50,415 nt of DNA from Candidatus Delongbacteria bacterium (GTDB lineage Bacteria; UBA4055): positions 1 through 50,415 of the forward strand of contig SLFX01000034.1 of the NCBI GenBank assembly GCA_007124045.1, given 5' to 3'. Shown in pieces: positions 1 through 50,415 of this stretch. Below the pieces are notes generated by a model. The model saw only the letters and a list, made by a program, of their open reading frames with translations, had not been told where the DNA came from and searched no databases. A program made the position numbers and the translations under genes. How positions within the stretch are numbered: the stretch's first letter is position 1; the number at the start of each line of letters is the position of its first letter.

Positions 1-116
1 AAAACACTATTGCAATTTAAAATATTATGTTTTAAATATGAAAACAACGGTTCGATTTAAAACACTATTGCAATTTAAAATATTATGTTTTAAATATGAA
101 AACAACGGTTCGATTT
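1..116. repeat. 58-bp tandem direct repeat, two identical complete copies, cut by the window edge
   Basis: Bases 1-58 and 59-116 are identical (aaaacactattgcaatttaaaatattatgttttaaatatgaaaacaacggttcgattt). There are no spacers between copies. Copy number is a minimum because the array starts at base 1. Confidence 0.9.
68..96 (+). promoter_or_regulatory. Candidate sigma70-type promoter inside repeat copy 2 (the same element lies in copy 1 at 10-38)
   Basis: TTGCAA (68-73), a 17-nt spacer, then TAAATA (91-96), 52 nt upstream of ATG 148. The inverted repeat TGTTTT-N7-AAAACA (86-104) overlaps the -10 element like an operator. Confidence 0.4.
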
Positions 117-147
117 TTTTAAAAAAAACTCGGGAGAATTATAAACC

Positions 148-594
148 ATGAGCAGAATTAATGAAATAATAGTAAAATACGATTCTTCTCCAAGCTGCCT
201 GATCCCTGTGCTTCAGGAGATTCAAAAAGAATTTAATTATCTTCCGGAAGAGGCTCTCGACGCTGTTTCGGAGAAACTCGGGGTGCCTTTGAACCAGGTT
301 TTCTCCGTCGCCACTTTTTATAACGCTTTTTCTCTTGATCCGAAAGGGAAGTTCGTTATTCAGGTCTGTATGGGTACCGCCTGCCATGTGAGAAACGCTC
401 CGAAGATCGTGTCCGAACTTGAAAGGCTGATCGGGATCAACAAGGGGGAAACTTCCGCCGATAATCTTTTCACGCTCGAGACGGTTAACTGCCTCGGCGC
501 GTGCGCTCTTGGCCCTGTGATGACTATTAACGGAAAATATTTCGGGCATCTTGAAGTAAATAAAATCGAAACTATCCTGAGAGAGTATCAATGA
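148..594 (+). CDS. NuoE/HydC-like thioredoxin-fold [2Fe-2S] subunit (24-kDa type) of a Bfu-family NADH-dependent flavin/FeS enzyme
   Basis: 148 aa. The four-Cys pattern CMGTACH...CLGACALGP is typical of NuoE/HydC. GGGAGA Shine-Dalgarno upstream. The stop overlaps the next start (ATGA at 591-594). Confidence 0.9.
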   Translation: MSRINEIIVKYDSSPSCLIPVLQEIQKEFNYLPEEALDAVSEKLGVPLNQVFSVATFYNAFSLDPKGKFVIQVCMGTACHVRNAPKIVSELERLIGINKGETSADNLFTLETVNCLGACALGPVMTINGKYFGHLEVNKIETILREYQ

Positions 595-2474
595 AAATAA
601 AAAATGTGAGTGAACTGAACGAACTTTTCAGAACAAAATCTGAGGAGTTCTCTAAAAGCAAAAGAATGATCTCGGTCTGCTGCGGAACGGGATGCAGGGC
701 CTGCGCTTCTGTGGAGGTCACGGATGAATTTAAACGGCTTGTGAAAGAGAATGGCCTCGAGGAAGAGATCGCGATCAAACAGACAGGCTGTCACGGTTTC
801 TGCGAAAAAGGCCCGCTGGTCGTCATTTATCCGGAGAAAATATTCTATATAGCAGTAAAGCCAGAAGATGCCGCGGAGATTTTTTCGGAGACGATCCAAA
901 ACGGCAGTGTCGTGGACAGGCTTCTGTACAGCGACCCTCTGACGGGCGAGAAAGTTGTATCCGAGCATGATGTGACCTTCTACAACAGGCAGAACAGAAT
1001 GATCTTCGGCAAAAACGGACTTATCAATCCCGAAGAGATCTACGACTATATAGCTCTGGGCGGATATACCGCACTTGGAAAAGCGCTGACTTCGATGACG
1101 GGTGAAAAGATCATATCCGAGGTTAAAAAGTCCGGACTGAGAGGCAGAGGCGGAGCGGGATTTCCTACGGGAGTCAAATGGGAGATGTGCGCCGCTTCGA
1201 AAAGCGATGTGAAATACCTGATCTGTAACGGCGACGAGGGAGACCCCGGTGCTTTTATGGACAGAAGTATCCTCGAAGGAAACCCGCACTCCGTTATAGA
1301 GGGCATGGTGATCGGGGCTTTTGCAGTCGGAGCATCGAAAGGCTATATTTATGTAAGAGAGGAGTACCCTCTCGCCGTAAAACATCTTATCGCGGCTATT
1401 CAGGAGGCGAATAACCACGGGCTTCTGGGTGAGAACATACTGGGAACGGGATTCTCGTTCAGCCTTGAGATATTCCAGGGTGCCGGAGCATTCGTATGCG
1501 GCGAGGAAACAGGCCTTATAGCCTCCATAGAGGGAAGGACGGGCAGACCGAGGCCAAGGCCGCCGTATCCGGCACAAAAAGGACTATGGGGCAAGCCGAC
1601 GAACATTAATAATGTAAAAACATGGGCCAACATACCACTTATTATAAACAACGGCGCGGATAATTTTGCGAAGACCGGTACGGAATCGAGCAAGGGAACG
1701 ATGATTTTCTCGCTCGTCGGCAAGATCAACAATACAGGTCTTATCGAAGTTCCTATGGGAATCACTTTAAGAGAGATCATTTTCGAGATCGGCGGCGGCA
1801 TTCCCGGCGGCAAAAAGTTCAAGGCTATTCAGACGGGCGGCCCTTCCGGCGGATGTATCCCTGTAGATAAACTCGACATGAGGATAGATTTCGACGAGCT
1901 TAAAAAAGCCGGCTCTATGATGGGTTCAGGCGGCCTTATCGTGATGGATGAGGACACCTGCATGGTGGATGTCGCGAAATATTTTCTCACCTTTACCCGC
2001 GAGGAATCCTGCGGAAAATGCACACCCTGCAGGGTCGGGACACAGGCGATGCTCGACATCCTGACCAGAATATGCGAAGGCAAAGGAGAACCTGCCGACA
2101 TTTCTAAGCTTAAAAAGCTTGCAGTCACGATAAGGGACGGATCACTTTGCGCCCTCGGCGGAACAGCTCCGAACCCCGTGCTTACGACGCTCGATTATTT
2201 CCTTGACGAATACAGGGCTCACATCGAGGATAAAAGATGCCCCGCTCTCGCCTGCAAGGAACTGCTCACCTATACTATTGATCCAGAAAAGTGTAAAGCC
2301 TGCGGACTCTGCAAAAAAGCCTGCGGGTTCGGAGCGATAGAAGGTGAGCCGAAAATTATCCACAAAGTCATTCAGGAAAAGTGCGTGAAATGCGGAGCGT
2401 GCTACGAGGCCTGCCCGAAAAAATTCGGCGCGGTCCTAAAAACATCCGGATCAAAAGAAAACAGAGGTGTTTAG
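591..2474 (+). CDS. NuoF/HydB-like NADH-binding FMN/FeS subunit with extra N-terminal 2Fe-2S and C-terminal 2x[4Fe-4S] domains
   Basis: 627 aa. N-terminal CCGTGC...GCHGFC. NuoF core motifs GLRGRGGAGFPTG, GEETGLIASIEG and ESCGKCTPCR. C-terminal CKACGLCKKAC and CVKCGACYEACP ferredoxin motifs. Confidence 0.9.
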   Translation: MKIKNVSELNELFRTKSEEFSKSKRMISVCCGTGCRACASVEVTDEFKRLVKENGLEEEIAIKQTGCHGFCEKGPLVVIYPEKIFYIAVKPEDAAEIFSETIQNGSVVDRLLYSDPLTGEKVVSEHDVTFYNRQNRMIFGKNGLINPEEIYDYIALGGYTALGKALTSMTGEKIISEVKKSGLRGRGGAGFPTGVKWEMCAASKSDVKYLICNGDEGDPGAFMDRSILEGNPHSVIEGMVIGAFAVGASKGYIYVREEYPLAVKHLIAAIQEANNHGLLGENILGTGFSFSLEIFQGAGAFVCGEETGLIASIEGRTGRPRPRPPYPAQKGLWGKPTNINNVKTWANIPLIINNGADNFAKTGTESSKGTMIFSLVGKINNTGLIEVPMGITLREIIFEIGGGIPGGKKFKAIQTGGPSGGCIPVDKLDMRIDFDELKKAGSMMGSGGLIVMDEDTCMVDVAKYFLTFTREESCGKCTPCRVGTQAMLDILTRICEGKGEPADISKLKKLAVTIRDGSLCALGGTAPNPVLTTLDYFLDEYRAHIEDKRCPALACKELLTYTIDPEKCKACGLCKKACGFGAIEGEPKIIHKVIQEKCVKCGACYEACPKKFGAVLKTSGSKENRGV

Positions 2475-2477
2475 ATT

Positions 2478-4088
2478 ATGGAAACCGTCAAAATAAAAAT
2501 AAACGACAAAGAATTCAGCGTTAAGAAAGGGACAACGGTTCTCAAAGCCGCGACCGATGCCGGATTTTACATTCCCGGTCTCTGCGCCCATCCGGACCTC
2601 AGGCCGGAAAGTTCCTGCAGATTATGCGTGGTACAGATAGAGGGTCAGAGAGGTTATCCCGTATCATGTTCAACGGAAGTGTCGGAAGGAATGAGGGTCA
2701 AAACTGATACTGATGAGATCAGAGAACTGCGGAAAGGAATATTAGAACTACTTCTACTCCAGCATCCTTCGGCCTGCCTGATGTGCGAAAGAGACGCCGT
2801 CTGCCCCGCGACCGATATTGACATGCACGAGGTTCTTTTTACGGACAGGTGCGTGAGCTGTTTCAAGAACAACGCCTGCGAACTTCAGAAAGTGGTGGAT
2901 CATATTGGCCTTAAACAGATAGAACTTGATGCAAAAAGAGCCGAATTTGAAGTAGTCACGGACAACCCGATCTTTGATATTGACTACAATCTGTGCGTGC
3001 TCTGCGGAAGATGCATCAGGGTCTGTTCGGAGCTTATGGACATAGGTGTCGTATCGTATACTCAAAGGGGCAACAGAACTGTGGTGAGCACTCCGCTGGG
3101 CAGAAAGATGAAGGATTCGGGATGTAAATACTGCGGCGCGTGCGTTCAGGTCTGCCCTACCGGAAGCCTTGTTTTCAAGGCGAACAAGTTCACCGGAGTG
3201 TCAAATGATGACCTGCCTGTCGCCTGTGTAAACGCGTGCCCTGCCGGAATTGATGTTCCGCGCTTTATTTCCCTTATGAAAAAAGACAAAAATGATGAGG
3301 CTTTCGGCGTTCTGTGCGAAGGCTCCCCCTTCCCGGCGACACTCGGCAGGATCTGCACCGCGCCCTGCGAAAAAGACTGCTGGAGAAATGAGCTTAACGA
3401 CCCGATCGCTATAAGAATTCTGGAAAGATTCCTTTCCGAGAAGCATTATGCTCCCGTTTCAAAAAGCGGCATTGCAAAAACCGGAAAAAAGATCGCCGTT
3501 GAAGGATCCGGCCCCGGAGCTCTTACCGCAGCATATTTTCTGGCGCTGAAAGGTCATGATGTTACGGTTTTTGCGGAAAATAGCCAGGCGGGCGGTTTTT
3601 TGAGAACCGGTTTTTCAGCCACCGACCTTCCCGCAGATATCGTTGACAGAGAGATCGCATCTATCATATCGCTCGGTGTGCTGATCAAGACCGGAGAGGC
3701 TTTAAAAACAGACGGAATTGTACGATCCGGTTTTGATGCGGCCGTCCTGACAGAATATTCAGTACACGAAGTTAAACCGCCGGTCTTTAGATTGGCCGAT
3801 GCTGACGGTAAAGATATTCATGTAATAGATGCCGTGGGCGGCGCTAAAAAAGCGGCGGACGCTGTTGACAAATACCTCGGCGGCACAGTCGAAGTTAAAG
3901 ATGAAACTGTAATATCCGCCGATGATTTCAAACTCGGAATGGAAAAAGGTTTCGCGGACAGAAAAAAAGAGATACAAGACGATGTTACAGATACAAAAGA
4001 AGCACTGTATGAGGCTTCGAGATGCTTAAGATGCGACCTCAGGCACAAGATTTCCAAGGTTAAACTACCCGGAGAAGATCATGAATAA
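2478..4088 (+). CDS. Fusion of a NuoG/HydA-N-terminus-like FeS domain with a GltD/NfnB-like N-terminal FeS plus FAD domain; the NAD(P)H domain is missing
   Basis: 536 aa. It has a 2Fe-2S motif (CAHPD...CRLC...C), HPSACLMCERDAVC, CVLCGRCIRVC and CKYCGACVQVCP. Next come GltD-type CVNACPAGIDVPRFI...CTAPCEKDC and the dinucleotide fold GKKIAVEGSGPGALTAAYFLALKGHDVTVF. The protein then runs quickly to the GltD C-terminal helix (IDAVGGAKKAADAVDKYL) without a second GxGxxA Rossmann motif. No H-cluster or molybdopterin motifs are present. Confidence 0.8.
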   Translation: METVKIKINDKEFSVKKGTTVLKAATDAGFYIPGLCAHPDLRPESSCRLCVVQIEGQRGYPVSCSTEVSEGMRVKTDTDEIRELRKGILELLLLQHPSACLMCERDAVCPATDIDMHEVLFTDRCVSCFKNNACELQKVVDHIGLKQIELDAKRAEFEVVTDNPIFDIDYNLCVLCGRCIRVCSELMDIGVVSYTQRGNRTVVSTPLGRKMKDSGCKYCGACVQVCPTGSLVFKANKFTGVSNDDLPVACVNACPAGIDVPRFISLMKKDKNDEAFGVLCEGSPFPATLGRICTAPCEKDCWRNELNDPIAIRILERFLSEKHYAPVSKSGIAKTGKKIAVEGSGPGALTAAYFLALKGHDVTVFAENSQAGGFLRTGFSATDLPADIVDREIASIISLGVLIKTGEALKTDGIVRSGFDAAVLTEYSVHEVKPPVFRLADADGKDIHVIDAVGGAKKAADAVDKYLGGTVEVKDETVISADDFKLGMEKGFADRKKEIQDDVTDTKEALYEASRCLRCDLRHKISKVKLPGEDHE

Positions 4089-4935
4089 AATACTTAAAAA
4101 AGAAATTCTGACTGATAAGATCCACATGTTCGAGGTTGAAGCTCCCCAGATGGCAAAAAAGGCGAGAGCCGGGCAGTTCATTATTCTCAAAATATCGGAT
4201 AAAGCAGAAAGGATCCCTCTCACAATAGCCGATTACGACAGGGAAAGAGGAACCATTACGATAGTTTTCATGGAGGTGGGTAAAAGCAGTACAGAACTTG
4301 CGACACTTAATGAAGGTGACTATATCGAATGTTTCGCGGGCCCTCTGGGTAAACCGACCGAGGATGAAAATTACGGAACCGTTATCTGTGTCGGAGGAGG
4401 TTTTGCCATAGCCCCTATTCACGCAATAGCCAAAGCTATGAAACAGGCGGGCAACAAAGTTATAACGATTATTGGAGCAAGAACAAAGCATCTTCTCTTT
4501 TGGGAAGATAAAATCAGGGCGGTTAGCGATGAGGTGACTATCGTTACAGATGACGGGTCTTACGGCCGCAAAGCTCTTGTGACCGAACCTTTAAAGGAAC
4601 TGCTCACAGAAAGAAGCGATGTGAAGCTTGTTGTTGCAGTCGGTCCTGTTATGATGATGAAATTCTGTTCGCTTACAACAAAACCTTTCGATATTAAAAC
4701 CATGGTCAGCCTTAACCCGATCATGATAGACGGCACCGGAATGTGCGGATGCTGCAGGGTCTCGGTGGGTGGAAGAACAAGATTCGCTTGTGTTGACGGA
4801 CCGGATTTCGACGGTCACGAAGTTGACTGGGATGTCCTTCAGTTAAGACAGACGGCTTACATCAAAGAAGAAAAAACTTCGATGGACAGATATATGTCGG
4901 AAGTAAACAAAGACGGAAGCAGGGGAGATATATAA
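4081..4935 (+). CDS. nfnA: NfnA: NADH-dependent reduced ferredoxin:NADP+ oxidoreductase small subunit (PyrK-like FAD/[2Fe-2S])
   Basis: 284 aa. The N-terminus MNKILKKEILTDKIHMFEVEAPQMAKKARAGQF...ERIPLTIADYD and the C-terminal GTGMCGCCRV...FACVDGPDFDGHEVDW motif are typical of NfnA/sulfide dehydrogenase beta-type proteins. It overlaps the upstream gene by 8 nt. Confidence 0.88.
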   Translation: MNKILKKEILTDKIHMFEVEAPQMAKKARAGQFIILKISDKAERIPLTIADYDRERGTITIVFMEVGKSSTELATLNEGDYIECFAGPLGKPTEDENYGTVICVGGGFAIAPIHAIAKAMKQAGNKVITIIGARTKHLLFWEDKIRAVSDEVTIVTDDGSYGRKALVTEPLKELLTERSDVKLVVAVGPVMMMKFCSLTTKPFDIKTMVSLNPIMIDGTGMCGCCRVSVGGRTRFACVDGPDFDGHEVDWDVLQLRQTAYIKEEKTSMDRYMSEVNKDGSRGDI

Positions 4936-6380
4936 TGGCAGGTTTAAAAACAGCTAAGTCCGTTTCTATGAGAAATCAGGAACCGGCAGAAAGAAAAAAG
5001 AATTTTGAGGAAGTAGCACTTGGTTATTCCGAAGAAGAAGCACTGACGGAATCTAAGCGATGTGTGCATTTTGCTCCCAAGCTGCTCGATGACGGGCGAA
5101 CCATACTTTGCTGCCCCGAAAGACCTTGCACAAAAGGATGCCCTGTAGGAGTTGACATACCCGACTTTATAAAGGCCGTCAGGGACGGAGAGATGCAGAA
5201 GGCTGTGGATATACTTAAAGCAAAGAACAGCCTCCCGGGAGTTTGCGGAAGGGTTTGTCCTCAGGAATCGCAATGTCAGGCCGAATGTGTGGTAAAGGAC
5301 GCAGGAGATCCTGTAGAAATAGGCAGACTTGAAAGATATGTTGCCGATTGGGAACTCGGTCAGAGGAAAAAAAGCCCGCTGAAGGATCTTAAAATTACTC
5401 CGACAGGAAAAAAGGTCGCCGTAGTCGGTTCAGGACCCGCAGGACTGACAGTTGCAGGTGATCTAGCAAAAAATGGTCATAAAGTGGTAATGTACGAAGC
5501 TCTGCATGTCGCCGGCGGTGTACTGATGTACGGCATCCCCGAGTTCAGACTTCCCAAAGATGTTGTCATGTCCGAAGTGGAATATGTAAGATCTCTCGGT
5601 GTTGAAATAAAGCTCGATCATGTGGTGGGAAAGATTATCACAGCCGACGAACTGCTCGAAAGCGGTTACGATGCCGTATTCCTCGGCCCGGGTGCCGGAG
5701 CTCCTATGTTTCTCAACATCGAGGGTGAGAACCTCAACGGGATATTTTCGGCGAACGAATTTCTTACAAGGGTCAATTTGATGAAATCATATCTGTTCCC
5801 CGATTACGATACTCCGGTGCAGAAATCCAGGGTCGTCGCAGTAATTGGCGCGGGAAATGTGGCTATGGATGCCACCAGATGCGCACTCAGGATCGGGGCC
5901 GAACAGGTTCATATTATTTACAGAAGATCAATGGAAGAGGTTCCCGCAAGGCACGAGGAGGTTGAACATGCACTCGAAGAAGGAGTAGTTTTTAACATAC
6001 TTACCAATCCGATAAAATTCATTGGCGATGAAAAAGGAAATGTGACCGAAATGATTTGTCAGAAGATGGAACTGGGCGAACCGGATCAGAGCGGAAGAAG
6101 AAGGCCTTTCCCGATCAAAGATTCTGAATTCAGTATAAAAATAGATGCCGCGATCATAGCCCTGGGAACATATCCTAATCCAGTCATACCAGAAACGACT
6201 TCAGAGCTCGAACTGACAAGATGGGGTACCATAAAAACTGACGAAAATACCGGTAGAACCAGCAGAAAAGGCATTTGGTGCGGAGGAGATATGGCAACAG
6301 GAGCAGCAACCGTTATCAGTGCGATGGGTGCAGGAAAAAGGGCAGCTAAGGACATGGACGAATATCTGAAGAATAACTAG
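4935..6380 (+). CDS. nfnB: NfnB: GltD-like large subunit (2x[4Fe-4S], FAD, NADPH)
   Basis: 481 aa. It has CPVGVDIPDFI...CGRVCPQESQCQAEC, GKKVAVVGSGPAGLT, a second Rossmann motif VAVIGAGNVAMD, and a C-terminal VISAMGAGKRAAKDMDEYL. TAATG overlap with nfnA. Confidence 0.9.
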   Translation: MAGLKTAKSVSMRNQEPAERKKNFEEVALGYSEEEALTESKRCVHFAPKLLDDGRTILCCPERPCTKGCPVGVDIPDFIKAVRDGEMQKAVDILKAKNSLPGVCGRVCPQESQCQAECVVKDAGDPVEIGRLERYVADWELGQRKKSPLKDLKITPTGKKVAVVGSGPAGLTVAGDLAKNGHKVVMYEALHVAGGVLMYGIPEFRLPKDVVMSEVEYVRSLGVEIKLDHVVGKIITADELLESGYDAVFLGPGAGAPMFLNIEGENLNGIFSANEFLTRVNLMKSYLFPDYDTPVQKSRVVAVIGAGNVAMDATRCALRIGAEQVHIIYRRSMEEVPARHEEVEHALEEGVVFNILTNPIKFIGDEKGNVTEMICQKMELGEPDQSGRRRPFPIKDSEFSIKIDAAIIALGTYPNPVIPETTSELELTRWGTIKTDENTGRTSRKGIWCGGDMATGAATVISAMGAGKRAAKDMDEYLKNN

Positions 6381-6496
6381 ATATTCTTAGAACCCGGCTT
6401 ATGATCCCATATTTTAGTTTTATTTGCTTTTATTTACCGGTATATTGATTTATATTGTTATGAACTAACAGGTCTGATCTAATGCCGGAGGATAAA

Positions 6497-7786
6497 ATGG
6501 GAACAGATTCATACAATCCTTTCAGAACCGCTCAGAAACAATTTGACAGAGCAGCCATTATCCTGAATCTTGATAGCGCAAGCAAAGATCTTCTGCGAAT
6601 ACCCATGAAAGAATTTCATTTCAGTATACCTGTCCGGATGGATGACGGGTCGAAAAAGATCTTCAGAGGCTACAGGATCATGCACAACAACGCAAGAGGC
6701 GCAGCCAAGGGTGGAATAAGGTTCCACCGGCACGAATCTGTCGATTCGTTAAGGGCTCTTTCCATGCTGATGAGCTGGAAGACTGCAGTGGCTGACCTGC
6801 CTCTGGGAGGAGCATACGGCGGAGTGGAATGCGACCCGAGAGACCTTTCCGAAAATGAACAGGAACAGATATGTAGAGGCTATGTCAGACAGAATTTTAA
6901 TAATATGGGTCCTGAAATCGATGTACCTGCACCTGATCTTATGACCAATGCCATGCACATGCTCTGGATGCTCGATGAGTACGAAACTATGACAGGAAAA
7001 AGAACACCCGGTTTTATTACGGGTAAGCCCGTAGAAATGGGGGGCTCGCTCGGTAAAAAAGAAGCTACCGGTTACGGGGTAATGCTCTGTGTCCGTGAAG
7101 CTTTGAAGGAACTCAGTATCAGTCCGTCAAAGACCTCAGCAAGTTTTCAGGGATTCGGTAATGTAGCACAGAACGCAATAGACCTGTATCAGAAAATGGG
7201 CGGAAAAATCGAATGCATTTCGTGCCTGGACAGAAAAGAAATGAAAGAGATATCCTATTCCAAAGCTGGAGGAGTTATACCTGATGAATTAAGAAAGGTT
7301 ACCGATCCTTTCGGAGGGATAGACAAAAAAAAGGCGGAGGATCTCGGCTACGAGGCAGAGTATAACGACGCGTGGATGAAAAAAGAAGTGGATATTCTTG
7401 TCCCGTGCGCCATAGAAAATCTTATAACTGAAGCAAACTATTCTTCCATACCAGAATCTGTCAAAATTATTGCGGAAGGGGCAAACAGTCCCATCAACCC
7501 GAAGGCGGAAGAAATTCTCGAAAAACAAAATAAGATAAAAATAATACCTGACATACTTGCAAATTCGGGCGGAGTAATATGCTCCTACTTCGAACAGGTG
7601 CAGTCGAACATGAATTATTACTGGGACAAGAACGAGGTTTTCGCAAAACTAGATCAGAAAATAACATCAGCTTATGTATCTGTAAGCGATTTTGCTGTTA
7701 AAAACGGGATCAGTATGCGGGAATCCGCATTTATCATAGCTGCGGAAAGAGTTGCTGATGCCTGCAGAGAAAGAGGTTGGGTATGA
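6497..7786 (+). CDS. Glutamate dehydrogenase-family (ELFV) protein with Tyr in place of the catalytic Lys
   Basis: Family motifs present: AAKGGIRFH, SWKTAV, DVPAPDL, FQGFGNVAQ, EGANSPINP and PDILANSGGVICSYFEQVQS. The active-site glycine-rich motif reads LPLGGAYGGVECDP, with codon TAC at 6815-6817. The start is set at ATG 6497 because GGAGG lies at 6487-6491; the ORF track starts at ATG 6482. Confidence 0.85.
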   Translation: MGTDSYNPFRTAQKQFDRAAIILNLDSASKDLLRIPMKEFHFSIPVRMDDGSKKIFRGYRIMHNNARGAAKGGIRFHRHESVDSLRALSMLMSWKTAVADLPLGGAYGGVECDPRDLSENEQEQICRGYVRQNFNNMGPEIDVPAPDLMTNAMHMLWMLDEYETMTGKRTPGFITGKPVEMGGSLGKKEATGYGVMLCVREALKELSISPSKTSASFQGFGNVAQNAIDLYQKMGGKIECISCLDRKEMKEISYSKAGGVIPDELRKVTDPFGGIDKKKAEDLGYEAEYNDAWMKKEVDILVPCAIENLITEANYSSIPESVKIIAEGANSPINPKAEEILEKQNKIKIIPDILANSGGVICSYFEQVQSNMNYYWDKNEVFAKLDQKITSAYVSVSDFAVKNGISMRESAFIIAAERVADACRERGWV

Positions 7787-9519
7787 AAGAATTCGACTTT
7801 CTCTCTTCGGTGGGCGATAACAGGAAAAACGATTCTCCTCCTGTAAAACTTGTAGGAACCGGAGAACCGGGAGGAAAAGCTAAGGGGCTTCTGAATGCTT
7901 TTGATCTCGTCACAGAACTTAACAAAAAAGGTGATTTTCCTTCTGTGACTGTTGAAATACCCGGTTTTATTGTGGTTCAGACAGGCGTTTTTGATCTTTT
8001 TATGAGAATGAATAATTTGTACGAAACTGCTTACAGCGACGAAGATGATGACAGGATAGCATATAAATTCCAAAAAGCTGATCTGCCCTTTGAAATACTT
8101 AAAGATTTAAGGGAAATGATCATAAACATAAATTCTCCGGTCGCAGTAAGATCATCGGGGCTTTTGGAAGATGCAAAATATGAACCGTTCGCAGGCATAT
8201 ACGCCACAAAAATGCTTCCTAACAACCAAACTGACCCTGATGAAAGATGCAGGAAACTTTTTGAAGCTGTAAAACTCGTCTATGCCTCCACATTTTTTAA
8301 AGCACCCAAAAATTATATGAAATCTACAGGATATCAGATCCGGGATGAAAAAATGGCGGTTATCGTTCAGGAAGTACTCGGAAAAAAACACGGTGAAAGT
8401 TTTTATCCTGACATTTCGGGTGTCGCAAAATCGTTCAACTTTTACCCTATGGGTAGATCAAAGCCTAAAGACGGAGTCGTAAGTCTTGCTGTGGGATTAG
8501 GTAAAACCATAGTTGACGGCGGAGTAACTTGGACTTATTCGCCCCAGGATCCAGAACAGTCTCCCCCGTTCGGATCCGTTGACGATATGCTGAAAAACAC
8601 TCAGACAAGGTTTTGGAATATAAAACTGTCCGAACCTGAAGAATTCGATCCTCTGTGCGAAACAGAATTTATGACAGAGTCGGAAATATCTGAAGCCGAT
8701 AAGGATAAATCGCTCAGTATAAGCGCTTCCACGCTTAATGAATCAGGAAGAGTTTCTCCAGGAACAGGTTCCGACGGCCCCAGAATAATCAATTTTGCAC
8801 CGGTTTTAAAGCTTGAACTCCTTCCTCTGAACGATCTTGTAAAAGAGATTCTAAATTTATGCTCAAGAAAATTTGATACCCCTGTCGAGATCGAGTTCGC
8901 TCTGACCTGTGAAGGTGAAGGATATGATGTTTCCGCAAGGTTCGGTTTCCTTCAGGTGAGGCCTATGGTTGTTTCCGACGCGGATATTACTGTTACAGAT
9001 AATGAGTACGATGATGAAAATAATCTTATATCTTCCGAATTCGTTCTGGGAAACGGAAGTTTTTCGGACATAAAAGACATAATTTATGTAAAACCTGATA
9101 CATTTGAGGCCAGGAACACGCAAAAGATCGCTCTTGAAATTGCAAAGTATAATGAAAAACTTACTATCGAAAAAAGAAAATTCCTTCTCATAGGATTCGG
9201 CAGATGGGGAAGCTCGGACAGTTGGCTGGGTATTCCTGTCAACTGGGGGCAGATCTCGAATGTCCACACTATTGTCGAGGCCGGACTTCCCAACATGAAT
9301 GTCGAGCTGAGTCAGGGTTCGCATTTTTTCCATAACATGACAAGTTTCGGGGTAAATTATTTCTCCGTTCCCGCATATTACGAAAAAATGATCAGTTGGG
9401 ATATATTAAAAGATCAGAAAGTATCATCAGAATCAGAGAATGTTATTCATATAAGTTTAAATAAACCTATGCTCGTCAAAATTGACGGAAAAACCGGAAG
9501 AGGGTATATAAAGCTTTAA
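7783..9519 (+). CDS. Orphan PPDK_N-type ATP-grasp protein, minimal core paralog (ATP-grasp plus conserved C-terminal G[ST]HFF module; no PEP/pyruvate TIM barrel)
   Basis: Motifs: GGKAKGL, PVAVRSSGLLEDAKYEPFAGIYAT, MAVIVQEV, VGLGKTIVDG, PVEIEFA...FLQVRP. These are followed by LLIGFGRWGSSDSWLGIPV and SQGSHFFHN. ATG 7783 overlaps the GDH-like stop (ATGA) and AAGAGG lies 6 nt upstream. The track start is TTG 7777. Confidence 0.85.
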   Translation: MKEFDFLSSVGDNRKNDSPPVKLVGTGEPGGKAKGLLNAFDLVTELNKKGDFPSVTVEIPGFIVVQTGVFDLFMRMNNLYETAYSDEDDDRIAYKFQKADLPFEILKDLREMIININSPVAVRSSGLLEDAKYEPFAGIYATKMLPNNQTDPDERCRKLFEAVKLVYASTFFKAPKNYMKSTGYQIRDEKMAVIVQEVLGKKHGESFYPDISGVAKSFNFYPMGRSKPKDGVVSLAVGLGKTIVDGGVTWTYSPQDPEQSPPFGSVDDMLKNTQTRFWNIKLSEPEEFDPLCETEFMTESEISEADKDKSLSISASTLNESGRVSPGTGSDGPRIINFAPVLKLELLPLNDLVKEILNLCSRKFDTPVEIEFALTCEGEGYDVSARFGFLQVRPMVVSDADITVTDNEYDDENNLISSEFVLGNGSFSDIKDIIYVKPDTFEARNTQKIALEIAKYNEKLTIEKRKFLLIGFGRWGSSDSWLGIPVNWGQISNVHTIVEAGLPNMNVELSQGSHFFHNMTSFGVNYFSVPAYYEKMISWDILKDQKVSSESENVIHISLNKPMLVKIDGKTGRGYIKL

Positions 9520-9539
9520 TTTTAAGAAGAAATTTTTAA

Positions 9540-12500
9540 ATGAAGAAAAAAGATTCGGTCGATAAGATCATAAGGGATCTCAGAGAAAGGGCTAAGGAGA
9601 TAAAATGTCTTTATCAGGTCCAGGAGGTTTTGAGCGATCAGACCTTAAAATCAGATGAGCTCTGCAAAAAAATAGTAAAACTTATACCTCCGGGTTTTCA
9701 GTATCCCGATGTTTGTGCATCAAAAATAGTTCTGGGAAACAAAAAATACACCGATAAAAAATTCGATGAAACCGAATGGGAACTCGGGGCGGATATTGAA
9801 ATCAGAGGCGAAAAATCAGGACGGATATGCGTTTTTTATACGGAAGAAAGGCCTTTGGAGGATATTGGTCCCTTTCTTAAAGAGGAAAGAAAACTTCTTA
9901 ACTCAATTGCTGACCAGATGTCAATGCAGCTTCTTCACAACCAGCTTAAAACTGTGTTTGAGGAAGGAAAACTCCAGAGCACGGAAAAGAAAAGTGAATG
10001 GTGGATCATACTCGATCTGCTAAAAAGAACAGATCCGAGACTCTTGGTTAATATTGCGCAGAAAATGCTTAATTATCTCTGTCTGAACGCCGTATCGGAA
10101 GCAGAAAGCTTTATTGAAGAGTTCAATCCTTCCTTTAAAAAAAAGACAGAGCTTTTTAAGGATAACAATTTCCCGATGTCCGTTATAGAAACAAGCGACA
10201 TTTTTAACAAGAGCAACCATGTTTTTGATATCGCTTCCAGAAATCTCAGCGAAAACGAAATTTTGGATATAATTCAAAAATGGATCAAAGAAGACAGATC
10301 GAACTTCATGGTCAACATCCTGGAAAATACAGGATCGTCACTGCCTGACATCTCCAACGCCATCGAAAGATATCACCATTTATCCAGCCAGGGACTAGAA
10401 TTATCGGTACCTAGAGCCAAGAGTTTCAGGGTCGCTCTGACAAGGCGGGTTCTTACAGACCAGCCCGGATTCGTTAAGATCGCAAAAGAAAATGTGAAGG
10501 TTGACGATTTCAACGGTCTGATGAAAGTTATCATTCATCCTGCACGCAGCCACGGTAAGGTTGGAGGAAAAAGCAGCGGTCTTTTTCTTGCCGAAAAAAT
10601 TCTGAAAAATTCCGGACCGGACAGTAAATCTCTAAAAAATATTAAATTCCCCAAATCATGGTACATTACATCAGACGGTCTTTTAGAATTCATAAAGTAC
10701 AACAGCCTTGAAGATATAGTTGAACAGAAATATAAGGACATCGGTCAGGTACGCCAGGAATACCCTTATGTTGTTCAAGTATTTAAAAATTCAACATTCC
10801 CACCAGATATCGTAAAAGGTCTTACTCTGGCACTGGATGATCTTGGAGACAGACCTCTTATCGTCAGAAGTTCAAGTCTTTTGGAGGACAGATTCGGCAC
10901 AAGTTTCGCCGGAAAATATAAAAGTCTTTTCATTGCTAACATTGGAAGCCGTGAGGAAAGGCTTGAAAGCCTTACAGGCGCGATCGCCGAGATCTATGCT
11001 TCGACATTCGGACCCGAACCGATAGAATACCGAAATGAGCACGGCCTGATAGATTACCTTGAAGAGATGGGAATAATCATTCAGCAAGTCGTGGGAAACA
11101 GGATCGGAGATTATTTTCTGCCGTCTTTTGCAGGTGTGGCCTTTGGAAACAATGAATACAAATGGTCTCCCAGACTGGATAAAGAAGACGGGCTTATAAG
11201 GGTTGTTCCGGGGCTAGGTACCAGAGCGGTCGATCGGATCTCTGACGACTATCCTGTTCTTATATCGCCGGGAAAACCGGATTTAAGTGTTAATGCAAGC
11301 ATTGAAGAAAAAATCAAATATTCACCAAAAAAAGTGGATCTTATAAATCTGAAGTCAGGCAAATTTGATACAGTGGATCTTTCGGACCTTCTCTTTGATC
11401 ACGGCAATAACTTTCCCTGGATAGAGAACATGGTCTCTGTAGTTGAAGAAAAGTATCTGAGACCGCCAAAAAAAATCGGACATGACTATAAAAACAATTA
11501 TCATCTTGCAACATTTGAGGGTCTGAAATCAGGATCAGTATTTCTCTCACAGATAAAATTGCTCCTCGGAATATTCAGGGAAAAGTATAGCGGACCAGTA
11601 GATATTGAATTCGCTTCTGACGGTAAAGATCTGTATCTTCTCCAATGCCGTCCGCAAAGTTTTTCAAAGGACAGCCGTCCCGCCGTAATACCTGAAGACA
11701 GTTTTGAGAATGATATTCTTTTTTCCGCAGAAAAACATGTTCCTAACGGAACTGTTCAGGATATAACTCATATAGTCTATGTTGATCCTGATAAATACCC
11801 GTCTCTTTCCACTTTCGAAGAACTTTATGAAACGGGCAGAATTATCAGCAAACTCAATAAAATACTTCCCAAAAGACAATTTATCCTGATAGGTCCGGGA
11901 AGATGGGGCAGCAGAGGAGACATAAAACTCGGAGTCAGTGTTACATATTCTGACATTAACAACACCGCAATGCTGATAGAGATTGCAAAAAAACGAAAAG
12001 AATTCATTCCCGATCTCTCTTTCGGCACACATTTTTTTCAGGATCTTGTAGAGGCTGATATAAAATATTTGCCGCTGTATCCTGATTCAGATACAATATT
12101 GAATGAGAAGTTTCTAAAAAACTCTAAGAACATACTTCCGTCTCTTGTACCAGATCTGTCTGCCGAGCTTCAAAATACCGTAAGAGTTATAGACATTCCT
12201 TCTGAATCAGAAGGGAAAGAGCTTCATGTATATATGAATTCTGAAATCCAGAAAGCAGTGGGTATAATATCGGAATCTTCAACAATATCTTCTTTTGACC
12301 CTGAAGAAACAGAAAACAGAAAAGTTCTTAACAGTGATTTCCACTGGAAGTGGAGATTATCTTATGTGAAAGAAATTGCTTCTTCGATTGACGGAGAAAA
12401 GTTCGGGGTAAAAGCGTTCTATATTTTCGGGAGTGTAAAAAACGCTACCGCAGGACCCGCGAGCGACATAGATATACTTATACATTTTTGCGGAAACACC

Positions 12501-12713
12501 AGTCAGAAGAATGATCTTGAAATGTGGCTGAACGGTTGGGACAGATCTCTCGTCATGATAAATTATTTAAGTACCGGAAATAAGACCGATAATATTCTGG
12601 ATATTCACTACATTACAGATAAAGATATAAAGAATCGAACTTCTTACGCTGTTAAGATCGGTGCTCACACTGACCCGGCAAGACCGTTGGAGATAAAAAG
12701 ACCTGCTAAATAA
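9540..12713 (+). CDS. Multidomain paralog: sensor-like N-terminus, PPDK_N ATP-grasp, G[ST]HFF module and a C-terminal Pol-beta-type nucleotidyltransferase
   Basis: 1057 aa. Motifs: GGKSSGL, PLIVRSSSLLEDRFGTSFAGKYKS, MGIIIQQV, PVDIEFA...LLQCRP, ILIGPGRWGSRGD and SFGTHFFQD (His codon 12030-12032). The C-terminal YIFGSVKNATAGPASDIDILIH matches the hG[GS]-x(9-13)-DhD nucleotidyltransferase signature (DID at 12465-12473). Confidence 0.85.
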   Translation: MKKKDSVDKIIRDLRERAKEIKCLYQVQEVLSDQTLKSDELCKKIVKLIPPGFQYPDVCASKIVLGNKKYTDKKFDETEWELGADIEIRGEKSGRICVFYTEERPLEDIGPFLKEERKLLNSIADQMSMQLLHNQLKTVFEEGKLQSTEKKSEWWIILDLLKRTDPRLLVNIAQKMLNYLCLNAVSEAESFIEEFNPSFKKKTELFKDNNFPMSVIETSDIFNKSNHVFDIASRNLSENEILDIIQKWIKEDRSNFMVNILENTGSSLPDISNAIERYHHLSSQGLELSVPRAKSFRVALTRRVLTDQPGFVKIAKENVKVDDFNGLMKVIIHPARSHGKVGGKSSGLFLAEKILKNSGPDSKSLKNIKFPKSWYITSDGLLEFIKYNSLEDIVEQKYKDIGQVRQEYPYVVQVFKNSTFPPDIVKGLTLALDDLGDRPLIVRSSSLLEDRFGTSFAGKYKSLFIANIGSREERLESLTGAIAEIYASTFGPEPIEYRNEHGLIDYLEEMGIIIQQVVGNRIGDYFLPSFAGVAFGNNEYKWSPRLDKEDGLIRVVPGLGTRAVDRISDDYPVLISPGKPDLSVNASIEEKIKYSPKKVDLINLKSGKFDTVDLSDLLFDHGNNFPWIENMVSVVEEKYLRPPKKIGHDYKNNYHLATFEGLKSGSVFLSQIKLLLGIFREKYSGPVDIEFASDGKDLYLLQCRPQSFSKDSRPAVIPEDSFENDILFSAEKHVPNGTVQDITHIVYVDPDKYPSLSTFEELYETGRIISKLNKILPKRQFILIGPGRWGSRGDIKLGVSVTYSDINNTAMLIEIAKKRKEFIPDLSFGTHFFQDLVEADIKYLPLYPDSDTILNEKFLKNSKNILPSLVPDLSAELQNTVRVIDIPSESEGKELHVYMNSEIQKAVGIISESSTISSFDPEETENRKVLNSDFHWKWRLSYVKEIASSIDGEKFGVKAFYIFGSVKNATAGPASDIDILIHFCGNTSQKNDLEMWLNGWDRSLVMINYLSTGNKTDNILDIHYITDKDIKNRTSYAVKIGAHTDPARPLEIKRPAK

Positions 12714-13554
12714 GATATCTTTCAGCGGTGGTCGGATCGTCAATATCAAATACAACCGCTGCAAGCTCTTTGCCGTCATGGGCGGCTGAAAACATTTCTG
12801 TTCTGCCGATACGGTCTCTCCACGAACCCGTTATGCGTGCCGATTCGTGAATGTGACCGTGTAGGGTAAGAAACGGCTGCTTTTCTTCTATGAATTCTCT
12901 CACCGCAATACTGCCGACATGAACATCAAGCGGAGCAGAATCATAAAATTTTCCGTCAAGCGCCGCCCTGTCCAAAGCCGTTTTATAAGGGGGTGTATGA
13001 AAAAGCATAATATGATCCGAAACATCTTCCTCCGAAAACATTTTCTCCAGATCTTTTTTTATTGTGGTATTTCTTGCAACCTCCGGCTCCTGATCGTATG
13101 TCCTTATTCCCTCCTCAGGAGAAATGCATCCGGGATCTACATATCTTGAAACATCATATTTTTCCCAGTCTTTCAGAAGGAAAGGGGTAGGCGGTATGTA
13201 TGAATATCCGAAGACTGTTCTTCCTTTAAAAACGATCTTTTTATTATGAGAATAGCTCCAGAGTCCTTTTTTCTCCGCCATAATAATCTTATTTTCATCT
13301 CTTTTACTGTCATCGTTACCAAGAATAATAAATACAGCCGGATATTTTTCCCGCATTGATCTTTTTAAAACCAGAAAATTTGATATTACAGTTTCTTCAA
13401 TAAAATCGACAGGTGATTCCCCTCTAAAACCCGAAGGCAGAATATCCCCGCCTATAAAAACCGCGTCAGGTTTTTCCAAAAAAATAAATTCGAGCAGTTT
13501 TTTATATCTGTGTGTGCTTCCGTGCAGATCTGATACGAACAGAGATTTTAGCAT
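12706..13554 (-). CDS. Calcineurin-like metallophosphoesterase
   Basis: 282 aa. Ordered motifs: SDLHG, GGDILP, LGNDD, LFHTPP and HGHIHES. Its 3' end overlaps the convergent 1057-aa gene by 8 nt. Confidence 0.85.
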   Translation of the reverse strand: MLKSLFVSDLHGSTHRYKKLLEFIFLEKPDAVFIGGDILPSGFRGESPVDFIEETVISNFLVLKRSMREKYPAVFIILGNDDSKRDENKIIMAEKKGLWSYSHNKKIVFKGRTVFGYSYIPPTPFLLKDWEKYDVSRYVDPGCISPEEGIRTYDQEPEVARNTTIKKDLEKMFSEEDVSDHIMLFHTPPYKTALDRAALDGKFYDSAPLDVHVGSIAVREFIEEKQPFLTLHGHIHESARITGSWRDRIGRTEMFSAAHDGKELAAVVFDIDDPTTAERYLI

Positions 13555-13663
13555 GCTCCAAATATAAACAGAACTTATCGGTAATGCAAAATAATTGTAG
13601 AATTTTGTATCTTGATTTTTTTGTGCTTTTTTGTTAATTATAACCTAAAACCGGAGATTGTCC

Positions 13664-16630
13664 ATGCAAATTTCTGAACCGGACACTGACTTTAGAAGAT
13701 CTTTTCCCGAAGAACCATTCGAAAATCTTATGATGAAAAGAATATCAGAAGTTCTTTTGATCTGCAACGAATATGACGCATTTATGCTCGAAGAGGATGG
13801 TAGGATCGAGGAAAAAGTATTCAAAGAATACTCCTCTCTGCACCTGAGGTTTTCACCGCATTTCAACAGAGCATCATCTCTTAAGGATGCTCTCGAACTG
13901 ATGAAGAAAAAGAATTTTGATCTTATTATAACCCTCCATAACTCAGGTTCGCTTGATGCTTTCGGTACAAATTTAAAAATTAAAAGAGCATATCCCGATA
14001 AGACGACCGTTGTTCTGACCCCTTTCTCGAGAAATATCATGACCCTGAAAGATATTGAGAAAATAAATCCATCATCGGACTATGTTTTCTCATGGCTGGG
14101 CGATACGAGCATACTTGTAGCTATCATTAAGCTGATCGAAGATAAAATGAATGTTGATGATGATATTTCATCAGCCGGTGTACAGGTTATACTTTTAATT
14201 GAAGATTCGATCAGGTACTATTCAAGCTACCTTCCCGTACTTTACCAAACCATATTCGATCAGACTCTGCATGTAATGAACGAAAATCTGAACGATCATC
14301 AGAAAAACTTAAGAATGAGAGGAAGGCCGAAAATACTGCATGTAACAAATTACGAAGAAGCGGTAAGGCTTTACAAAAAATACAGAACCAATATTCTCGG
14401 AATCATATCAGATGTAGAATTCCCTAAAGGCAAAACCATCAACAAACATGCCGGAATAGATCTTTGCAGAGAGATAAGGAAAGACAACCCTTACATACCG
14501 TTTTTAATACAGTCCTCGATAAACGACAACCAGATCAAAGCGGAGCGTAGCGGAGCGGCTTTTATAAATAAGCAGTCAGAAAATATTTTAAATGACATCT
14601 CTTCATTTGTCAGTGAGAATTTCGGTTTCGGAGAATTCAGTTTTAAAAATACTGCAAACGGAAAAATAATCAAAAAGGCTTCAAACCTGAAAGAGCTTCA
14701 AAAAGGTATTGAGACTGTCCCTTTAAAATCCCTTCTGATGCATGCGGAAAGAAATGATTTTTCCAAATGGCTTAGAGCAAGAACCCTTTTTAATCTGGCC
14801 TCTGTATTAAAACCAAAAAGAATAAATGATTTTTCAGAACCTGCTGAGGTAAGAAATTATATGTCCGGCGTTATCGAAAATTACAGAAGATCAAGCTCTA
14901 TCGGAACCATAGTAAACTTTTCAGGGACCGGATATGATGAGCTGTCGGGCTTTTCCAGGATCGGTAACGGCTCTATTGGTGGAAAGGCGAGAGGACTGGC
15001 ATTTATGAACAGGGTCCTAAAAACAAAACGCAAGAGCTATTTTTATTACAATATCGTCATCTCTATCCCCCAAACTGTAGTTCTTGCTACTGATATATTC
15101 ACGGAATTTATGGATAGCAACGGTCTCTACCCCGTAGCATTTTCAGATTCGGAAAACCATATTCTGCTCGATGAGTTTTTAAAAGCTTCTCTTCCTGAAT
15201 ATGTTATGGAGGAGTTAAAGGTTTTTCTTACAGGCAATAAAAAGCCTCTGGCCGTCAGATCATCCAGTTTGCTGGAAGACTCATACTATCAGCCTTTTGC
15301 AGGTATATATTCCACCTACATGATCTCAAACAACAGCAGGGATTTTGATAAAAGGCTTTCAGAACTTGTCCAGGCCGTAAAATGCGTTTATGCATCCACT
15401 TATTTTAAGGGAAGCAAAAAATATCTAAAAGCTACCAGAAATGTAATCGAAGAAGAAAAAATGGCCGTTGTGATCCAGAACATTTCCGGTTCGAGGCACG
15501 GTCATACATGGTATCCGACCTTTTCCGGTGTCGCAAGATCTGTAAACAACTATCCTGTAGGCTATGAGAAACATAATATCAGCATAGCTAATATCGCGGC
15601 AGGTCTCGGTAAAACCATTGTTGACGGGGAAGTGTCTTTAAGATTCTCACCTTCTTTTCCGAATAATATCATACAGATGACATCAGCGGATTATGCACTA
15701 AAATATACTCAGAAACATTTTTATGCACTCAGCCTCAAGACTTCCTCTTTCAAAGCTGTAGAAAACGACAGTGCCAACCTTATTAAAAGAGATATTCATG
15801 AAGGTGTAAAAGAAGGTGCTTTTAATGCTGTCGTTTCAACATACGATCATCAAAGCGGCATTATAAGAGATACTGACGACTTTCCAGGACCTAAAATAGT
15901 AAGTTTCGGAAATATCCTGAAGAGAGAGACTTTCCCCCTGAGCAGGATACTTCTTGACCTGCTTTCTAATCTGGAAAAAAGTATGAACAACCCGGTTGAA
16001 ATGGAGTTTGCTGTCAATATTGACCCGGAGGGGCTTAACCACTCTTTCGATCTCCTTCAGGCAAGACCTGTGTCTTCAAATTTCGAATCCTCAAATATTG
16101 ATATATCAGAACTTGACAACGATCAGGCAATAATCAAATCATTTTCATCACTCGGAAACGGTCTAATAAACAACATCAGAGACATTGTTTACATCGTACC
16201 TGAAAAATTCGATCCTGCGAAGACAAGAGATATCGCCTCAACGATAAAGACACTGAACAAAAAATTCATGGATAAGAACAGGAATTATATTCTCATAGGA
16301 CCGGGAAGATGGGGAACTTCAGATCCGTGGCTCGGAATACCCGTAAGGTGGGAAGATGTTTCACAGGCTTCGGTAATAATTGAGGCCGGGCAAAAAGATT
16401 TTGTTGTTCAGCAAAGTCAGGGTTCGCATTTCTTCCATAATATCACGACTTTTGGTGTTTTTTACTTTTCTATCAACCCGTTTTTGAAAGACGGTTTTTA
16501 TGACCTGGATTTTCTCGCACAATTTAAGCCTGTATTTGAGGATGATTTTATCCGTCATATATGCTTTAAAAAGCCCCTTACGGTCAAAACAGACGGCAGA
16601 TTTGGACACGGTATAGTCCTAAAACCATAA
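13664..16630 (+). CDS. Pseudo-receiver plus receiver plus PPDK_N ATP-grasp plus G[ST]HFF module protein (paralog C)
   Basis: The N-terminal domain has LLICNEYD/DLIITLHN (degenerate receiver). The second domain has ILLIEDS, ILGIISDVEFP (Asp codon 14411-14413), PFLIQSS and FINKQS. The core has GGKARGL, PLAVRSSSLLEDSYYQPFAGIYST, MAVVIQN, GLGKTIVDG, PVEMEFA, ILIGPGRWGTSDPWLGIPV and SQGSHFFHN. The start is set at ATG 13664 with GGAG at 13653-13656; the track start is TTG 13658. Confidence 0.85.
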   Translation: MQISEPDTDFRRSFPEEPFENLMMKRISEVLLICNEYDAFMLEEDGRIEEKVFKEYSSLHLRFSPHFNRASSLKDALELMKKKNFDLIITLHNSGSLDAFGTNLKIKRAYPDKTTVVLTPFSRNIMTLKDIEKINPSSDYVFSWLGDTSILVAIIKLIEDKMNVDDDISSAGVQVILLIEDSIRYYSSYLPVLYQTIFDQTLHVMNENLNDHQKNLRMRGRPKILHVTNYEEAVRLYKKYRTNILGIISDVEFPKGKTINKHAGIDLCREIRKDNPYIPFLIQSSINDNQIKAERSGAAFINKQSENILNDISSFVSENFGFGEFSFKNTANGKIIKKASNLKELQKGIETVPLKSLLMHAERNDFSKWLRARTLFNLASVLKPKRINDFSEPAEVRNYMSGVIENYRRSSSIGTIVNFSGTGYDELSGFSRIGNGSIGGKARGLAFMNRVLKTKRKSYFYYNIVISIPQTVVLATDIFTEFMDSNGLYPVAFSDSENHILLDEFLKASLPEYVMEELKVFLTGNKKPLAVRSSSLLEDSYYQPFAGIYSTYMISNNSRDFDKRLSELVQAVKCVYASTYFKGSKKYLKATRNVIEEEKMAVVIQNISGSRHGHTWYPTFSGVARSVNNYPVGYEKHNISIANIAAGLGKTIVDGEVSLRFSPSFPNNIIQMTSADYALKYTQKHFYALSLKTSSFKAVENDSANLIKRDIHEGVKEGAFNAVVSTYDHQSGIIRDTDDFPGPKIVSFGNILKRETFPLSRILLDLLSNLEKSMNNPVEMEFAVNIDPEGLNHSFDLLQARPVSSNFESSNIDISELDNDQAIIKSFSSLGNGLINNIRDIVYIVPEKFDPAKTRDIASTIKTLNKKFMDKNRNYILIGPGRWGTSDPWLGIPVRWEDVSQASVIIEAGQKDFVVQQSQGSHFFHNITTFGVFYFSINPFLKDGFYDLDFLAQFKPVFEDDFIRHICFKKPLTVKTDGRFGHGIVLKP

Positions 16631-16724
16631 ATTTTTAATTTTTTTCATCAAAAACTACCGTGATTTTTACATTTTTTGAGCAAAAACGGGGTTCTCAGAT
16701 AAAAAAAATAGTCGAAAAAATTTA

Positions 16725-16753
16725 TTGACATTAAATTGCGGTGTCTATATATT
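16725..16753 (+). promoter_or_regulatory. Near-consensus sigma70 promoter for gdhA
   Basis: TTGACA (16725-16730), a 17-nt spacer, then TATATT (16748-16753). A tandem TTGAATT TTGAATT (16752-16765) lies immediately at and after the -10 element. Confidence 0.6.
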
Positions 16754-16790
16754 GAATTTTGAATTGAAAAATGAAACAGACAAAAAAACA

Positions 16791-18182
16791 ATGGAGGCCG
16801 TCATGCCTAAACTCGCAAAGAAGTACATGGACATTCTGATCTCAAAGGATCCGAATCAGCCTGAGTTCCTTCAGGCTGCTCAAGAAGTGATTGATACTAT
16901 TATTCCGGTACTCGAAAAGCATCCGGAATATGTTGAAGCAAAGATCGTCGAAAGGATTATCGAGCCTGAAAGAGTGATACTTTTCAGAGTGCCCTGGGCC
17001 GATGACAAGGGAAAAGTACAGGTCAACAGAGGTTTCAGAATTGAATACAACAGTGCTCTCGGACCCTACAAGGGCGGAATGAGGTTCCATCCCAGCGTGA
17101 ATTTGAGTATTCTGAAATTTCTGGGATTCGAACAGATCTTCAAAAACTCCCTCACTACTCTGCCGATGGGCGGTGGAAAAGGCGGATCGGATTTTGACCC
17201 GAAAGGAAAATCTGATAACGAGGTAATGCATTTCTGCCAGAGTTTCATGAACGAACTTTACAGGCATATAGGTCCCAATACTGATGTACCTGCAGGTGAC
17301 ATCGGTGTAGGCGGCAGAGAGATCGGATTTATGTTCGGTCAGTACAAAAAGATCGTAAATGAGTTTACGGGAGTTTTTACCGGAAAAGGAAGGAACTGGG
17401 GCGGATCACTGATTCGACCCGAAGCTACAGGATACGGAGAGGTCTATTTTGCACAGAATATGCTCGCCGAGAAAAAAGATTCTATTAAAGGAAAGACCGT
17501 CGCTGTAAGCGGATCGGGCAATGTATGTCAGTACGCTATTCAGAAAGTCAATGAACTGGGCGGAAAATGTATTTCAATGTCTGATTCAACGGGAACAATA
17601 ATCGACCTGAACGGCATCGATGACAAGAAGTGGAAATATCTGATGGAGCTCAAGAACATTAAGAGAGGAAGGGTTAAAGAATATGCCGTAAAATTTAAAG
17701 GTGCAAAAGTAAAATATTACGAAGGAAAAAGTGTTTGGGATGTAATTAGGGACCAGAAAATAAAGGTTGATATCGCTTTACCGTCCGCTACACAGAATGA
17801 GATCGATGCCAGCCATGCTAAAGCATTGGTGAAATACGGGTGTAAAGTGGTCTCGGAAGGAGCAAATATGCCTTCTCTTCCCGAAGCACAGGATATATTC
17901 ATAAAAAACAGAGTCCTTTACGGTCCCGCAAAAGCTGCCAATGCAGGCGGTGTTGCGACTTCAGGACTTGAAATGAGCCAGAACTCTTTGAGAATGTCGT
18001 GGACAAGAGAAGAGGTTGACGGTCATTTGAAAAGGATCATGAAAGACATTCATGACAACTCCATGGCTGCTGCACTCAAATATGCTCCGGAGAAAGACGG
18101 ATACATAAACTATATGGCAGGTGCGAACATTGCAGGATTTATCAAAGTTGCCGATGCAATGATGGATCAGGGAGTCGTTTAA
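16791..18182 (+). CDS. gdhA: Canonical NAD(P)-dependent glutamate dehydrogenase (E. coli/Clostridium GdhA type)
   Basis: Motifs: [49 protein letters not shown] (catalytic Lys codon 17178-17180), [24 protein letters not shown] and SEGANMPS. The track start TTG 16725 coincides with the -35 box, so ATG 16791 is preferred (ATG 16803 is also possible). Confidence 0.92.
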
Positions 18183-18202
18183 TCCAATTTTTTTATTTTA
18201 TC

Positions 18203-18229
18203 AAAAAGGCGGTGCACCGCCTTTTTTTA
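18203..18229 (+). terminator. Rho-independent terminator after gdhA
   Basis: AAAAA GGCGG tgca CCGCC TTTTTTT: a perfect GC-rich hairpin followed by a 7-T run, 20 nt after the stop. Confidence 0.85.
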
Positions 18230-18252
18230 TGCCAAAATTTTTTTTTTTTATC

Positions 18253-18280
18253 TTGATAAATATTATTTTAACCGTAAAAT
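18253..18280 (+). promoter_or_regulatory. Candidate sigma70 promoter for paralog D
   Basis: TTGATA (18253-18258), a 16-nt spacer, then TAAAAT (18275-18280). GGAGA Shine-Dalgarno lies before ATG 18306. Confidence 0.45.
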
Positions 18281-18305
18281 ACAAGTAATTAAACGGAGAA
18301 GTCTT

Positions 18306-21287
18306 ATGGAACTCTATGATATAAAGGATTTTGGAACAGAAAAGTACTATTTCAAAGAAGAACCATTTGGTAAACTGATGCAGAAAAGGATAAAGGATGT
18401 TCTTCTTATCTGCAGCAAATATGACCAGTTCCTTTTAGAGGTTGACGGAAGAGTGGATGAAAAGATATTTCAGGAATATGTCTCATTAAGTATCAGATAC
18501 CCGCCGCAGTTCACACAGGTTTCGAACCAGTCGGAGACATTCAGGGCTCTAAGAAAAAAAAAATACGACCTTATCATATCCATGGTAAATCTGGGAGACA
18601 TTGAACCTTTTGAGCTTGCCGATAAAATTTATGATAAATATCCCCAAATTCCGATCGTTGTTCTGACGCATTTTTCCCGCGAGGTGTCAAAATTTCTTGC
18701 CGATAAAGACCTGTCCCATATAGATTATGTCTTCTCCTGGTTGGGAGATTCAAGCATTCTTCTCGCTATTATAAAGCTTATTGAAGACAAGATGAACGCC
18801 GAACATGACATTAAGAAAGTAGGATCTAACTGCATACTGCTGGTTGAAGACTCTATCAGATACTATTCCAGCTTTCTGCCCAATATGTATAAGATACTTT
18901 ACGGCCAGACCAGGGATCTGATGGCAGAAGGACTTAACGAACATCAAAAGACAATGAGAATGAGGGCAAGAGCAAAGATACTGTTGGCAAATAATTATGA
19001 ACAGGCTCTGAAAATATACTCAAAATACAAGGATAATCTTCTTGGAATAATCACTGATGTAACTTACAAAGTAAGAGGTAAGGAGAATTTAAAAGCGGGA
19101 ATAAAGCTGGCAAATAAGATACGGAAAGAAAGTCCCCACCTGCCCATCCTTATTCAGTCTTCAAATCCGGACTTTAGATCTGAAGCCGAAAGCCTCAATA
19201 CTTCTTTTCTTTATAAACATTCTAAAACTCTTCTCAATGATATCAGAGAATTCATAAAAGCAAATTTCGGATTTGGTGATTTTGTCTTCATTGACCCTTC
19301 TGACGGCAGCGAAGTTACGAGATCTTCAGATCTGAGGGATCTGCAAAACCGGATCGAGACTATTCCTCCAGAATCTTTAGAATATCACTCTGTTAATAAT
19401 CATTTTTCAAAGTGGTTCAAAGCACGCGCTTTATTCACACTGGCGGATATGGTAAGGAATAAGACCAAAGAGGATTTCGACAGTATTGAGTCTGTAAGAG
19501 AGTATATGTACAAAACTATTAAGAATTACAGGATACATTCGTCGAAAGGAACCATCGCGGTTTTCGATAAGGATTTTTACGATGACTACTACGGTTTTAC
19601 CCGTATAGGAAAGGGCTCTTTGGGAGGAAAAGCCAGAGGTCTTGCATTTATTTCATCATTTTTAAAAGAAAAAAAGTTGAACTATAAATATCCTGGTATT
19701 ATTATCAACATACCAAAAACGATAGTTCTCACAACTGAAGTGTTTGAAGAGTTCATGACCATCAATGATCTTCATGATTTCGCACTTTCCGATATTGATG
19801 ATAACAGAATACTTGAATATTTCCTTAAAGCTGACCTGCCACCCTCGTTAAAAGAAGATCTATACTGCATTCTATCATACATAAGAACACCTCTTGCCGT
19901 CAGATCGTCAAGCCTTCTGGAAGATTCATATTTTCAGCCTTTTGCAGGAATTTATACGACATATATGATCCCCAACAATAATCCGAATATAAATGTCAGG
20001 ATGAAAGAACTCTCAATGGCAATCAAAGGGGTTTTCGCATCAACATTTTTCAAATTCAGCAAAGACTATATGCAGGCTACACACAATGTGATCGACGAAG
20101 AAAAAATGGCGGTGATAATACAGGAGGTTGCGGGAAATCTTTATAATGATAAAGCTGGTCAGGCAAGGTTTTATCCCACAGTTTCGGGAGTGGCAAGGTC
20201 TTTGAACTTCTATCCGGTGGGGGATGAAAAACTGGAGCATGGCGTAGTCAACATTGCGCTTGGTCTGGGAAAAACTATAGTTGACGGCGAAACTTCTCTA
20301 AGGTTCTCGCCCAAAACGCCAAAAAAAATTCTGCAGATATCAAACCCCGAAATGGCGCTGAAAAATACTCAGAAAAATTTCTATGCAATAGATATGAGCA
20401 AGAACTTCAATGCGACATCAAATGAAAAAGACAATCTTTTAAATCTTGATATAGCAGAGGCTGATAAAGACGGATGTCTGGGCTTGCTTGCATCAACTTA
20501 TGATCTTTATAACAGAGTGATGATCGACGGTATATCTGAGAAAGGAAAAAGAGTTCTGACATTTGATCCAATATTAAAATACGATATGTTCCCTCTGGCA
20601 GAAATTGTAAATACTCTCCTTGAACACGGCTCTGAAGAAATGAATTCCCCGGTTGAAATAGAATTCGCGGCAGAATTGGACAAACCTTCCGACAAACCGA
20701 AAGTTCTCAGATTTTTACAGATAAGACCGATCGTTCACGGTTTGGAATACAGCGATGTTATGATCACTGAACAAGAAAAGGAAGATGCTGTTCTTTCGTC
20801 TGTCCACTCTCTGGGAAACGGAAATGTAAAAGACATAAAGGATATTGTTTATATCAAACCGGACTCTTTCAACGCTGCCCATACAGTCAGGATAGCTGAA
20901 ATGCTGGATGAGATCAATAAAAAATTCGTAAGTGAGAACAAGCAGTATATTCTTATTGGTCCGGGAAGATGGGGCAGCTCTGATCCATGGCTTGGAATAC
21001 CGGTCAAATGGCCGCAGATTTCAAATGCTAAAGTTATTGTTGAGCACGGACTTAAACGCTTTCATATAGATCCGAGCCAGGGTTCGCACTTTTTTCAAAA
21101 CATTACTCTGCTAAAGGTCATATACTTTACTATTAATCCCTATCTTAAAGAAGGTGTGATAGACATTCCTTTACTGGATAAAATGGAAGCAATATATGAA
21201 AATGAGTTTTTTAGACATGTGAGATTTGAAAACGAACTGACAGTTAAAGTAAACGGTATGACCGGAGAAGGTATTGTAGCGCATTGA
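18306..21287 (+). CDS. Pseudo-receiver plus receiver plus PPDK_N ATP-grasp plus G[ST]HFF module protein (paralog D)
   Basis: 993 aa, collinear with paralog C. Motifs: LLICSKYD/DLIISMVN, ILLVEDS, LLGIITDVTY (Asp codon 19056-19058), PILIQSS, GGKARGL, PLAVRSSSLLEDSYFQPFAGIYTT, MAVIIQEV, GLGKTIVDG, PVEIEFA, ILIGPGRWGSSDPWLGIPV and SQGSHFFQN (His codon 21087-21089). Confidence 0.88.
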   Translation: MELYDIKDFGTEKYYFKEEPFGKLMQKRIKDVLLICSKYDQFLLEVDGRVDEKIFQEYVSLSIRYPPQFTQVSNQSETFRALRKKKYDLIISMVNLGDIEPFELADKIYDKYPQIPIVVLTHFSREVSKFLADKDLSHIDYVFSWLGDSSILLAIIKLIEDKMNAEHDIKKVGSNCILLVEDSIRYYSSFLPNMYKILYGQTRDLMAEGLNEHQKTMRMRARAKILLANNYEQALKIYSKYKDNLLGIITDVTYKVRGKENLKAGIKLANKIRKESPHLPILIQSSNPDFRSEAESLNTSFLYKHSKTLLNDIREFIKANFGFGDFVFIDPSDGSEVTRSSDLRDLQNRIETIPPESLEYHSVNNHFSKWFKARALFTLADMVRNKTKEDFDSIESVREYMYKTIKNYRIHSSKGTIAVFDKDFYDDYYGFTRIGKGSLGGKARGLAFISSFLKEKKLNYKYPGIIINIPKTIVLTTEVFEEFMTINDLHDFALSDIDDNRILEYFLKADLPPSLKEDLYCILSYIRTPLAVRSSSLLEDSYFQPFAGIYTTYMIPNNNPNINVRMKELSMAIKGVFASTFFKFSKDYMQATHNVIDEEKMAVIIQEVAGNLYNDKAGQARFYPTVSGVARSLNFYPVGDEKLEHGVVNIALGLGKTIVDGETSLRFSPKTPKKILQISNPEMALKNTQKNFYAIDMSKNFNATSNEKDNLLNLDIAEADKDGCLGLLASTYDLYNRVMIDGISEKGKRVLTFDPILKYDMFPLAEIVNTLLEHGSEEMNSPVEIEFAAELDKPSDKPKVLRFLQIRPIVHGLEYSDVMITEQEKEDAVLSSVHSLGNGNVKDIKDIVYIKPDSFNAAHTVRIAEMLDEINKKFVSENKQYILIGPGRWGSSDPWLGIPVKWPQISNAKVIVEHGLKRFHIDPSQGSHFFQNITLLKVIYFTINPYLKEGVIDIPLLDKMEAIYENEFFRHVRFENELTVKVNGMTGEGIVAH

Positions 21288-21297
21288 TCGGTTTATA

Positions 21298-21717
21298 ATG
21301 GAGGCCAGAATGAAATTATGCAGAGAATGCAAAAACGAAGTTTCAGAATCGGCGCAGATATGTCCAAAATGCGGGGCTCCCAAGCCGTCTCTGGAAAAAT
21401 GGGACGGTTACGGATTCGAGTATAAAAGCAGGCTCGGAATAATGGGTTTGCCTCTGATCCATGTTTCCTTCAAATATACTGCGAACAGAACGCCGGTAGT
21501 AGCGAAGGGGATTATTGCGGTAGGCCAGTTCGGGATCGGTGTTATAAACATATCGCAGTTCGGGATCGGCATTCTGAGCGCCGGTCAGTTCACGCTGGGT
21601 ATGTATGCCCTCGCGCAGTTCGGCTTTGCCTACTCCCTGATAGCTCAGTTCGGTCTCTACATCGAGTCCGGCTATGGACAGATGGTGTGGAAACTGGCTG
21701 AATTATTGGGCAGGTAA
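21298..21717 (+). CDS. Zinc-ribbon protein with a C-terminal hydrophobic QFG-repeat region
   Basis: 139 aa. CRECKN-x10-CPKCG zinc ribbon. It is followed by five repeats of about 10-11 aa (GQFGIGVI, SQFGIGIL, GQFTLGMY, AQFGFAYS, AQFGLYIE), visible as recurring cagttcgg in the DNA (about 21515-21670). The start is uncertain (ATG 21298 or 21310). Confidence 0.6.
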   Translation: MEARMKLCRECKNEVSESAQICPKCGAPKPSLEKWDGYGFEYKSRLGIMGLPLIHVSFKYTANRTPVVAKGIIAVGQFGIGVINISQFGIGILSAGQFTLGMYALAQFGFAYSLIAQFGLYIESGYGQMVWKLAELLGR

Positions 21718-21861
21718 ACAGATTTGTGATTTACAACCAGCTTCATTTTTTCGAATCGAAAGTCAGCGGCACATTAATTAACTGCAGATTTGGAGTGTCT
21801 TTATAGCTGGCGGGTAAAGATCTATGACTTTCGTTTCTCAAAAAAAAAGCTGTTTGTCAGA

Positions 21862-22722
21862 TTACCTGTAATTCATCATCACTATCGCTGCAATTATCAT
21901 GACGACAGCGGTAATATCCTTTTTCTTAAGCCTTTCGCCGAATATAAAATATCCTCCCAGGTTGATCATAACGATCGTACCTGAACTGACAGTCGGGAAA
22001 ACGACCGAAGCTTTGTAATATTTAAAAGATTCGATCAGAAAATACGAGGCGAACATGTTCGGAATACCGACAAGAAGACCGGTAATAATATCAGTTTTAG
22101 TAACTTTTCTGCCGTTTTTGAAGCCTTTTACCGTAAAAAACAGGCTCACCCAGAAAGCTGTGAAGAAAACAACGAACAGAAAAACAGCTTTATAATCCGT
22201 TCCGCCGTATATCTCGAAAAGCTTGTTCGAAAACTCCGCGAAACCCACGATCAGAAACAGCAGGATGATCGTTTTATTGACCCCTTTTACCCTGTCAAGC
22301 TCGCGCGGCGAAACATTTATCATCACGATCGCGGCGAGTGAAAGCACAACTCCCGCAGTCTGAAGAATATTCGGAATTTCCTTCCATAGCATCATCGAAA
22401 GAATTACAGGCAGAATAATACCCGTTTTGGAGACCGCACCCGTGATCCCGACACCGTTCTCCCTGATGCTTTTCTGAATAAAAATAAAGCCTAGAAAGTA
22501 GAGAAAACCTCCGAACAGACCGATAAAGAGCGCGGAATACAACGAAGGGCCGGCCTCAAATTTGATCGTCGAGCTATGAAGACTCAATATAAGGCTGATC
22601 GAAAAAGCCGCCACATAATTCGCCGAAGTAACCGCATATCTGTTCAAGTCCCTGTTCTCGCTCGATTTGAGAATCAGGGCGATAGACGCGCTGGAAAGTA
22701 TTGCCAGGAAGAGGAATATCAC
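21862..22722 (-). CDS. Polytopic membrane protein of about 10 TM, probably a DMT/EamA-like transporter
   Basis: 286 aa, hydrophobic throughout, with about ten helix-length segments in two similar halves. No diagnostic motif was recognised with certainty. Confidence 0.5.
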   Translation of the reverse strand: MIFLFLAILSSASIALILKSSENRDLNRYAVTSANYVAAFSISLILSLHSSTIKFEAGPSLYSALFIGLFGGFLYFLGFIFIQKSIRENGVGITGAVSKTGIILPVILSMMLWKEIPNILQTAGVVLSLAAIVMINVSPRELDRVKGVNKTIILLFLIVGFAEFSNKLFEIYGGTDYKAVFLFVVFFTAFWVSLFFTVKGFKNGRKVTKTDIITGLLVGIPNMFASYFLIESFKYYKASVVFPTVSSGTIVMINLGGYFIFGERLKKKDITAVVMIIAAIVMMNYR

Positions 22723-22820
22723 AGCTTTTCCTTTGCCATTAAAAATACACGATAATTATATTGTGTAAACCCGAAAAAAGCAATATATTCCGCCCTTTAT
22801 TATTTTAGACATGCAGGTAC

Positions 22821-24653
22821 ATGAAAAAATTAAGAAATATCGCGATTATAGCCCATGTTGATCATGGCAAGACCACTCTTATTGACGCGGCTCTGAAGCA
22901 GACCGGTTTTTTCAGAGCGAACCAGAAGGTGGAAGAAAGAATCATGGACTCGAACGACATCGAGAGGGAAAGAGGGATAACTATCTTTTCCAAGAATGCC
23001 GCTCTGAACTATAACGGTTACAAGATCAATATTGTTGATACTCCGGGTCATGCCGATTTCGGCGGAGAGGTGCAGAGGATCATGAAAATGGTGGACTCGG
23101 TTCTTCTTCTTGTTGACGCTTTCGAGGGACCTATGCCGCAGACGAAATATGTGCTCAAGAACGCTCTTCAGATCGGTCTTAGGCCTATTGTTGTGATCAA
23201 CAAAATTGACAGACCGAACTGCACTCCGCACGAAGTTCTCGACAAGGTTTTCGACCTTTTCGTCGAACTCGGTGCCGCTGATGATCAGCTTGATTTTCCC
23301 GTGATATATGCATCGGCCAAGAACGGTATAGCAAGGTATGACCTTGAGGATGAGAATAATGACCTCATTCCTCTGCTCGACACCATTATCAAAAGCGTCA
23401 AAGAGCCTGAGGGCGACGAGAACGGCCCTTTCCAGTTCCTTGTTTCGGCCATCGAGTACGACAATTATCTCGGAAAGATAGGTACAGGTAAGATACACCG
23501 GGGTAAAGTGAATTTCGGGCAGGAAGTCGTGCTTCTTAAAAGAGACGGCGAAAGACTTTTGTACAGGATCTCGAAGCTTTTCGTCTATGACGGACTTAAA
23601 AAAATGCACACTAAGACCGCTTCCGCCGGCGACATTGTATCTATAGCGGGTCTGTCTATGATAGATGTCGGCGAAACAGTCACTGATAAGGATCATCAGG
23701 AGCCTCTTCCTCTGATAAATGTTGATGAGCCTACTCTCGCAATGACATTTCTTGTGAACGATTCCCCTTTTGCAGGTCTTGAGGGTAAATGGGTCACTTC
23801 CAGAAATATTTGGGAAAGGCTTGAAAAAGAACTTCAGACTAATATAAGTATAAAAACAGAAAAAACAGACCTTCCCGACCAGTTCACCGTAAAAGGACGC
23901 GGAGAGCTTCAGCTTGCCATCCTTATAGAGAATATGCGCAGGGAAGGCTATGAATTCGCCGTCTCCAAGCCGAAGGTGATTTACCGGGAATTGAACGGTA
24001 AAACGACAGAACCCGTAGAACTGGCTGTTATTGATGTGGCAGACGAATTCAGCGGAGTTGTTATCGAGAGGCTCGGTATAAGGAAAGGCGAGCTTTTGAA
24101 CATAATTCAGGGAACCGACGGTTATACGAGGCTGGAGTTTAAAGTCCCTGCAAGAGGTTTGATAGGATTCAGGAACGAATTCCTCACGGAGACCAGAGGT
24201 ACCGGTATTCTGAACCACTCTTTTTACGAGTACGAGTATTATAAGGGCGACATACCAAAAAGAAGCAGAGGCGTTCTCGTTTCGCTCGAGCAGGGGGCGG
24301 CAGTACCCTATTCGCTGTTCAATCTTCAGGACAGGGGGGTAATGTTCATTGATCCGGGAACTGATGTATATGCAGGTATGATCGTCGGCGAAAACTCGAG
24401 AGAGGACGACCTGGATGTTAATGTAATAAAAAACAAAAAAATGTCCAATGTAAGAGCTTCGGGATCAGATGATGCCATCAAACTTTTCCCTCCGAGAAAG
24501 ATGACACTCGAACAGGCTTTGGAGTATATTGAAGATGACGAACTTATTGAAATCACACCTGAAAATATCAGGCTTAGAAAAAAACATCTTGATGTCAATG
24601 ACAGAAAGAGGATGAGCAGAATCAAAAACAAAGGAAATGATGAAAGAATTTAG
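22821..24653 (+). CDS. typA: Translational GTPase TypA/BipA
   Basis: 610 aa. Motifs: [26 protein letters not shown] and NKIDR, with an EF-G-like domain order and a BipA-type C-terminus. Confidence 0.93.
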
Positions 24654-26385
24654 AGAAGCGGGACTAAGGCAGGAGATACTGGATGCGATCGCCGAAATGG
24701 GGTTTGTTAAACCCACACCAATACAGGAAAAAACGATATCGCATCTGCTTTCTTCAAAACAGGATCTTGTAGCCCTCGCTCAGACCGGCACGGGCAAAAC
24801 GGCTGCTTTCGGACTGCCGATCGTAGAGCAGGTTGATCCAAGTCTGAACAAAACGCAGGCACTTATACTGTGCCCCACAAGAGAACTCTGCATGCAGATA
24901 ACGAAAGACTTTAATTCATTCTCGAAATATCTGCCGAGGATTAAAACGGTTGCAATTTACGGCGGATCGAGCATTGAAAAACAGATCAGCACTCTTGCGA
25001 AAGGCGTTCACATTGTTGTAGGTACTCCGGGCAGAGTACTCGATTTGATCTACAAGAAAAAGCTCAAGATCGAAAAGATCACATGGCTTGTTCTTGACGA
25101 GGCGGACGAAATGCTTAATATGGGATTCAAAGAGGACCTCGACGAAATACTTTCATCAGTAATTTCCGATAAACAGACGCTTCTTTTCTCCGCGACCATG
25201 CCCGGAGAGATAGCGAAGATCGCCGAAACTTACATGACAGACCCTGACGAAATAAGTGCCGGACAAAAGAATGTCGGTGCGGAAAATGTGGAGCATCATT
25301 ACTATCTGGTTCACGCAAGAGACAGGTATAATGCCCTCAAACGGCTTGCCGATGTTTATCCCGACATTTACGGGATCGTTTTCTGCCGGACAAGAGAGGA
25401 AACACAGCAGGTTGCAGACAAACTTATATCCGACGGCTATAATGCTGACGCTTTACATGGTAATCTCTCTCAGTCCCAGAGGGATCAGGTAATGAACAGG
25501 TTCAGGACGGGACATCTTCAACTTCTCGTTGCTACGGATGTAGCTGCCAGAGGTATAGATGTGAATAATCTGTCTCACATAATCAATTATAATCTCCCCG
25601 ACGACCCTGATATATACCTTCACAGAAGCGGAAGAACAGGCAGAGCGGGAAAAAGCGGAATATCAATATCTATTGTCCACATGAAGGAAAAATCCAGGAT
25701 CAGGATGATAGAAAACCGCTCAAAGATCAGATTTGCACAGAAAAAAGTTCCCGACGGAATAACTATCTGCGAAAAACAGCTCTTCTGTCTCGTTGACAGA
25801 GTAGTGAATATTGATGTCAATAAAGATCAGATCGAAAGATTTCTTCCCTATATCTATGATAAACTTTCAGACCTTTCCAGAGACGAACTTATACAGCATT
25901 TTATATCTGTAGAATTCAACCGTTTTTTGGAATATTATAAAGACGCGTCCGATCTTAATAAAGGTATCGAAGCACAGAAAGTCAAAACGAAAAGCAGCGA
26001 TAAATATAAAGATAGAGAAAAGTTCTCAGGAAGAGAGAGTTTTACCCGGGAAGACGGACGCAAAAAGCAGGACAAAAGAGGCAAAAAAGATTTTTCGAGA
26101 TTCTTTATCAGTGTCGGTTCTAAAGATAATATTGACAAACCGGGACTTATAAAACTTATTGCGAGTCAGATCAGGAACAGAGCTGTAGAGATAGGCAGGG
26201 TCGATCTAATGAAGAATTTCTCATTTTTTGAAATAGACAGCTCTTATGAAAAGGAAACATTAAAAGCTTTCGAATTGTACGAGTTTATGGGGAAACCGGT
26301 CACAGTTGAACTTTCATCAACAGAGCCGCACGAACCCAGGCCACGGGTGAAGAAAAAGGGCAGTAAAAATAAATATCAGTCGTAG
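24637..26385 (+). CDS. deaD: DEAD-box ATP-dependent RNA helicase with a C-terminal DbpA-type RNA-binding domain
   Basis: 582 aa. Motifs: Q-motif PTPIQ, AQTGTGKT, DEAD (VLDEADEM), SAT, ARGID, HRSGRTGR, a basic linker and a DbpA-like C-terminus. It overlaps typA by 17 nt. Confidence 0.9.
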   Translation: MMKEFREAGLRQEILDAIAEMGFVKPTPIQEKTISHLLSSKQDLVALAQTGTGKTAAFGLPIVEQVDPSLNKTQALILCPTRELCMQITKDFNSFSKYLPRIKTVAIYGGSSIEKQISTLAKGVHIVVGTPGRVLDLIYKKKLKIEKITWLVLDEADEMLNMGFKEDLDEILSSVISDKQTLLFSATMPGEIAKIAETYMTDPDEISAGQKNVGAENVEHHYYLVHARDRYNALKRLADVYPDIYGIVFCRTREETQQVADKLISDGYNADALHGNLSQSQRDQVMNRFRTGHLQLLVATDVAARGIDVNNLSHIINYNLPDDPDIYLHRSGRTGRAGKSGISISIVHMKEKSRIRMIENRSKIRFAQKKVPDGITICEKQLFCLVDRVVNIDVNKDQIERFLPYIYDKLSDLSRDELIQHFISVEFNRFLEYYKDASDLNKGIEAQKVKTKSSDKYKDREKFSGRESFTREDGRKKQDKRGKKDFSRFFISVGSKDNIDKPGLIKLIASQIRNRAVEIGRVDLMKNFSFFEIDSSYEKETLKAFELYEFMGKPVTVELSSTEPHEPRPRVKKKGSKNKYQS

Positions 26386-26963
26386 AGTTCGGGAAACTTA
26401 ACTTTTTCTATCCCTTCGACGATTATATGAAGAACGAGCATCTGGATCTCCTGTATCCTGTCGCTCGTTTTTCCTTTAACGATGATCTCATTTCCGGCTT
26501 TACCTTTAAGCTCTCCGCCGTCTTTTCCGATAAGAAGAACTGTATTCATCCCTAGCAGTTTGGCTTTTTCAAAAGCTTTGATGATATTCGGCGAATTGCC
26601 GCTCGTTGAAAGTCCTATAAAAACATCGCCTGATCTGCCGTAGGCTTCGATACCTCTCGCGAATATCTCCTCGAAACCGAAATCGTTGGCGGCGCAGGTT
26701 ATGAACGAAGGGTCCGAAAGAGCTATCGCGGGTAAAGCTCTCCTGTCCGACCTGAATCTGCCCGTCAGTTCTTCAGCGAAATGCATAGCATCGGTCATTG
26801 AGCCGCCGTTTCCGCAGATCAATACTTTTTTTCCACTGTCGAAAGCTTTAACTATAGTCATAATAACATCTTTGACCGTCTTAAGATTTTTTTCCTCCGA
26901 AATAAAATCTCCGAGCAGATTGTGAGCTTCTTTGAATGAGTCGATTATATTACCGAGAGGCAT
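26376..26963 (-). CDS. gmhA: D-sedoheptulose-7-phosphate isomerase (SIS domain)
   Basis: 195 aa. Motifs: CGNGGSMTDAMHFAEELTGRF, LSTSGNSPNI and DRIQEIQMLVLH. Confidence 0.88.
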   Translation of the reverse strand: MPLGNIIDSFKEAHNLLGDFISEEKNLKTVKDVIMTIVKAFDSGKKVLICGNGGSMTDAMHFAEELTGRFRSDRRALPAIALSDPSFITCAANDFGFEEIFARGIEAYGRSGDVFIGLSTSGNSPNIIKAFEKAKLLGMNTVLLIGKDGGELKGKAGNEIIVKGKTSDRIQEIQMLVLHIIVEGIEKVKFPELYD

Positions 26964-26972
26964 ATTCTTCTC

Positions 26973-27695
26973 CTACAAATTGTTTTTTAAGAGCTGATCT
27001 GCGGGAACGGCTCCGAAATCTTTTGCGGGAACTCCCGCAAAAACCCGTCCGGCAGGCACATCTTTCGTCACGACCGATCCGGCGGCGACCATTGCGTCCT
27101 CACCTATTGTTATGCCCGGAAGAATAGTCGCATTTACTCCTATCCTGCCACCGTCTTTTACTGTGATGCCGCGAAAATGTTTGAACCTTTCCTTTGACCT
27201 GCCGGCAAAATTGTCGTTGCTCGTGGCAACGCACGGCGCGATAAAGCAGTAGTTCCCGATCTCTGAAAGGGCTGTTATGTAGGCATTGGACTCTATTTTG
27301 CACTTTTTCCCTATAGTACATTTAGACTCGATCAAGACCCCCCTTCCGATAATCGTCATCTCCCCCACCTTCACGCCGAACTGGACCGCCGCCTGATCTG
27401 CGACAAGAACTTTATCGCCGATCTCTGCGCCTGCGTAAATAACAACTCCGGCGCCGATAAGAACGCCATTGCCGATCTTTGCCGGCGGAAGAACTTCATC
27501 GGTCGCCATCGCTGAATTGGGCGACTTCAGTTTCTTCTTCCCGATAACCGTGTTGTCATCGATCCTTACATTTTCCCCAATAACCGTACCGTCATGGATA
27601 ACCACATTATGACCTATTATGCAGTTTTTACCGAAAATTACATCTTTACCTATGAAGACATTCGATCCCTTTGCAGACAAATTCAACTCACTCAT
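26973..27695 (-). CDS. Left-handed beta-helix (hexapeptide-repeat) acyl/acetyltransferase
   Basis: 240 aa of [LIV]-G-x-x-x-x hexapeptide repeats (IGKDVIFGKNCIIGHNVVIHDGTVIGENVRI...). Co-oriented with gmhA, 9 nt apart. Confidence 0.8.
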   Translation of the reverse strand: MSELNLSAKGSNVFIGKDVIFGKNCIIGHNVVIHDGTVIGENVRIDDNTVIGKKKLKSPNSAMATDEVLPPAKIGNGVLIGAGVVIYAGAEIGDKVLVADQAAVQFGVKVGEMTIIGRGVLIESKCTIGKKCKIESNAYITALSEIGNYCFIAPCVATSNDNFAGRSKERFKHFRGITVKDGGRIGVNATILPGITIGEDAMVAAGSVVTKDVPAGRVFAGVPAKDFGAVPADQLLKNNL

Positions 27696-27835
27696 TCCAT
27701 TCTCCGCAGCTTTTTGTGTAAATATATCAATAATCCTCTCTGTATGCTAAATAAAAATGAACAAAGAAAATTGTTTTATTATCCTGTTTAGAGCATTATA
27801 TTAATGGCGCAATTCAAAATCAAAGGAGAGTTTTA

Positions 27836-28843
27836 ATGTCAAAAATATCAGATACGGTCAAAATAAATGAAAATACTGTAAAAAACAGAATACTTATGCC
27901 TGCTATGGTCTGCTTCAACTGGTCGGATGCTGAAGGTTATGAGACGGTTGACAGAGCGGATCATTACGGCAGAAGAGCCAAGGGGGGAACGGGAATTATC
28001 GTGATCGAAGCGACAGCGGTATCGAAAGACGGCAGGATAACAGAAAAACAGCTCGGGCTCTGGGAAGACGGCCACATTGACCAGTTCGCAAGGATAGCCG
28101 ACGCCTGCCACAAAGAAAACTGCGCGGTGATAGTTCAGCTGGCTCATTCCGGAAGAAAAGAACCTGCCGGCAGACATTGTAACGGCTTAAGCGAAAACGA
28201 TGTAGCAGTAGTAAAACAGGATTTCATAAGTGCGTCGGTCAGAGCAAAAAAGGCGGGACTCGACGGCGTCGAAATTCATGGAGCGCACGGATTTCTTTTA
28301 AACCAGTTCGCTTCTAAAAGTTCGAACGAACGGAGTGACAAATACGGCGGATCTCTCGATAACAGGACTAAACTTCCTCTGGAGATCGTTCATGGAGTCA
28401 GAGAAGCTATAGGACCTGATGCGGTCATAAGTTACAGGTTTGGTGTCAACGATCCGACTTTTGAGGAGGATATATATTTCGCAAAAAAACTTGTCTCAGC
28501 CGGAGCGGACCTGCTTGATGTGTCGGCCGGCATTGGTTATGACGGGATCAAAGTTCCCGATGATTTCGGATTTTCAGCGATCACATACATGGGCAAAGTA
28601 ATTCATGATAATGTTGATGTTCCCGTCGCTTCAGTTTACGGTATAAGATTTCCTGAACAGGCAGAAAAGCTGCTCGAAATGGAACATACTGATCTGGTTG
28701 CTGTGGGAAGAGGAATTCTTGCGGACCCGGACTGGACGAATAAAGCGATAAACGGCGAAAAAATTACGCCATGTATCCGTTGCGAACCATGGTGCCTGTA
28801 CGGAAAAGACGGCCGTAAATGTCCCGGCAACCAGTACCGTTAA
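27836..28843 (+). CDS. Old Yellow Enzyme-family NADH:flavin oxidoreductase domain ending in a Cys-rich motif
   Basis: 335 aa. Motifs: IIVIEATAVS, VQLAHSGR and GLDGVEIHGAHGFLLNQFAS...SNERSDKYGGSL.NR. The C-terminus reads CIRCEPWC-x8-C. AAAGGAGAG Shine-Dalgarno. Confidence 0.85.
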   Translation: MSKISDTVKINENTVKNRILMPAMVCFNWSDAEGYETVDRADHYGRRAKGGTGIIVIEATAVSKDGRITEKQLGLWEDGHIDQFARIADACHKENCAVIVQLAHSGRKEPAGRHCNGLSENDVAVVKQDFISASVRAKKAGLDGVEIHGAHGFLLNQFASKSSNERSDKYGGSLDNRTKLPLEIVHGVREAIGPDAVISYRFGVNDPTFEEDIYFAKKLVSAGADLLDVSAGIGYDGIKVPDDFGFSAITYMGKVIHDNVDVPVASVYGIRFPEQAEKLLEMEHTDLVAVGRGILADPDWTNKAINGEKITPCIRCEPWCLYGKDGRKCPGNQYR

Positions 28844-28975
28844 GACCTTTTCAAGCGGTGCATTTCAAGTACCATTTATAATACTTTCACACCCGATTTT
28901 CAGCACTTTGTCCCTTTCTATTATGACATGACTCATATTTTATTATATTTCAAACAAATCTTTCAGGAGATCATT

Positions 28976-29128
28976 ATGCTGTCGAGAAGTATCAAGAATA
29001 TAATAAGAAGAGTAGAGAGCAGAGAGTTAACTCCGGATCAGGCCAAAGAATTGATAGCTCTTGAGTTAAGGTTTGAAATGAAAAAAAACCTGAACGCTAA
29101 AAGATCCTCAACAAATCTTTTTCTATGA
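28976..29128 (+). CDS. Small hypothetical protein (50 aa)
   Basis: ATG 28976 is preceded by AGGAG. The ORF is followed directly by a strong terminator. No recognisable family; coding status is unproven. Confidence 0.4.
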   Translation: MLSRSIKNIIRRVESRELTPDQAKELIALELRFEMKKNLNAKRSSTNLFL

Positions 29129-29132
29129 TATT

Positions 29133-29162
29133 AAAAAACCGCCTCTGATCCAGGCGGTTTTT
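29133..29162. terminator. Bidirectional rho-independent terminator between the small ORF (+) and ssrA (-)
   Basis: AAAAAA CCGCCT ctgatcc AGGCGG TTTTT: a hairpin flanked by an A-run and a T-run. Confidence 0.8.
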
Positions 29163-29170
29163 GACCTTTG

Positions 29171-29527
29171 TGGAGATGAGGGGAGTCGAACCCCTGTCCG
29201 AAAAAGCGTCCGAAAGGACCTCTACATGCTTATTACGCCTTTGGATTTAACCGTACCGGCTCCGGACGCACGCGGCACCTGCACGGCGATCCTGATTTGT
29301 CGCGCCATGACCCCTCAGGCGAGGATCAGAGCAAACCGGTTCGGGATGGCGTCCTTCCGACAGATGAACCGGAAATCCGGCGGAGAACGAGCTGCGCTAT
29401 CTTAGGCAGCTAATGCGTAATTATTATTAGCATTTATTGTTTTCACAGGACTTTTAAAGATCCACCTGCGATTATCTGCATGCAATCCAATCCAACGATC
29501 AATCCCGTCGAATCCACAAGCACCCCC
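29171..29527 (-). ncRNA. ssrA: tmRNA (SsrA), about 357 nt, tag reading frame ANNNYALAA
   Basis: The minus-strand 5' end is GGGGGUGCUUGUGGAUUCGACGGGAU and the 3' end is GGACAGGGGUUCGACUCCCCUCAUCUCCA (T-arm plus acceptor stem with a G3:U pair). The tag ORF is GCU AAU AAU AAU UAC GCA UUA GCU GCC UAA at 29431-29402. The terminal CCA is not encoded. Confidence 0.93.
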
Positions 29528-29540
29528 GTTGGACAGAGGT

Positions 29541-29569
29541 AATATAATACATTTTCACGGAAAAATCAA
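29541..29569 (-). promoter_or_regulatory. Candidate sigma70 promoter for ssrA
   Basis: On the minus strand: TTGATT (29569-29564), a 17-nt spacer, then TATATT (29546-29541), 13 nt upstream of the mature 5' end. It is bracketed by the 8-bp inverted repeat GGACAGAG/CTCTGTCC (29531-29538 and 29578-29585). Confidence 0.5.
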
Positions 29570-29699
29570 TCTTAAGTCTCTGTCCGTAATATATCTACTG
29601 ACCCGTATTCGCTTTTGTATTAATCCAAACAAAACTGTTTTATTCTCCCGTATTTTTTGTTATAATTCATAGTTAATAAAAAAAACAACGGAAGGACTT

Positions 29700-30191
29700 A
29701 TGAAAACAGCAATTTATCCCGGAACATTCGACCCTCTGACCAACGGCCATTTGGATCTTATAGAAAGAGCATCGAAACTTTTCGGTAAGCTCATCGTTCT
29801 TGTCGGAGAGAATAAATCAAAAAAGCCTCTTTTCGATGTAAAGGAAAGAATTTATATGATCGAACAGTCAATAAAACACCTCAATAATGTAACTGTCGAT
29901 TCCAACGAGGGCCTGACTGTTGAGTACGCCCGGAAACATAAGGCGAAAATTTTAGTTAGAGGCGTCAGGGCTTTTGCTGATTTCGAATATGAACTTCAGA
30001 TGGCGATAATGAACAGAAAACTTGACGAAAGTATTGAAACCGTATTTCTGATGCCCAAGAACGAATATTCGTATCTGAACTCGTCTCTGATAAAAGGGAT
30101 ATCCGATTTTGATGCGAATGTTAAAGATTTTGTTCCGGATGCAGTTGTGAAAATGCTTAAAACCAAAATGGGGAAAAATTATGGAAAATAA
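29700..30191 (+). CDS. coaD: Phosphopantetheine adenylyltransferase
   Basis: 163 aa. The N-terminus is AIYPGTFDPLTNGHLDLIERA. The protein also contains ILVRGVRAFADFEYELQMA and NSSLIK motifs. Confidence 0.93.
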   Translation: MKTAIYPGTFDPLTNGHLDLIERASKLFGKLIVLVGENKSKKPLFDVKERIYMIEQSIKHLNNVTVDSNEGLTVEYARKHKAKILVRGVRAFADFEYELQMAIMNRKLDESIETVFLMPKNEYSYLNSSLIKGISDFDANVKDFVPDAVVKMLKTKMGKNYGK

Positions 30192-31044
30192 TATCGTCTC
30201 CCGGGAAGAATTCAATGTTTACAACATCATTAGAAGGTTATGGGTCAACAGGTTAGTATTCGTATTGATAATTTCGGTTTTTTCTGTCGCGAGTATAATC
30301 TATTCCCTGGTAGTGGACCATGAGTATGAAGTTTCCGCAACCCTGCATCCCGCAGACGCGTCTGCGGAAACTACGATAAAAGACACAAGGTCTGTTATGG
30401 GTTTTGCAATGACCGGTTATTCTCACATGCCTGTAATGAATGATATCATGATAACTCTGAGATCTAATTCATTCTTGGAGAGAGTGTACGAGAATTTCCG
30501 TGACGATGAAGATGTCTTTGGAGACAGTCTGAAAGAAATTGATGACAATAATGATCATGATCATGCCGAAAGGCTCAGAAGGCATTCCGCACTTAGATTT
30601 TTACGAAAAGCTGTCCGTTTCAGTATAAATTCGGATCATAATACTATTGTTTTGTTCGTAAGACTCAAAAATAAATATGCGGCTTATGAAGTAATGGAGT
30701 TCATCATAAGTGATTTGAGAGATTATATCCGCACCAACAATATCAGTAATGTAGAATCGGATATAGTTTTTTATCAGGAAATAGTGGACAAAGCTGATGA
30801 CCCCAGAATACAGAGGGTGATAGAAAGAAAGCTCACGGAAAAATTTGAAAGAAAATTTGTGCTTTCATCAAATGTTTTCACAGTAGTTGACCGGCCCGTA
30901 ATTCCCGCAAAAAGAGTTTTTCCCAAAAGAAGCATGATCGTCATTCTTACTACAATTGCCGGAACTTTCTTTTCTTTCCTTGTAATCACGCTATACCCCA
31001 CTGTTCAAAAATTATACAAAATAATCAGAGATAATAATCCGTAA
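30181..31044 (+). CDS. Wzz-like polysaccharide chain-length determinant / co-polymerase
   Basis: 287 aa. An N-terminal TM segment after a short cytoplasmic leader, followed by YEVSATL, a periplasmic helical region and a C-terminal TM segment. It overlaps coaD by 11 nt. Confidence 0.6.
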   Translation: MENNIVSREEFNVYNIIRRLWVNRLVFVLIISVFSVASIIYSLVVDHEYEVSATLHPADASAETTIKDTRSVMGFAMTGYSHMPVMNDIMITLRSNSFLERVYENFRDDEDVFGDSLKEIDDNNDHDHAERLRRHSALRFLRKAVRFSINSDHNTIVLFVRLKNKYAAYEVMEFIISDLRDYIRTNNISNVESDIVFYQEIVDKADDPRIQRVIERKLTEKFERKFVLSSNVFTVVDRPVIPAKRVFPKRSMIVILTTIAGTFFSFLVITLYPTVQKLYKIIRDNNP

Positions 31045-31050
31045 ACTTTT

Positions 31051-32382
31051 ATGAACATGCCGGAAAGCTTTTATTATATCCTGCTTATCGCTGTTATTGT
31101 GCCTGTCGGTCTGTCCTGGGTAAAATCAGGAACGATCATAAACCCTGTCACATTCTTTAATTTGTGGTGGGGCGGATTCTTATTTCTTTCGACACTGAAT
31201 CTTGTGGGAATAAGAATACCTTCCATGCGGGTTTACTACATAGTTCTTCTGGCAATGTCAATGTATTCCACGGGATGCCTCTCATTTATCTCAGGAAACA
31301 ATATCAGTGACCGTCCATCCCTCTTAAAACCTGAAAAAACTGATGCCTTGCCTGTTAAGATGCAGGTTTTTATTCTGCTTCAAATAGCATTTACCGTTTT
31401 TCTGATCTATTACTCCAACAGGGCTTTTGCTATGATGCGAAGCATGGGACCTGATGCTTTCAGGGCGCTAATATACAAAGATGAAGGTCTTTTTGGACAG
31501 GATAAAAAATATTTTATGTTCATAGTGTCACCATATCTTTATCTGTCAGTAATACTGACTACGGCAGGTGTTATGACCAAAAAAATATCTAAGTATTTTC
31601 TGATATTATCCTTTTTCAACCTTATACTCTACAGCGCACTCACTGCAGGCAGAGCGCCTATATTTTTGGGTATAATGGTACTTTCACTGGGGTTTTTATA
31701 CAATCTAAACATCAGTAAACTGAAAATCCGTCCGGCCACGCTGATAATGATAGCGTTCCCTGTTATTTTTATCGTATGGATGAGTGCATTCAGAAAATCC
31801 ACTTTCAGAGCGGACACCAAATCCCCTCTTTATATATTTTTTGAGTATTTTGTATGGTACTTTACCGGACCGTTCACGGCATTCGATTATTTTATGAACA
31901 ATATGAATCAGGGTGCAGATTATCACTATTCGGCTGTCAGAGGTGTTTTTGCGGGAATAGAAGAACTATTCCTGCCTGTACTAAAAAGGGCTTTTCCCGG
32001 TTTTTACGGGATAAATGAGAGTTTCCACGAATTTACAAGAATTTACAGACCTATGGGAGGTCCCGCAACACACCACAACTCGCATTTTACTATGCTTTAT
32101 ACCTTCATGAGAGATGCAGGCTATCTGGGAGTAATGATTTTTTCCTATATTTTTGGAGCAGTTAACGGTATCATGTTCAGTCTTTTCTTAAAAAAGACCA
32201 CCATCGTCAATTTTTCGATGCTTCTCATACTTACATTCTTAAGCCTTATGGGAATAATGAGATGGGAATTGAGGTATGTGTGGTCATGGCTGACAATATC
32301 GGGAATACTATTAATTCCGAACAGATTCGTTTTCCGGCCTCAAAATCCGCCGGCAAAAATCAGCGGAACTGATAATGTATAA
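31051..32382 (+). CDS. Wzy-like oligosaccharide repeat-unit polymerase (polytopic membrane protein)
   Basis: 443 aa with more than 10 TM segments. It sits between the Wzz-like and Wzx-like genes. There is no strong motif, so the call rests on topology and context. Confidence 0.55.
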   Translation: MNMPESFYYILLIAVIVPVGLSWVKSGTIINPVTFFNLWWGGFLFLSTLNLVGIRIPSMRVYYIVLLAMSMYSTGCLSFISGNNISDRPSLLKPEKTDALPVKMQVFILLQIAFTVFLIYYSNRAFAMMRSMGPDAFRALIYKDEGLFGQDKKYFMFIVSPYLYLSVILTTAGVMTKKISKYFLILSFFNLILYSALTAGRAPIFLGIMVLSLGFLYNLNISKLKIRPATLIMIAFPVIFIVWMSAFRKSTFRADTKSPLYIFFEYFVWYFTGPFTAFDYFMNNMNQGADYHYSAVRGVFAGIEELFLPVLKRAFPGFYGINESFHEFTRIYRPMGGPATHHNSHFTMLYTFMRDAGYLGVMIFSYIFGAVNGIMFSLFLKKTTIVNFSMLLILTFLSLMGIMRWELRYVWSWLTISGILLIPNRFVFRPQNPPAKISGTDNV

Positions 32383-33829
32383 AACAAATCTGATAAACCT
32401 GGCTGTCAGCTATACCGGTTTGTTTCTTGGTCTTTTCAACACATTCATCAAACCAAAGGTACTCACATCTGAAGAGATAGGTATATTCAGCACTATTGTT
32501 TCTATAACTCTGATACTGAAACTCATTACCGAAGGCGGACTTTCAAGTGTTATAATGAGATATTATCCTGTTTATAAGAACGGAAATGACAAATGCAGGT
32601 TCGTTCTTTCCGTAACCGTTTTGTCTTATGCAATACTCGGATCATTCATTTTTCTTCTTTTTCTTTCAAAAGGTTTTCTCAGCTCATATTACGGTAACGG
32701 TTCCATCGACGAATATTTCTTTCTTCTTCCTTCATTTTTGTTTCTTTCACACGGTTTGGACTTAACGGAAAGATTTTCAAAAGTTCTCTTCGTCTCGGTA
32801 AGATCCAACATCATAAGGAACATCTACTTCAAAGCCGCAAATGGAGCCTTTCTTTTTTACATGCTCTTTTTTCAGATAAGTTTCAAAAGTTACATTATCT
32901 TTTTTATAATTATTAACACTTTTACTTTTCTGATGATGATGCGACTTATTATTCCCACACTAAATATAAAGCCCGTATTAAAAGATATTATTCCCGACAT
33001 GTCGATCATAAGAAATTTCAGGACCTATGCTTTTTTTATGATGGTATCCGCTTTTTCCGCGACAATGGTGAGCAATATTGACAGGATCATGATCGGTCAT
33101 TATCTTGATTTCAGCAAAACCGGAATATATACTATTTCTGCAGCATTGGCAGGAACTCTACTGTTAATATTCAATTCCTTTGCAAGAACAGCACAACCAA
33201 AACTTTCAGAACTTGTTCAGTCTGAAAAATTTGATGAAGTAAAAAAAATATATAGAGAAAATCTGTATGATAATCTGCATTTCGGAATAGCTCTTTTTAC
33301 AGCTCTTTCTGTTTTCTCAATTGATATTCTTTCGATTTTCGGTGCTGAATATAAAGAAGGTGTGTCGGTTATCATCCTTATAGCTTTCGGGCAGCTTCTT
33401 AATATATCTTCAGGAATGTGCGGTGAAATAATTTCATTATCCGGATTTTATAAATTTGATTTTTACTCCAGAATAAGCCTTATATTGATAGTCATAATCT
33501 CAAATGCCGTATTTATTCCCGCATACGGAATAACGGGAGCTGCCATAGCCACTGCCTTTAATATTCTTATGTATTCTGGCCTTAAAATATATTATGCCTT
33601 CATAAAATTCAAAATTCATCCTTTCACAAAAAGAACACTGTCTTTTTACACCGCAGGATTTTTTGCCGCGCTCTTAATGGTTTCGGCAAGACCGCTGACA
33701 GAGAAAAATATTACAGGTATAATTCTTATATCTGCTTCCGGATTCTTGTTTTATGATTTTTTACTCGGTACATTGTTCAGATATAAAAATTCAGTTATGT
33801 TAAGAATAATAAGAAAAACAGGCCGTTAA
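32375..33829 (+). CDS. Wzx-type polysaccharide flippase (MOP superfamily)
   Basis: 484 aa with about 12-14 TM segments and the typical length and charge pattern. It overlaps the upstream gene by 8 nt. Confidence 0.65.
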   Translation: MYKTNLINLAVSYTGLFLGLFNTFIKPKVLTSEEIGIFSTIVSITLILKLITEGGLSSVIMRYYPVYKNGNDKCRFVLSVTVLSYAILGSFIFLLFLSKGFLSSYYGNGSIDEYFFLLPSFLFLSHGLDLTERFSKVLFVSVRSNIIRNIYFKAANGAFLFYMLFFQISFKSYIIFFIIINTFTFLMMMRLIIPTLNIKPVLKDIIPDMSIIRNFRTYAFFMMVSAFSATMVSNIDRIMIGHYLDFSKTGIYTISAALAGTLLLIFNSFARTAQPKLSELVQSEKFDEVKKIYRENLYDNLHFGIALFTALSVFSIDILSIFGAEYKEGVSVIILIAFGQLLNISSGMCGEIISLSGFYKFDFYSRISLILIVIISNAVFIPAYGITGAAIATAFNILMYSGLKIYYAFIKFKIHPFTKRTLSFYTAGFFAALLMVSARPLTEKNITGIILISASGFLFYDFLLGTLFRYKNSVMLRIIRKTGR

Positions 33830-33831
33830 AC

Positions 33832-34875
33832 ATGCAAAAATTATTCATGATCACGAACAGTTGCGGAAAAATCCCCCAAAAGCTCAATGAGACCGATCCG
33901 ATATCTGCAGATACTATTAAAGAATATTTCTTAACCAACGGGTTTTCAGTGACAGTAATGACATATGACGAACTGGCAAACTCTGTTTCTTCGATGATCA
34001 GAGAAATTAAGAATGCTTATTTTTTCTGCGCCAGCTCGCAGTATCCGGACTATTTTTCATCCGTTGAGGATGTTCTTATTACTATTGAAAAATGCGGAGG
34101 AATTCTTATACCGGGTTTTATTCATTACAGGGCTCACGAGAACAAATATTTTCAGGAAATAATAAAAAAGAAGCTGAATATACAAGCACCCGATTCCGTC
34201 ATTCTAAGCAGTTATCCTGAAGGAATTGAAACAATAGAAAAGTTAAAATTTCCTGTCGTCGGAAAACTTTCATCCGGATATGGAAGCCGCAGCGTGGAAC
34301 TCCTCAGCGATAAAAGATCGGCCGAATTATATATCGAAAAAAATATGAAAGGCATATTGAAGCTGAGAAAGAACATTCTCAAATACATAAGGTATAGAAA
34401 AAAGCTTAAAGGAAAACATCCTCTAAAAGCAGGAAAAATAATACTTCAGGAATATATTTCCCATCCCGGTTTCGACTGGAAAATACTGGTTTTCGGAAAC
34501 AAAGTCTTTTATTTGAAAAGATATGTAAAAAATAATGACTTCCGGGCTTCCGGAAGCGGGAATTTCGACAACACTGCCAGGCCTTCGGATGAACTGATCC
34601 ATTTCGCCTTCTCAGTAAAAGAAAAACTTGACACCCCCTGGGTTTCGCTCGATGTAATAGAGAGCGACGGGTCTTTTTTTCTGATCGAATATCAGTGTGT
34701 GCATTTTGGAATGTACACTGCTGTCAACAGTGATTCGTATGTTGAGATGACAGCAACCGGAATTAAAGAAAAAAACGGCAGAACAGATATCGATCTTTTA
34801 TTCGCGGAGGAACTATATAATTATATCTGTGAAATAGAAAATATGAAAAACAAAGAAAAGTTAACCCATGACTAA
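33832..34875 (+). CDS. ATP-grasp domain protein inside the polysaccharide locus
   Basis: 347 aa. Motifs: FPVVGKLSSGYGSRSVELL, ILQEYISHPGFDWKILVFGNKVFYLKRY, NDFRASGSG and SLDVIESDGSFFLIEYQ. This pattern resembles RimK-type ATP-grasp enzymes. Confidence 0.65.
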   Translation: MQKLFMITNSCGKIPQKLNETDPISADTIKEYFLTNGFSVTVMTYDELANSVSSMIREIKNAYFFCASSQYPDYFSSVEDVLITIEKCGGILIPGFIHYRAHENKYFQEIIKKKLNIQAPDSVILSSYPEGIETIEKLKFPVVGKLSSGYGSRSVELLSDKRSAELYIEKNMKGILKLRKNILKYIRYRKKLKGKHPLKAGKIILQEYISHPGFDWKILVFGNKVFYLKRYVKNNDFRASGSGNFDNTARPSDELIHFAFSVKEKLDTPWVSLDVIESDGSFFLIEYQCVHFGMYTAVNSDSYVEMTATGIKEKNGRTDIDLLFAEELYNYICEIENMKNKEKLTHD

Positions 34876-35740
34876 TCCGCAGTTTGAGATATCTGTTATT
34901 ATGTCGGTGTACAACAGCTCCGCATACCTGAGAACAGCCGTCGAAAGCATACTGTCACAGACATTCAGTGATTTTGAATTTCTTATTACCGATGATTGTT
35001 CTGATGATGATTCCTATTCTATTCTAAAAGCATACGAAGCAAAGGATAAGAGAATCAGAGTTTTCAGAAACGATAAGAATCTCGGTCTTACGGTAAATCT
35101 GAATAAAATGACCGAAAGATCGAACGGTCGTTATATTGCCAGAATGGATGCGGACGACATCTCTTTTCCGGACAGATTTCTGAAGCAGATAAAACTTTTT
35201 CAGAAAGAGAATGATACCGACATTGTTTTTAGCGATTCTATTTATATTGACGGTAGAGGTCACGAGATCTGCAGAGCCTGGACACCCGGAAATTTGAACA
35301 AAATACTGAAGTCTCTTAAGCATGACTGCTATATTCCGCATCCTTCCGTAATGATAAAAAAGAGCGTTCTTGTTGAAAACAACGGCTATAATGAGAAATG
35401 CCGAACCGGTCAGGATAAAGAACTGTGGCAGAGACTGCTCAATAACAATGCTGTTTTTAAATATATAAATGAGCCTCTAATATATTACAGAATAAACCCG
35501 GAAGGAGTAACCACACTCAAAAAACGCGGAAATGACCATGATTTCAGACTTGCAAAAGTATTGATCAATAACAGACAAAAAGCTAAAGCGCTGAGATTTT
35601 TTTTGAGCAACTTCCGCGGCTTCAGTTTCAAACAAAAATTTTCATTGCTTATTAAGCTCTTGCTGCCGGTCAGATTAAGGTATTATATAGCTGTATTGAG
35701 AGGAAAAAAAAGCCGTTTCGAGAACAATAATTTCATCTAG
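34868..35740 (+). CDS. Family 2 glycosyltransferase
   Basis: Motifs: ISVIMSVYNSSAYL, ITDDCSDDDS, ARMDADDIS and a later QDKELW. Confidence 0.85.
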   Translation: MTNPQFEISVIMSVYNSSAYLRTAVESILSQTFSDFEFLITDDCSDDDSYSILKAYEAKDKRIRVFRNDKNLGLTVNLNKMTERSNGRYIARMDADDISFPDRFLKQIKLFQKENDTDIVFSDSIYIDGRGHEICRAWTPGNLNKILKSLKHDCYIPHPSVMIKKSVLVENNGYNEKCRTGQDKELWQRLLNNNAVFKYINEPLIYYRINPEGVTTLKKRGNDHDFRLAKVLINNRQKAKALRFFLSNFRGFSFKQKFSLLIKLLLPVRLRYYIAVLRGKKSRFENNNFI

Positions 35741-35747
35741 AGATATA

Positions 35748-36932
35748 ATGAGAGATCAGAAAATAAAAATAGCTTTTTTGATACCGGAACTTTCAGGCGG
35801 AGGCATTTGTGCTACCGCGATCAATTTGTACAGAAACCTGAATCCTGAAATTTACGATATAATTATTGCAGCCTATGATTCAGTAAGATCTTGTGAAGCC
35901 GACCCCTGCATAAAAACGGTGTCTTTCGGACTTCCTTCCACCCGGGGAGTTCTTAAGCGCATTAGAAGAACTGTTGCAGTATATTTTAAGGTAAAGAAAT
36001 TCAAAAAGAAGTTTAATCCGGATATTACACTAAGTTTTAAGGATAACGCAAATCTTATAAATCTCTTTACCAGGCATAACGACAAGATATTAATGTCGGT
36101 ACATACAACGCCTTCTGCCGATTATAGAGGATTACACGGATATTTGTATAAATTTATGATCAGGTCTTTTTTTCGCAGATCCGACATGATCATAACAGTT
36201 TCAGACGGAATAAAAAACGATATGATAACAAATTACGGGCTTGAACCACATCTTTTTCAAACCGTATATAACTCTATCGATCCGTCAAAAATTCAATTAA
36301 TGTCTGAAGAAGGTATCGAGCCGGAACTAAGTTGTTTGTTCTCAGGTGTAAACACAGTGATCTGTGTCGGAAGACTTACCAGAGCCAAAGGTCAGTGGCA
36401 CCTTATCAGAGCTTTCAAAGAAGTACTGAATGAATTCCCTGATTCTAAACTCGTGATTATTGGCGAGGGTGAAATGAGACCCTTCCTTGAGAAAACAATA
36501 CAAGATCTTGATCTGAGCAGGAATGTTTTTTTGACAGGTAACAGAAATAATCCTTATAAATATCTGAAAAGATCAGGTGTTTTTGTGCTTTCGTCAATTT
36601 ATGAGGGATTCGGGATAGTCATAGTTGAAGCTATGGCATGTGGTCTGCCGGTAATATCAACGGACTGCAGATCAGGTCCGGGCGAGATACTGCGTGACGA
36701 AAGCGGAAACACATACGGATTGCTGGTTGATCCTCCCGACGGTATTTGCTATGACGGCAACTCACCGGCAACTAAAGAAGAAATGGATCTTTCAAAAAAA
36801 ATCCGTATGCTTATCAGAGACAGGAATCTGGCAGAAAAATACAGGGATTTGTCAAAGAAAAGATACCCTGATTTTTCAACAAATACAATAATGCCTCAAT
36901 GGGATAAAATTTTTAAAAAGATCACAGGATAG
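35748..36932 (+). CDS. GT-B (GT4-type) glycosyltransferase
   Basis: 394 aa. Motifs: CVGRLTRAKG, VLSSIYEGFGIVIVEAMACGLPVISTD. Confidence 0.85.
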   Translation: MRDQKIKIAFLIPELSGGGICATAINLYRNLNPEIYDIIIAAYDSVRSCEADPCIKTVSFGLPSTRGVLKRIRRTVAVYFKVKKFKKKFNPDITLSFKDNANLINLFTRHNDKILMSVHTTPSADYRGLHGYLYKFMIRSFFRRSDMIITVSDGIKNDMITNYGLEPHLFQTVYNSIDPSKIQLMSEEGIEPELSCLFSGVNTVICVGRLTRAKGQWHLIRAFKEVLNEFPDSKLVIIGEGEMRPFLEKTIQDLDLSRNVFLTGNRNNPYKYLKRSGVFVLSSIYEGFGIVIVEAMACGLPVISTDCRSGPGEILRDESGNTYGLLVDPPDGICYDGNSPATKEEMDLSKKIRMLIRDRNLAEKYRDLSKKRYPDFSTNTIMPQWDKIFKKITG

Positions 36933-37877
36933 ATGTCTATGGTAAGTGAAATGGTGTCTGTAATAATCCCTACATATAAAAGACCGGAAATGCTGAAAAG
37001 GGCAATAGAGAGCGTGCTGAGTCAATCGTATGGCAATATAGAGATCATCGTAGTCGATGACAACTCCGGTGACGATACCGGAAAAACAGTTGAAAATTAC
37101 GGAGACAGAATAAATTTTTTGAAAAACACCCGGACATCCGGAGGTGCCGAAACAAGGAACAGGGGAATAGGTGTATCAAATGGAAAATACATTGCTTTTC
37201 TTGACGATGACGATGTGTGGAACAGTGAAAAGATCGCTCTGCAGGTAAATGAACTGGAGACTAATCCGGATGCCGTTCTCTGCACCTGCGGTCTCCGTGT
37301 AGTTTATGAAAAATCGGGACTGCAATATTATAATTTTCCGGGACTCAATAATACGGGTTTTAAAGATATGCTTCTAAACAACCGTGTCGGTATAACTTCA
37401 ACTGTTATGGTAAAAAGATCGGCACTGGACAGATCCGGGTGGTTTGATCCCGACCTTCCTGCCAGGCAGGACTACGACCTGTGGATAAGACTGAGCAAAG
37501 AGGGTTCATTCAGATCGGTCAACAGACCTCTGGTGGATTATTATATGCACGGATCGAAATCTCAAATTTCATCAAATATCAAAAAATATATGAAGGCTAA
37601 TGAAATAATCAGGAATAAACATTCTGAGTTCTATGAAAAATTTAACAGTTCGGAACTCAACATACTTAAAGCGGATAATTTTTTTCAGTATTCAACAATT
37701 GCTATTAACAATAATAAAAGATTATCGGCATTGAAATATATACTCCGGTCGATTATATTTAAACCATCTCTAAGAAATATAGTCCTGATCTTCGCCTATA
37801 TTGCGGGAAAAAGATCATACATTCTGATAAAACAGATATACGGTAAAAGACAGAAGAGAAGGTATGAACAGATTTAA
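36933..37877 (+). CDS. Family 2 glycosyltransferase
   Basis: Motifs: VSVIIPTYKRPEML, VVDDNSGDDT, AFLDDDDVW and RQDYDLW. Confidence 0.85.
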   Translation: MSMVSEMVSVIIPTYKRPEMLKRAIESVLSQSYGNIEIIVVDDNSGDDTGKTVENYGDRINFLKNTRTSGGAETRNRGIGVSNGKYIAFLDDDDVWNSEKIALQVNELETNPDAVLCTCGLRVVYEKSGLQYYNFPGLNNTGFKDMLLNNRVGITSTVMVKRSALDRSGWFDPDLPARQDYDLWIRLSKEGSFRSVNRPLVDYYMHGSKSQISSNIKKYMKANEIIRNKHSEFYEKFNSSELNILKADNFFQYSTIAINNNKRLSALKYILRSIIFKPSLRNIVLIFAYIAGKRSYILIKQIYGKRQKRRYEQI

Positions 37878-39114
37878 CACTGTAGAAAAAAATATTGCGG
37901 GATTTCTTTCAAAACATCCCGGTATGAAGAAAAGAATAAAAAAATTCTACTCAGTACTGAATTATCTGATATATAAAAAAAATTACACCTCCAAGACGGA
38001 TCTTCCCATCCAAAAACTGCTTTCTGACGAAAGAAACGAATCATTTTTCGGCTACTACGATAAATCTCCTTTAAGCCCGGACGGAAAATATATAGCTTTT
38101 CACGAAACTAAAGGAATACATTCACAAAAGCCGCCTGATCCGGATAAACCGGTTTCGATCATGCTTTACGAAACAGAGAAAAAGGAATATAAAACTATCT
38201 CTTCTTCTGCGGCTTACAACTGGCAGCAGGGTTCAAGACTTATGTGGCTGAATAAGAACGAGATAATCTTCAATGATATAGAAAAAGGAATTTCCGTTTC
38301 CAGGATATTTGATGTCGCAGAAAACTCTTTAAGAACTGCCGGAAAACCAATATATGACTGTTTTGGCGACAAATACGCACTAAGTCTGTCCTTCGAACGA
38401 CTGAACATGACCGATCACGATTACGGATATTCCGGATTGCAGAACAGTAAAATTAAAAGCACCCGGGATGACGGAATAACATATACAGATATTAAAACAG
38501 GAAAAAGCAAACTTGTGCTGAGTTTGGATCAAGTCATAAAGCTGCATCGTCAAGACGGCTCTAAGGCAAAAGATCATTGCGTAAATCACATAATGATAAG
38601 TCCTGACGGCAAAAACTTCATTTTTATACACAGATGGTTCTGTTCAGGCAGCAGGTTTGACTCTCTGGTTATGTGTGATATAGAAGGAAAAAATATGCGA
38701 ATACTGGCTAATGACGGATTCGTAAGCCACTGCTGCTGGAACGGGAATGATAAAGTTGCAGGATTTTTTCACCATTCGTCTCACGGCAGGAATTTCTATA
38801 CTATTGACACTAAAACGGGTCAGATAAGACTGATGTCTGAAAAACTCACAGATTTCGGAGACGGGCATCCTTCTTTTTACGGAAAGAGAATGCTACTTGA
38901 TTCTTATCCTGACCGATCGAGAATGCAGAATCTGTATATATACAACGCGGATACTGACGGTGTTGAAAAAATCGGATCTTTCCTCTCACCTGTCAGATTT
39001 TTCGGAGAAACAAGATGCGATCTGCATCCGAGATGGTCAAATTGCGGTAATAAAGTTTTAATTGATTCCGTTCATGGCGGTAAAAGAGAACTCCGTTTGA
39101 TTTTTATAAAATAA
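37864..39114 (+). CDS. Hypothetical beta-propeller (TolB/PD40-like repeat) protein
   Basis: 416 aa. It has recurring SPDGK-type motifs (LSPDGKYIAF, ISPDGKNFIF) and a C-terminal HPRWS...LIDS. No signal peptide is obvious. Confidence 0.5.
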   Translation: MNRFNTVEKNIAGFLSKHPGMKKRIKKFYSVLNYLIYKKNYTSKTDLPIQKLLSDERNESFFGYYDKSPLSPDGKYIAFHETKGIHSQKPPDPDKPVSIMLYETEKKEYKTISSSAAYNWQQGSRLMWLNKNEIIFNDIEKGISVSRIFDVAENSLRTAGKPIYDCFGDKYALSLSFERLNMTDHDYGYSGLQNSKIKSTRDDGITYTDIKTGKSKLVLSLDQVIKLHRQDGSKAKDHCVNHIMISPDGKNFIFIHRWFCSGSRFDSLVMCDIEGKNMRILANDGFVSHCCWNGNDKVAGFFHHSSHGRNFYTIDTKTGQIRLMSEKLTDFGDGHPSFYGKRMLLDSYPDRSRMQNLYIYNADTDGVEKIGSFLSPVRFFGETRCDLHPRWSNCGNKVLIDSVHGGKRELRLIFIK

Positions 39115-39246
39115 TATAAATTCCTGCATTAAATTCATACAGTTTTTAAAACCGTCAGTTCACGAAACATTACTAATAATTTATCTGAAAAAATGGCTTT
39201 ACAATGTGTTATTAATTCGTTATAATTCAAATCAGGTTAAAATTAA

Positions 39247-40053
39247 GTGTATGTTGCAGTTATGGATGTAAAAGTACTCCTGCCAGTTTCTTCAGGAGAC
39301 AGACTCAAATATTTTAAATTGGCATTAAACAGTATTCTCACTCAGACTTACACCGACTTTGATGTTGTTGTCTGTATTGACGGGGTGATCAGCGAAGATA
39401 TTGAAACTTATCTGAAATCTACCGGCGATAAAAGAATAATAATAATGCAGAATGAGAAAAATATAGGTTTGGCCGCAACACTCAACAAGGCAATTAAATC
39501 CTATCCGGCTGATATTTATTTCAGGATGGACTCTGACGATATCTGCAGAAAGAACAGATTTAAAAGAACCCTCGAGGAATTCGATAATGATCATGAGCTT
39601 TTGCTAATCGGAACAGAATGTGTTGAGATAGACGATGAAGGTATGGAGATATTCTACAAAAAAATGCCCTATCAGTCACAGATAAAAAAATGGGCGATCT
39701 CCAGAAATCCTTTTATTCATCCCTCAGTGGCTTTCAGAAAAGAATTCTTTGAAAAAGTTGGATACTACAACGAAAATTTCCGCAAAAGCCAGGACTATGA
39801 ATTATGGGCAAGAGCAATAATTGAAAATATCAAAATGAACAATATCCACGAACCTCTCATATGGTTCAGGGTTTCAAACAAATTCTGGCGCAACAGAACA
39901 CTCAGAAGCAATGTCAGAAACGAATTGAAGGTTTCTTTCTTCCTGATAGGCAGGTTCAAGGGATATATTTACCTTCCTAAAATACTCTTTAAAGCACTTT
40001 TAAGGTTCATGCCGGTCTGGGTTAATAAATTCATGTATAAATACGGAAGATGA
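39247..40053 (+). CDS. Family 2 glycosyltransferase
   Basis: Motifs: VVVCIDGV, FRMDSDDIC and SQDYELW. The start is uncertain (GTG 39247 or ATG 39262). Confidence 0.75.
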   Translation: MYVAVMDVKVLLPVSSGDRLKYFKLALNSILTQTYTDFDVVVCIDGVISEDIETYLKSTGDKRIIIMQNEKNIGLAATLNKAIKSYPADIYFRMDSDDICRKNRFKRTLEEFDNDHELLLIGTECVEIDDEGMEIFYKKMPYQSQIKKWAISRNPFIHPSVAFRKEFFEKVGYYNENFRKSQDYELWARAIIENIKMNNIHEPLIWFRVSNKFWRNRTLRSNVRNELKVSFFLIGRFKGYIYLPKILFKALLRFMPVWVNKFMYKYGR

Positions 40054-41118
40054 TCAGTTTCCGAGACGGGACATTTTCGGCCTGAATTTAAGCTCGACTT
40101 CTCTTCCGGTCTCAGCAGATTCATATATTGCATTTATCAATTCGAGAGATTTTCTTCCCTCAAGGCCATCAACAAGTGCCTGTTTATTGTTTTCAATACA
40201 GTCTATCACATGCTCAATATATCTAATGTGCCCGAATCCGTAAACATTCGGCGGATTTTCAGCGAACTCCGAAAGGATTTTTAATCTTGCCCCGTCAGAC
40301 AGTCCGTTAAAATTCCATGTGACCATTTTATTAACTGCAAATCCTCCTATAACAACAGAACCTTTTTCTCCCAGGATACTCACCGATCCTTCAATATCAT
40401 GTGGTCTGGTGGCTGTTGTGGCTTCGATAATTCCCATTGCGCCATTTTCGAATTTTATTATTGCTGCGGCAGTATCGTCAACTTCGATATTTGACATAAA
40501 TGTTTCTGTTTTGGCCATAACAGAAACGGGTGTTCCGAGCATCCATTCAAGCAGGTCTATGTGATGTGATGCCTGGTTGGCAAGAACTCCCCCGTCATAG
40601 CGCCAGGTACCGCGCCATTCATCCATGTCATAATACCTCTGATCTCTGCACCATCTCACACGGACAGTTCCGAGGAATAATCTTCCGAAATCACCATTTT
40701 CCAATGCACTCCTGAGCTTTCTTACCGGAAGATTATAACGATTCTGCTTAACAACAAAAAGCCTGACAGAGTTCAGATCGCAGGTTCTTATCATAGCATC
40801 GGCGTCTGAAGTTCTAAGAGCCATTGGCTTTTCTACTATAATATGTTTTTTATATTTTTTCACTATGTCTATCGTATGTTCCGCGTGCATACCGGAAGGC
40901 GTAAGAATGTTAACTATATCAATATCTTCCTGTTCAAGCATACGGTCATACGAAAGGTAATAATTCGCAAGACCTGATCTTTCTGCGACCGAAGAAGCCC
41001 TTTCTTCATCTATATCGCAAACGGCCGCAAGTTCTGCCTTTTCAATATTCTTTACGGCTTCTATGTGCTTGGCGGAAATTCTTCCGCATCCCACAAGTCC
41101 GATCTTATATTTTTTCAA
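40054..41118 (-). CDS. Gfo/Idh/MocA-family NAD(P)-dependent sugar oxidoreductase
   Basis: 354 aa. Motifs: KIGLVGCGRISAKHIEA, EKPMAL and a C-terminal alpha/beta dimerisation domain. Its stop abuts the convergent GT2 stop. Confidence 0.85.
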   Translation of the reverse strand: MKKYKIGLVGCGRISAKHIEAVKNIEKAELAAVCDIDEERASSVAERSGLANYYLSYDRMLEQEDIDIVNILTPSGMHAEHTIDIVKKYKKHIIVEKPMALRTSDADAMIRTCDLNSVRLFVVKQNRYNLPVRKLRSALENGDFGRLFLGTVRVRWCRDQRYYDMDEWRGTWRYDGGVLANQASHHIDLLEWMLGTPVSVMAKTETFMSNIEVDDTAAAIIKFENGAMGIIEATTATRPHDIEGSVSILGEKGSVVIGGFAVNKMVTWNFNGLSDGARLKILSEFAENPPNVYGFGHIRYIEHVIDCIENNKQALVDGLEGRKSLELINAIYESAETGREVELKFRPKMSRLGN

Positions 41119-41241
41119 TCTTCCGACCTCCCGAATTTATGTTTCAAGATAACTAAAGTTTCATAAAAAATAAAGTGAATAAAATTACTTGTATTTTTTT
41201 CTGTTTTTGCATAAATTCAACAATTAAAACGGAGGTAAAAC

Positions 41242-41709
41242 TTGCTTTATCTCGTTTACGCTACCCTTCTGGCATGGATTTTTATGGTTGTGTATAATTA
41301 TCAATCCCATAAAAGATACATAGTCAGAAATAAAGTTAAGTTCTACGACATACTCGAAGAAAACTATTCAAATAAAGGGAAAATAAAGATCGATGACTCG
41401 GTTTTCTTCTCATTCACACCTGAAAGCATAGAAAAAAGAGAGTTTTCAAAGTATCTTAATCTGGGAAAATTAAAATACATCCTTCAGGATACAACCCAGA
41501 TCATGTTTTCTGTAGTTCTGATTTTCGCATTGGCCTACAGTCTTGAATATGTTCCGTTTTTCAAACCTGACTGGGAGGTTATTGAAAAAGAGTCTGTATG
41601 GCATCTTATCCTCGCAGGATATGTCATTTGTCTGGCAGATGCTTACTCAAAAACAAAAAAATACGATCATGTTATAAGATCATGGCTTAAAACTAAGAAA
41701 CAGTCATAG
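41242..41709 (+). CDS. Hypothetical membrane protein
   Basis: 155 aa. TTG start preceded by GGAGG. An N-terminal and two later hydrophobic segments. No recognisable family. Confidence 0.45.
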   Translation: MLYLVYATLLAWIFMVVYNYQSHKRYIVRNKVKFYDILEENYSNKGKIKIDDSVFFSFTPESIEKREFSKYLNLGKLKYILQDTTQIMFSVVLIFALAYSLEYVPFFKPDWEVIEKESVWHLILAGYVICLADAYSKTKKYDHVIRSWLKTKKQS

Positions 41710-42496
41710 CAACACCGCACTTTCTGACATATTCATAAATAAATACAGATGCGCAGTTCGATACATTCAGTGAGTTTTTTGTCCCTCTCATTGCTATAGA
41801 TAAAAAATCATCACACAATTTTAGAGTATCTGAACAAATACCGATTTCCTCATTTCCGAAAATAATTGCAGTTTTTGGCACAAAACTATAATTTTCAATA
41901 TCTTTTGATCCGTAACCGGTCTCAGCAGCAATTATCATGTATCCCGATTCCTTCAGATCTTTGACCGCATCCGCTGTTTTTTCTGTAACACTTATCATTA
42001 CTTTCTTTTCTGATCCCATTGCTGTTTTTATCACTCCAGGTTTTTCAGGTCCGGGAGTAATCCCGGTCAGCATAAGTTTTTTTACTCCGAAACATTCACA
42101 TGACCTGATTATCGATCCTACATTGTGAGCGGATCTTAAATTCTCAAGTATTATCACCAGCTCCGTTTTTTCCGAGCGCGGTTGTTCAGAATCGTTCGAA
42201 GATTTAATGAATTTCGATGCGGGAACGGGAAAACCGAAATGATCTTTGATTTTATGATAAAGGAAATGTGCTTTTTCGGCCTTAATCCGGATTTTCTTTT
42301 CATTTAAAACATCAGAAAGCTCTTCTATAAAGAGTTGTCCATTAAAATCCCGTAGATACAGGCAATACTTCTCAAGAATATTCTGATCGAAAGTTTTTCG
42401 GTTAAGCAGGCAATCTCTTAATCTTTGAAGCTCATCAGCGATCCGGAAGTACCGTGTTATCTCTTTGAGTTTTATAAATTTCGCTCTGCTCAGCAT
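41693..42496 (-). CDS. SpoU/TrmH-family RNA 2'-O-methyltransferase with an N-terminal extension of about 110 aa
   Basis: The C-terminal half has LENLRSAHNVGSIIRS, IIFGNEEIGI and SLNVSNCASVFIYE (SPOUT knot motifs). Confidence 0.8.
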   Translation of the reverse strand: MLSRAKFIKLKEITRYFRIADELQRLRDCLLNRKTFDQNILEKYCLYLRDFNGQLFIEELSDVLNEKKIRIKAEKAHFLYHKIKDHFGFPVPASKFIKSSNDSEQPRSEKTELVIILENLRSAHNVGSIIRSCECFGVKKLMLTGITPGPEKPGVIKTAMGSEKKVMISVTEKTADAVKDLKESGYMIIAAETGYGSKDIENYSFVPKTAIIFGNEEIGICSDTLKLCDDFLSIAMRGTKNSLNVSNCASVFIYEYVRKCGVAMTVS

Positions 42497-42511
42497 TATT
42501 GTTTCATCTGA

Positions 42512-43684
42512 TTATCTGAAAATTATTATAGCAGGCAGAATAAAGAAAAGTACCGCGAGAAAACCGACAGCCCATAATCTGTTCTTTCTGACTTTTTCGG
42601 CAAACCATCCTGCTGTTCCTATCGGAAGCATTTTTAAAGGCACAAAAACTATCGCACCAAAAAAATTGAAAAGCGTGTGTGACAGCGCAATGCTTATTCC
42701 GGCCGGATTTCCGGTTACCATAGAAGCAAGTATACCTGTTATTGTTGTTCCGATATTTGAACCCACGGCATAGGGAAATATCTGATCAAGTGATACGATC
42801 CCCGCGCCCGCAAGCGGAACTATCAGAGATATTGTTATTCCCGAAGATTGCACCGATAGTGTGAACAGAAGACCAAAGATAAAAGCAGTTACAAAATTTC
42901 TGAAAACAAATTTATGAAGTATCCTTTCAAATTTACCTATGAGAAGTTTTTTCATGGTGGCTGACATATATCTCAAGGATGTAAAAAGCAATGCCAGTGC
43001 AATTATCAGCATAACCGCAAGAAGCAGACCGTCATATACCGGATATACAGCAGTTTTATCGGCAACCGTGTGTTCTGCAACGGGGTTTCCAAGCAAACGG
43101 GCAACTGTGTTCTCAATGTTGTAGGCTGCAGATTTCACCAGAACATCGAGAGGTGAATTGAATTTTACCGCCGAACCCCCAAGCAGAAGCTCCGTTAAAG
43201 TTTTTGCGCTTCTTCCAATAAATCCTGTCATTACTTCAAGAGGAAAAAAAACAAGCACGCACATACAATTGAAAATATCGTGAACCACTGCTGCGGCAAA
43301 TGACCTGGGGAATTCGATCTTGCTCCGTACCTGACCAAAAGCTACAAGCATACAGGTGATCGAAGATCCGATATTCGCCCCCATTATCATTGGTACCGCG
43401 CTTTCAAAACTAAGAGTACCTGCACCTACAAAAGCAACTATTATTGATGTAGTAGTGCTTGAGGAACACATCAGTGCTGTAGTTATAATCCCGATGAATA
43501 AAGCGGTAAAAGGATCGTTAGCGGCATTTTGTATCAGGCTCGCTGTATTATCGGCAAAATAATGCTTGAATATTTCTCCAAGAAGCTTGATGCTCAGCAG
43601 AAAAAGCCATAAGAAAATCAGCATCTGAATTACTCTGAAAAGTGTATCGTGTTTTTTTAAACTTGATTTTAATATATTCATCAA
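42512..43684 (-). CDS. Na+/phosphate cotransporter family protein (NptA-like), copy 2
   Basis: 390 aa. Duplicated Na_Pi_cotrans repeats: SSSTTTSIIVAFVGAG...MGANIGSS and QSSGITISLIVPLAGAG...VGSNIGTT. Confidence 0.85.
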   Translation of the reverse strand: MMNILKSSLKKHDTLFRVIQMLIFLWLFLLSIKLLGEIFKHYFADNTASLIQNAANDPFTALFIGIITTALMCSSSTTTSIIVAFVGAGTLSFESAVPMIMGANIGSSITCMLVAFGQVRSKIEFPRSFAAAVVHDIFNCMCVLVFFPLEVMTGFIGRSAKTLTELLLGGSAVKFNSPLDVLVKSAAYNIENTVARLLGNPVAEHTVADKTAVYPVYDGLLLAVMLIIALALLFTSLRYMSATMKKLLIGKFERILHKFVFRNFVTAFIFGLLFTLSVQSSGITISLIVPLAGAGIVSLDQIFPYAVGSNIGTTITGILASMVTGNPAGISIALSHTLFNFFGAIVFVPLKMLPIGTAGWFAEKVRKNRLWAVGFLAVLFFILPAIIIFR

Positions 43685-43687
43685 TAA

Positions 43688-44383
43688 CTATTCATCATCT
43701 TTAATGTCTTCATCCCCTACATAATATCCGATCTTATCTATCGGGTTTGTAACAGATGTCGAAATATTCATAAGGTGGGAACAAATCCTTTTAAGGTACC
43801 TGAGCAAAAGCGCATAAGACGCATAGTTGACATTCAAAGGCGGTTCTATAGAAACTATATCGATCAAATCCGCATCTATCCTGTTTTTAATTTCAAAATG
43901 CCTGTCAATAACACTGGATGCCATTTGTTCATCTCCGTTCTTGAATGCTTTCAGCGTATTGATAAAAAGATACTGGGTATCCAGAGAATATTTCTCCATT
44001 TTCTTATTCCACTCTTCATCTTTCAGCATTTTCTTACTTTCGGCTATCTCTGAAATGTTCTTACTGTAATCACCTATCCTCTCCAAGTTGTTCACTATAG
44101 TTATAAGAACGAATGCTGTATAAAGCTGCTGCTCTTCCTTATCGTTTATTGCTATATGTTCAAAGACTTTTTTTCTGATCGACCTTTCAAAATGGTTTAT
44201 CAGATAATCCTGTTTTCTTACTTCTTCTATCTGATCATGAGTAACATCGATTTTTGAATTGAATACCAGGTCTATGACATGATTGTACTGTTTTAATGAA
44301 ACCGCACCCATTTCGTGGGTATCGTTCAGACCCTGGGTCAAAAGGTCCTGTTTGGACAGCATTTTAAAGAATTGTTTCAGCAT
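43688..44383 (-). CDS. PhoU-domain protein
   Basis: About 232 aa from ATG 44383, which is preceded by AGGAG. Two helical PhoU-like repeats with ERIGDY and RICSHL motifs. The longer track ORF (to 44488) would overlap the upstream gene. Confidence 0.7.
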   Translation of the reverse strand: MLKQFFKMLSKQDLLTQGLNDTHEMGAVSLKQYNHVIDLVFNSKIDVTHDQIEEVRKQDYLINHFERSIRKKVFEHIAINDKEEQQLYTAFVLITIVNNLERIGDYSKNISEIAESKKMLKDEEWNKKMEKYSLDTQYLFINTLKAFKNGDEQMASSVIDRHFEIKNRIDADLIDIVSIEPPLNVNYASYALLLRYLKRICSHLMNISTSVTNPIDKIGYYVGDEDIKDDE

Positions 44384-44424
44384 TTTAAACTCCTGCTTTT
44401 TCTTGAAATTTAAACAAAAATCTT

Positions 44425-45582
44425 TTAAAAGAAAATGAAAATCCCGGGCAATATGAAGAAAAATACCAGCAGAAAAACAAGTGCCCATAATCTGTTATCC
44501 CTTACTTTTAACGAGAACCATTTAGCCAATCCTACAGGAACACTCCTGAATGGCACCAGAATGCAGGCACCATACAGGTTGAAAAGAGTGTGTACGAATG
44601 CGATACTGATAGCACTGGGATTCCCTGTAACCAGAGATGCCAGTATTCCAGTAACAGTTGTTCCTATATTAGCTCCGACAGTGTAAGGAAATATCTGTTT
44701 TAGAGACAGTATTCCTGCTCCGGCAAGTGGTACTACGAGTGATATAGTAATGGATGATGACTGAACAGATACCGTAAACAACAAACCGAAAATGAAAGAA
44801 GTTAAAACACTGCTGAAAACATATTTGTGGATTATTCTTTCAAATTTGCCGATAAGAAGTTTCTTCATTATCCTCGACATCGAATTAAGAGACATGAAAA
44901 GCATACCAAGTGCTATTATCAGCATTACTGTCAGGAGAAAACCGTCGTATGAAGGATAATAACTGATTTTTCCCATAACCTCATGAGCTTCGGGTGAATA
45001 TCCTAACATGCCTGCTACTGAATTTTCTATAAATCCGGATGCCGGTTTTACAATATCATCGAGAGGTGAGTTGAATTTTACACCGGAAGTTCCCACGAAC
45101 ATCTCCGTAAAAAATCTGGCAGATTTGGCAATTATTCCCGTTGAAAGCTCTATGGGCAGAAAAACAAGAACCGCGAACAAGTTGAAAAAATCGTGTACTA
45201 TAGCCGCGGCAAACGATCTGTGAAATTCAAGTCTATTCCGAACCTGACCGAAAGCGACTATTATACCTGTTACCGATGTGCCGATATTCGCTCCCATTAT
45301 CATTGGTATCGCATTTCCGAAAGAGAGAGTTCCGGCGCCGACAAAAGCAACTATTATAGAAGTCGTAGAGCTTGAGGACTGGATTACAGCTGTCGTGAGT
45401 ATTCCTATAAATAACGATACCACCGGATTACTTGTCGCCATTTCGACCATTCCGGGTACATCGGCACTGAAGAAATGTTTAAAAATATCGCCCATAAGTT
45501 TTATGCTCAGAAGGAAAAACCAGAGCGAAACAGCCATATAGCCCGATTTCGCTACAACTCCGTATTTTACTTTAATGCTCAT
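44425..45582 (-). CDS. Na+/phosphate cotransporter family protein (NptA-like), copy 1
   Basis: 385 aa, collinear with and highly similar to copy 2 (for example SSSSTTSIIVAFVGAGTLSFGNAIPMIMGANIGTS). Confidence 0.85.
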   Translation of the reverse strand: MSIKVKYGVVAKSGYMAVSLWFFLLSIKLMGDIFKHFFSADVPGMVEMATSNPVVSLFIGILTTAVIQSSSSTTSIIVAFVGAGTLSFGNAIPMIMGANIGTSVTGIIVAFGQVRNRLEFHRSFAAAIVHDFFNLFAVLVFLPIELSTGIIAKSARFFTEMFVGTSGVKFNSPLDDIVKPASGFIENSVAGMLGYSPEAHEVMGKISYYPSYDGFLLTVMLIIALGMLFMSLNSMSRIMKKLLIGKFERIIHKYVFSSVLTSFIFGLLFTVSVQSSSITISLVVPLAGAGILSLKQIFPYTVGANIGTTVTGILASLVTGNPSAISIAFVHTLFNLYGACILVPFRSVPVGLAKWFSLKVRDNRLWALVFLLVFFFILPGIFIFF

Positions 45583-45805
45583 AGTTTTCCCTATTGATAA
45601 AGTTTAGTCGGTCATTATTTTCGGGATGATAAATTTAACAACGCAGGAAGACTTATGCAAATAATAATTTGGCATTATTACAGGTAAAAATTCGTTTGCT
45701 AAAGTATGCTGTTTGGGTTATATTATCGTGCGTTTTGAATGGCTGTAAAAGTGAACAAAAGCGTTTATTGCCGAGTTTATGTAAAAAAATGATCCGGGAA
45801 ACTGC

Positions 45806-46981
45806 ATGATAAGAAAAATAACAATAACTCTCACAGCATCATTCCTGATATTTTTGATGCTCTCCTGCTCCCAAAAATATGACGACACCGGGATTTTCGA
45901 GCCTTCGGATCCTGATCACTCTGCAGACACGCTTTTAGCGGTCAGCGGACGGTTCGCAGCTTTTCCTTCCGATATTATCTCTGACGGATACATCCATATA
46001 GGAACTGACACCGGCGAAACAGGCGATACTCTTTCATCATCAGTATCTCTTGTCAGATTTTCGATTCCGGAAACAGAAGGCCTGGACTCTGCTTACATTA
46101 CTTACAGGATCAATATGCCGGATATGTCCGTTTATGAAAACACTGCGATAGATGTCAGTCATTATGCCAAGTTCTGGGACAGAGACGACTTTGATATTGA
46201 CCACTCCCTTCTGAATCATTTTGCCACAATACCACTCAAATCAGACAGTTCTCTTTCGGCTCTAACCTTCAGGATAGATCTAACAGCGGAGATGCTGAAT
46301 GGATGGGCAAACACCACTTCAGACAGCTCTTATGCCACTCTCCTTTTAGAAAGCTCTTCAGATCCGCACATCTCTCCAATATTAAAGATGTATTCATCCC
46401 GATGGCCATCCGAGTCACTTAAACCTTCAGTCAACACCTACTATACCCTAGATGATTCCCTTATCACATTCAAGTCTCCTGTGTCTGACGATATGAGCCT
46501 TGTTTTCAAAAAAACTGATACAGACTCGCCCGAAGGTAAAGTTAAGATAGGAGGAGTCTCCGGTGAAAGCTATATTACAAAATTCGATCTGTCGTCAATA
46601 CCTTCCGGCGCGGTGGTTTTGACTGGAAGGATCGACATGGCTTATGCCGAAAACGGAAGAGACCCCGTTTATGGAGGTATAGAAACACAGGCTCTGACAG
46701 ACGAAGAGATCTTTATTTATGTACTTACAGACGGTCTCTGGGAAACTGATATTGATTCCGTCTCATATGATTCTCTCAATGTATGGCAGTATAAACTGAA
46801 ATTATCCGGTGTAGACAATTTTTTTTCGATGGACACTGTCATTCAGAACTGGATAAGAGAACCTGATGATAACCACGGCATACTCATAAGATCAGAAAAA
46901 TGGGGTTCTCCGTTCGGTTACACTACTTTTCGTGAACCGAGACTGAATGTATCATACATTATTCCGGGAGGATCTGAATGA
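45806..46981 (+). CDS. Lipoprotein with two DNRLRE-like halves (unknown function)
   Basis: Signal peptide with lipobox LMLSC. Two segments start with a xxRF/KFxLSxIP-like motif (SLVRFSIPE, ITKFDLSSIPSGAVV). Each ends with a W...G/NHGILI-like motif (MLNGWAN...ATLLLES; IQNWIREPDDNHGILIRSE). Confidence 0.55.
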   Translation: MIRKITITLTASFLIFLMLSCSQKYDDTGIFEPSDPDHSADTLLAVSGRFAAFPSDIISDGYIHIGTDTGETGDTLSSSVSLVRFSIPETEGLDSAYITYRINMPDMSVYENTAIDVSHYAKFWDRDDFDIDHSLLNHFATIPLKSDSSLSALTFRIDLTAEMLNGWANTTSDSSYATLLLESSSDPHISPILKMYSSRWPSESLKPSVNTYYTLDDSLITFKSPVSDDMSLVFKKTDTDSPEGKVKIGGVSGESYITKFDLSSIPSGAVVLTGRIDMAYAENGRDPVYGGIETQALTDEEIFIYVLTDGLWETDIDSVSYDSLNVWQYKLKLSGVDNFFSMDTVIQNWIREPDDNHGILIRSEKWGSPFGYTTFREPRLNVSYIIPGGSE

Positions 46982-48240
46982 AGAGTTTTTATTCTCTGTC
47001 TTTAACGGCATTTTTACTCTGCCTCGCAGTCACCCCTCTCATGTCTTACACATCACCTTTCTCAGCACTTTCTTTCGGCGACTTTGAACCTACTGTCACA
47101 CTTCAGCCGGGAACAGCAGTAGGTGACTCTTTAAATCTCAGCGCCCATAACTACGCGACATGGGCCCAAATTGTCAACACTACATTTTCTGTAAGATCTT
47201 CTTTATATTTCCACAAACTGGAACAGCAGGACGGGCGCACTTCTCAATACGACAGGTTCGCTTTCGAGGAAATACTATTTGCGATGCCTTTCGCAGAAAG
47301 GCATTTTTTCGGATTTTCATATTATCCCGTAGCTGTTTCTGAGTATTCGGCTGTTTCTGAAATGACTGAACTCAGTAACAGTTTTGAGTACACAAAGACC
47401 AGAACTCTCGAAAGCAGAAAAGGGAGTATCGCAAATGCTTCTGTCATATACGGTTTTTCTGTCTCAGATATATCTGTTGCTGCTGGTGCTTCATTCAGGT
47501 TCGGAAATTACGATATTACCAGCAGATATCACTACGCAACCTACTGGGATTCTGACTTTTCAAATCTTAACTGGGAAAAATTCTTTGAAAGAAAAAATAC
47601 TGCCGGTTTTGCTAACTTCACTCCTGACATCAGTGTCTTTTACAGATCCCCGTCAGGTTTAAATGCAGGAGCAAAAATAGTAATTCCGGTCGCCACATCA
47701 TATTCAAAGAAATCAAGTTTCAAAAGAACCACATCATTCGGAACAGTACTTGAAACTATATCTGAAGACGAATCGCCTTCAGAAAACTCTGACTGGCCTT
47801 TGGAGTTCGGATTAGGTCTGTCATACTCTATAAACAATCTCACATTAGCCTATGATTATTCTTCAATGCTCTTTGATGGTACCGAAACCCGTTTAGACGA
47901 CACCATACTAAATGACCGTACAAGGCATTCAGCCGGATTTAAGTACAGACCATCATCAAGGATTTTCGATTCTTATTATAAAAGGATCACTTATTCAGGT
48001 TCCTTTTCTGTTGAGAAAAGGCCGTACCGTTTTGGCGGTAAGGATATTTCCGATATAAGCCAGACCATAGGCTTTTTACTGCCATTTAATAATGACAGAT
48101 CCGCGATCGATATAACTGTAAGCCACACAAGTTCAGGAAATCTTTCTGATAACGGAATCGAAGGAAGGTCATTCAGGATCACTTTCGGATTTATATCTTC
48201 AGATCGCTGGAAACTCAGAAAAGAACGCTACACCGATTAA
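46978..48240 (+). CDS. Secreted protein, probable outer-membrane beta-barrel (unknown function)
   Basis: 420 aa. It has a signal peptide, alternating hydrophobic/polar strands and many aromatic-ended segments. It overlaps the upstream lipoprotein gene by 4 nt. Confidence 0.5.
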   Translation: MKSFYSLSLTAFLLCLAVTPLMSYTSPFSALSFGDFEPTVTLQPGTAVGDSLNLSAHNYATWAQIVNTTFSVRSSLYFHKLEQQDGRTSQYDRFAFEEILFAMPFAERHFFGFSYYPVAVSEYSAVSEMTELSNSFEYTKTRTLESRKGSIANASVIYGFSVSDISVAAGASFRFGNYDITSRYHYATYWDSDFSNLNWEKFFERKNTAGFANFTPDISVFYRSPSGLNAGAKIVIPVATSYSKKSSFKRTTSFGTVLETISEDESPSENSDWPLEFGLGLSYSINNLTLAYDYSSMLFDGTETRLDDTILNDRTRHSAGFKYRPSSRIFDSYYKRITYSGSFSVEKRPYRFGGKDISDISQTIGFLLPFNNDRSAIDITVSHTSSGNLSDNGIEGRSFRITFGFISSDRWKLRKERYTD

Positions 48241-48260
48241 AACAAAACGGAGGCAAAAAA

Positions 48261-49589
48261 ATGAAAACCCGCTTAATACTGATAATCTCTCTGACCGCTC
48301 TTTTTTCTGTCATAAGCTGCGGTCCTGAAACACGGACGGTAAAAGAAGAAACTGCTGTCACAGAGATCAGAAATAATAATAGCGAGATCAAAAGTGACGA
48401 AAAAAGAGAGCTTACAGATGATGAAAAGATGGAGATAAACAAACTCTCAAGCTTTACCCAAACAAGAAGGCAGCAGAAAAGGACAAGGGATATGATAGAG
48501 CATATCAATCAGATATTCGAGATCGATCCCGGGATGACTCATGCCAGGGATATTCTGCTTTTCTGGAGAGGAAACGGCTACGAAGAGCTTGGGATTATTG
48601 ATTCGGCTATTGTGGATTATGAAAGGTTTTCCAAAATGCGCCCGGACCACTCTCAGGTTCTTGTTTTACTTGACTACATATATATAACGGGCGACAGGAT
48701 CCCCGAAGCGATAGATGTCGTGAACAGAATGATCGAAAATGACCGTGAGGACAAATCTCTTTTGAGAAAGCTGGGAAGATATTATTTCCAGCATGCTGAG
48801 AACATTAGAGAGAACGATCCTAACGACCCCGATATCGAAGAATACGCAATGCTTTCAATTGATGTTCTTGAAGAATATGCCGAGTTCGAACCAGAAGACG
48901 AGGAGATCAATAATCTTTTGACATATCTGACATCCAGATTTCTTGACAGAGAGGCTTTTAAACAAAGGCTGGAAAGCAATCTCAGTATAAATCCGGATGA
49001 CGCTAAGACCATAGAGAGACTGGCCGCAATATACTTCGATGAAGGTGATAATGAGAGGGCTGCTGAACTACTGGAAAGATACCTGGAAAAGAACCCTGAT
49101 GACCTGAGAACTATACGCAGACTGATAAGAATTTTCCGAAATGATGTTTCAAAAGGCATTCATTACAATCAGCGTGCCATTAGACTGGACCCGTCAAATG
49201 AAACTTATAATATTAATCTTGCCAGGTATTATATAGAGAGGAAACAGTTCGAGCAGGCGAGAACAGAATGCGTCAGGGCAATATCTAAAAATCCTAGGAA
49301 CATGACAATTTACAGAACATGGGCAAATATATATACGGAAAGCGTATCCGCATGCAATGTCGATATAGAATACCAGGACAAACTTGTTTTCACGATCGCA
49401 TACGGACTTTTGGAAAAAGCAGGCGAAACAAGAAGACTACACGGTATGAGAGAAAGCGGTCAGGTACCTTCAAGAGCGGATTATTTCATTAACAGAAGCG
49501 TGAGACTTCCTTCGAGAGATTGCTACAGATGGATAAATCCCGAATGGGAAGAAGTCGGTTATATTGAAGAATATCTGAAAACTCTGTAA
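48261..49589 (+). CDS. TPR-repeat lipoprotein (unknown function)
   Basis: 442 aa. Lipobox FSVISC, a Lys/Glu-rich linker, then several TPR-like 34-aa repeats (AIDVVNRMIEND, AAELLERYLEKNPDD, AIRLDPSN, ARTECVRAISKNP). Confidence 0.6.
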   Translation: MKTRLILIISLTALFSVISCGPETRTVKEETAVTEIRNNNSEIKSDEKRELTDDEKMEINKLSSFTQTRRQQKRTRDMIEHINQIFEIDPGMTHARDILLFWRGNGYEELGIIDSAIVDYERFSKMRPDHSQVLVLLDYIYITGDRIPEAIDVVNRMIENDREDKSLLRKLGRYYFQHAENIRENDPNDPDIEEYAMLSIDVLEEYAEFEPEDEEINNLLTYLTSRFLDREAFKQRLESNLSINPDDAKTIERLAAIYFDEGDNERAAELLERYLEKNPDDLRTIRRLIRIFRNDVSKGIHYNQRAIRLDPSNETYNINLARYYIERKQFEQARTECVRAISKNPRNMTIYRTWANIYTESVSACNVDIEYQDKLVFTIAYGLLEKAGETRRLHGMRESGQVPSRADYFINRSVRLPSRDCYRWINPEWEEVGYIEEYLKTL

Positions 49590-50023
49590 TGGGCGGTCAG
49601 ATAATACATATAGCATGTGATCACGGCGGTTTTAAGCTTAAGGAATCTCTCATAATTTTTCTTTCCGGAGAGGGATATGATGTTAACGACCTCGGAACTT
49701 ATTCTGAAGAGTCCGTTGACTACCCTGTATTCGGTAAAAAAGCGGCGGAAGCAGTTCTTTCGGACGGAAATCCCGCTATAATTATCTGCGGAACGGGAAT
49801 AGGAATTTCAATAGCGGCAAACAGGCATAAAGGCATAAGAGCAGCGCTTTGCCACTGTCCGGAGTACGCCAGACTGACGAGGCAGCACAATGATGCGAAT
49901 ATTCTCTCGCTCGGAGGGAGGTTCACCCCGGAAAATGAAGCAAAAAAGATCGTTAAAGCTTTTCTGGCGACAGGTTTCGAGGGAGGAAGGCACAAGAACA
50001 GAATTGAAATGCTGGACAATTAA
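49589..50023 (+). CDS. rpiB: Ribose-5-phosphate isomerase B
   Basis: 144 aa. Motifs: IACDHGGFKLK, ICGTGIGISIAANR, NILSLGGR and RH..R. Confidence 0.9.
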   Translation: MGGQIIHIACDHGGFKLKESLIIFLSGEGYDVNDLGTYSEESVDYPVFGKKAAEAVLSDGNPAIIICGTGIGISIAANRHKGIRAALCHCPEYARLTRQHNDANILSLGGRFTPENEAKKIVKAFLATGFEGGRHKNRIEMLDN

Positions 50024-50043
50024 ACACTATAACAGGAGCATAT

Positions 50044-50415
50044 AATGAGCATATTGAAACAGTACGACCCTGAAATTTTTCAGACAATTGAGAACGAAAA
50101 AAGAAGGCAGTGCGACAAGATAGAACTTATAGCTTCGGAAAATTTCGTATCGAAGGCAGTTCTCGAGGCCCTGGGATCGGTAATGACCAACAAATATGCC
50201 GAAGGCTATCCGGGCAAGAGATATTACGGCGGATGCGCCAATGTTGACGAGGCGGAGAACATCGCAATAGAAAGAGCGAAGAAGCTTTTCAACTGCAGAT
50301 GGGCTAATGTTCAGGCGCACAGCGGATCTCAGGCAAACATGGGTGTTTATATGACCCTTGCAGAGCCCGGCGACACTATCATGGGCATGAACCTTTCAAT
50401 GGGCGGCCACCTTAC
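50044..50415 (+). CDS. glyA: Serine hydroxymethyltransferase, 5' partial (runs off the window)
   Basis: Translation from ATG 50044 reads [64 protein letters not shown]... It is absent from the ORF track because there is no stop codon within the window. Confidence 0.92.

Follow-up and report, generated by a model that had tools for sequence, protein, structure and literature searches.

The 50,415-nt window analyzed here, from a Candidatus Delongbacteria bacterium, harbors a cluster of four paralogous ATP-grasp proteins (A to D) and two glutamate dehydrogenases (GDH1 and GDH2). The evidence points to an undescribed, ATP-driven system that probably controls or cooperates with glutamate dehydrogenase (GDH), in which the four paralogs would make up a GDH-dedicated enzyme family joining a PPDK_N-type ATP-grasp domain to a new C-terminal alpha/beta domain. 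No published description of this family was found in the literature.

Gene content of the cluster

Open reading frames for all eight cluster genes (Table 1) were found where the original prediction had placed them, and the ATGA overlap between the GDH1 stop and the A start, which it had taken as translational coupling, was read directly in the DNA. The metallophosphoesterase that it had described as convergent is borne out by a minus-strand Pfam Metallophos match (PF00149, 48.9 bits), and the stop region of this gene shares 8 nt with that of B. The flanking genes that had been included in the same picture, a NuoE/NuoF/GltD-like/NfnA/NfnB-like operon upstream of the cluster and a small Zn-ribbon protein, are indeed present, but they are not conserved parts of the system. 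A tblastn search of 160 related loci detected no counterpart of the Zn-ribbon protein, and Nfn/Bfu-like genes were present at only about 5 of 80. Being absent from, or rare at, related loci, both are local neighbors outside the core of the system.

Table 1. Features of the GDH-linked cluster, in nucleotide positions of the window unless given as residues (aa)
Feature	Position	Strand	Description
GDH1	6482..7786	+	hexameric-type glutamate dehydrogenase homolog, ~430 aa; Pfam ELFV_dehydrog_N and ELFV_dehydrog
Paralog A	7783..9519	+	578 aa, bare core: PPDK_N ATP-grasp aa 30-403; C-module aa ~401-578, nt 8983-9516
Paralog B	9540..12713	+	1057 aa
B, predicted GAF-like sensor	aa 1-135, nt 9540-9944	+	
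B, helical linker	aa ~140-335	+	
B, PPDK_N ATP-grasp	aa 340-718	+	
B, C-module	aa 721-907, nt 11700-12260	+	
B, minimal Pol-beta-type nucleotidyltransferase	aa ~935-1057, nt ~12342-12710	+	motif FGSx9DIDIL
Metallophosphoesterase, convergent	12706..13554	-	282 aa; Pfam Metallophos
Paralog C	13664..16630	+	988 aa: pseudo-receiver, receiver, DUF5752-like segment aa 325-409
C, PPDK_N ATP-grasp and C-module	aa 437-811; C-module nt 16091-16627	+	
GDH2	16725..18182	+	NADP-type GdhA-like glutamate dehydrogenase, intact GGGKGG motif
Paralog D	18306..21287	+	993 aa: pseudo-receiver, receiver, DUF5752-like segment
D, PPDK_N ATP-grasp and C-module	aa 438-826; C-module nt 20751-21284	+	
Zn-ribbon protein, small	21298..21717	+	one hydrophobic Gly-rich segment (hydrophobicity scan); sub-threshold Pfam zinc-ribbon matches

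The ATP-grasp core

The PPDK_N domain (PF01326) was detected by Pfam in all four paralogs, which score 117-183 bits (cut-off, 27). As originally proposed, the proteins share a core of approximately 550 residues, which aligns over its full length with 29-42% identity to A (49% between C and D), and the sequence motifs that had been listed for it are all present and invariant in the four paralogs. The residues of PPDK that bind the nucleotide and Mg are all retained, and the PPDK_N catalytic residues (Lys, Arg, Glu, Gln and Arg) are fully conserved. Foldseek searches with the AF2 model of A (pLDDT 79.7) returned rifampin phosphotransferase (5hv1/5hv3, E-value ~1e-13, also given as 4e-13) and HpeI (9goj, 3e-10) as best structural matches, together with PpsA and PPDK (2ols and 1kbl), and all of these span the ATP-grasp part only. 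An hhalign comparison likewise matched residues 23-381 of E. coli PpsA (82.7% probability). Homology and structure searches thus place these proteins in no characterised family, in keeping with their initial designation as orphans.

Databases name relatives of these proteins 'phosphoenolpyruvate synthase' or 'pyruvate phosphate dikinase-like', and these names speak for ordinary PEP synthase/PPDK paralogs. This reading, which we group with chance clustering beside gdh, is extremely improbable. No PEP-utilizers or PEP-utilizers_C domain was found by Pfam in any cluster protein, no paralog matched the PEP/pyruvate TIM barrel (PF02896), and A ends 175 residues past its ATP-grasp domain. NCBIfam matches (PigC/RedH/PEP-synthase) are partial and far below cut-off, with PEP-synthase models scoring 17-60 bits against cut-offs of 500-1000. 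Because the paralogs lack the swivel His domain as well as the TIM barrel, they cannot make PEP, and the original view that they are not ordinary PpsA/PPDK holds.

The same matches raise the main rival to a regulatory role. Under this alternative, A and B (and likewise C and D) phosphorylate or otherwise activate a metabolite at the GDH node, for instance 2-oxoglutarate or glutamate; the product becomes a nucleotidyl derivative through the B nucleotidyltransferase, the phosphodiesterase recycles that derivative, and GDH supplies or consumes the substrate. Like pyruvate, 2-oxoglutarate belongs to the alpha-keto acids. Small-molecule-phosphorylating enzymes provide the nearest matches to the ATP-grasp half (rifampin phosphotransferase, HpeI and PpsA, with partial matches to PigC/RedH/PEP-synthase), and the characterised PPDK_N enzymes without a TIM barrel (rifampin phosphotransferase, PigC, HpeHI/phenylphosphate synthase and glucan water dikinase) all phosphorylate non-protein substrates, which weighs against protein modification. 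We nonetheless consider this alternative unlikely, and the evidence on either side of it is given below where it arises.

The C-terminal module

All four paralogs share a C-terminal domain of 180 residues (C-module), consistent with the family-specific module noted originally. Its structure is confidently modeled (pLDDT 90.6), and it had no match in Pfam, PDB sequences or PDB folds (best fold E-value, 0.11), suggesting a new alpha/beta domain. The best fold matches fall short of significance; they are to alpha/beta domains that bind nucleotides (KdpD USP with c-di-AMP and the CPS allosteric region). The swivel phospho-histidine domain (PF00391, G-G-x-T-S-H) was not matched by any of 16 C-modules even at E <= 10, a PDB profile search with the C-module returned nothing, alignment by hhalign to the swivel domains of PpsA and PtsI reached a probability of 0.4%, and no swivel domain was found in any conserved neighbor of the paralog genes. 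The C-module contains an invariant His within a flexible S-x-G-x-H-F-F loop. Since this proposed phospho-His carrier is no recognisable swivel domain, phosphotransfer through it is a conjecture. The lack of a phospho-His swivel domain and of the substrate-binding domain of known dikinases also argues against phosphorylation of a small molecule.

Conservation of the linkage to gdh

The survey of gene neighborhoods revealed that the association of the core with gdh, nucleotidyltransferase and phosphoesterase genes extends across many phyla, and is hence not lineage-specific. The GDH1 gene lies directly upstream of A in 62 of 71 genome loci, B directly follows A in 59 of 63, and the gdh-A-B order spans over 10 phyla, with identities of 48-65%. 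By chance, gdh would be expected in well under 1% of 10-gene neighborhoods; synteny with gdh in approximately 90% of A-type loci across phyla leads us to reject coincidental clustering. In most cases, the A gene overlaps or directly adjoins the B gene, and A-B fusions occur as single proteins of 1523-1654 residues in three separate 50%-identity clusters. The ancestral unit may have comprised gdh-A-B and the convergent phosphodiesterase, with A and B operating as one complex.

Some of these features would also suit metabolism. The co-directional, translationally coupled gene order resembles that of a pathway operon, and sequence conservation is very high; cross-phylum identities of 50-60% are seen more often among metabolic enzymes than among regulators, which counts against a regulatory function. 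On the other hand, the module has no other pathway enzyme or transporter as a conserved neighbor.

The two glutamate dehydrogenases

Both GDH1 and GDH2 contain the two ELFV dehydrogenase domains (Pfam), and GDH1 has its closest PDB relatives in the GDHs of Thermococcus, Pyrococcus and Thermotoga (~1e-99). GDH1 retains the fold and the substrate-binding positions, but the active-site lysine, as defined by PROSITE PS00074 (G-G-[SAG]-K-x-G), is replaced by Tyr112 in G-G-A-Y-G-G, as seen in both the motif and the DNA. This lysine is conserved in GDH2 and in 57 of 63 GDH1 orthologs, and absent in six. Lysine-less GDH1 proteins have been retained with A/B in seven sequences, through several independent losses, and a GDH2 gene is found nearby in five of these seven, versus 2 of 57 that keep the lysine (Fisher p = 5e-5). 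This retention argues that A/B may need the GDH-fold protein itself, not its product alone, and it counts against the small-molecule pathway. GDH2 matches NCBIfam PRK09414 with 730.9 bits (cut-off 536). Its true start is probably near 16791, rather than at the TTG at 16725, and a promoter-like site (16725-16753) falls within the extended reading frame. In this cluster, GDH1 is probably a ligand-binding partner or scaffold, with catalysis performed by GDH2.

Accessory domains of paralog B and the phosphoesterase

The sensor-like N-terminus originally ascribed to B is better described as a putative divergent GAF-like domain: 8 of 21 homologs match PF01590 (best 2.2e-5) and three match GAF_2, whereas the copy in the window has no match at E <= 1, nor does it match PDB sequences. 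The C-terminal nucleotidyltransferase is substantiated by PF01909 (NTP_transf_2; 30.9 bits, cut-off 21) and by F-G-S-x9-S-D-I-D-I-L and L-D-[IV]-H motifs invariant in 15-25 B orthologs, which fit the Pol-beta-type nucleotidyltransferase motif hG[GS]-x9-13-D-h-[DE]-h and supply its third carboxylate. Its closest solved relatives are weak matches (E >= 3e-3): kanamycin nucleotidyltransferase (KNTase, the best), TUTase and MNT. The first of these is a small-molecule enzyme, in line with a metabolic role. The five metal-binding motifs of calcineurin-like phosphoesterases (DxH, GD, GNx[DE], H and GHxH) are all conserved in 49 orthologs, as DxHG, GGD, GNDD, H and GHxHE. YfcE-type NCBIfam matches are weak, and the YfcE equivalog scores far below cut-off; the protein is thus assigned, by its motifs, to the calcineurin-like superfamily, with a YfcE/MJ0936-like pattern, rather than to YfcE itself. 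PADLOC models of anti-phage defence gave only short generic matches, on the nucleotidyltransferase and the phosphoesterase.

The phosphoesterase gene lies downstream of 43 of 50 B proteins with the nucleotidyltransferase, and of none of four without it (p = 0.001). This co-variation would count for regulation rather than plain metabolism, and it also resembles that of a synthase/hydrolase pair making and destroying a second messenger. The core might then sense or convert adenine nucleotides as an energy-charge sensor, with GDH co-regulated or allosterically tuned in the absence of covalent chemistry, as in Thermus, where GDH is tuned by a bound partner protein. The GAF and receiver inputs and the non-significant nucleotide-binding folds of the C-module would agree with such a role. 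We deem it improbable, given that A, C, D and the 913-residue variants of B all lack the nucleotidyltransferase, and with it the phosphodiesterase, so that the core function cannot be that of a messenger, and that the catalytic PPDK_N residues kept in every paralog point to turnover beyond binding.

Receiver-type paralogs C and D

As predicted, C and D each carry a pseudo-receiver followed by a receiver. In the first domain, Ser or Thr occupies the acceptor position (Ser in D), whereas the second conserves the features of a receiver: E-D in the acidic pocket, the acceptor Asp251 at the end of beta-3, Ser285 at beta-4 and Lys304 at beta-5 (numbered as in D), all of which are invariant across 26 sequences. 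Response_reg scores are above the Pfam cut-off of 30.2 bits for D (34.3) and below it for C (25-28). These paralogs provide a second, independent linkage: a gdhA-type gene lies within 6 kb of a C/D-type gene in 36 of 80 metagenome loci, and adjoins it directly in 27, most often divergently transcribed. C/D-type genes are exemplified beside three different GDH classes, the GAF-like module also occurs as standalone genes beside gdh-D, and in Bacteroides a receiver-type gene sits between two gdh genes. Fusion of the core to receiver and GAF domains, its pairing with three unrelated GDH classes and the variable, often divergent gene order suit a regulator and its target better than a metabolic pathway. 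About half of the C/D-type loci have no gdh inside the available flanks, an observation that runs against a GDH-directed role.

A proposed mechanism for GDH control

GAF-like and receiver fusions are typical of regulatory enzymes and would favor regulation over plain metabolism. From these domain and linkage patterns, we infer a signalling or modification role; sensor-controlled, ATP-dependent post-translational control of GDH is our tentative assignment, close to but short of an even chance. In such a scheme, ATP would be bound and cleaved by the ATP-grasp domains, the relevant residues being retained, and the phosphoryl group would pass to an acceptor, for which the invariant His of the C-module loop is the best candidate, and then to the GDH protein, or would be used to alter the GDH hexamer. 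A metabolite would set the activity of B through the GAF-like domain. The nucleotidyltransferase of B and the YfcE-like phosphodiesterase, cast as writer and eraser because they co-vary, would add and remove a nucleotidyl mark. C and D would serve the GdhA-type NADP-GDH likewise, under control of a phosphorelay.

Taken further, these proteins may represent a novel class of enzymes that use ATP to modify proteins, a 'protein dikinase' or phosphorelay combining PPDK_N with a new phospho-carrier, with B adding nucleotidylylation and a dedicated phosphodiesterase eraser, that reversibly switches GDH in many phyla and uses a catalysis-less GDH paralog as ligand sensor. This is possible, if rather doubtful. 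Many of the phyla concerned are not known to possess the enterobacterial GlnD/GlnE paradigm. The pairing with gdh recurs in human-gut Bacteroides, where Baggio and Morrison are said to have described trans-acting genes beside gdhA; such a class would account for that old report, a link offered only as a lead.

Comparison with known systems

Like rifampin phosphotransferase (RPH), PigC/RedH, phenylphosphate synthase/HpeHI and glucan water dikinase, the window proteins present an N-terminal ATP-grasp domain with GGK, VRSS, EIEF and LQxRP residues and no PEP/pyruvate TIM barrel. Unlike these RPH-type dikinases, they lack the PEP-utilizers swivel phospho-histidine domain and any known substrate-binding domain, bearing instead the 180-residue domain unmatched in the PDB and Pfam, GAF-like, receiver and nucleotidyltransferase fusions, and a genomic tie to gdh. 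With PpsA/PPDK they have the PPDK_N domain in common, but not the swivel His domain and TIM barrel.

The analogy with GlnE/GlnD (GS/PII), AceK (isocitrate dehydrogenase) and PpsR/PDRP (PpsA/PPDK) is functional only. It encompasses a gene beside that of a branch-point enzyme, a nucleotidyltransferase with a removing hydrolase and metabolite-sensor domains; E. coli ppsR, whose product modifies PpsA, lies divergent to ppsA, the arrangement also seen for D-type genes and gdhA. These covalent-modification regulators bear no sequence relationship to the window proteins save the generic Pol-beta nucleotidyltransferase fold, and we know of no bacterial modification system of this kind for GDH. In the GdhA/GdhB hetero-hexamer of Thermus thermophilus, an inactive GDH paralog acts as regulatory subunit, and a GDH from this species (PDB 3aoe) is among the PDB relatives of GDH1. 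Both systems keep a catalytically impaired GDH paralog beside an active one, but the two window GDHs come from different subfamilies, and GDH1, the impaired one, is tied to two ATP-grasp proteins.

Gene content of the window

The ORF list, combined with Pfam and NCBIfam scans, recovered every gene described in the original prediction. The start ATG of A, the first of the four paralogous PPDK_N ATP-grasp proteins (A-D), overlaps the stop codon of GDH1 in an ATGA. The listed ORF of the second glutamate dehydrogenase homolog, GDH2, opens with a TTG and exceeds its 445-aa homologs by about 40 aa (16725-16800); a strong sigma-70-like match (TTGACA-17-TATATT, 16725-16753) lies within this N-terminal extension, and the true start is probably an ATG near 16791. 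Promoter and terminator scans were uninformative.

Genes and gene clusters of the window
Feature	Positions	Strand	Description
Redox operon	148-6380		Five flavin/FeS genes directly 5' of GDH1: NuoE-like, NuoF-like, Fer2/Fer4/GltD-like fusion, NfnA-like, NfnB/GltD-like
GDH1	6482-7786	+	Glutamate dehydrogenase homolog
A	7783-9519	+	PPDK_N as sole domain (Pfam)
B	9540-12713	+	N-terminus without match, PPDK_N, NTP_transf_2 at C-terminus
Phosphoesterase	12706-13554	-	Metallophos; convergent with B
C	13664-16630	+	PPDK_N and receiver-like region
GDH2	16725-18182	+	NADP-GDH; PRK09414, 731 bits against a cut-off of 536
D	18306-21287	+	PPDK_N and receiver
Zn-ribbon protein	21298-21717	+	Small; single hydrophobic segment
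Polysaccharide biosynthesis cluster	29700-40053		Wzz-like, flippase-like, several GT2/GT4 glycosyltransferases, cytidylyltransferase
RimK-like ATP-grasp gene	33832-34875		Inside the polysaccharide cluster; no relation to the PPDK_N family
PhoU-domain gene region	42512-45582	-	PhoU-domain gene between two Na/Pi-cotransporter-family genes

A PPDK-type ATP-grasp core outside the PEP-utilising dikinases

The four paralogs can be aligned over a core of about 550 aa, with 29-42% identity to A and 49% identity between C and D, and their closest relatives (searched for A and D) come from Candidatus Delongbacteria, at 72-76% identity. The ATP/Mg-binding residues of PPDK (GGK, VRSS, E-x-E-F and L-Q-x-R-P) are invariant in all four, and on this sequence evidence the family is catalytically complete in its PPDK-type ATP-grasp domain. 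The AlphaFold model of A (pLDDT 79.7) matches rifampin phosphotransferase (E = 4e-13), HpeI, PpsA and PPDK through its ATP-grasp half, and a profile alignment (hhalign) with Escherichia coli PpsA spans residues 23-381 of PpsA, ending at the first swivel-domain strands.

Pfam detected neither PEP-utilizers nor PEP-utilizers_C domains in any of the four proteins, and the NCBIfam models for PEP-synthase, PigC and RPH returned 17-60 bits against cut-offs of 500-1350, with partial coverage confined to the ATP-grasp region. A pattern search located no genuine PEP-utilizers gene in the window or in 82 related loci. Since two of the three features that define PEP-utilising dikinases are missing from the family, filing it among them is unwarranted, and ordinary PEP synthase is excluded as an explanation. 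We rate these proteins as PPDK_N ATP-grasp enzymes whose architecture and partnership are unprecedented.

A conserved C-terminal domain

The ATP-grasp half is followed in all four paralogs by a domain of about 180 aa, here termed the C-module. The prior expectation was a diverged swivel phospho-His domain, with G-S-H-F-F presumably corresponding to T-S-H-A-A, or G-R-W-G-S to G-G-R-T-C-H, and every test of it was negative. No swivel domain was matched by Pfam in 16 copies at E <= 10, no match was returned by a PDB sequence-profile search, and hhalign against the swivel domains of E. coli PpsA and PtsI gave a probability of 0.4%. The high-confidence domain-only model (pLDDT 90.6, pTM 0.89) likewise found no significant fold match in the PDB (Foldseek; best E = 0.11, TM <= 0.33). 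The C-module is hence a domain without recognised relative; given that the full-length hhalign alignment reaches the first PpsA swivel strands, a very remote kinship may exist. A Rossmann GxGxxG reading of G-F-G-R-W-G was also rejected, Rossmann fold matches being absent.

Counted over 156 copies from clusters at most 50% identical, the pattern L-x-G-x-G-R-W-G, followed by G-x-P, E, S-x-G-x-H-F-F and Y, is at least 97% conserved, defining a new conserved domain with invariant His, Glu and Arg. Its profile matched, among 1.84 billion representatives, at least 2,267 clusters (50% identity), 1,557 of them at E <= 1e-10. The S-x-G-x-H loop is the region of lowest confidence in both the full-length A and the domain-only models, which would be compatible with a mobile catalytic loop.

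Sensor-like and nucleotidyltransferase domains

Residues 1-135 of B appear GAF-like: PF01590 was matched by 8 of 21 homologs (best 2.2e-5), the window copy remaining unmatched. The same module occurs fused to C/D-type, that is, receiver-bearing, proteins (representative protein P0286), and as standalone small genes. Such small genes adjoin D-type and gdhA-type genes at four related loci (L155:2794-4386, L099:3662-4102, and L095 and L098 at about 2550-2900), with three of them in tandem beside the gdh-D pair of L155. At its C-terminus, B carries a minimal nucleotidyltransferase of the Pol-beta type, in which the G-S-x9-D-x-D motif is intact. Weak matches to kanamycin nucleotidyltransferase, TUTases and MNT-type proteins are the best among solved structures. 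The motifs of the phosphoesterase (DxHG, GGD, GNDD, H and GHxHE) follow the YfcE/MJ0936 phosphodiesterase pattern.

Of the two receiver-like domains in C and D, the first has no acceptor Asp and the second presents the acidic pair, Asp251, Ser285 and Lys304; a DUF5752-similar segment follows. No histidine kinase was found nearby in the window. The family carries phosphorelay and putative metabolite-sensor inputs; that it would itself operate as a nucleotide-signal or allosteric sensor seems quite improbable to us.

Genomic linkage to glutamate dehydrogenase

With each species represented by a single genome, the scan identified more than 590 relatives of A. The best 80 loci span Calditrichota, Ignavibacteriota (including Melioribacter roseus), Bacteroidales, Zixibacteria, Acidobacteriota, Planctomycetota, Gemmatimonadota, Aminicenantes, Eisenbacteria, Krumholzibacteriota and others. 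Among the 71 loci with enough flank, 62 have a co-directional GDH1-type gene directly 5' of A, and B directly follows A in 59 of 63, the A and B genes usually overlapping or abutting. The module is present in both Melioribacter roseus and Caldithrix. Amino acid identities to the window proteins are 55-72% (GDH1), 48-64% (A), 46-58% (B) and 47-61% (phosphoesterase). Natural A-B fusions of 1523-1654 aa occur in three clusters mutually less than 50% identical (P0241, P0242 and P0243). A and B belong together, as do the nucleotidyltransferase and the phosphodiesterase: a phosphoesterase gene lies 3' of B in 43 of 50 loci with the nucleotidyltransferase versus none of four without it (p = 0.001), and in L070 a standalone 125-aa nucleotidyltransferase and a phosphoesterase sit immediately 3' of A. 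No fusion of the family to GDH was seen among the 150 best representatives. Homologs of NuoE/NuoF/NfnB were found near the gdh-A-B-phosphoesterase module in about 5 of 80 related loci (L003, L027, L035, L058 and L067), so the association of the redox operon with this module is weak and possibly lineage-specific.

The C/D subtype is as widespread (more than 8,000 matches, 53-55% identity), with representatives in Bacteroidales, Lentimicrobium, Lentisphaeria, Spirochaetales and Riflebacteria. A GdhA-type gene was detected within the flanks (<=6 kb) in 36 of 80 metagenome loci, directly adjoining the C/D gene in 27 of them, and in 19 of the 39 loci whose flanks reach at least 2 kb on either side. 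Divergent transcription is the most frequent layout (19 loci); one Pseudomonadota MAG shows the order gdh->D, and in contig ULMJ01005270.1 (L108), which has no nucleotide similarity to the window, a gdhA-type gene lies 2.5 kb 5' of the D-type gene. In a Lentisphaeria MAG (L088, MHBE01000001.1) the D-type gene sits between a 1046-aa large GDH and a 445-aa GDH, adjoined by a gene for a GAF-containing PtsP (EI-Ntr). Two Bacteroidales contigs showed no gdh near the C/D gene.

Exact-sequence look-ups placed D-type proteins in cultured gut species, namely Bacteroides xylanisolvens/ovatus, Phocaeicola plebeius (WP_007561130.1), Paraprevotella clara and Proteiniphilum. In Bacteroides xylanisolvens/ovatus-type contigs (L169-L171) the D-type gene has a gdh gene on either side (445 and 444 aa), one adjoined by malic enzyme, with apparent insertions (AAA_21/HNH, PCMD lipoproteins and a hipA-type toxin-antitoxin pair) between the D-type and gdh genes. 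An older study (Baggio & Morrison 1996, J Bacteriol 178:7212) reportedly described trans-acting genes adjoining gdhA in Bacteroides, and the D ortholog may be one of them. BT1971 was rejected as the relevant Bacteroides gene, as it encodes a catalase.

The family belongs with GDH, and chance clustering is excluded. That two core subfamilies are tied to three GDH classes in variable gene order speaks for a functional link with GDH itself rather than for inheritance of an operon. The original prediction, which saw in this cluster a multi-input signalling or modification system built around glutamate/2-oxoglutarate metabolism, survives on both points that bore on it: the proteins did not fall into a family characterised elsewhere, and their linkage to gdh is conserved.

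Loss of the active-site lysine in GDH1

In the window GDH1, the segment L-P-L-G-G-A-Y-G-G, whose GGAYGG part lies at 6806-6823 (codons 109-114), places Tyr112 where all active GDHs, GDH2 included, present the Lys of G-G-[GAS]-K-G-G, the active-site residue of PROSITE PS00074. This Lys is kept in 57 of 63 module-linked GDH1 orthologs and replaced by T, N, Y, N, S or Q in the other six. Each Lys-less sequence resembles its nearest Lys-bearing relatives at least as closely as it does the other Lys-less ones, indicating several independent losses. Glutamate- and cofactor-binding positions are conserved in the Lys-less proteins, which, from their sequences, probably bind ligands without catalysis. 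A GDH2-type gene is present in 5 of 7 Lys-less versus 2 of 57 Lys-bearing loci (p = 5e-5, uncorrected for phylogeny). On these observations, a Lys-less GDH-fold protein is retained alongside A and B as long as another GDH is nearby.

Such retention is hard to reconcile with GDH1 as a mere supplier of product, and agrees with GDH1 acting as a partner, a sensor or a target. A dikinase pathway acting on a small molecule, 2-oxoglutarate or glutamate, would agree with the phosphorylation of non-protein substrates by every characterised relative; we consider it unlikely. A defence-system reading was rejected.

A putative system for GDH control

GDH stands where carbon and nitrogen metabolism meet and is among the busiest enzymes of peptide-fermenting and gut bacteria; to our knowledge, its post-translational control is undescribed except in a few model systems. 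We tentatively propose, at somewhat below an even chance, that the family proteins draw on ATP to modify or remodel GDH. In this scheme the C-module would serve as the route of phosphotransfer, B would add a nucleotidyl mark that the phosphodiesterase takes off, and C and D would perform the same job on NADP-GDH under two-component control. Whether this would amount to a categorically new protein-modification system for GDH we regard as rather doubtful.

Full-text literature searches returned no description of the family, of which the two subtypes searched yielded more than 8,000 homologs each, with about 50% identity across phyla. The family is present in cultured human-gut Bacteroides, Phocaeicola and Paraprevotella, and a misleading 'PEP synthase' is its sole functional annotation. 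Once worked out, its chemistry would settle what thousands of genes do, establish a new protein domain and provide a handle on nitrogen and amino-acid metabolism of the gut microbiota, and could show how a PPDK-type ATP-grasp domain transfers phosphate in a new way. Functional precedents for the proposed control of GDH are found in GlnE/GlnD, AceK and PpsR, the last of which is encoded divergently from its own target.

Follow-up and report, generated by a model that had tools for sequence, protein, structure and literature searches.

The window, that is, the whole stretch of 50,415 nucleotides of Candidatus Delongbacteria contig SLFX01000034.1 that was analyzed, carries on its forward strand an ORF of 1057 aa with an ATG start, preceded by a GDH gene and a short paralogue and followed by a convergent metallophosphoesterase gene and by a second module with its own GDH. 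The genes, and the parts of the long protein, are as follows.

6482..7786, + strand: GDH-family gene, 434 aa, conserved first gene of the cassette (domain matches, synteny)
7783..9519, + strand: short paralogue, 578 aa, ATP-grasp and C-module only, upstream partner (paralogue alignment, synteny)
9540..12713, + strand: whole long ORF, a sensor/ATP-grasp/His-module/nucleotidyltransferase fusion (ORF list, Pfam, relatives, conservation)
9540..9989, + strand: residues 1-150, predicted reduced GAF-type sensor module (AlphaFold model, Foldseek, spread of the module in signalling proteins)
9990..10544, + strand: residues 151-335, conserved all-helical region of no recognised family (AlphaFold model, conservation)
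10557..11693, + strand: residues 340-718, ATP-grasp nucleotide-binding domain, PPDK_N (PEP synthase/PPDK type) (Pfam, motifs)
11694..12269, + strand: residues 719-910, family-specific C-module with GPGRWGS (785-791) and SFGTHFF (827-833) (four-lineage invariance)
12285..12332, + strand: residues 916-931, low-confidence linker from C-module to nucleotidyltransferase (pLDDT <50 at model residues 205-220; no compositional break)
12333..12710, + strand: residues 932-1057, minimal Pol-beta nucleotidyltransferase (Pfam, Foldseek, profile alignment, conservation)
12706..13554, - strand: metallophosphoesterase, 282 aa, candidate eraser, convergent with the long gene (Pfam Metallophos, synteny)
13658..21287, + strand: second module, two receiver-domain paralogues and a GdhA-type GDH (domain matches, paralogue alignment)
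13658..16630, + strand: first receiver-domain ATP-grasp paralogue, 990 aa
16725..18182, + strand: GdhA-type NADP-GDH, between the receiver-domain paralogues
18306..21287, + strand: second receiver-domain paralogue, 993 aa

The 3' end of the GDH gene shares 4 nt with the short paralogue, counted from the ATG of the latter, and the long gene overlaps the metallophosphoesterase gene by 8 nt at its 3' end. In the ORF list, the short paralogue starts with a TTG at 7777. The long ORF and all the peptides that the original prediction had quoted from it are present where it had placed them, with KCLYQVQEVL (residues 22-31), LIPPGFQYPDVCASKIVL (48-65), GRICVFYTEE (94-103) and GPFLKEERKLLNSIADQM (110-127) in the N-terminal part, and FGTHFF (828-833) and FGS...SDIDIL (963-980) in the core and the C-terminal part.

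Domain composition of the long protein

The domain HMM search named PPDK_N and NTP_transf_2 in the long protein, whereas residues 1-150 gave zero Pfam matches at E<=1. In the AlphaFold model these residues form a long helix, a short helix, four strands and a long helix, compared to the usual five or six strands of GAF domains. The leading Foldseek matches of this model were all GAF domains (4g3v, 4g3k, 3cit, 8jrc, PDE5/6 and CodY), with probabilities of about 1.0 and target TM-scores of 0.5-0.6, but with E-values of just 6e-3 to 0.1; the model thus points to a GAF fold. Relatives of the module produced partial matches, which cover the last third of PF01590 (P0122, for instance, with 32.8 bits vs 22.4). 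A profile search with the module retrieved 10,499 cluster representatives, and the 45 that were scanned were mainly PAS/GAF histidine kinases, LuxR-type regulators, Ser/Thr kinases and chemoreceptors, in agreement with the original prediction, which had likened this part to a small module attached to PAS/histidine-kinase proteins. This occurrence marks the long protein as a signal transducer; its receiver-type paralogues have receiver domains in place of the module. C23 and C59 of the module are invariant among the GDH-linked orthologues; the pair was discarded as a general mini-GAF feature, since across the wider family of the module conservation drops to <80% for the first Cys and to <50% for the second. 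The all-helical region that follows (residues 151-335) had no Pfam match.

As proposed, the center of the protein is an ATP-grasp domain of the PPDK/PEP-synthase type, after which comes a conserved module that contains an invariant His. The PPDK_N (PF01326) match has an E of 8.1e-54 and 183.5 bits (cut-off 27) and covers profile positions 3-321 of 328. The motifs GGK (342-344), VRSSSLLED (442-450), DIE (688-690) and LQCRP (701-705) were located; the four paralogues and 42 orthologues all keep the ATP/Mg motifs (GGK, RSSxxxED..FAG, DxE, QxR) unchanged, and BLASTP aligned these motifs with VRSSATAED, DIE and QAR of E. coli PpsA. The three window paralogues (7777..9519, 13658..16630 and 18306..21287) have in common the ATP-grasp plus G[ST]HFF core, also as anticipated. 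However, the protein is distant from the known enzymes of this type. The best NCBIfam PEP synthase/PPDK equivalog was TIGR01418, with 60.2 bits vs a cut-off of 739.75, and the rifampicin phosphotransferase/PigC models stayed at 32.1 vs 999 (NF041857) and 43.3 vs 1300 (NF052631). The PEP/pyruvate-binding TIM barrel (PF02896) had no match, the C-module being followed by the linker and the nucleotidyltransferase, and a rifampicin-binding domain or an equivalent central substrate-binding domain is absent. In a phmmer search of the PDB with the whole long protein, just a marginal ATP-grasp match was obtained (5hv6, E 0.002).

The invariant His831 (codon 12030-12032) is found in the C-module within SxG[ST]HFF, which is kept across the four paralogue lineages and many phyla. 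It follows LQxRP at a distance of 123-129 residues; in PpsA, His421 is found on this side too and similarly far off (87 residues past). We propose His831 as a candidate phospho-carrier. In the model of the C-module, ten-residue blocks right after GPGRWGS and up to His831 average a pLDDT of ~50, as expected for mobile catalytic loops. The canonical swivel domain PF00391 (GG.TSH) was not matched in Pfam by the whole protein at E<=1 or by 27 C-modules at E<=10. An hhalign comparison of 73 C-modules with 12 swivel domains from PEP-utilizers sequences (E. coli PpsA and PtsI and ten plasmid-borne homologues) gave a probability of 0.3% and an E of 0.18, lending no support to a canonical swivel identity. 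Only chance matches were obtained with the C-module profile against PDB and Pfam (longin domains at E 0.01, for instance), and Foldseek with the model of residues 712-1057 gave no C-module match among the 50 matches listed, all of which were to the nucleotidyltransferase. With neither a swivel nor a PEP/pyruvate-binding domain detectable, "putative dikinase" and "His-module" should still be read as proposals. Two domain families lacking an adequate Pfam model or PDB match are exposed, the His-module of all four paralogue lineages and the mini-GAF sensor module, which is very common in histidine kinases.

The C-terminus is a minimal Pol-beta nucleotidyltransferase, as had been foreseen. NTP_transf_2 (PF01909) matched residues 953-990 with 30.9 bits vs a cut-off of 21, and Polbeta (PF18765) fell exactly at its cut-off (26.9 vs 26.9 bits). 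The hG[GS]-X9-13-DhD motif is present as G964 S965 X10 D976 I D978 (codons 12429-12434 for G964-S965), together with the third carboxylate, D1021 in LDIH (12600-12602). The Asp codons at 12465-12473 had been predicted exactly (D976 GAC, I977, D978 GAT); the FGS...SDIDIL motif is also there, but with a spacing of FGS-x9-SDIDIL, i.e., GS-X10-DXD, in place of the x11 originally given. G964, S965, D976 and D1021 show no variation and D978 reaches a conservation of at least 90%, the DxD being kept in 117 of the 120 best relatives and in 73 of 76 genome loci, and profile alignment placed the GS..DxD motif in register with URT1, KNTase and AadA. Misaligned or degenerate catalytic residues, one of the scenarios in which the prediction was to fall, are thereby excluded. 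The AlphaFold model of the domain is confident (ten-residue pLDDT block means of 80-97), and its top Foldseek matches were MNT antitoxins including MntA, HI0073, 2rff, AadA, LinB and KNTase (probability 0.8-0.98, E ~1e-2), in such a way that a protein adenylyltransferase, MntA, and small-molecule adenylyltransferases are its best structural matches. MntA, which AMPylates protein tyrosine, has GSX10DXD as its catalytic motif, so that motif and minimal fold are common to both (PMC7641770).

This likeness raises the question of an MNT-type toxin-antitoxin or phage-defence element. The nucleotidyltransferase weakly matches NCBIfam MntA and the PADLOC candidate PDC-S09, and the metallophosphoesterase weakly matches PDC-S10. 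The MntA score is far below the cut-off, though (NF047752, 22.9 vs 60 bits), and the PADLOC matches are generic and at the domain level only. MntA is free-standing, with about 100-140 aa, and paired with a HEPN toxin in a type VII TA system, whereas here the domain forms the C-terminal part of a protein of 1057 aa, and the neighbours include no HEPN partner. A chromosomal gene of this length with stable GDH synteny over many phyla is also unlike mobile defence islands, and this context makes a defence identity very improbable.

Conservation of the fusion and of its gene neighbourhood

Full-length orthologues of the long protein (46-72% identity) were found in hundreds of genomes of many phyla, so the fusion is not unique to its source genome. 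The best 120 database relatives are all full length, with 55-94% identity, and most contain both Pfam domains; seven of them have ~1630 aa and one 1202 aa. This conservation is far beyond chance, and the long protein is a real, widely conserved, uncharacterised bacterial protein with intact catalytic motifs. No solved structure of the family was found in the PDB, and no paper on it in the literature (PPDK_N, GDH, response regulator and AMPylation contexts); a characterised protein with this domain order was likewise found in neither, as the original prediction had supposed.

That prediction had also cautioned that the gene could be a chimeric assembly. Nothing besides this caution speaks for such a chimera, or for a lineage-specific accident, joining an ATP-grasp gene to a nucleotidyltransferase gene. 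The junction is crossed in 80 genome loci, from independent assemblies, and in the best 120 relatives; it contains conserved residues, with W936, W938 and R939 invariant, and the composition profile of 12250-12400 shows no break. A chimera is therefore refuted for practical purposes.

The association with GDH is genuine and holds across phyla, with the cassette order GDH, short paralogue, long protein, metallophosphoesterase; these three genes are the only conserved neighbours of the long gene, and the phyla concerned include the FCB group, Acidobacteriota, Planctomycetota, Zixibacteria and Krumholzibacteriota. A GDH gene is located upstream in 69 of 71 evaluable loci. The short paralogue adjoins the long gene in 52 of 76 loci and is fused to it in 6 of them, for which reason a paralogous heteromer is probable. 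The metallophosphoesterase, which has a weak phosphodiesterase match as well, is downstream in 42 of 68 evaluable loci (~62%), convergent in 40. The second GDH, of the GdhA type, goes together with the receiver-type paralogues, a pairing that recurs in other genomes. In the cassette GDH of the window, a Tyr replaces the catalytic Lys, so the presumed target may be no active enzyme here. A promoter/terminator scan of 6300-13800 gave counts no higher than those of shuffled controls, and consequently no operon boundaries were drawn.

Candidate functions and comparison with known systems

GDH stands at the junction of carbon and nitrogen metabolism, where glutamine synthetase has its textbook modification cascade; for bacterial GDH, no dedicated post-translational control system was found in the literature searched. 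The cassette links GDH to sensor-bearing ATP-grasp proteins, a domain of the AMP-transferase type and a phosphoesterase, and its presence in hundreds of genomes makes it a concrete, testable candidate for such a system. As a GDH gene is nearly always beside the long gene, the long protein may belong to an unrecognised GDH control system. Our best explanation, with slightly under an even chance of being right, is that the product of the long ORF is a genuine signalling enzyme of several domains and of ancient origin, a sensor-gated ATP-grasp/nucleotidyltransferase system that would modify GDH or a GDH partner.

Most likely, we infer, the long protein acts as a metabolite-gated modifier through ATP-dependent phosphoryl or nucleotidyl transfer. 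The mini-GAF domain would read a metabolite or redox signal and gate the group transfer; the ATP-grasp would place a phosphoryl or pyrophosphoryl group onto His831 of the adjoining module, and the C-terminal domain would pass on a nucleotidyl (AMP) group. The putative acceptor is the neighbouring GDH or a partner bound to it, and the metallophosphoesterase could take the modification off. In this work the long protein would be assisted by the short ATP-grasp plus His-module paralogue encoded directly upstream.

A different reading is that of a metabolic enzyme, in which the dikinase-like ATP-grasp/His-module phosphorylates a small metabolite of glutamate/2-oxoglutarate metabolism and the nucleotidyltransferase serves to activate or tag a small molecule, GDH being a pathway neighbour and the sensor domains merely tuning the activity. 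To our knowledge, the characterised PPDK_N enzymes (PEP synthase, PPDK, glucan water dikinase, rifampicin phosphotransferase and PigC) all have small molecules or glucans as acceptors and none a protein. The weak NCBIfam matches are likewise to PEP synthase, PigC/RedH and rifampicin phosphotransferase, and small molecules are the substrates of many proteins that are structurally close to the nucleotidyltransferase (AadA, LinB, KNTase). GDH synteny suits a shared pathway equally well, and gene adjacency alone cannot separate "regulates GDH" from "same pathway as GDH". Against this, the long protein has no counterpart of the PEP/pyruvate TIM barrel or of the rifampicin-binding domain, the short paralogue consists of ATP-grasp and C-module and nothing else, the N-module and the receiver domains are of kinds that typically occur in signal-transduction proteins, and the neighbourhood is devoid of any other conserved pathway enzyme. 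We regard this reading as unlikely.

It is also conceivable, although quite unlikely, that regulation occurs only in cis, the nucleotidyltransferase modifying, or binding nucleotide for, the long protein or its short partner and not GDH, for example with auto-AMPylation as an on/off switch of the ATP-grasp. The domain is tethered by a flexible linker (low pLDDT) and is absent from the three other paralogues, being thus an accessory of one branch, and minimal nucleotidyltransferases usually require a partner domain or subunit, as in HEPN/MNT pairs (PMC7641770). Yet its catalytic residues are conserved as strongly as the remaining protein, and no evident acceptor motif confined to the long lineage was found. 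Such control and the modification of GDH or its partner are not mutually exclusive.

The modification of GDH can be spelled out further, in a version that is rather unlikely to hold in all its parts. The cassette would then be a hitherto unrecognised covalent-modification system for bacterial GDH, in which the ATP-grasp autophosphorylates the His of a novel carrier module, a new kind of transmitter that would be the functional analogue of a histidine kinase with an unrelated fold. The acceptor of the group would be either GDH or the receiver domains in the paralogues on both sides of the second GDH, with the MntA-like AMP-transferase domain as a second writer and the metallophosphoesterase as the eraser.

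The original prediction had drawn a parallel with GlnD/GlnE. GlnE (ATase) and GlnD (UTase) control glutamine synthetase and PII by reversible nucleotidylylation, their nucleotidyltransferase domains being fused to sensor or regulatory domains, and in the present case GDH has a sensor protein with a nucleotidyltransferase as its genomic companion. The added statement that the catalytic parts are unrelated was too strong for the nucleotidyltransferase, as those of GlnE and GlnD also belong to the Pol-beta superfamily, though to other families: no GlnE or GlnD family model matched the long protein (Pfam and NCBIfam, E<=1), whose domain is of the minimal MNT type. Neither GlnE nor GlnD has an ATP-grasp or a His-module, and removal here would use a separate metallophosphoesterase instead of a second domain of the writer.

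In the nitrogen PTS, Enzyme I-Ntr (PtsP) joins an N-terminal GAF sensor to a histidine-phosphotransfer enzyme and has a link to nitrogen status, a sensor plus His-carrier logic similar to that of the long protein; however, PtsP depends on PEP, works with a canonical swivel domain and a TIM barrel and passes phosphate to NPr, and no such parts are detectable here. A precedent for GDH as a target is the AMPylation of mitochondrial GDH by SelO, which lowers its activity (PMC12375108). SelO is an AMPylase of pseudokinase fold, unrelated to all domains of the long protein, and the system is a eukaryotic, mitochondrial one. As far as we know, the site that it modifies lies in the GDH antenna, a part that is absent from bacterial GDHs.

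With the PPDK_N enzymes the long protein shares a homologous ATP-grasp with the same ATP/Mg motifs and, with PEP synthase and PPDK, a conserved His downstream of it. It differs from them in having no swivel, PEP/pyruvate- or rifampicin-binding domain, in the addition of the sensor and the nucleotidyltransferase, and in NCBIfam scores of ~60 bits at best vs cut-offs of 600-1300. If its ATP-grasp/His-module acts on proteins, the PEP-synthase/PPDK family would gain a new class of substrate.

Domain anatomy of the long protein

The ORF at 9540..12713 of the + strand begins with an ATG and encodes a protein of 1057 aa (the long protein), in which all the peptides quoted in the original prediction were located as expected. 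The Asp codons of its nucleotidyltransferase lie exactly at 12465-12473, and the signature predicted for this domain is present, although its spacing had been given as x11 and is actually FGS-x9-SDIDIL, i.e., GS-X10-DXD.

Motifs of the long protein (residues)
22-31, KCLYQVQEVL
48-65, LIPPGFQYPDVCASKIVL
94-103, GRICVFYTEE
110-127, GPFLKEERKLLNSIADQM
342-344, GGK (ATP/Mg motif)
442-450, VRSSSLLED (ATP/Mg motif)
688-690, DIE (ATP/Mg motif)
701-705, LQCRP (ATP/Mg motif)
828-833, FGTHFF
963-980, FGSVKNATAGPASDIDIL

The AlphaFold model of residues 1-340 has a mean pLDDT of 71, with values of 79-88 across most of the first 100 residues. It starts with two helices, the first long and the second short, continues with a sheet of four strands and another long helix, and ends in an all-helical region. 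Its leading PDB matches in Foldseek were nearly all GAF domains (probability around 1.0, E 6e-3 to 0.1), among them those of Aquifex Nlh2 and Nlh1, a Pseudomonas histidine kinase, NifA, PDE5/6 and CodY. Among 1.84 billion representative proteins, a profile of this module, which we call mini-GAF (consensus ERxKELxCLY ... IPxxWQYPE ... GPFLKEERxLI), matched 10,499 at E<=1e-3 (8,426 at E<=1e-10), and many of these contain two to five copies in tandem. A Pfam scan of 45 carriers revealed HATPase_c (18 of them), PAS (17), HisKA (15), GAF (11), receiver (7), LuxR-type HTH (7), Ser/Thr kinase (3) and chemoreceptor signalling (2) domains, in agreement with the original prediction of a module often appended to PAS/histidine-kinase proteins. 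The N-terminus of the long protein itself gave no Pfam match, and relatives of mini-GAF gave partial matches that cover the final third of the profile for GAF. Fold matches, Pfam content of the carriers and partial GAF matches together support that the N-terminal module is a reduced GAF-type sensor, common among signal-transduction proteins. The Pfam copy used holds no dedicated model covering mini-GAF, which looks like an undescribed, very common sensor-domain family.

Residues 340-718 match PPDK_N, the ATP-grasp domain of PEP synthase and PPDK (Pfam, E 8e-54). The four ATP/Mg motifs are invariant among the window's four paralogues and also in 42 orthologues, and by BLASTP they line up with their counterparts in E. 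coli PpsA. In NCBIfam, the domain scored far below threshold against PEP synthase, PigC/RedH and rifampicin phosphotransferase (around 60 bits vs cut-offs of 600-1300), so that the long protein falls outside these families.

The ATP-grasp is followed by a C-module of around 190 residues (719-910) that each of the four paralogue lineages possesses. Across 27 diverse copies that were aligned, the invariant positions are an Asn, GxGRxG, a Gly, a Glu, SxG[ST]HFF (with His831) and a Tyr; GxGRxG reads GPGRWGS in the long protein, its Trp being nearly invariant in the same 27 copies. The model of residues 712-1057 has a mean pLDDT of 83.5, and the ten-residue blocks directly after GPGRWGS and directly before His831 average only around 50, which in this predicted structure would be compatible with mobile catalytic loops. 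The distance from LQxRP to the His is 123-129 residues in C-modules vs 87 in E. coli PpsA. A canonical phosphohistidine swivel domain gained no support, with an hhalign probability of 0.3% against a purpose-built swivel alignment. Profile searches against Pfam and PDB gave no meaningful match, and none of the 50 listed Foldseek matches of the 712-1057 model concerned the C-module. As no tie to the swivel domain was detectable, the name "His-module" used in the original prediction stands as a reasonable hypothesis and not as a finding.

At the C-terminus, NTP_transf_2 was detected over its gathering score (residues 953-990) and Polbeta exactly at its cut-off in Pfam, and in the AlphaFold model of residues 712-1057 the part from 932 to 1057 has the fold of a minimal Pol-beta nucleotidyltransferase. 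Its best PDB matches in Foldseek were MNT antitoxins (7ae9, 7bxo), 2rff, HI0073, AadA, LinB and kanamycin nucleotidyltransferase, and a family profile matches GS...DxD to the motifs that are catalytic in URT1, KNTase and AadA. Among orthologues, G964, S965, D976 and D1021 are invariant and D978 is conserved in at least 90%, the DxD being retained in 117/120 close relatives and 73/76 genome loci. In MntA, which adenylylates a protein, GS-X10-DXD has been demonstrated to be the catalytic motif (PMC7641770).

Distribution of the fusion and its gene neighbourhood

The best 120 database relatives are all full length (55-94% identity), except for longer variants, with PPDK_N in nearly all of them and nucleotidyltransferase Pfam domains in most. 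They belong to Delongbacteria (about 70%), KSB1, Calditrichota, Bacteroidota, Ignavibacteriota and Marinimicrobia. When one genome per species was scanned, at least 595 pattern-matching stretches were confirmed, the best 80 of which are full-length genes (46-68% identity) and add Acidobacteriota, Planctomycetota, Zixibacteria, Krumholzibacteriota, Eisenbacteria, Aminicenantes, Fermentibacteria and Cloacimonadota. Residues W936, W938 and R939, in the junction between C-module and nucleotidyltransferase, are invariant in the orthologue alignment, and the composition profile of the gene in the window showed no break there. A chimera or a one-genome oddity is thus ruled out.

Cassette of the window and the genes past it
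6482..7786, GDH-family gene, first in the cassette
7783..9519, gene for a 578-aa ATP-grasp + C-module paralogue (short paralogue), after the GDH gene
9540..12713, + strand, long gene, third in the cassette
12706..13554, - strand, metallophosphoesterase gene, convergent with the long gene
13658..16630, receiver-type paralogue, around 990 aa
16725..18182, GdhA-type NADP-GDH gene
18306..21287, second receiver-type paralogue, around 990 aa

The identical four-gene order was found in a Calditrichota genome. Among the best 80 genome loci, a GDH gene lies upstream in 69/71 evaluable cases, the short paralogue is adjacent in 52/76 and fused to the long protein in 6/76, and the metallophosphoesterase is downstream in 42/68, convergent in 40 of those 42. 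Most loci possessing the esterase show a tight convergent layout with a gap of 0-20 nt; in the window the 3' ends overlap by 8 nt (12706-12713). Clustering of all neighbouring ORFs yielded no further conserved partner. Proteins of around 1630 aa (e.g., P0058 and P0064) are short and long proteins fused head-to-tail, as also occurs at loci L043, L051, L072, L076, L079 and L037; this recurrence constitutes Rosetta-stone evidence that the products of the adjacent genes act together.

The cassette GDH of the window reads LPLGGAYGG, a Tyr (TAC, 6815-6817, codon 112) replacing the catalytic Lys of GG[GAS]KGG, and judging from this sequence its catalysis may be impaired, or it may serve as a regulatory subunit. 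The Lys is kept in 65/70 cassette-type GDH ORFs from the other loci where the motif was found, the exceptions having Asn (L033), Ser (L059, L069) or Ala (L077). The second GDH of the window has an intact GGGKGG and is assigned to the GdhA type by the NCBIfam equivalog (731 bits vs 536). In the paralogues on either side of it, receiver-like regions precede the ATP-grasp and C-module, and by eye the second such region has the usual acidic pair, acceptor Asp, Ser and Lys (ILLVEDS ... GIITDV ... LIQSS ... FLYK). In other genomes, too, a receiver-type paralogue adjoins a GdhA-type GDH. The scanned ORFs of the window included no histidine kinase. A 139-aa ORF directly 3' of the second receiver-type paralogue (21298..21717) had no Pfam, NCBIfam or PADLOC match.

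Possible working of the cassette

The sensor modules (mini-GAF, and receiver domains in the paralogues) mark the ATP-grasp + C-module proteins as signal transducers, in which these two domains are the minimal conserved unit and the nucleotidyltransferase is an accessory of the long lineage. The best-supported reading, which we hold tentatively, is a metabolite-gated, ATP-using writer whose acceptor may be the GDH encoded next to it or a GDH-bound partner. The anatomy, conservation and synteny are observed, and we infer which protein is the target, what the chemistry is and that His831 acts as a carrier. In mitochondria, AMPylation of GDH reduces its activity (PMC12375108). ATP would be used in two ways, by loading a phosphoryl or pyrophosphoryl group onto the invariant His and by transferring a nucleotidyl group via the MntA-like domain, and the metallophosphoesterase would take the modification off. 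The bond in phosphotyrosyl-AMP is of the phosphodiester kind, and the metallophosphoesterase weakly matches a family model of phosphodiesterases. The main rival, a small-molecule dikinase/nucleotidyltransferase in the same pathway as GDH, appears less likely to us, and is favoured by the fact that, to our knowledge, all PPDK_N enzymes characterised so far act on a small molecule or a glucan.

The cassette, read as a writer acting on GDH, is alike in logic to the control of glutamine synthetase by GlnE/GlnD and to EI-Ntr (a GAF domain with a His-phosphotransfer enzyme), in parts to MntA, and in its ATP-grasp to PEP synthase, but it fell outside each of these families in membership tests. Neither a solved structure in PDB searches nor a paper in literature searches was found for the long-protein family, whose database names are generic only. 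On this reading the cassette would be covalent-modification control of a nitrogen enzyme, with known catalytic folds in a new arrangement, and the chance that it belongs to a new category altogether is a real one.

Other genes around the cassette

At locus L001, in a genome that looks like Bacteroidota, the short and long genes are separated by a Gp49-family/HTH pair (9214-9844) similar to a toxin-antitoxin system, and no GDH adjoins them. Upstream of the cassette of the window (591..6380) there are NuoF-like, NuoG/GltD-like, NfnA-like and NfnB/GltD-like flavin/iron-sulfur oxidoreductase genes, and comparable genes were found close to the cassette at a few other loci (L018, L038, L055, L058 and L059), which suggests a pyridine-nucleotide/ferredoxin redox module tied to GDH.
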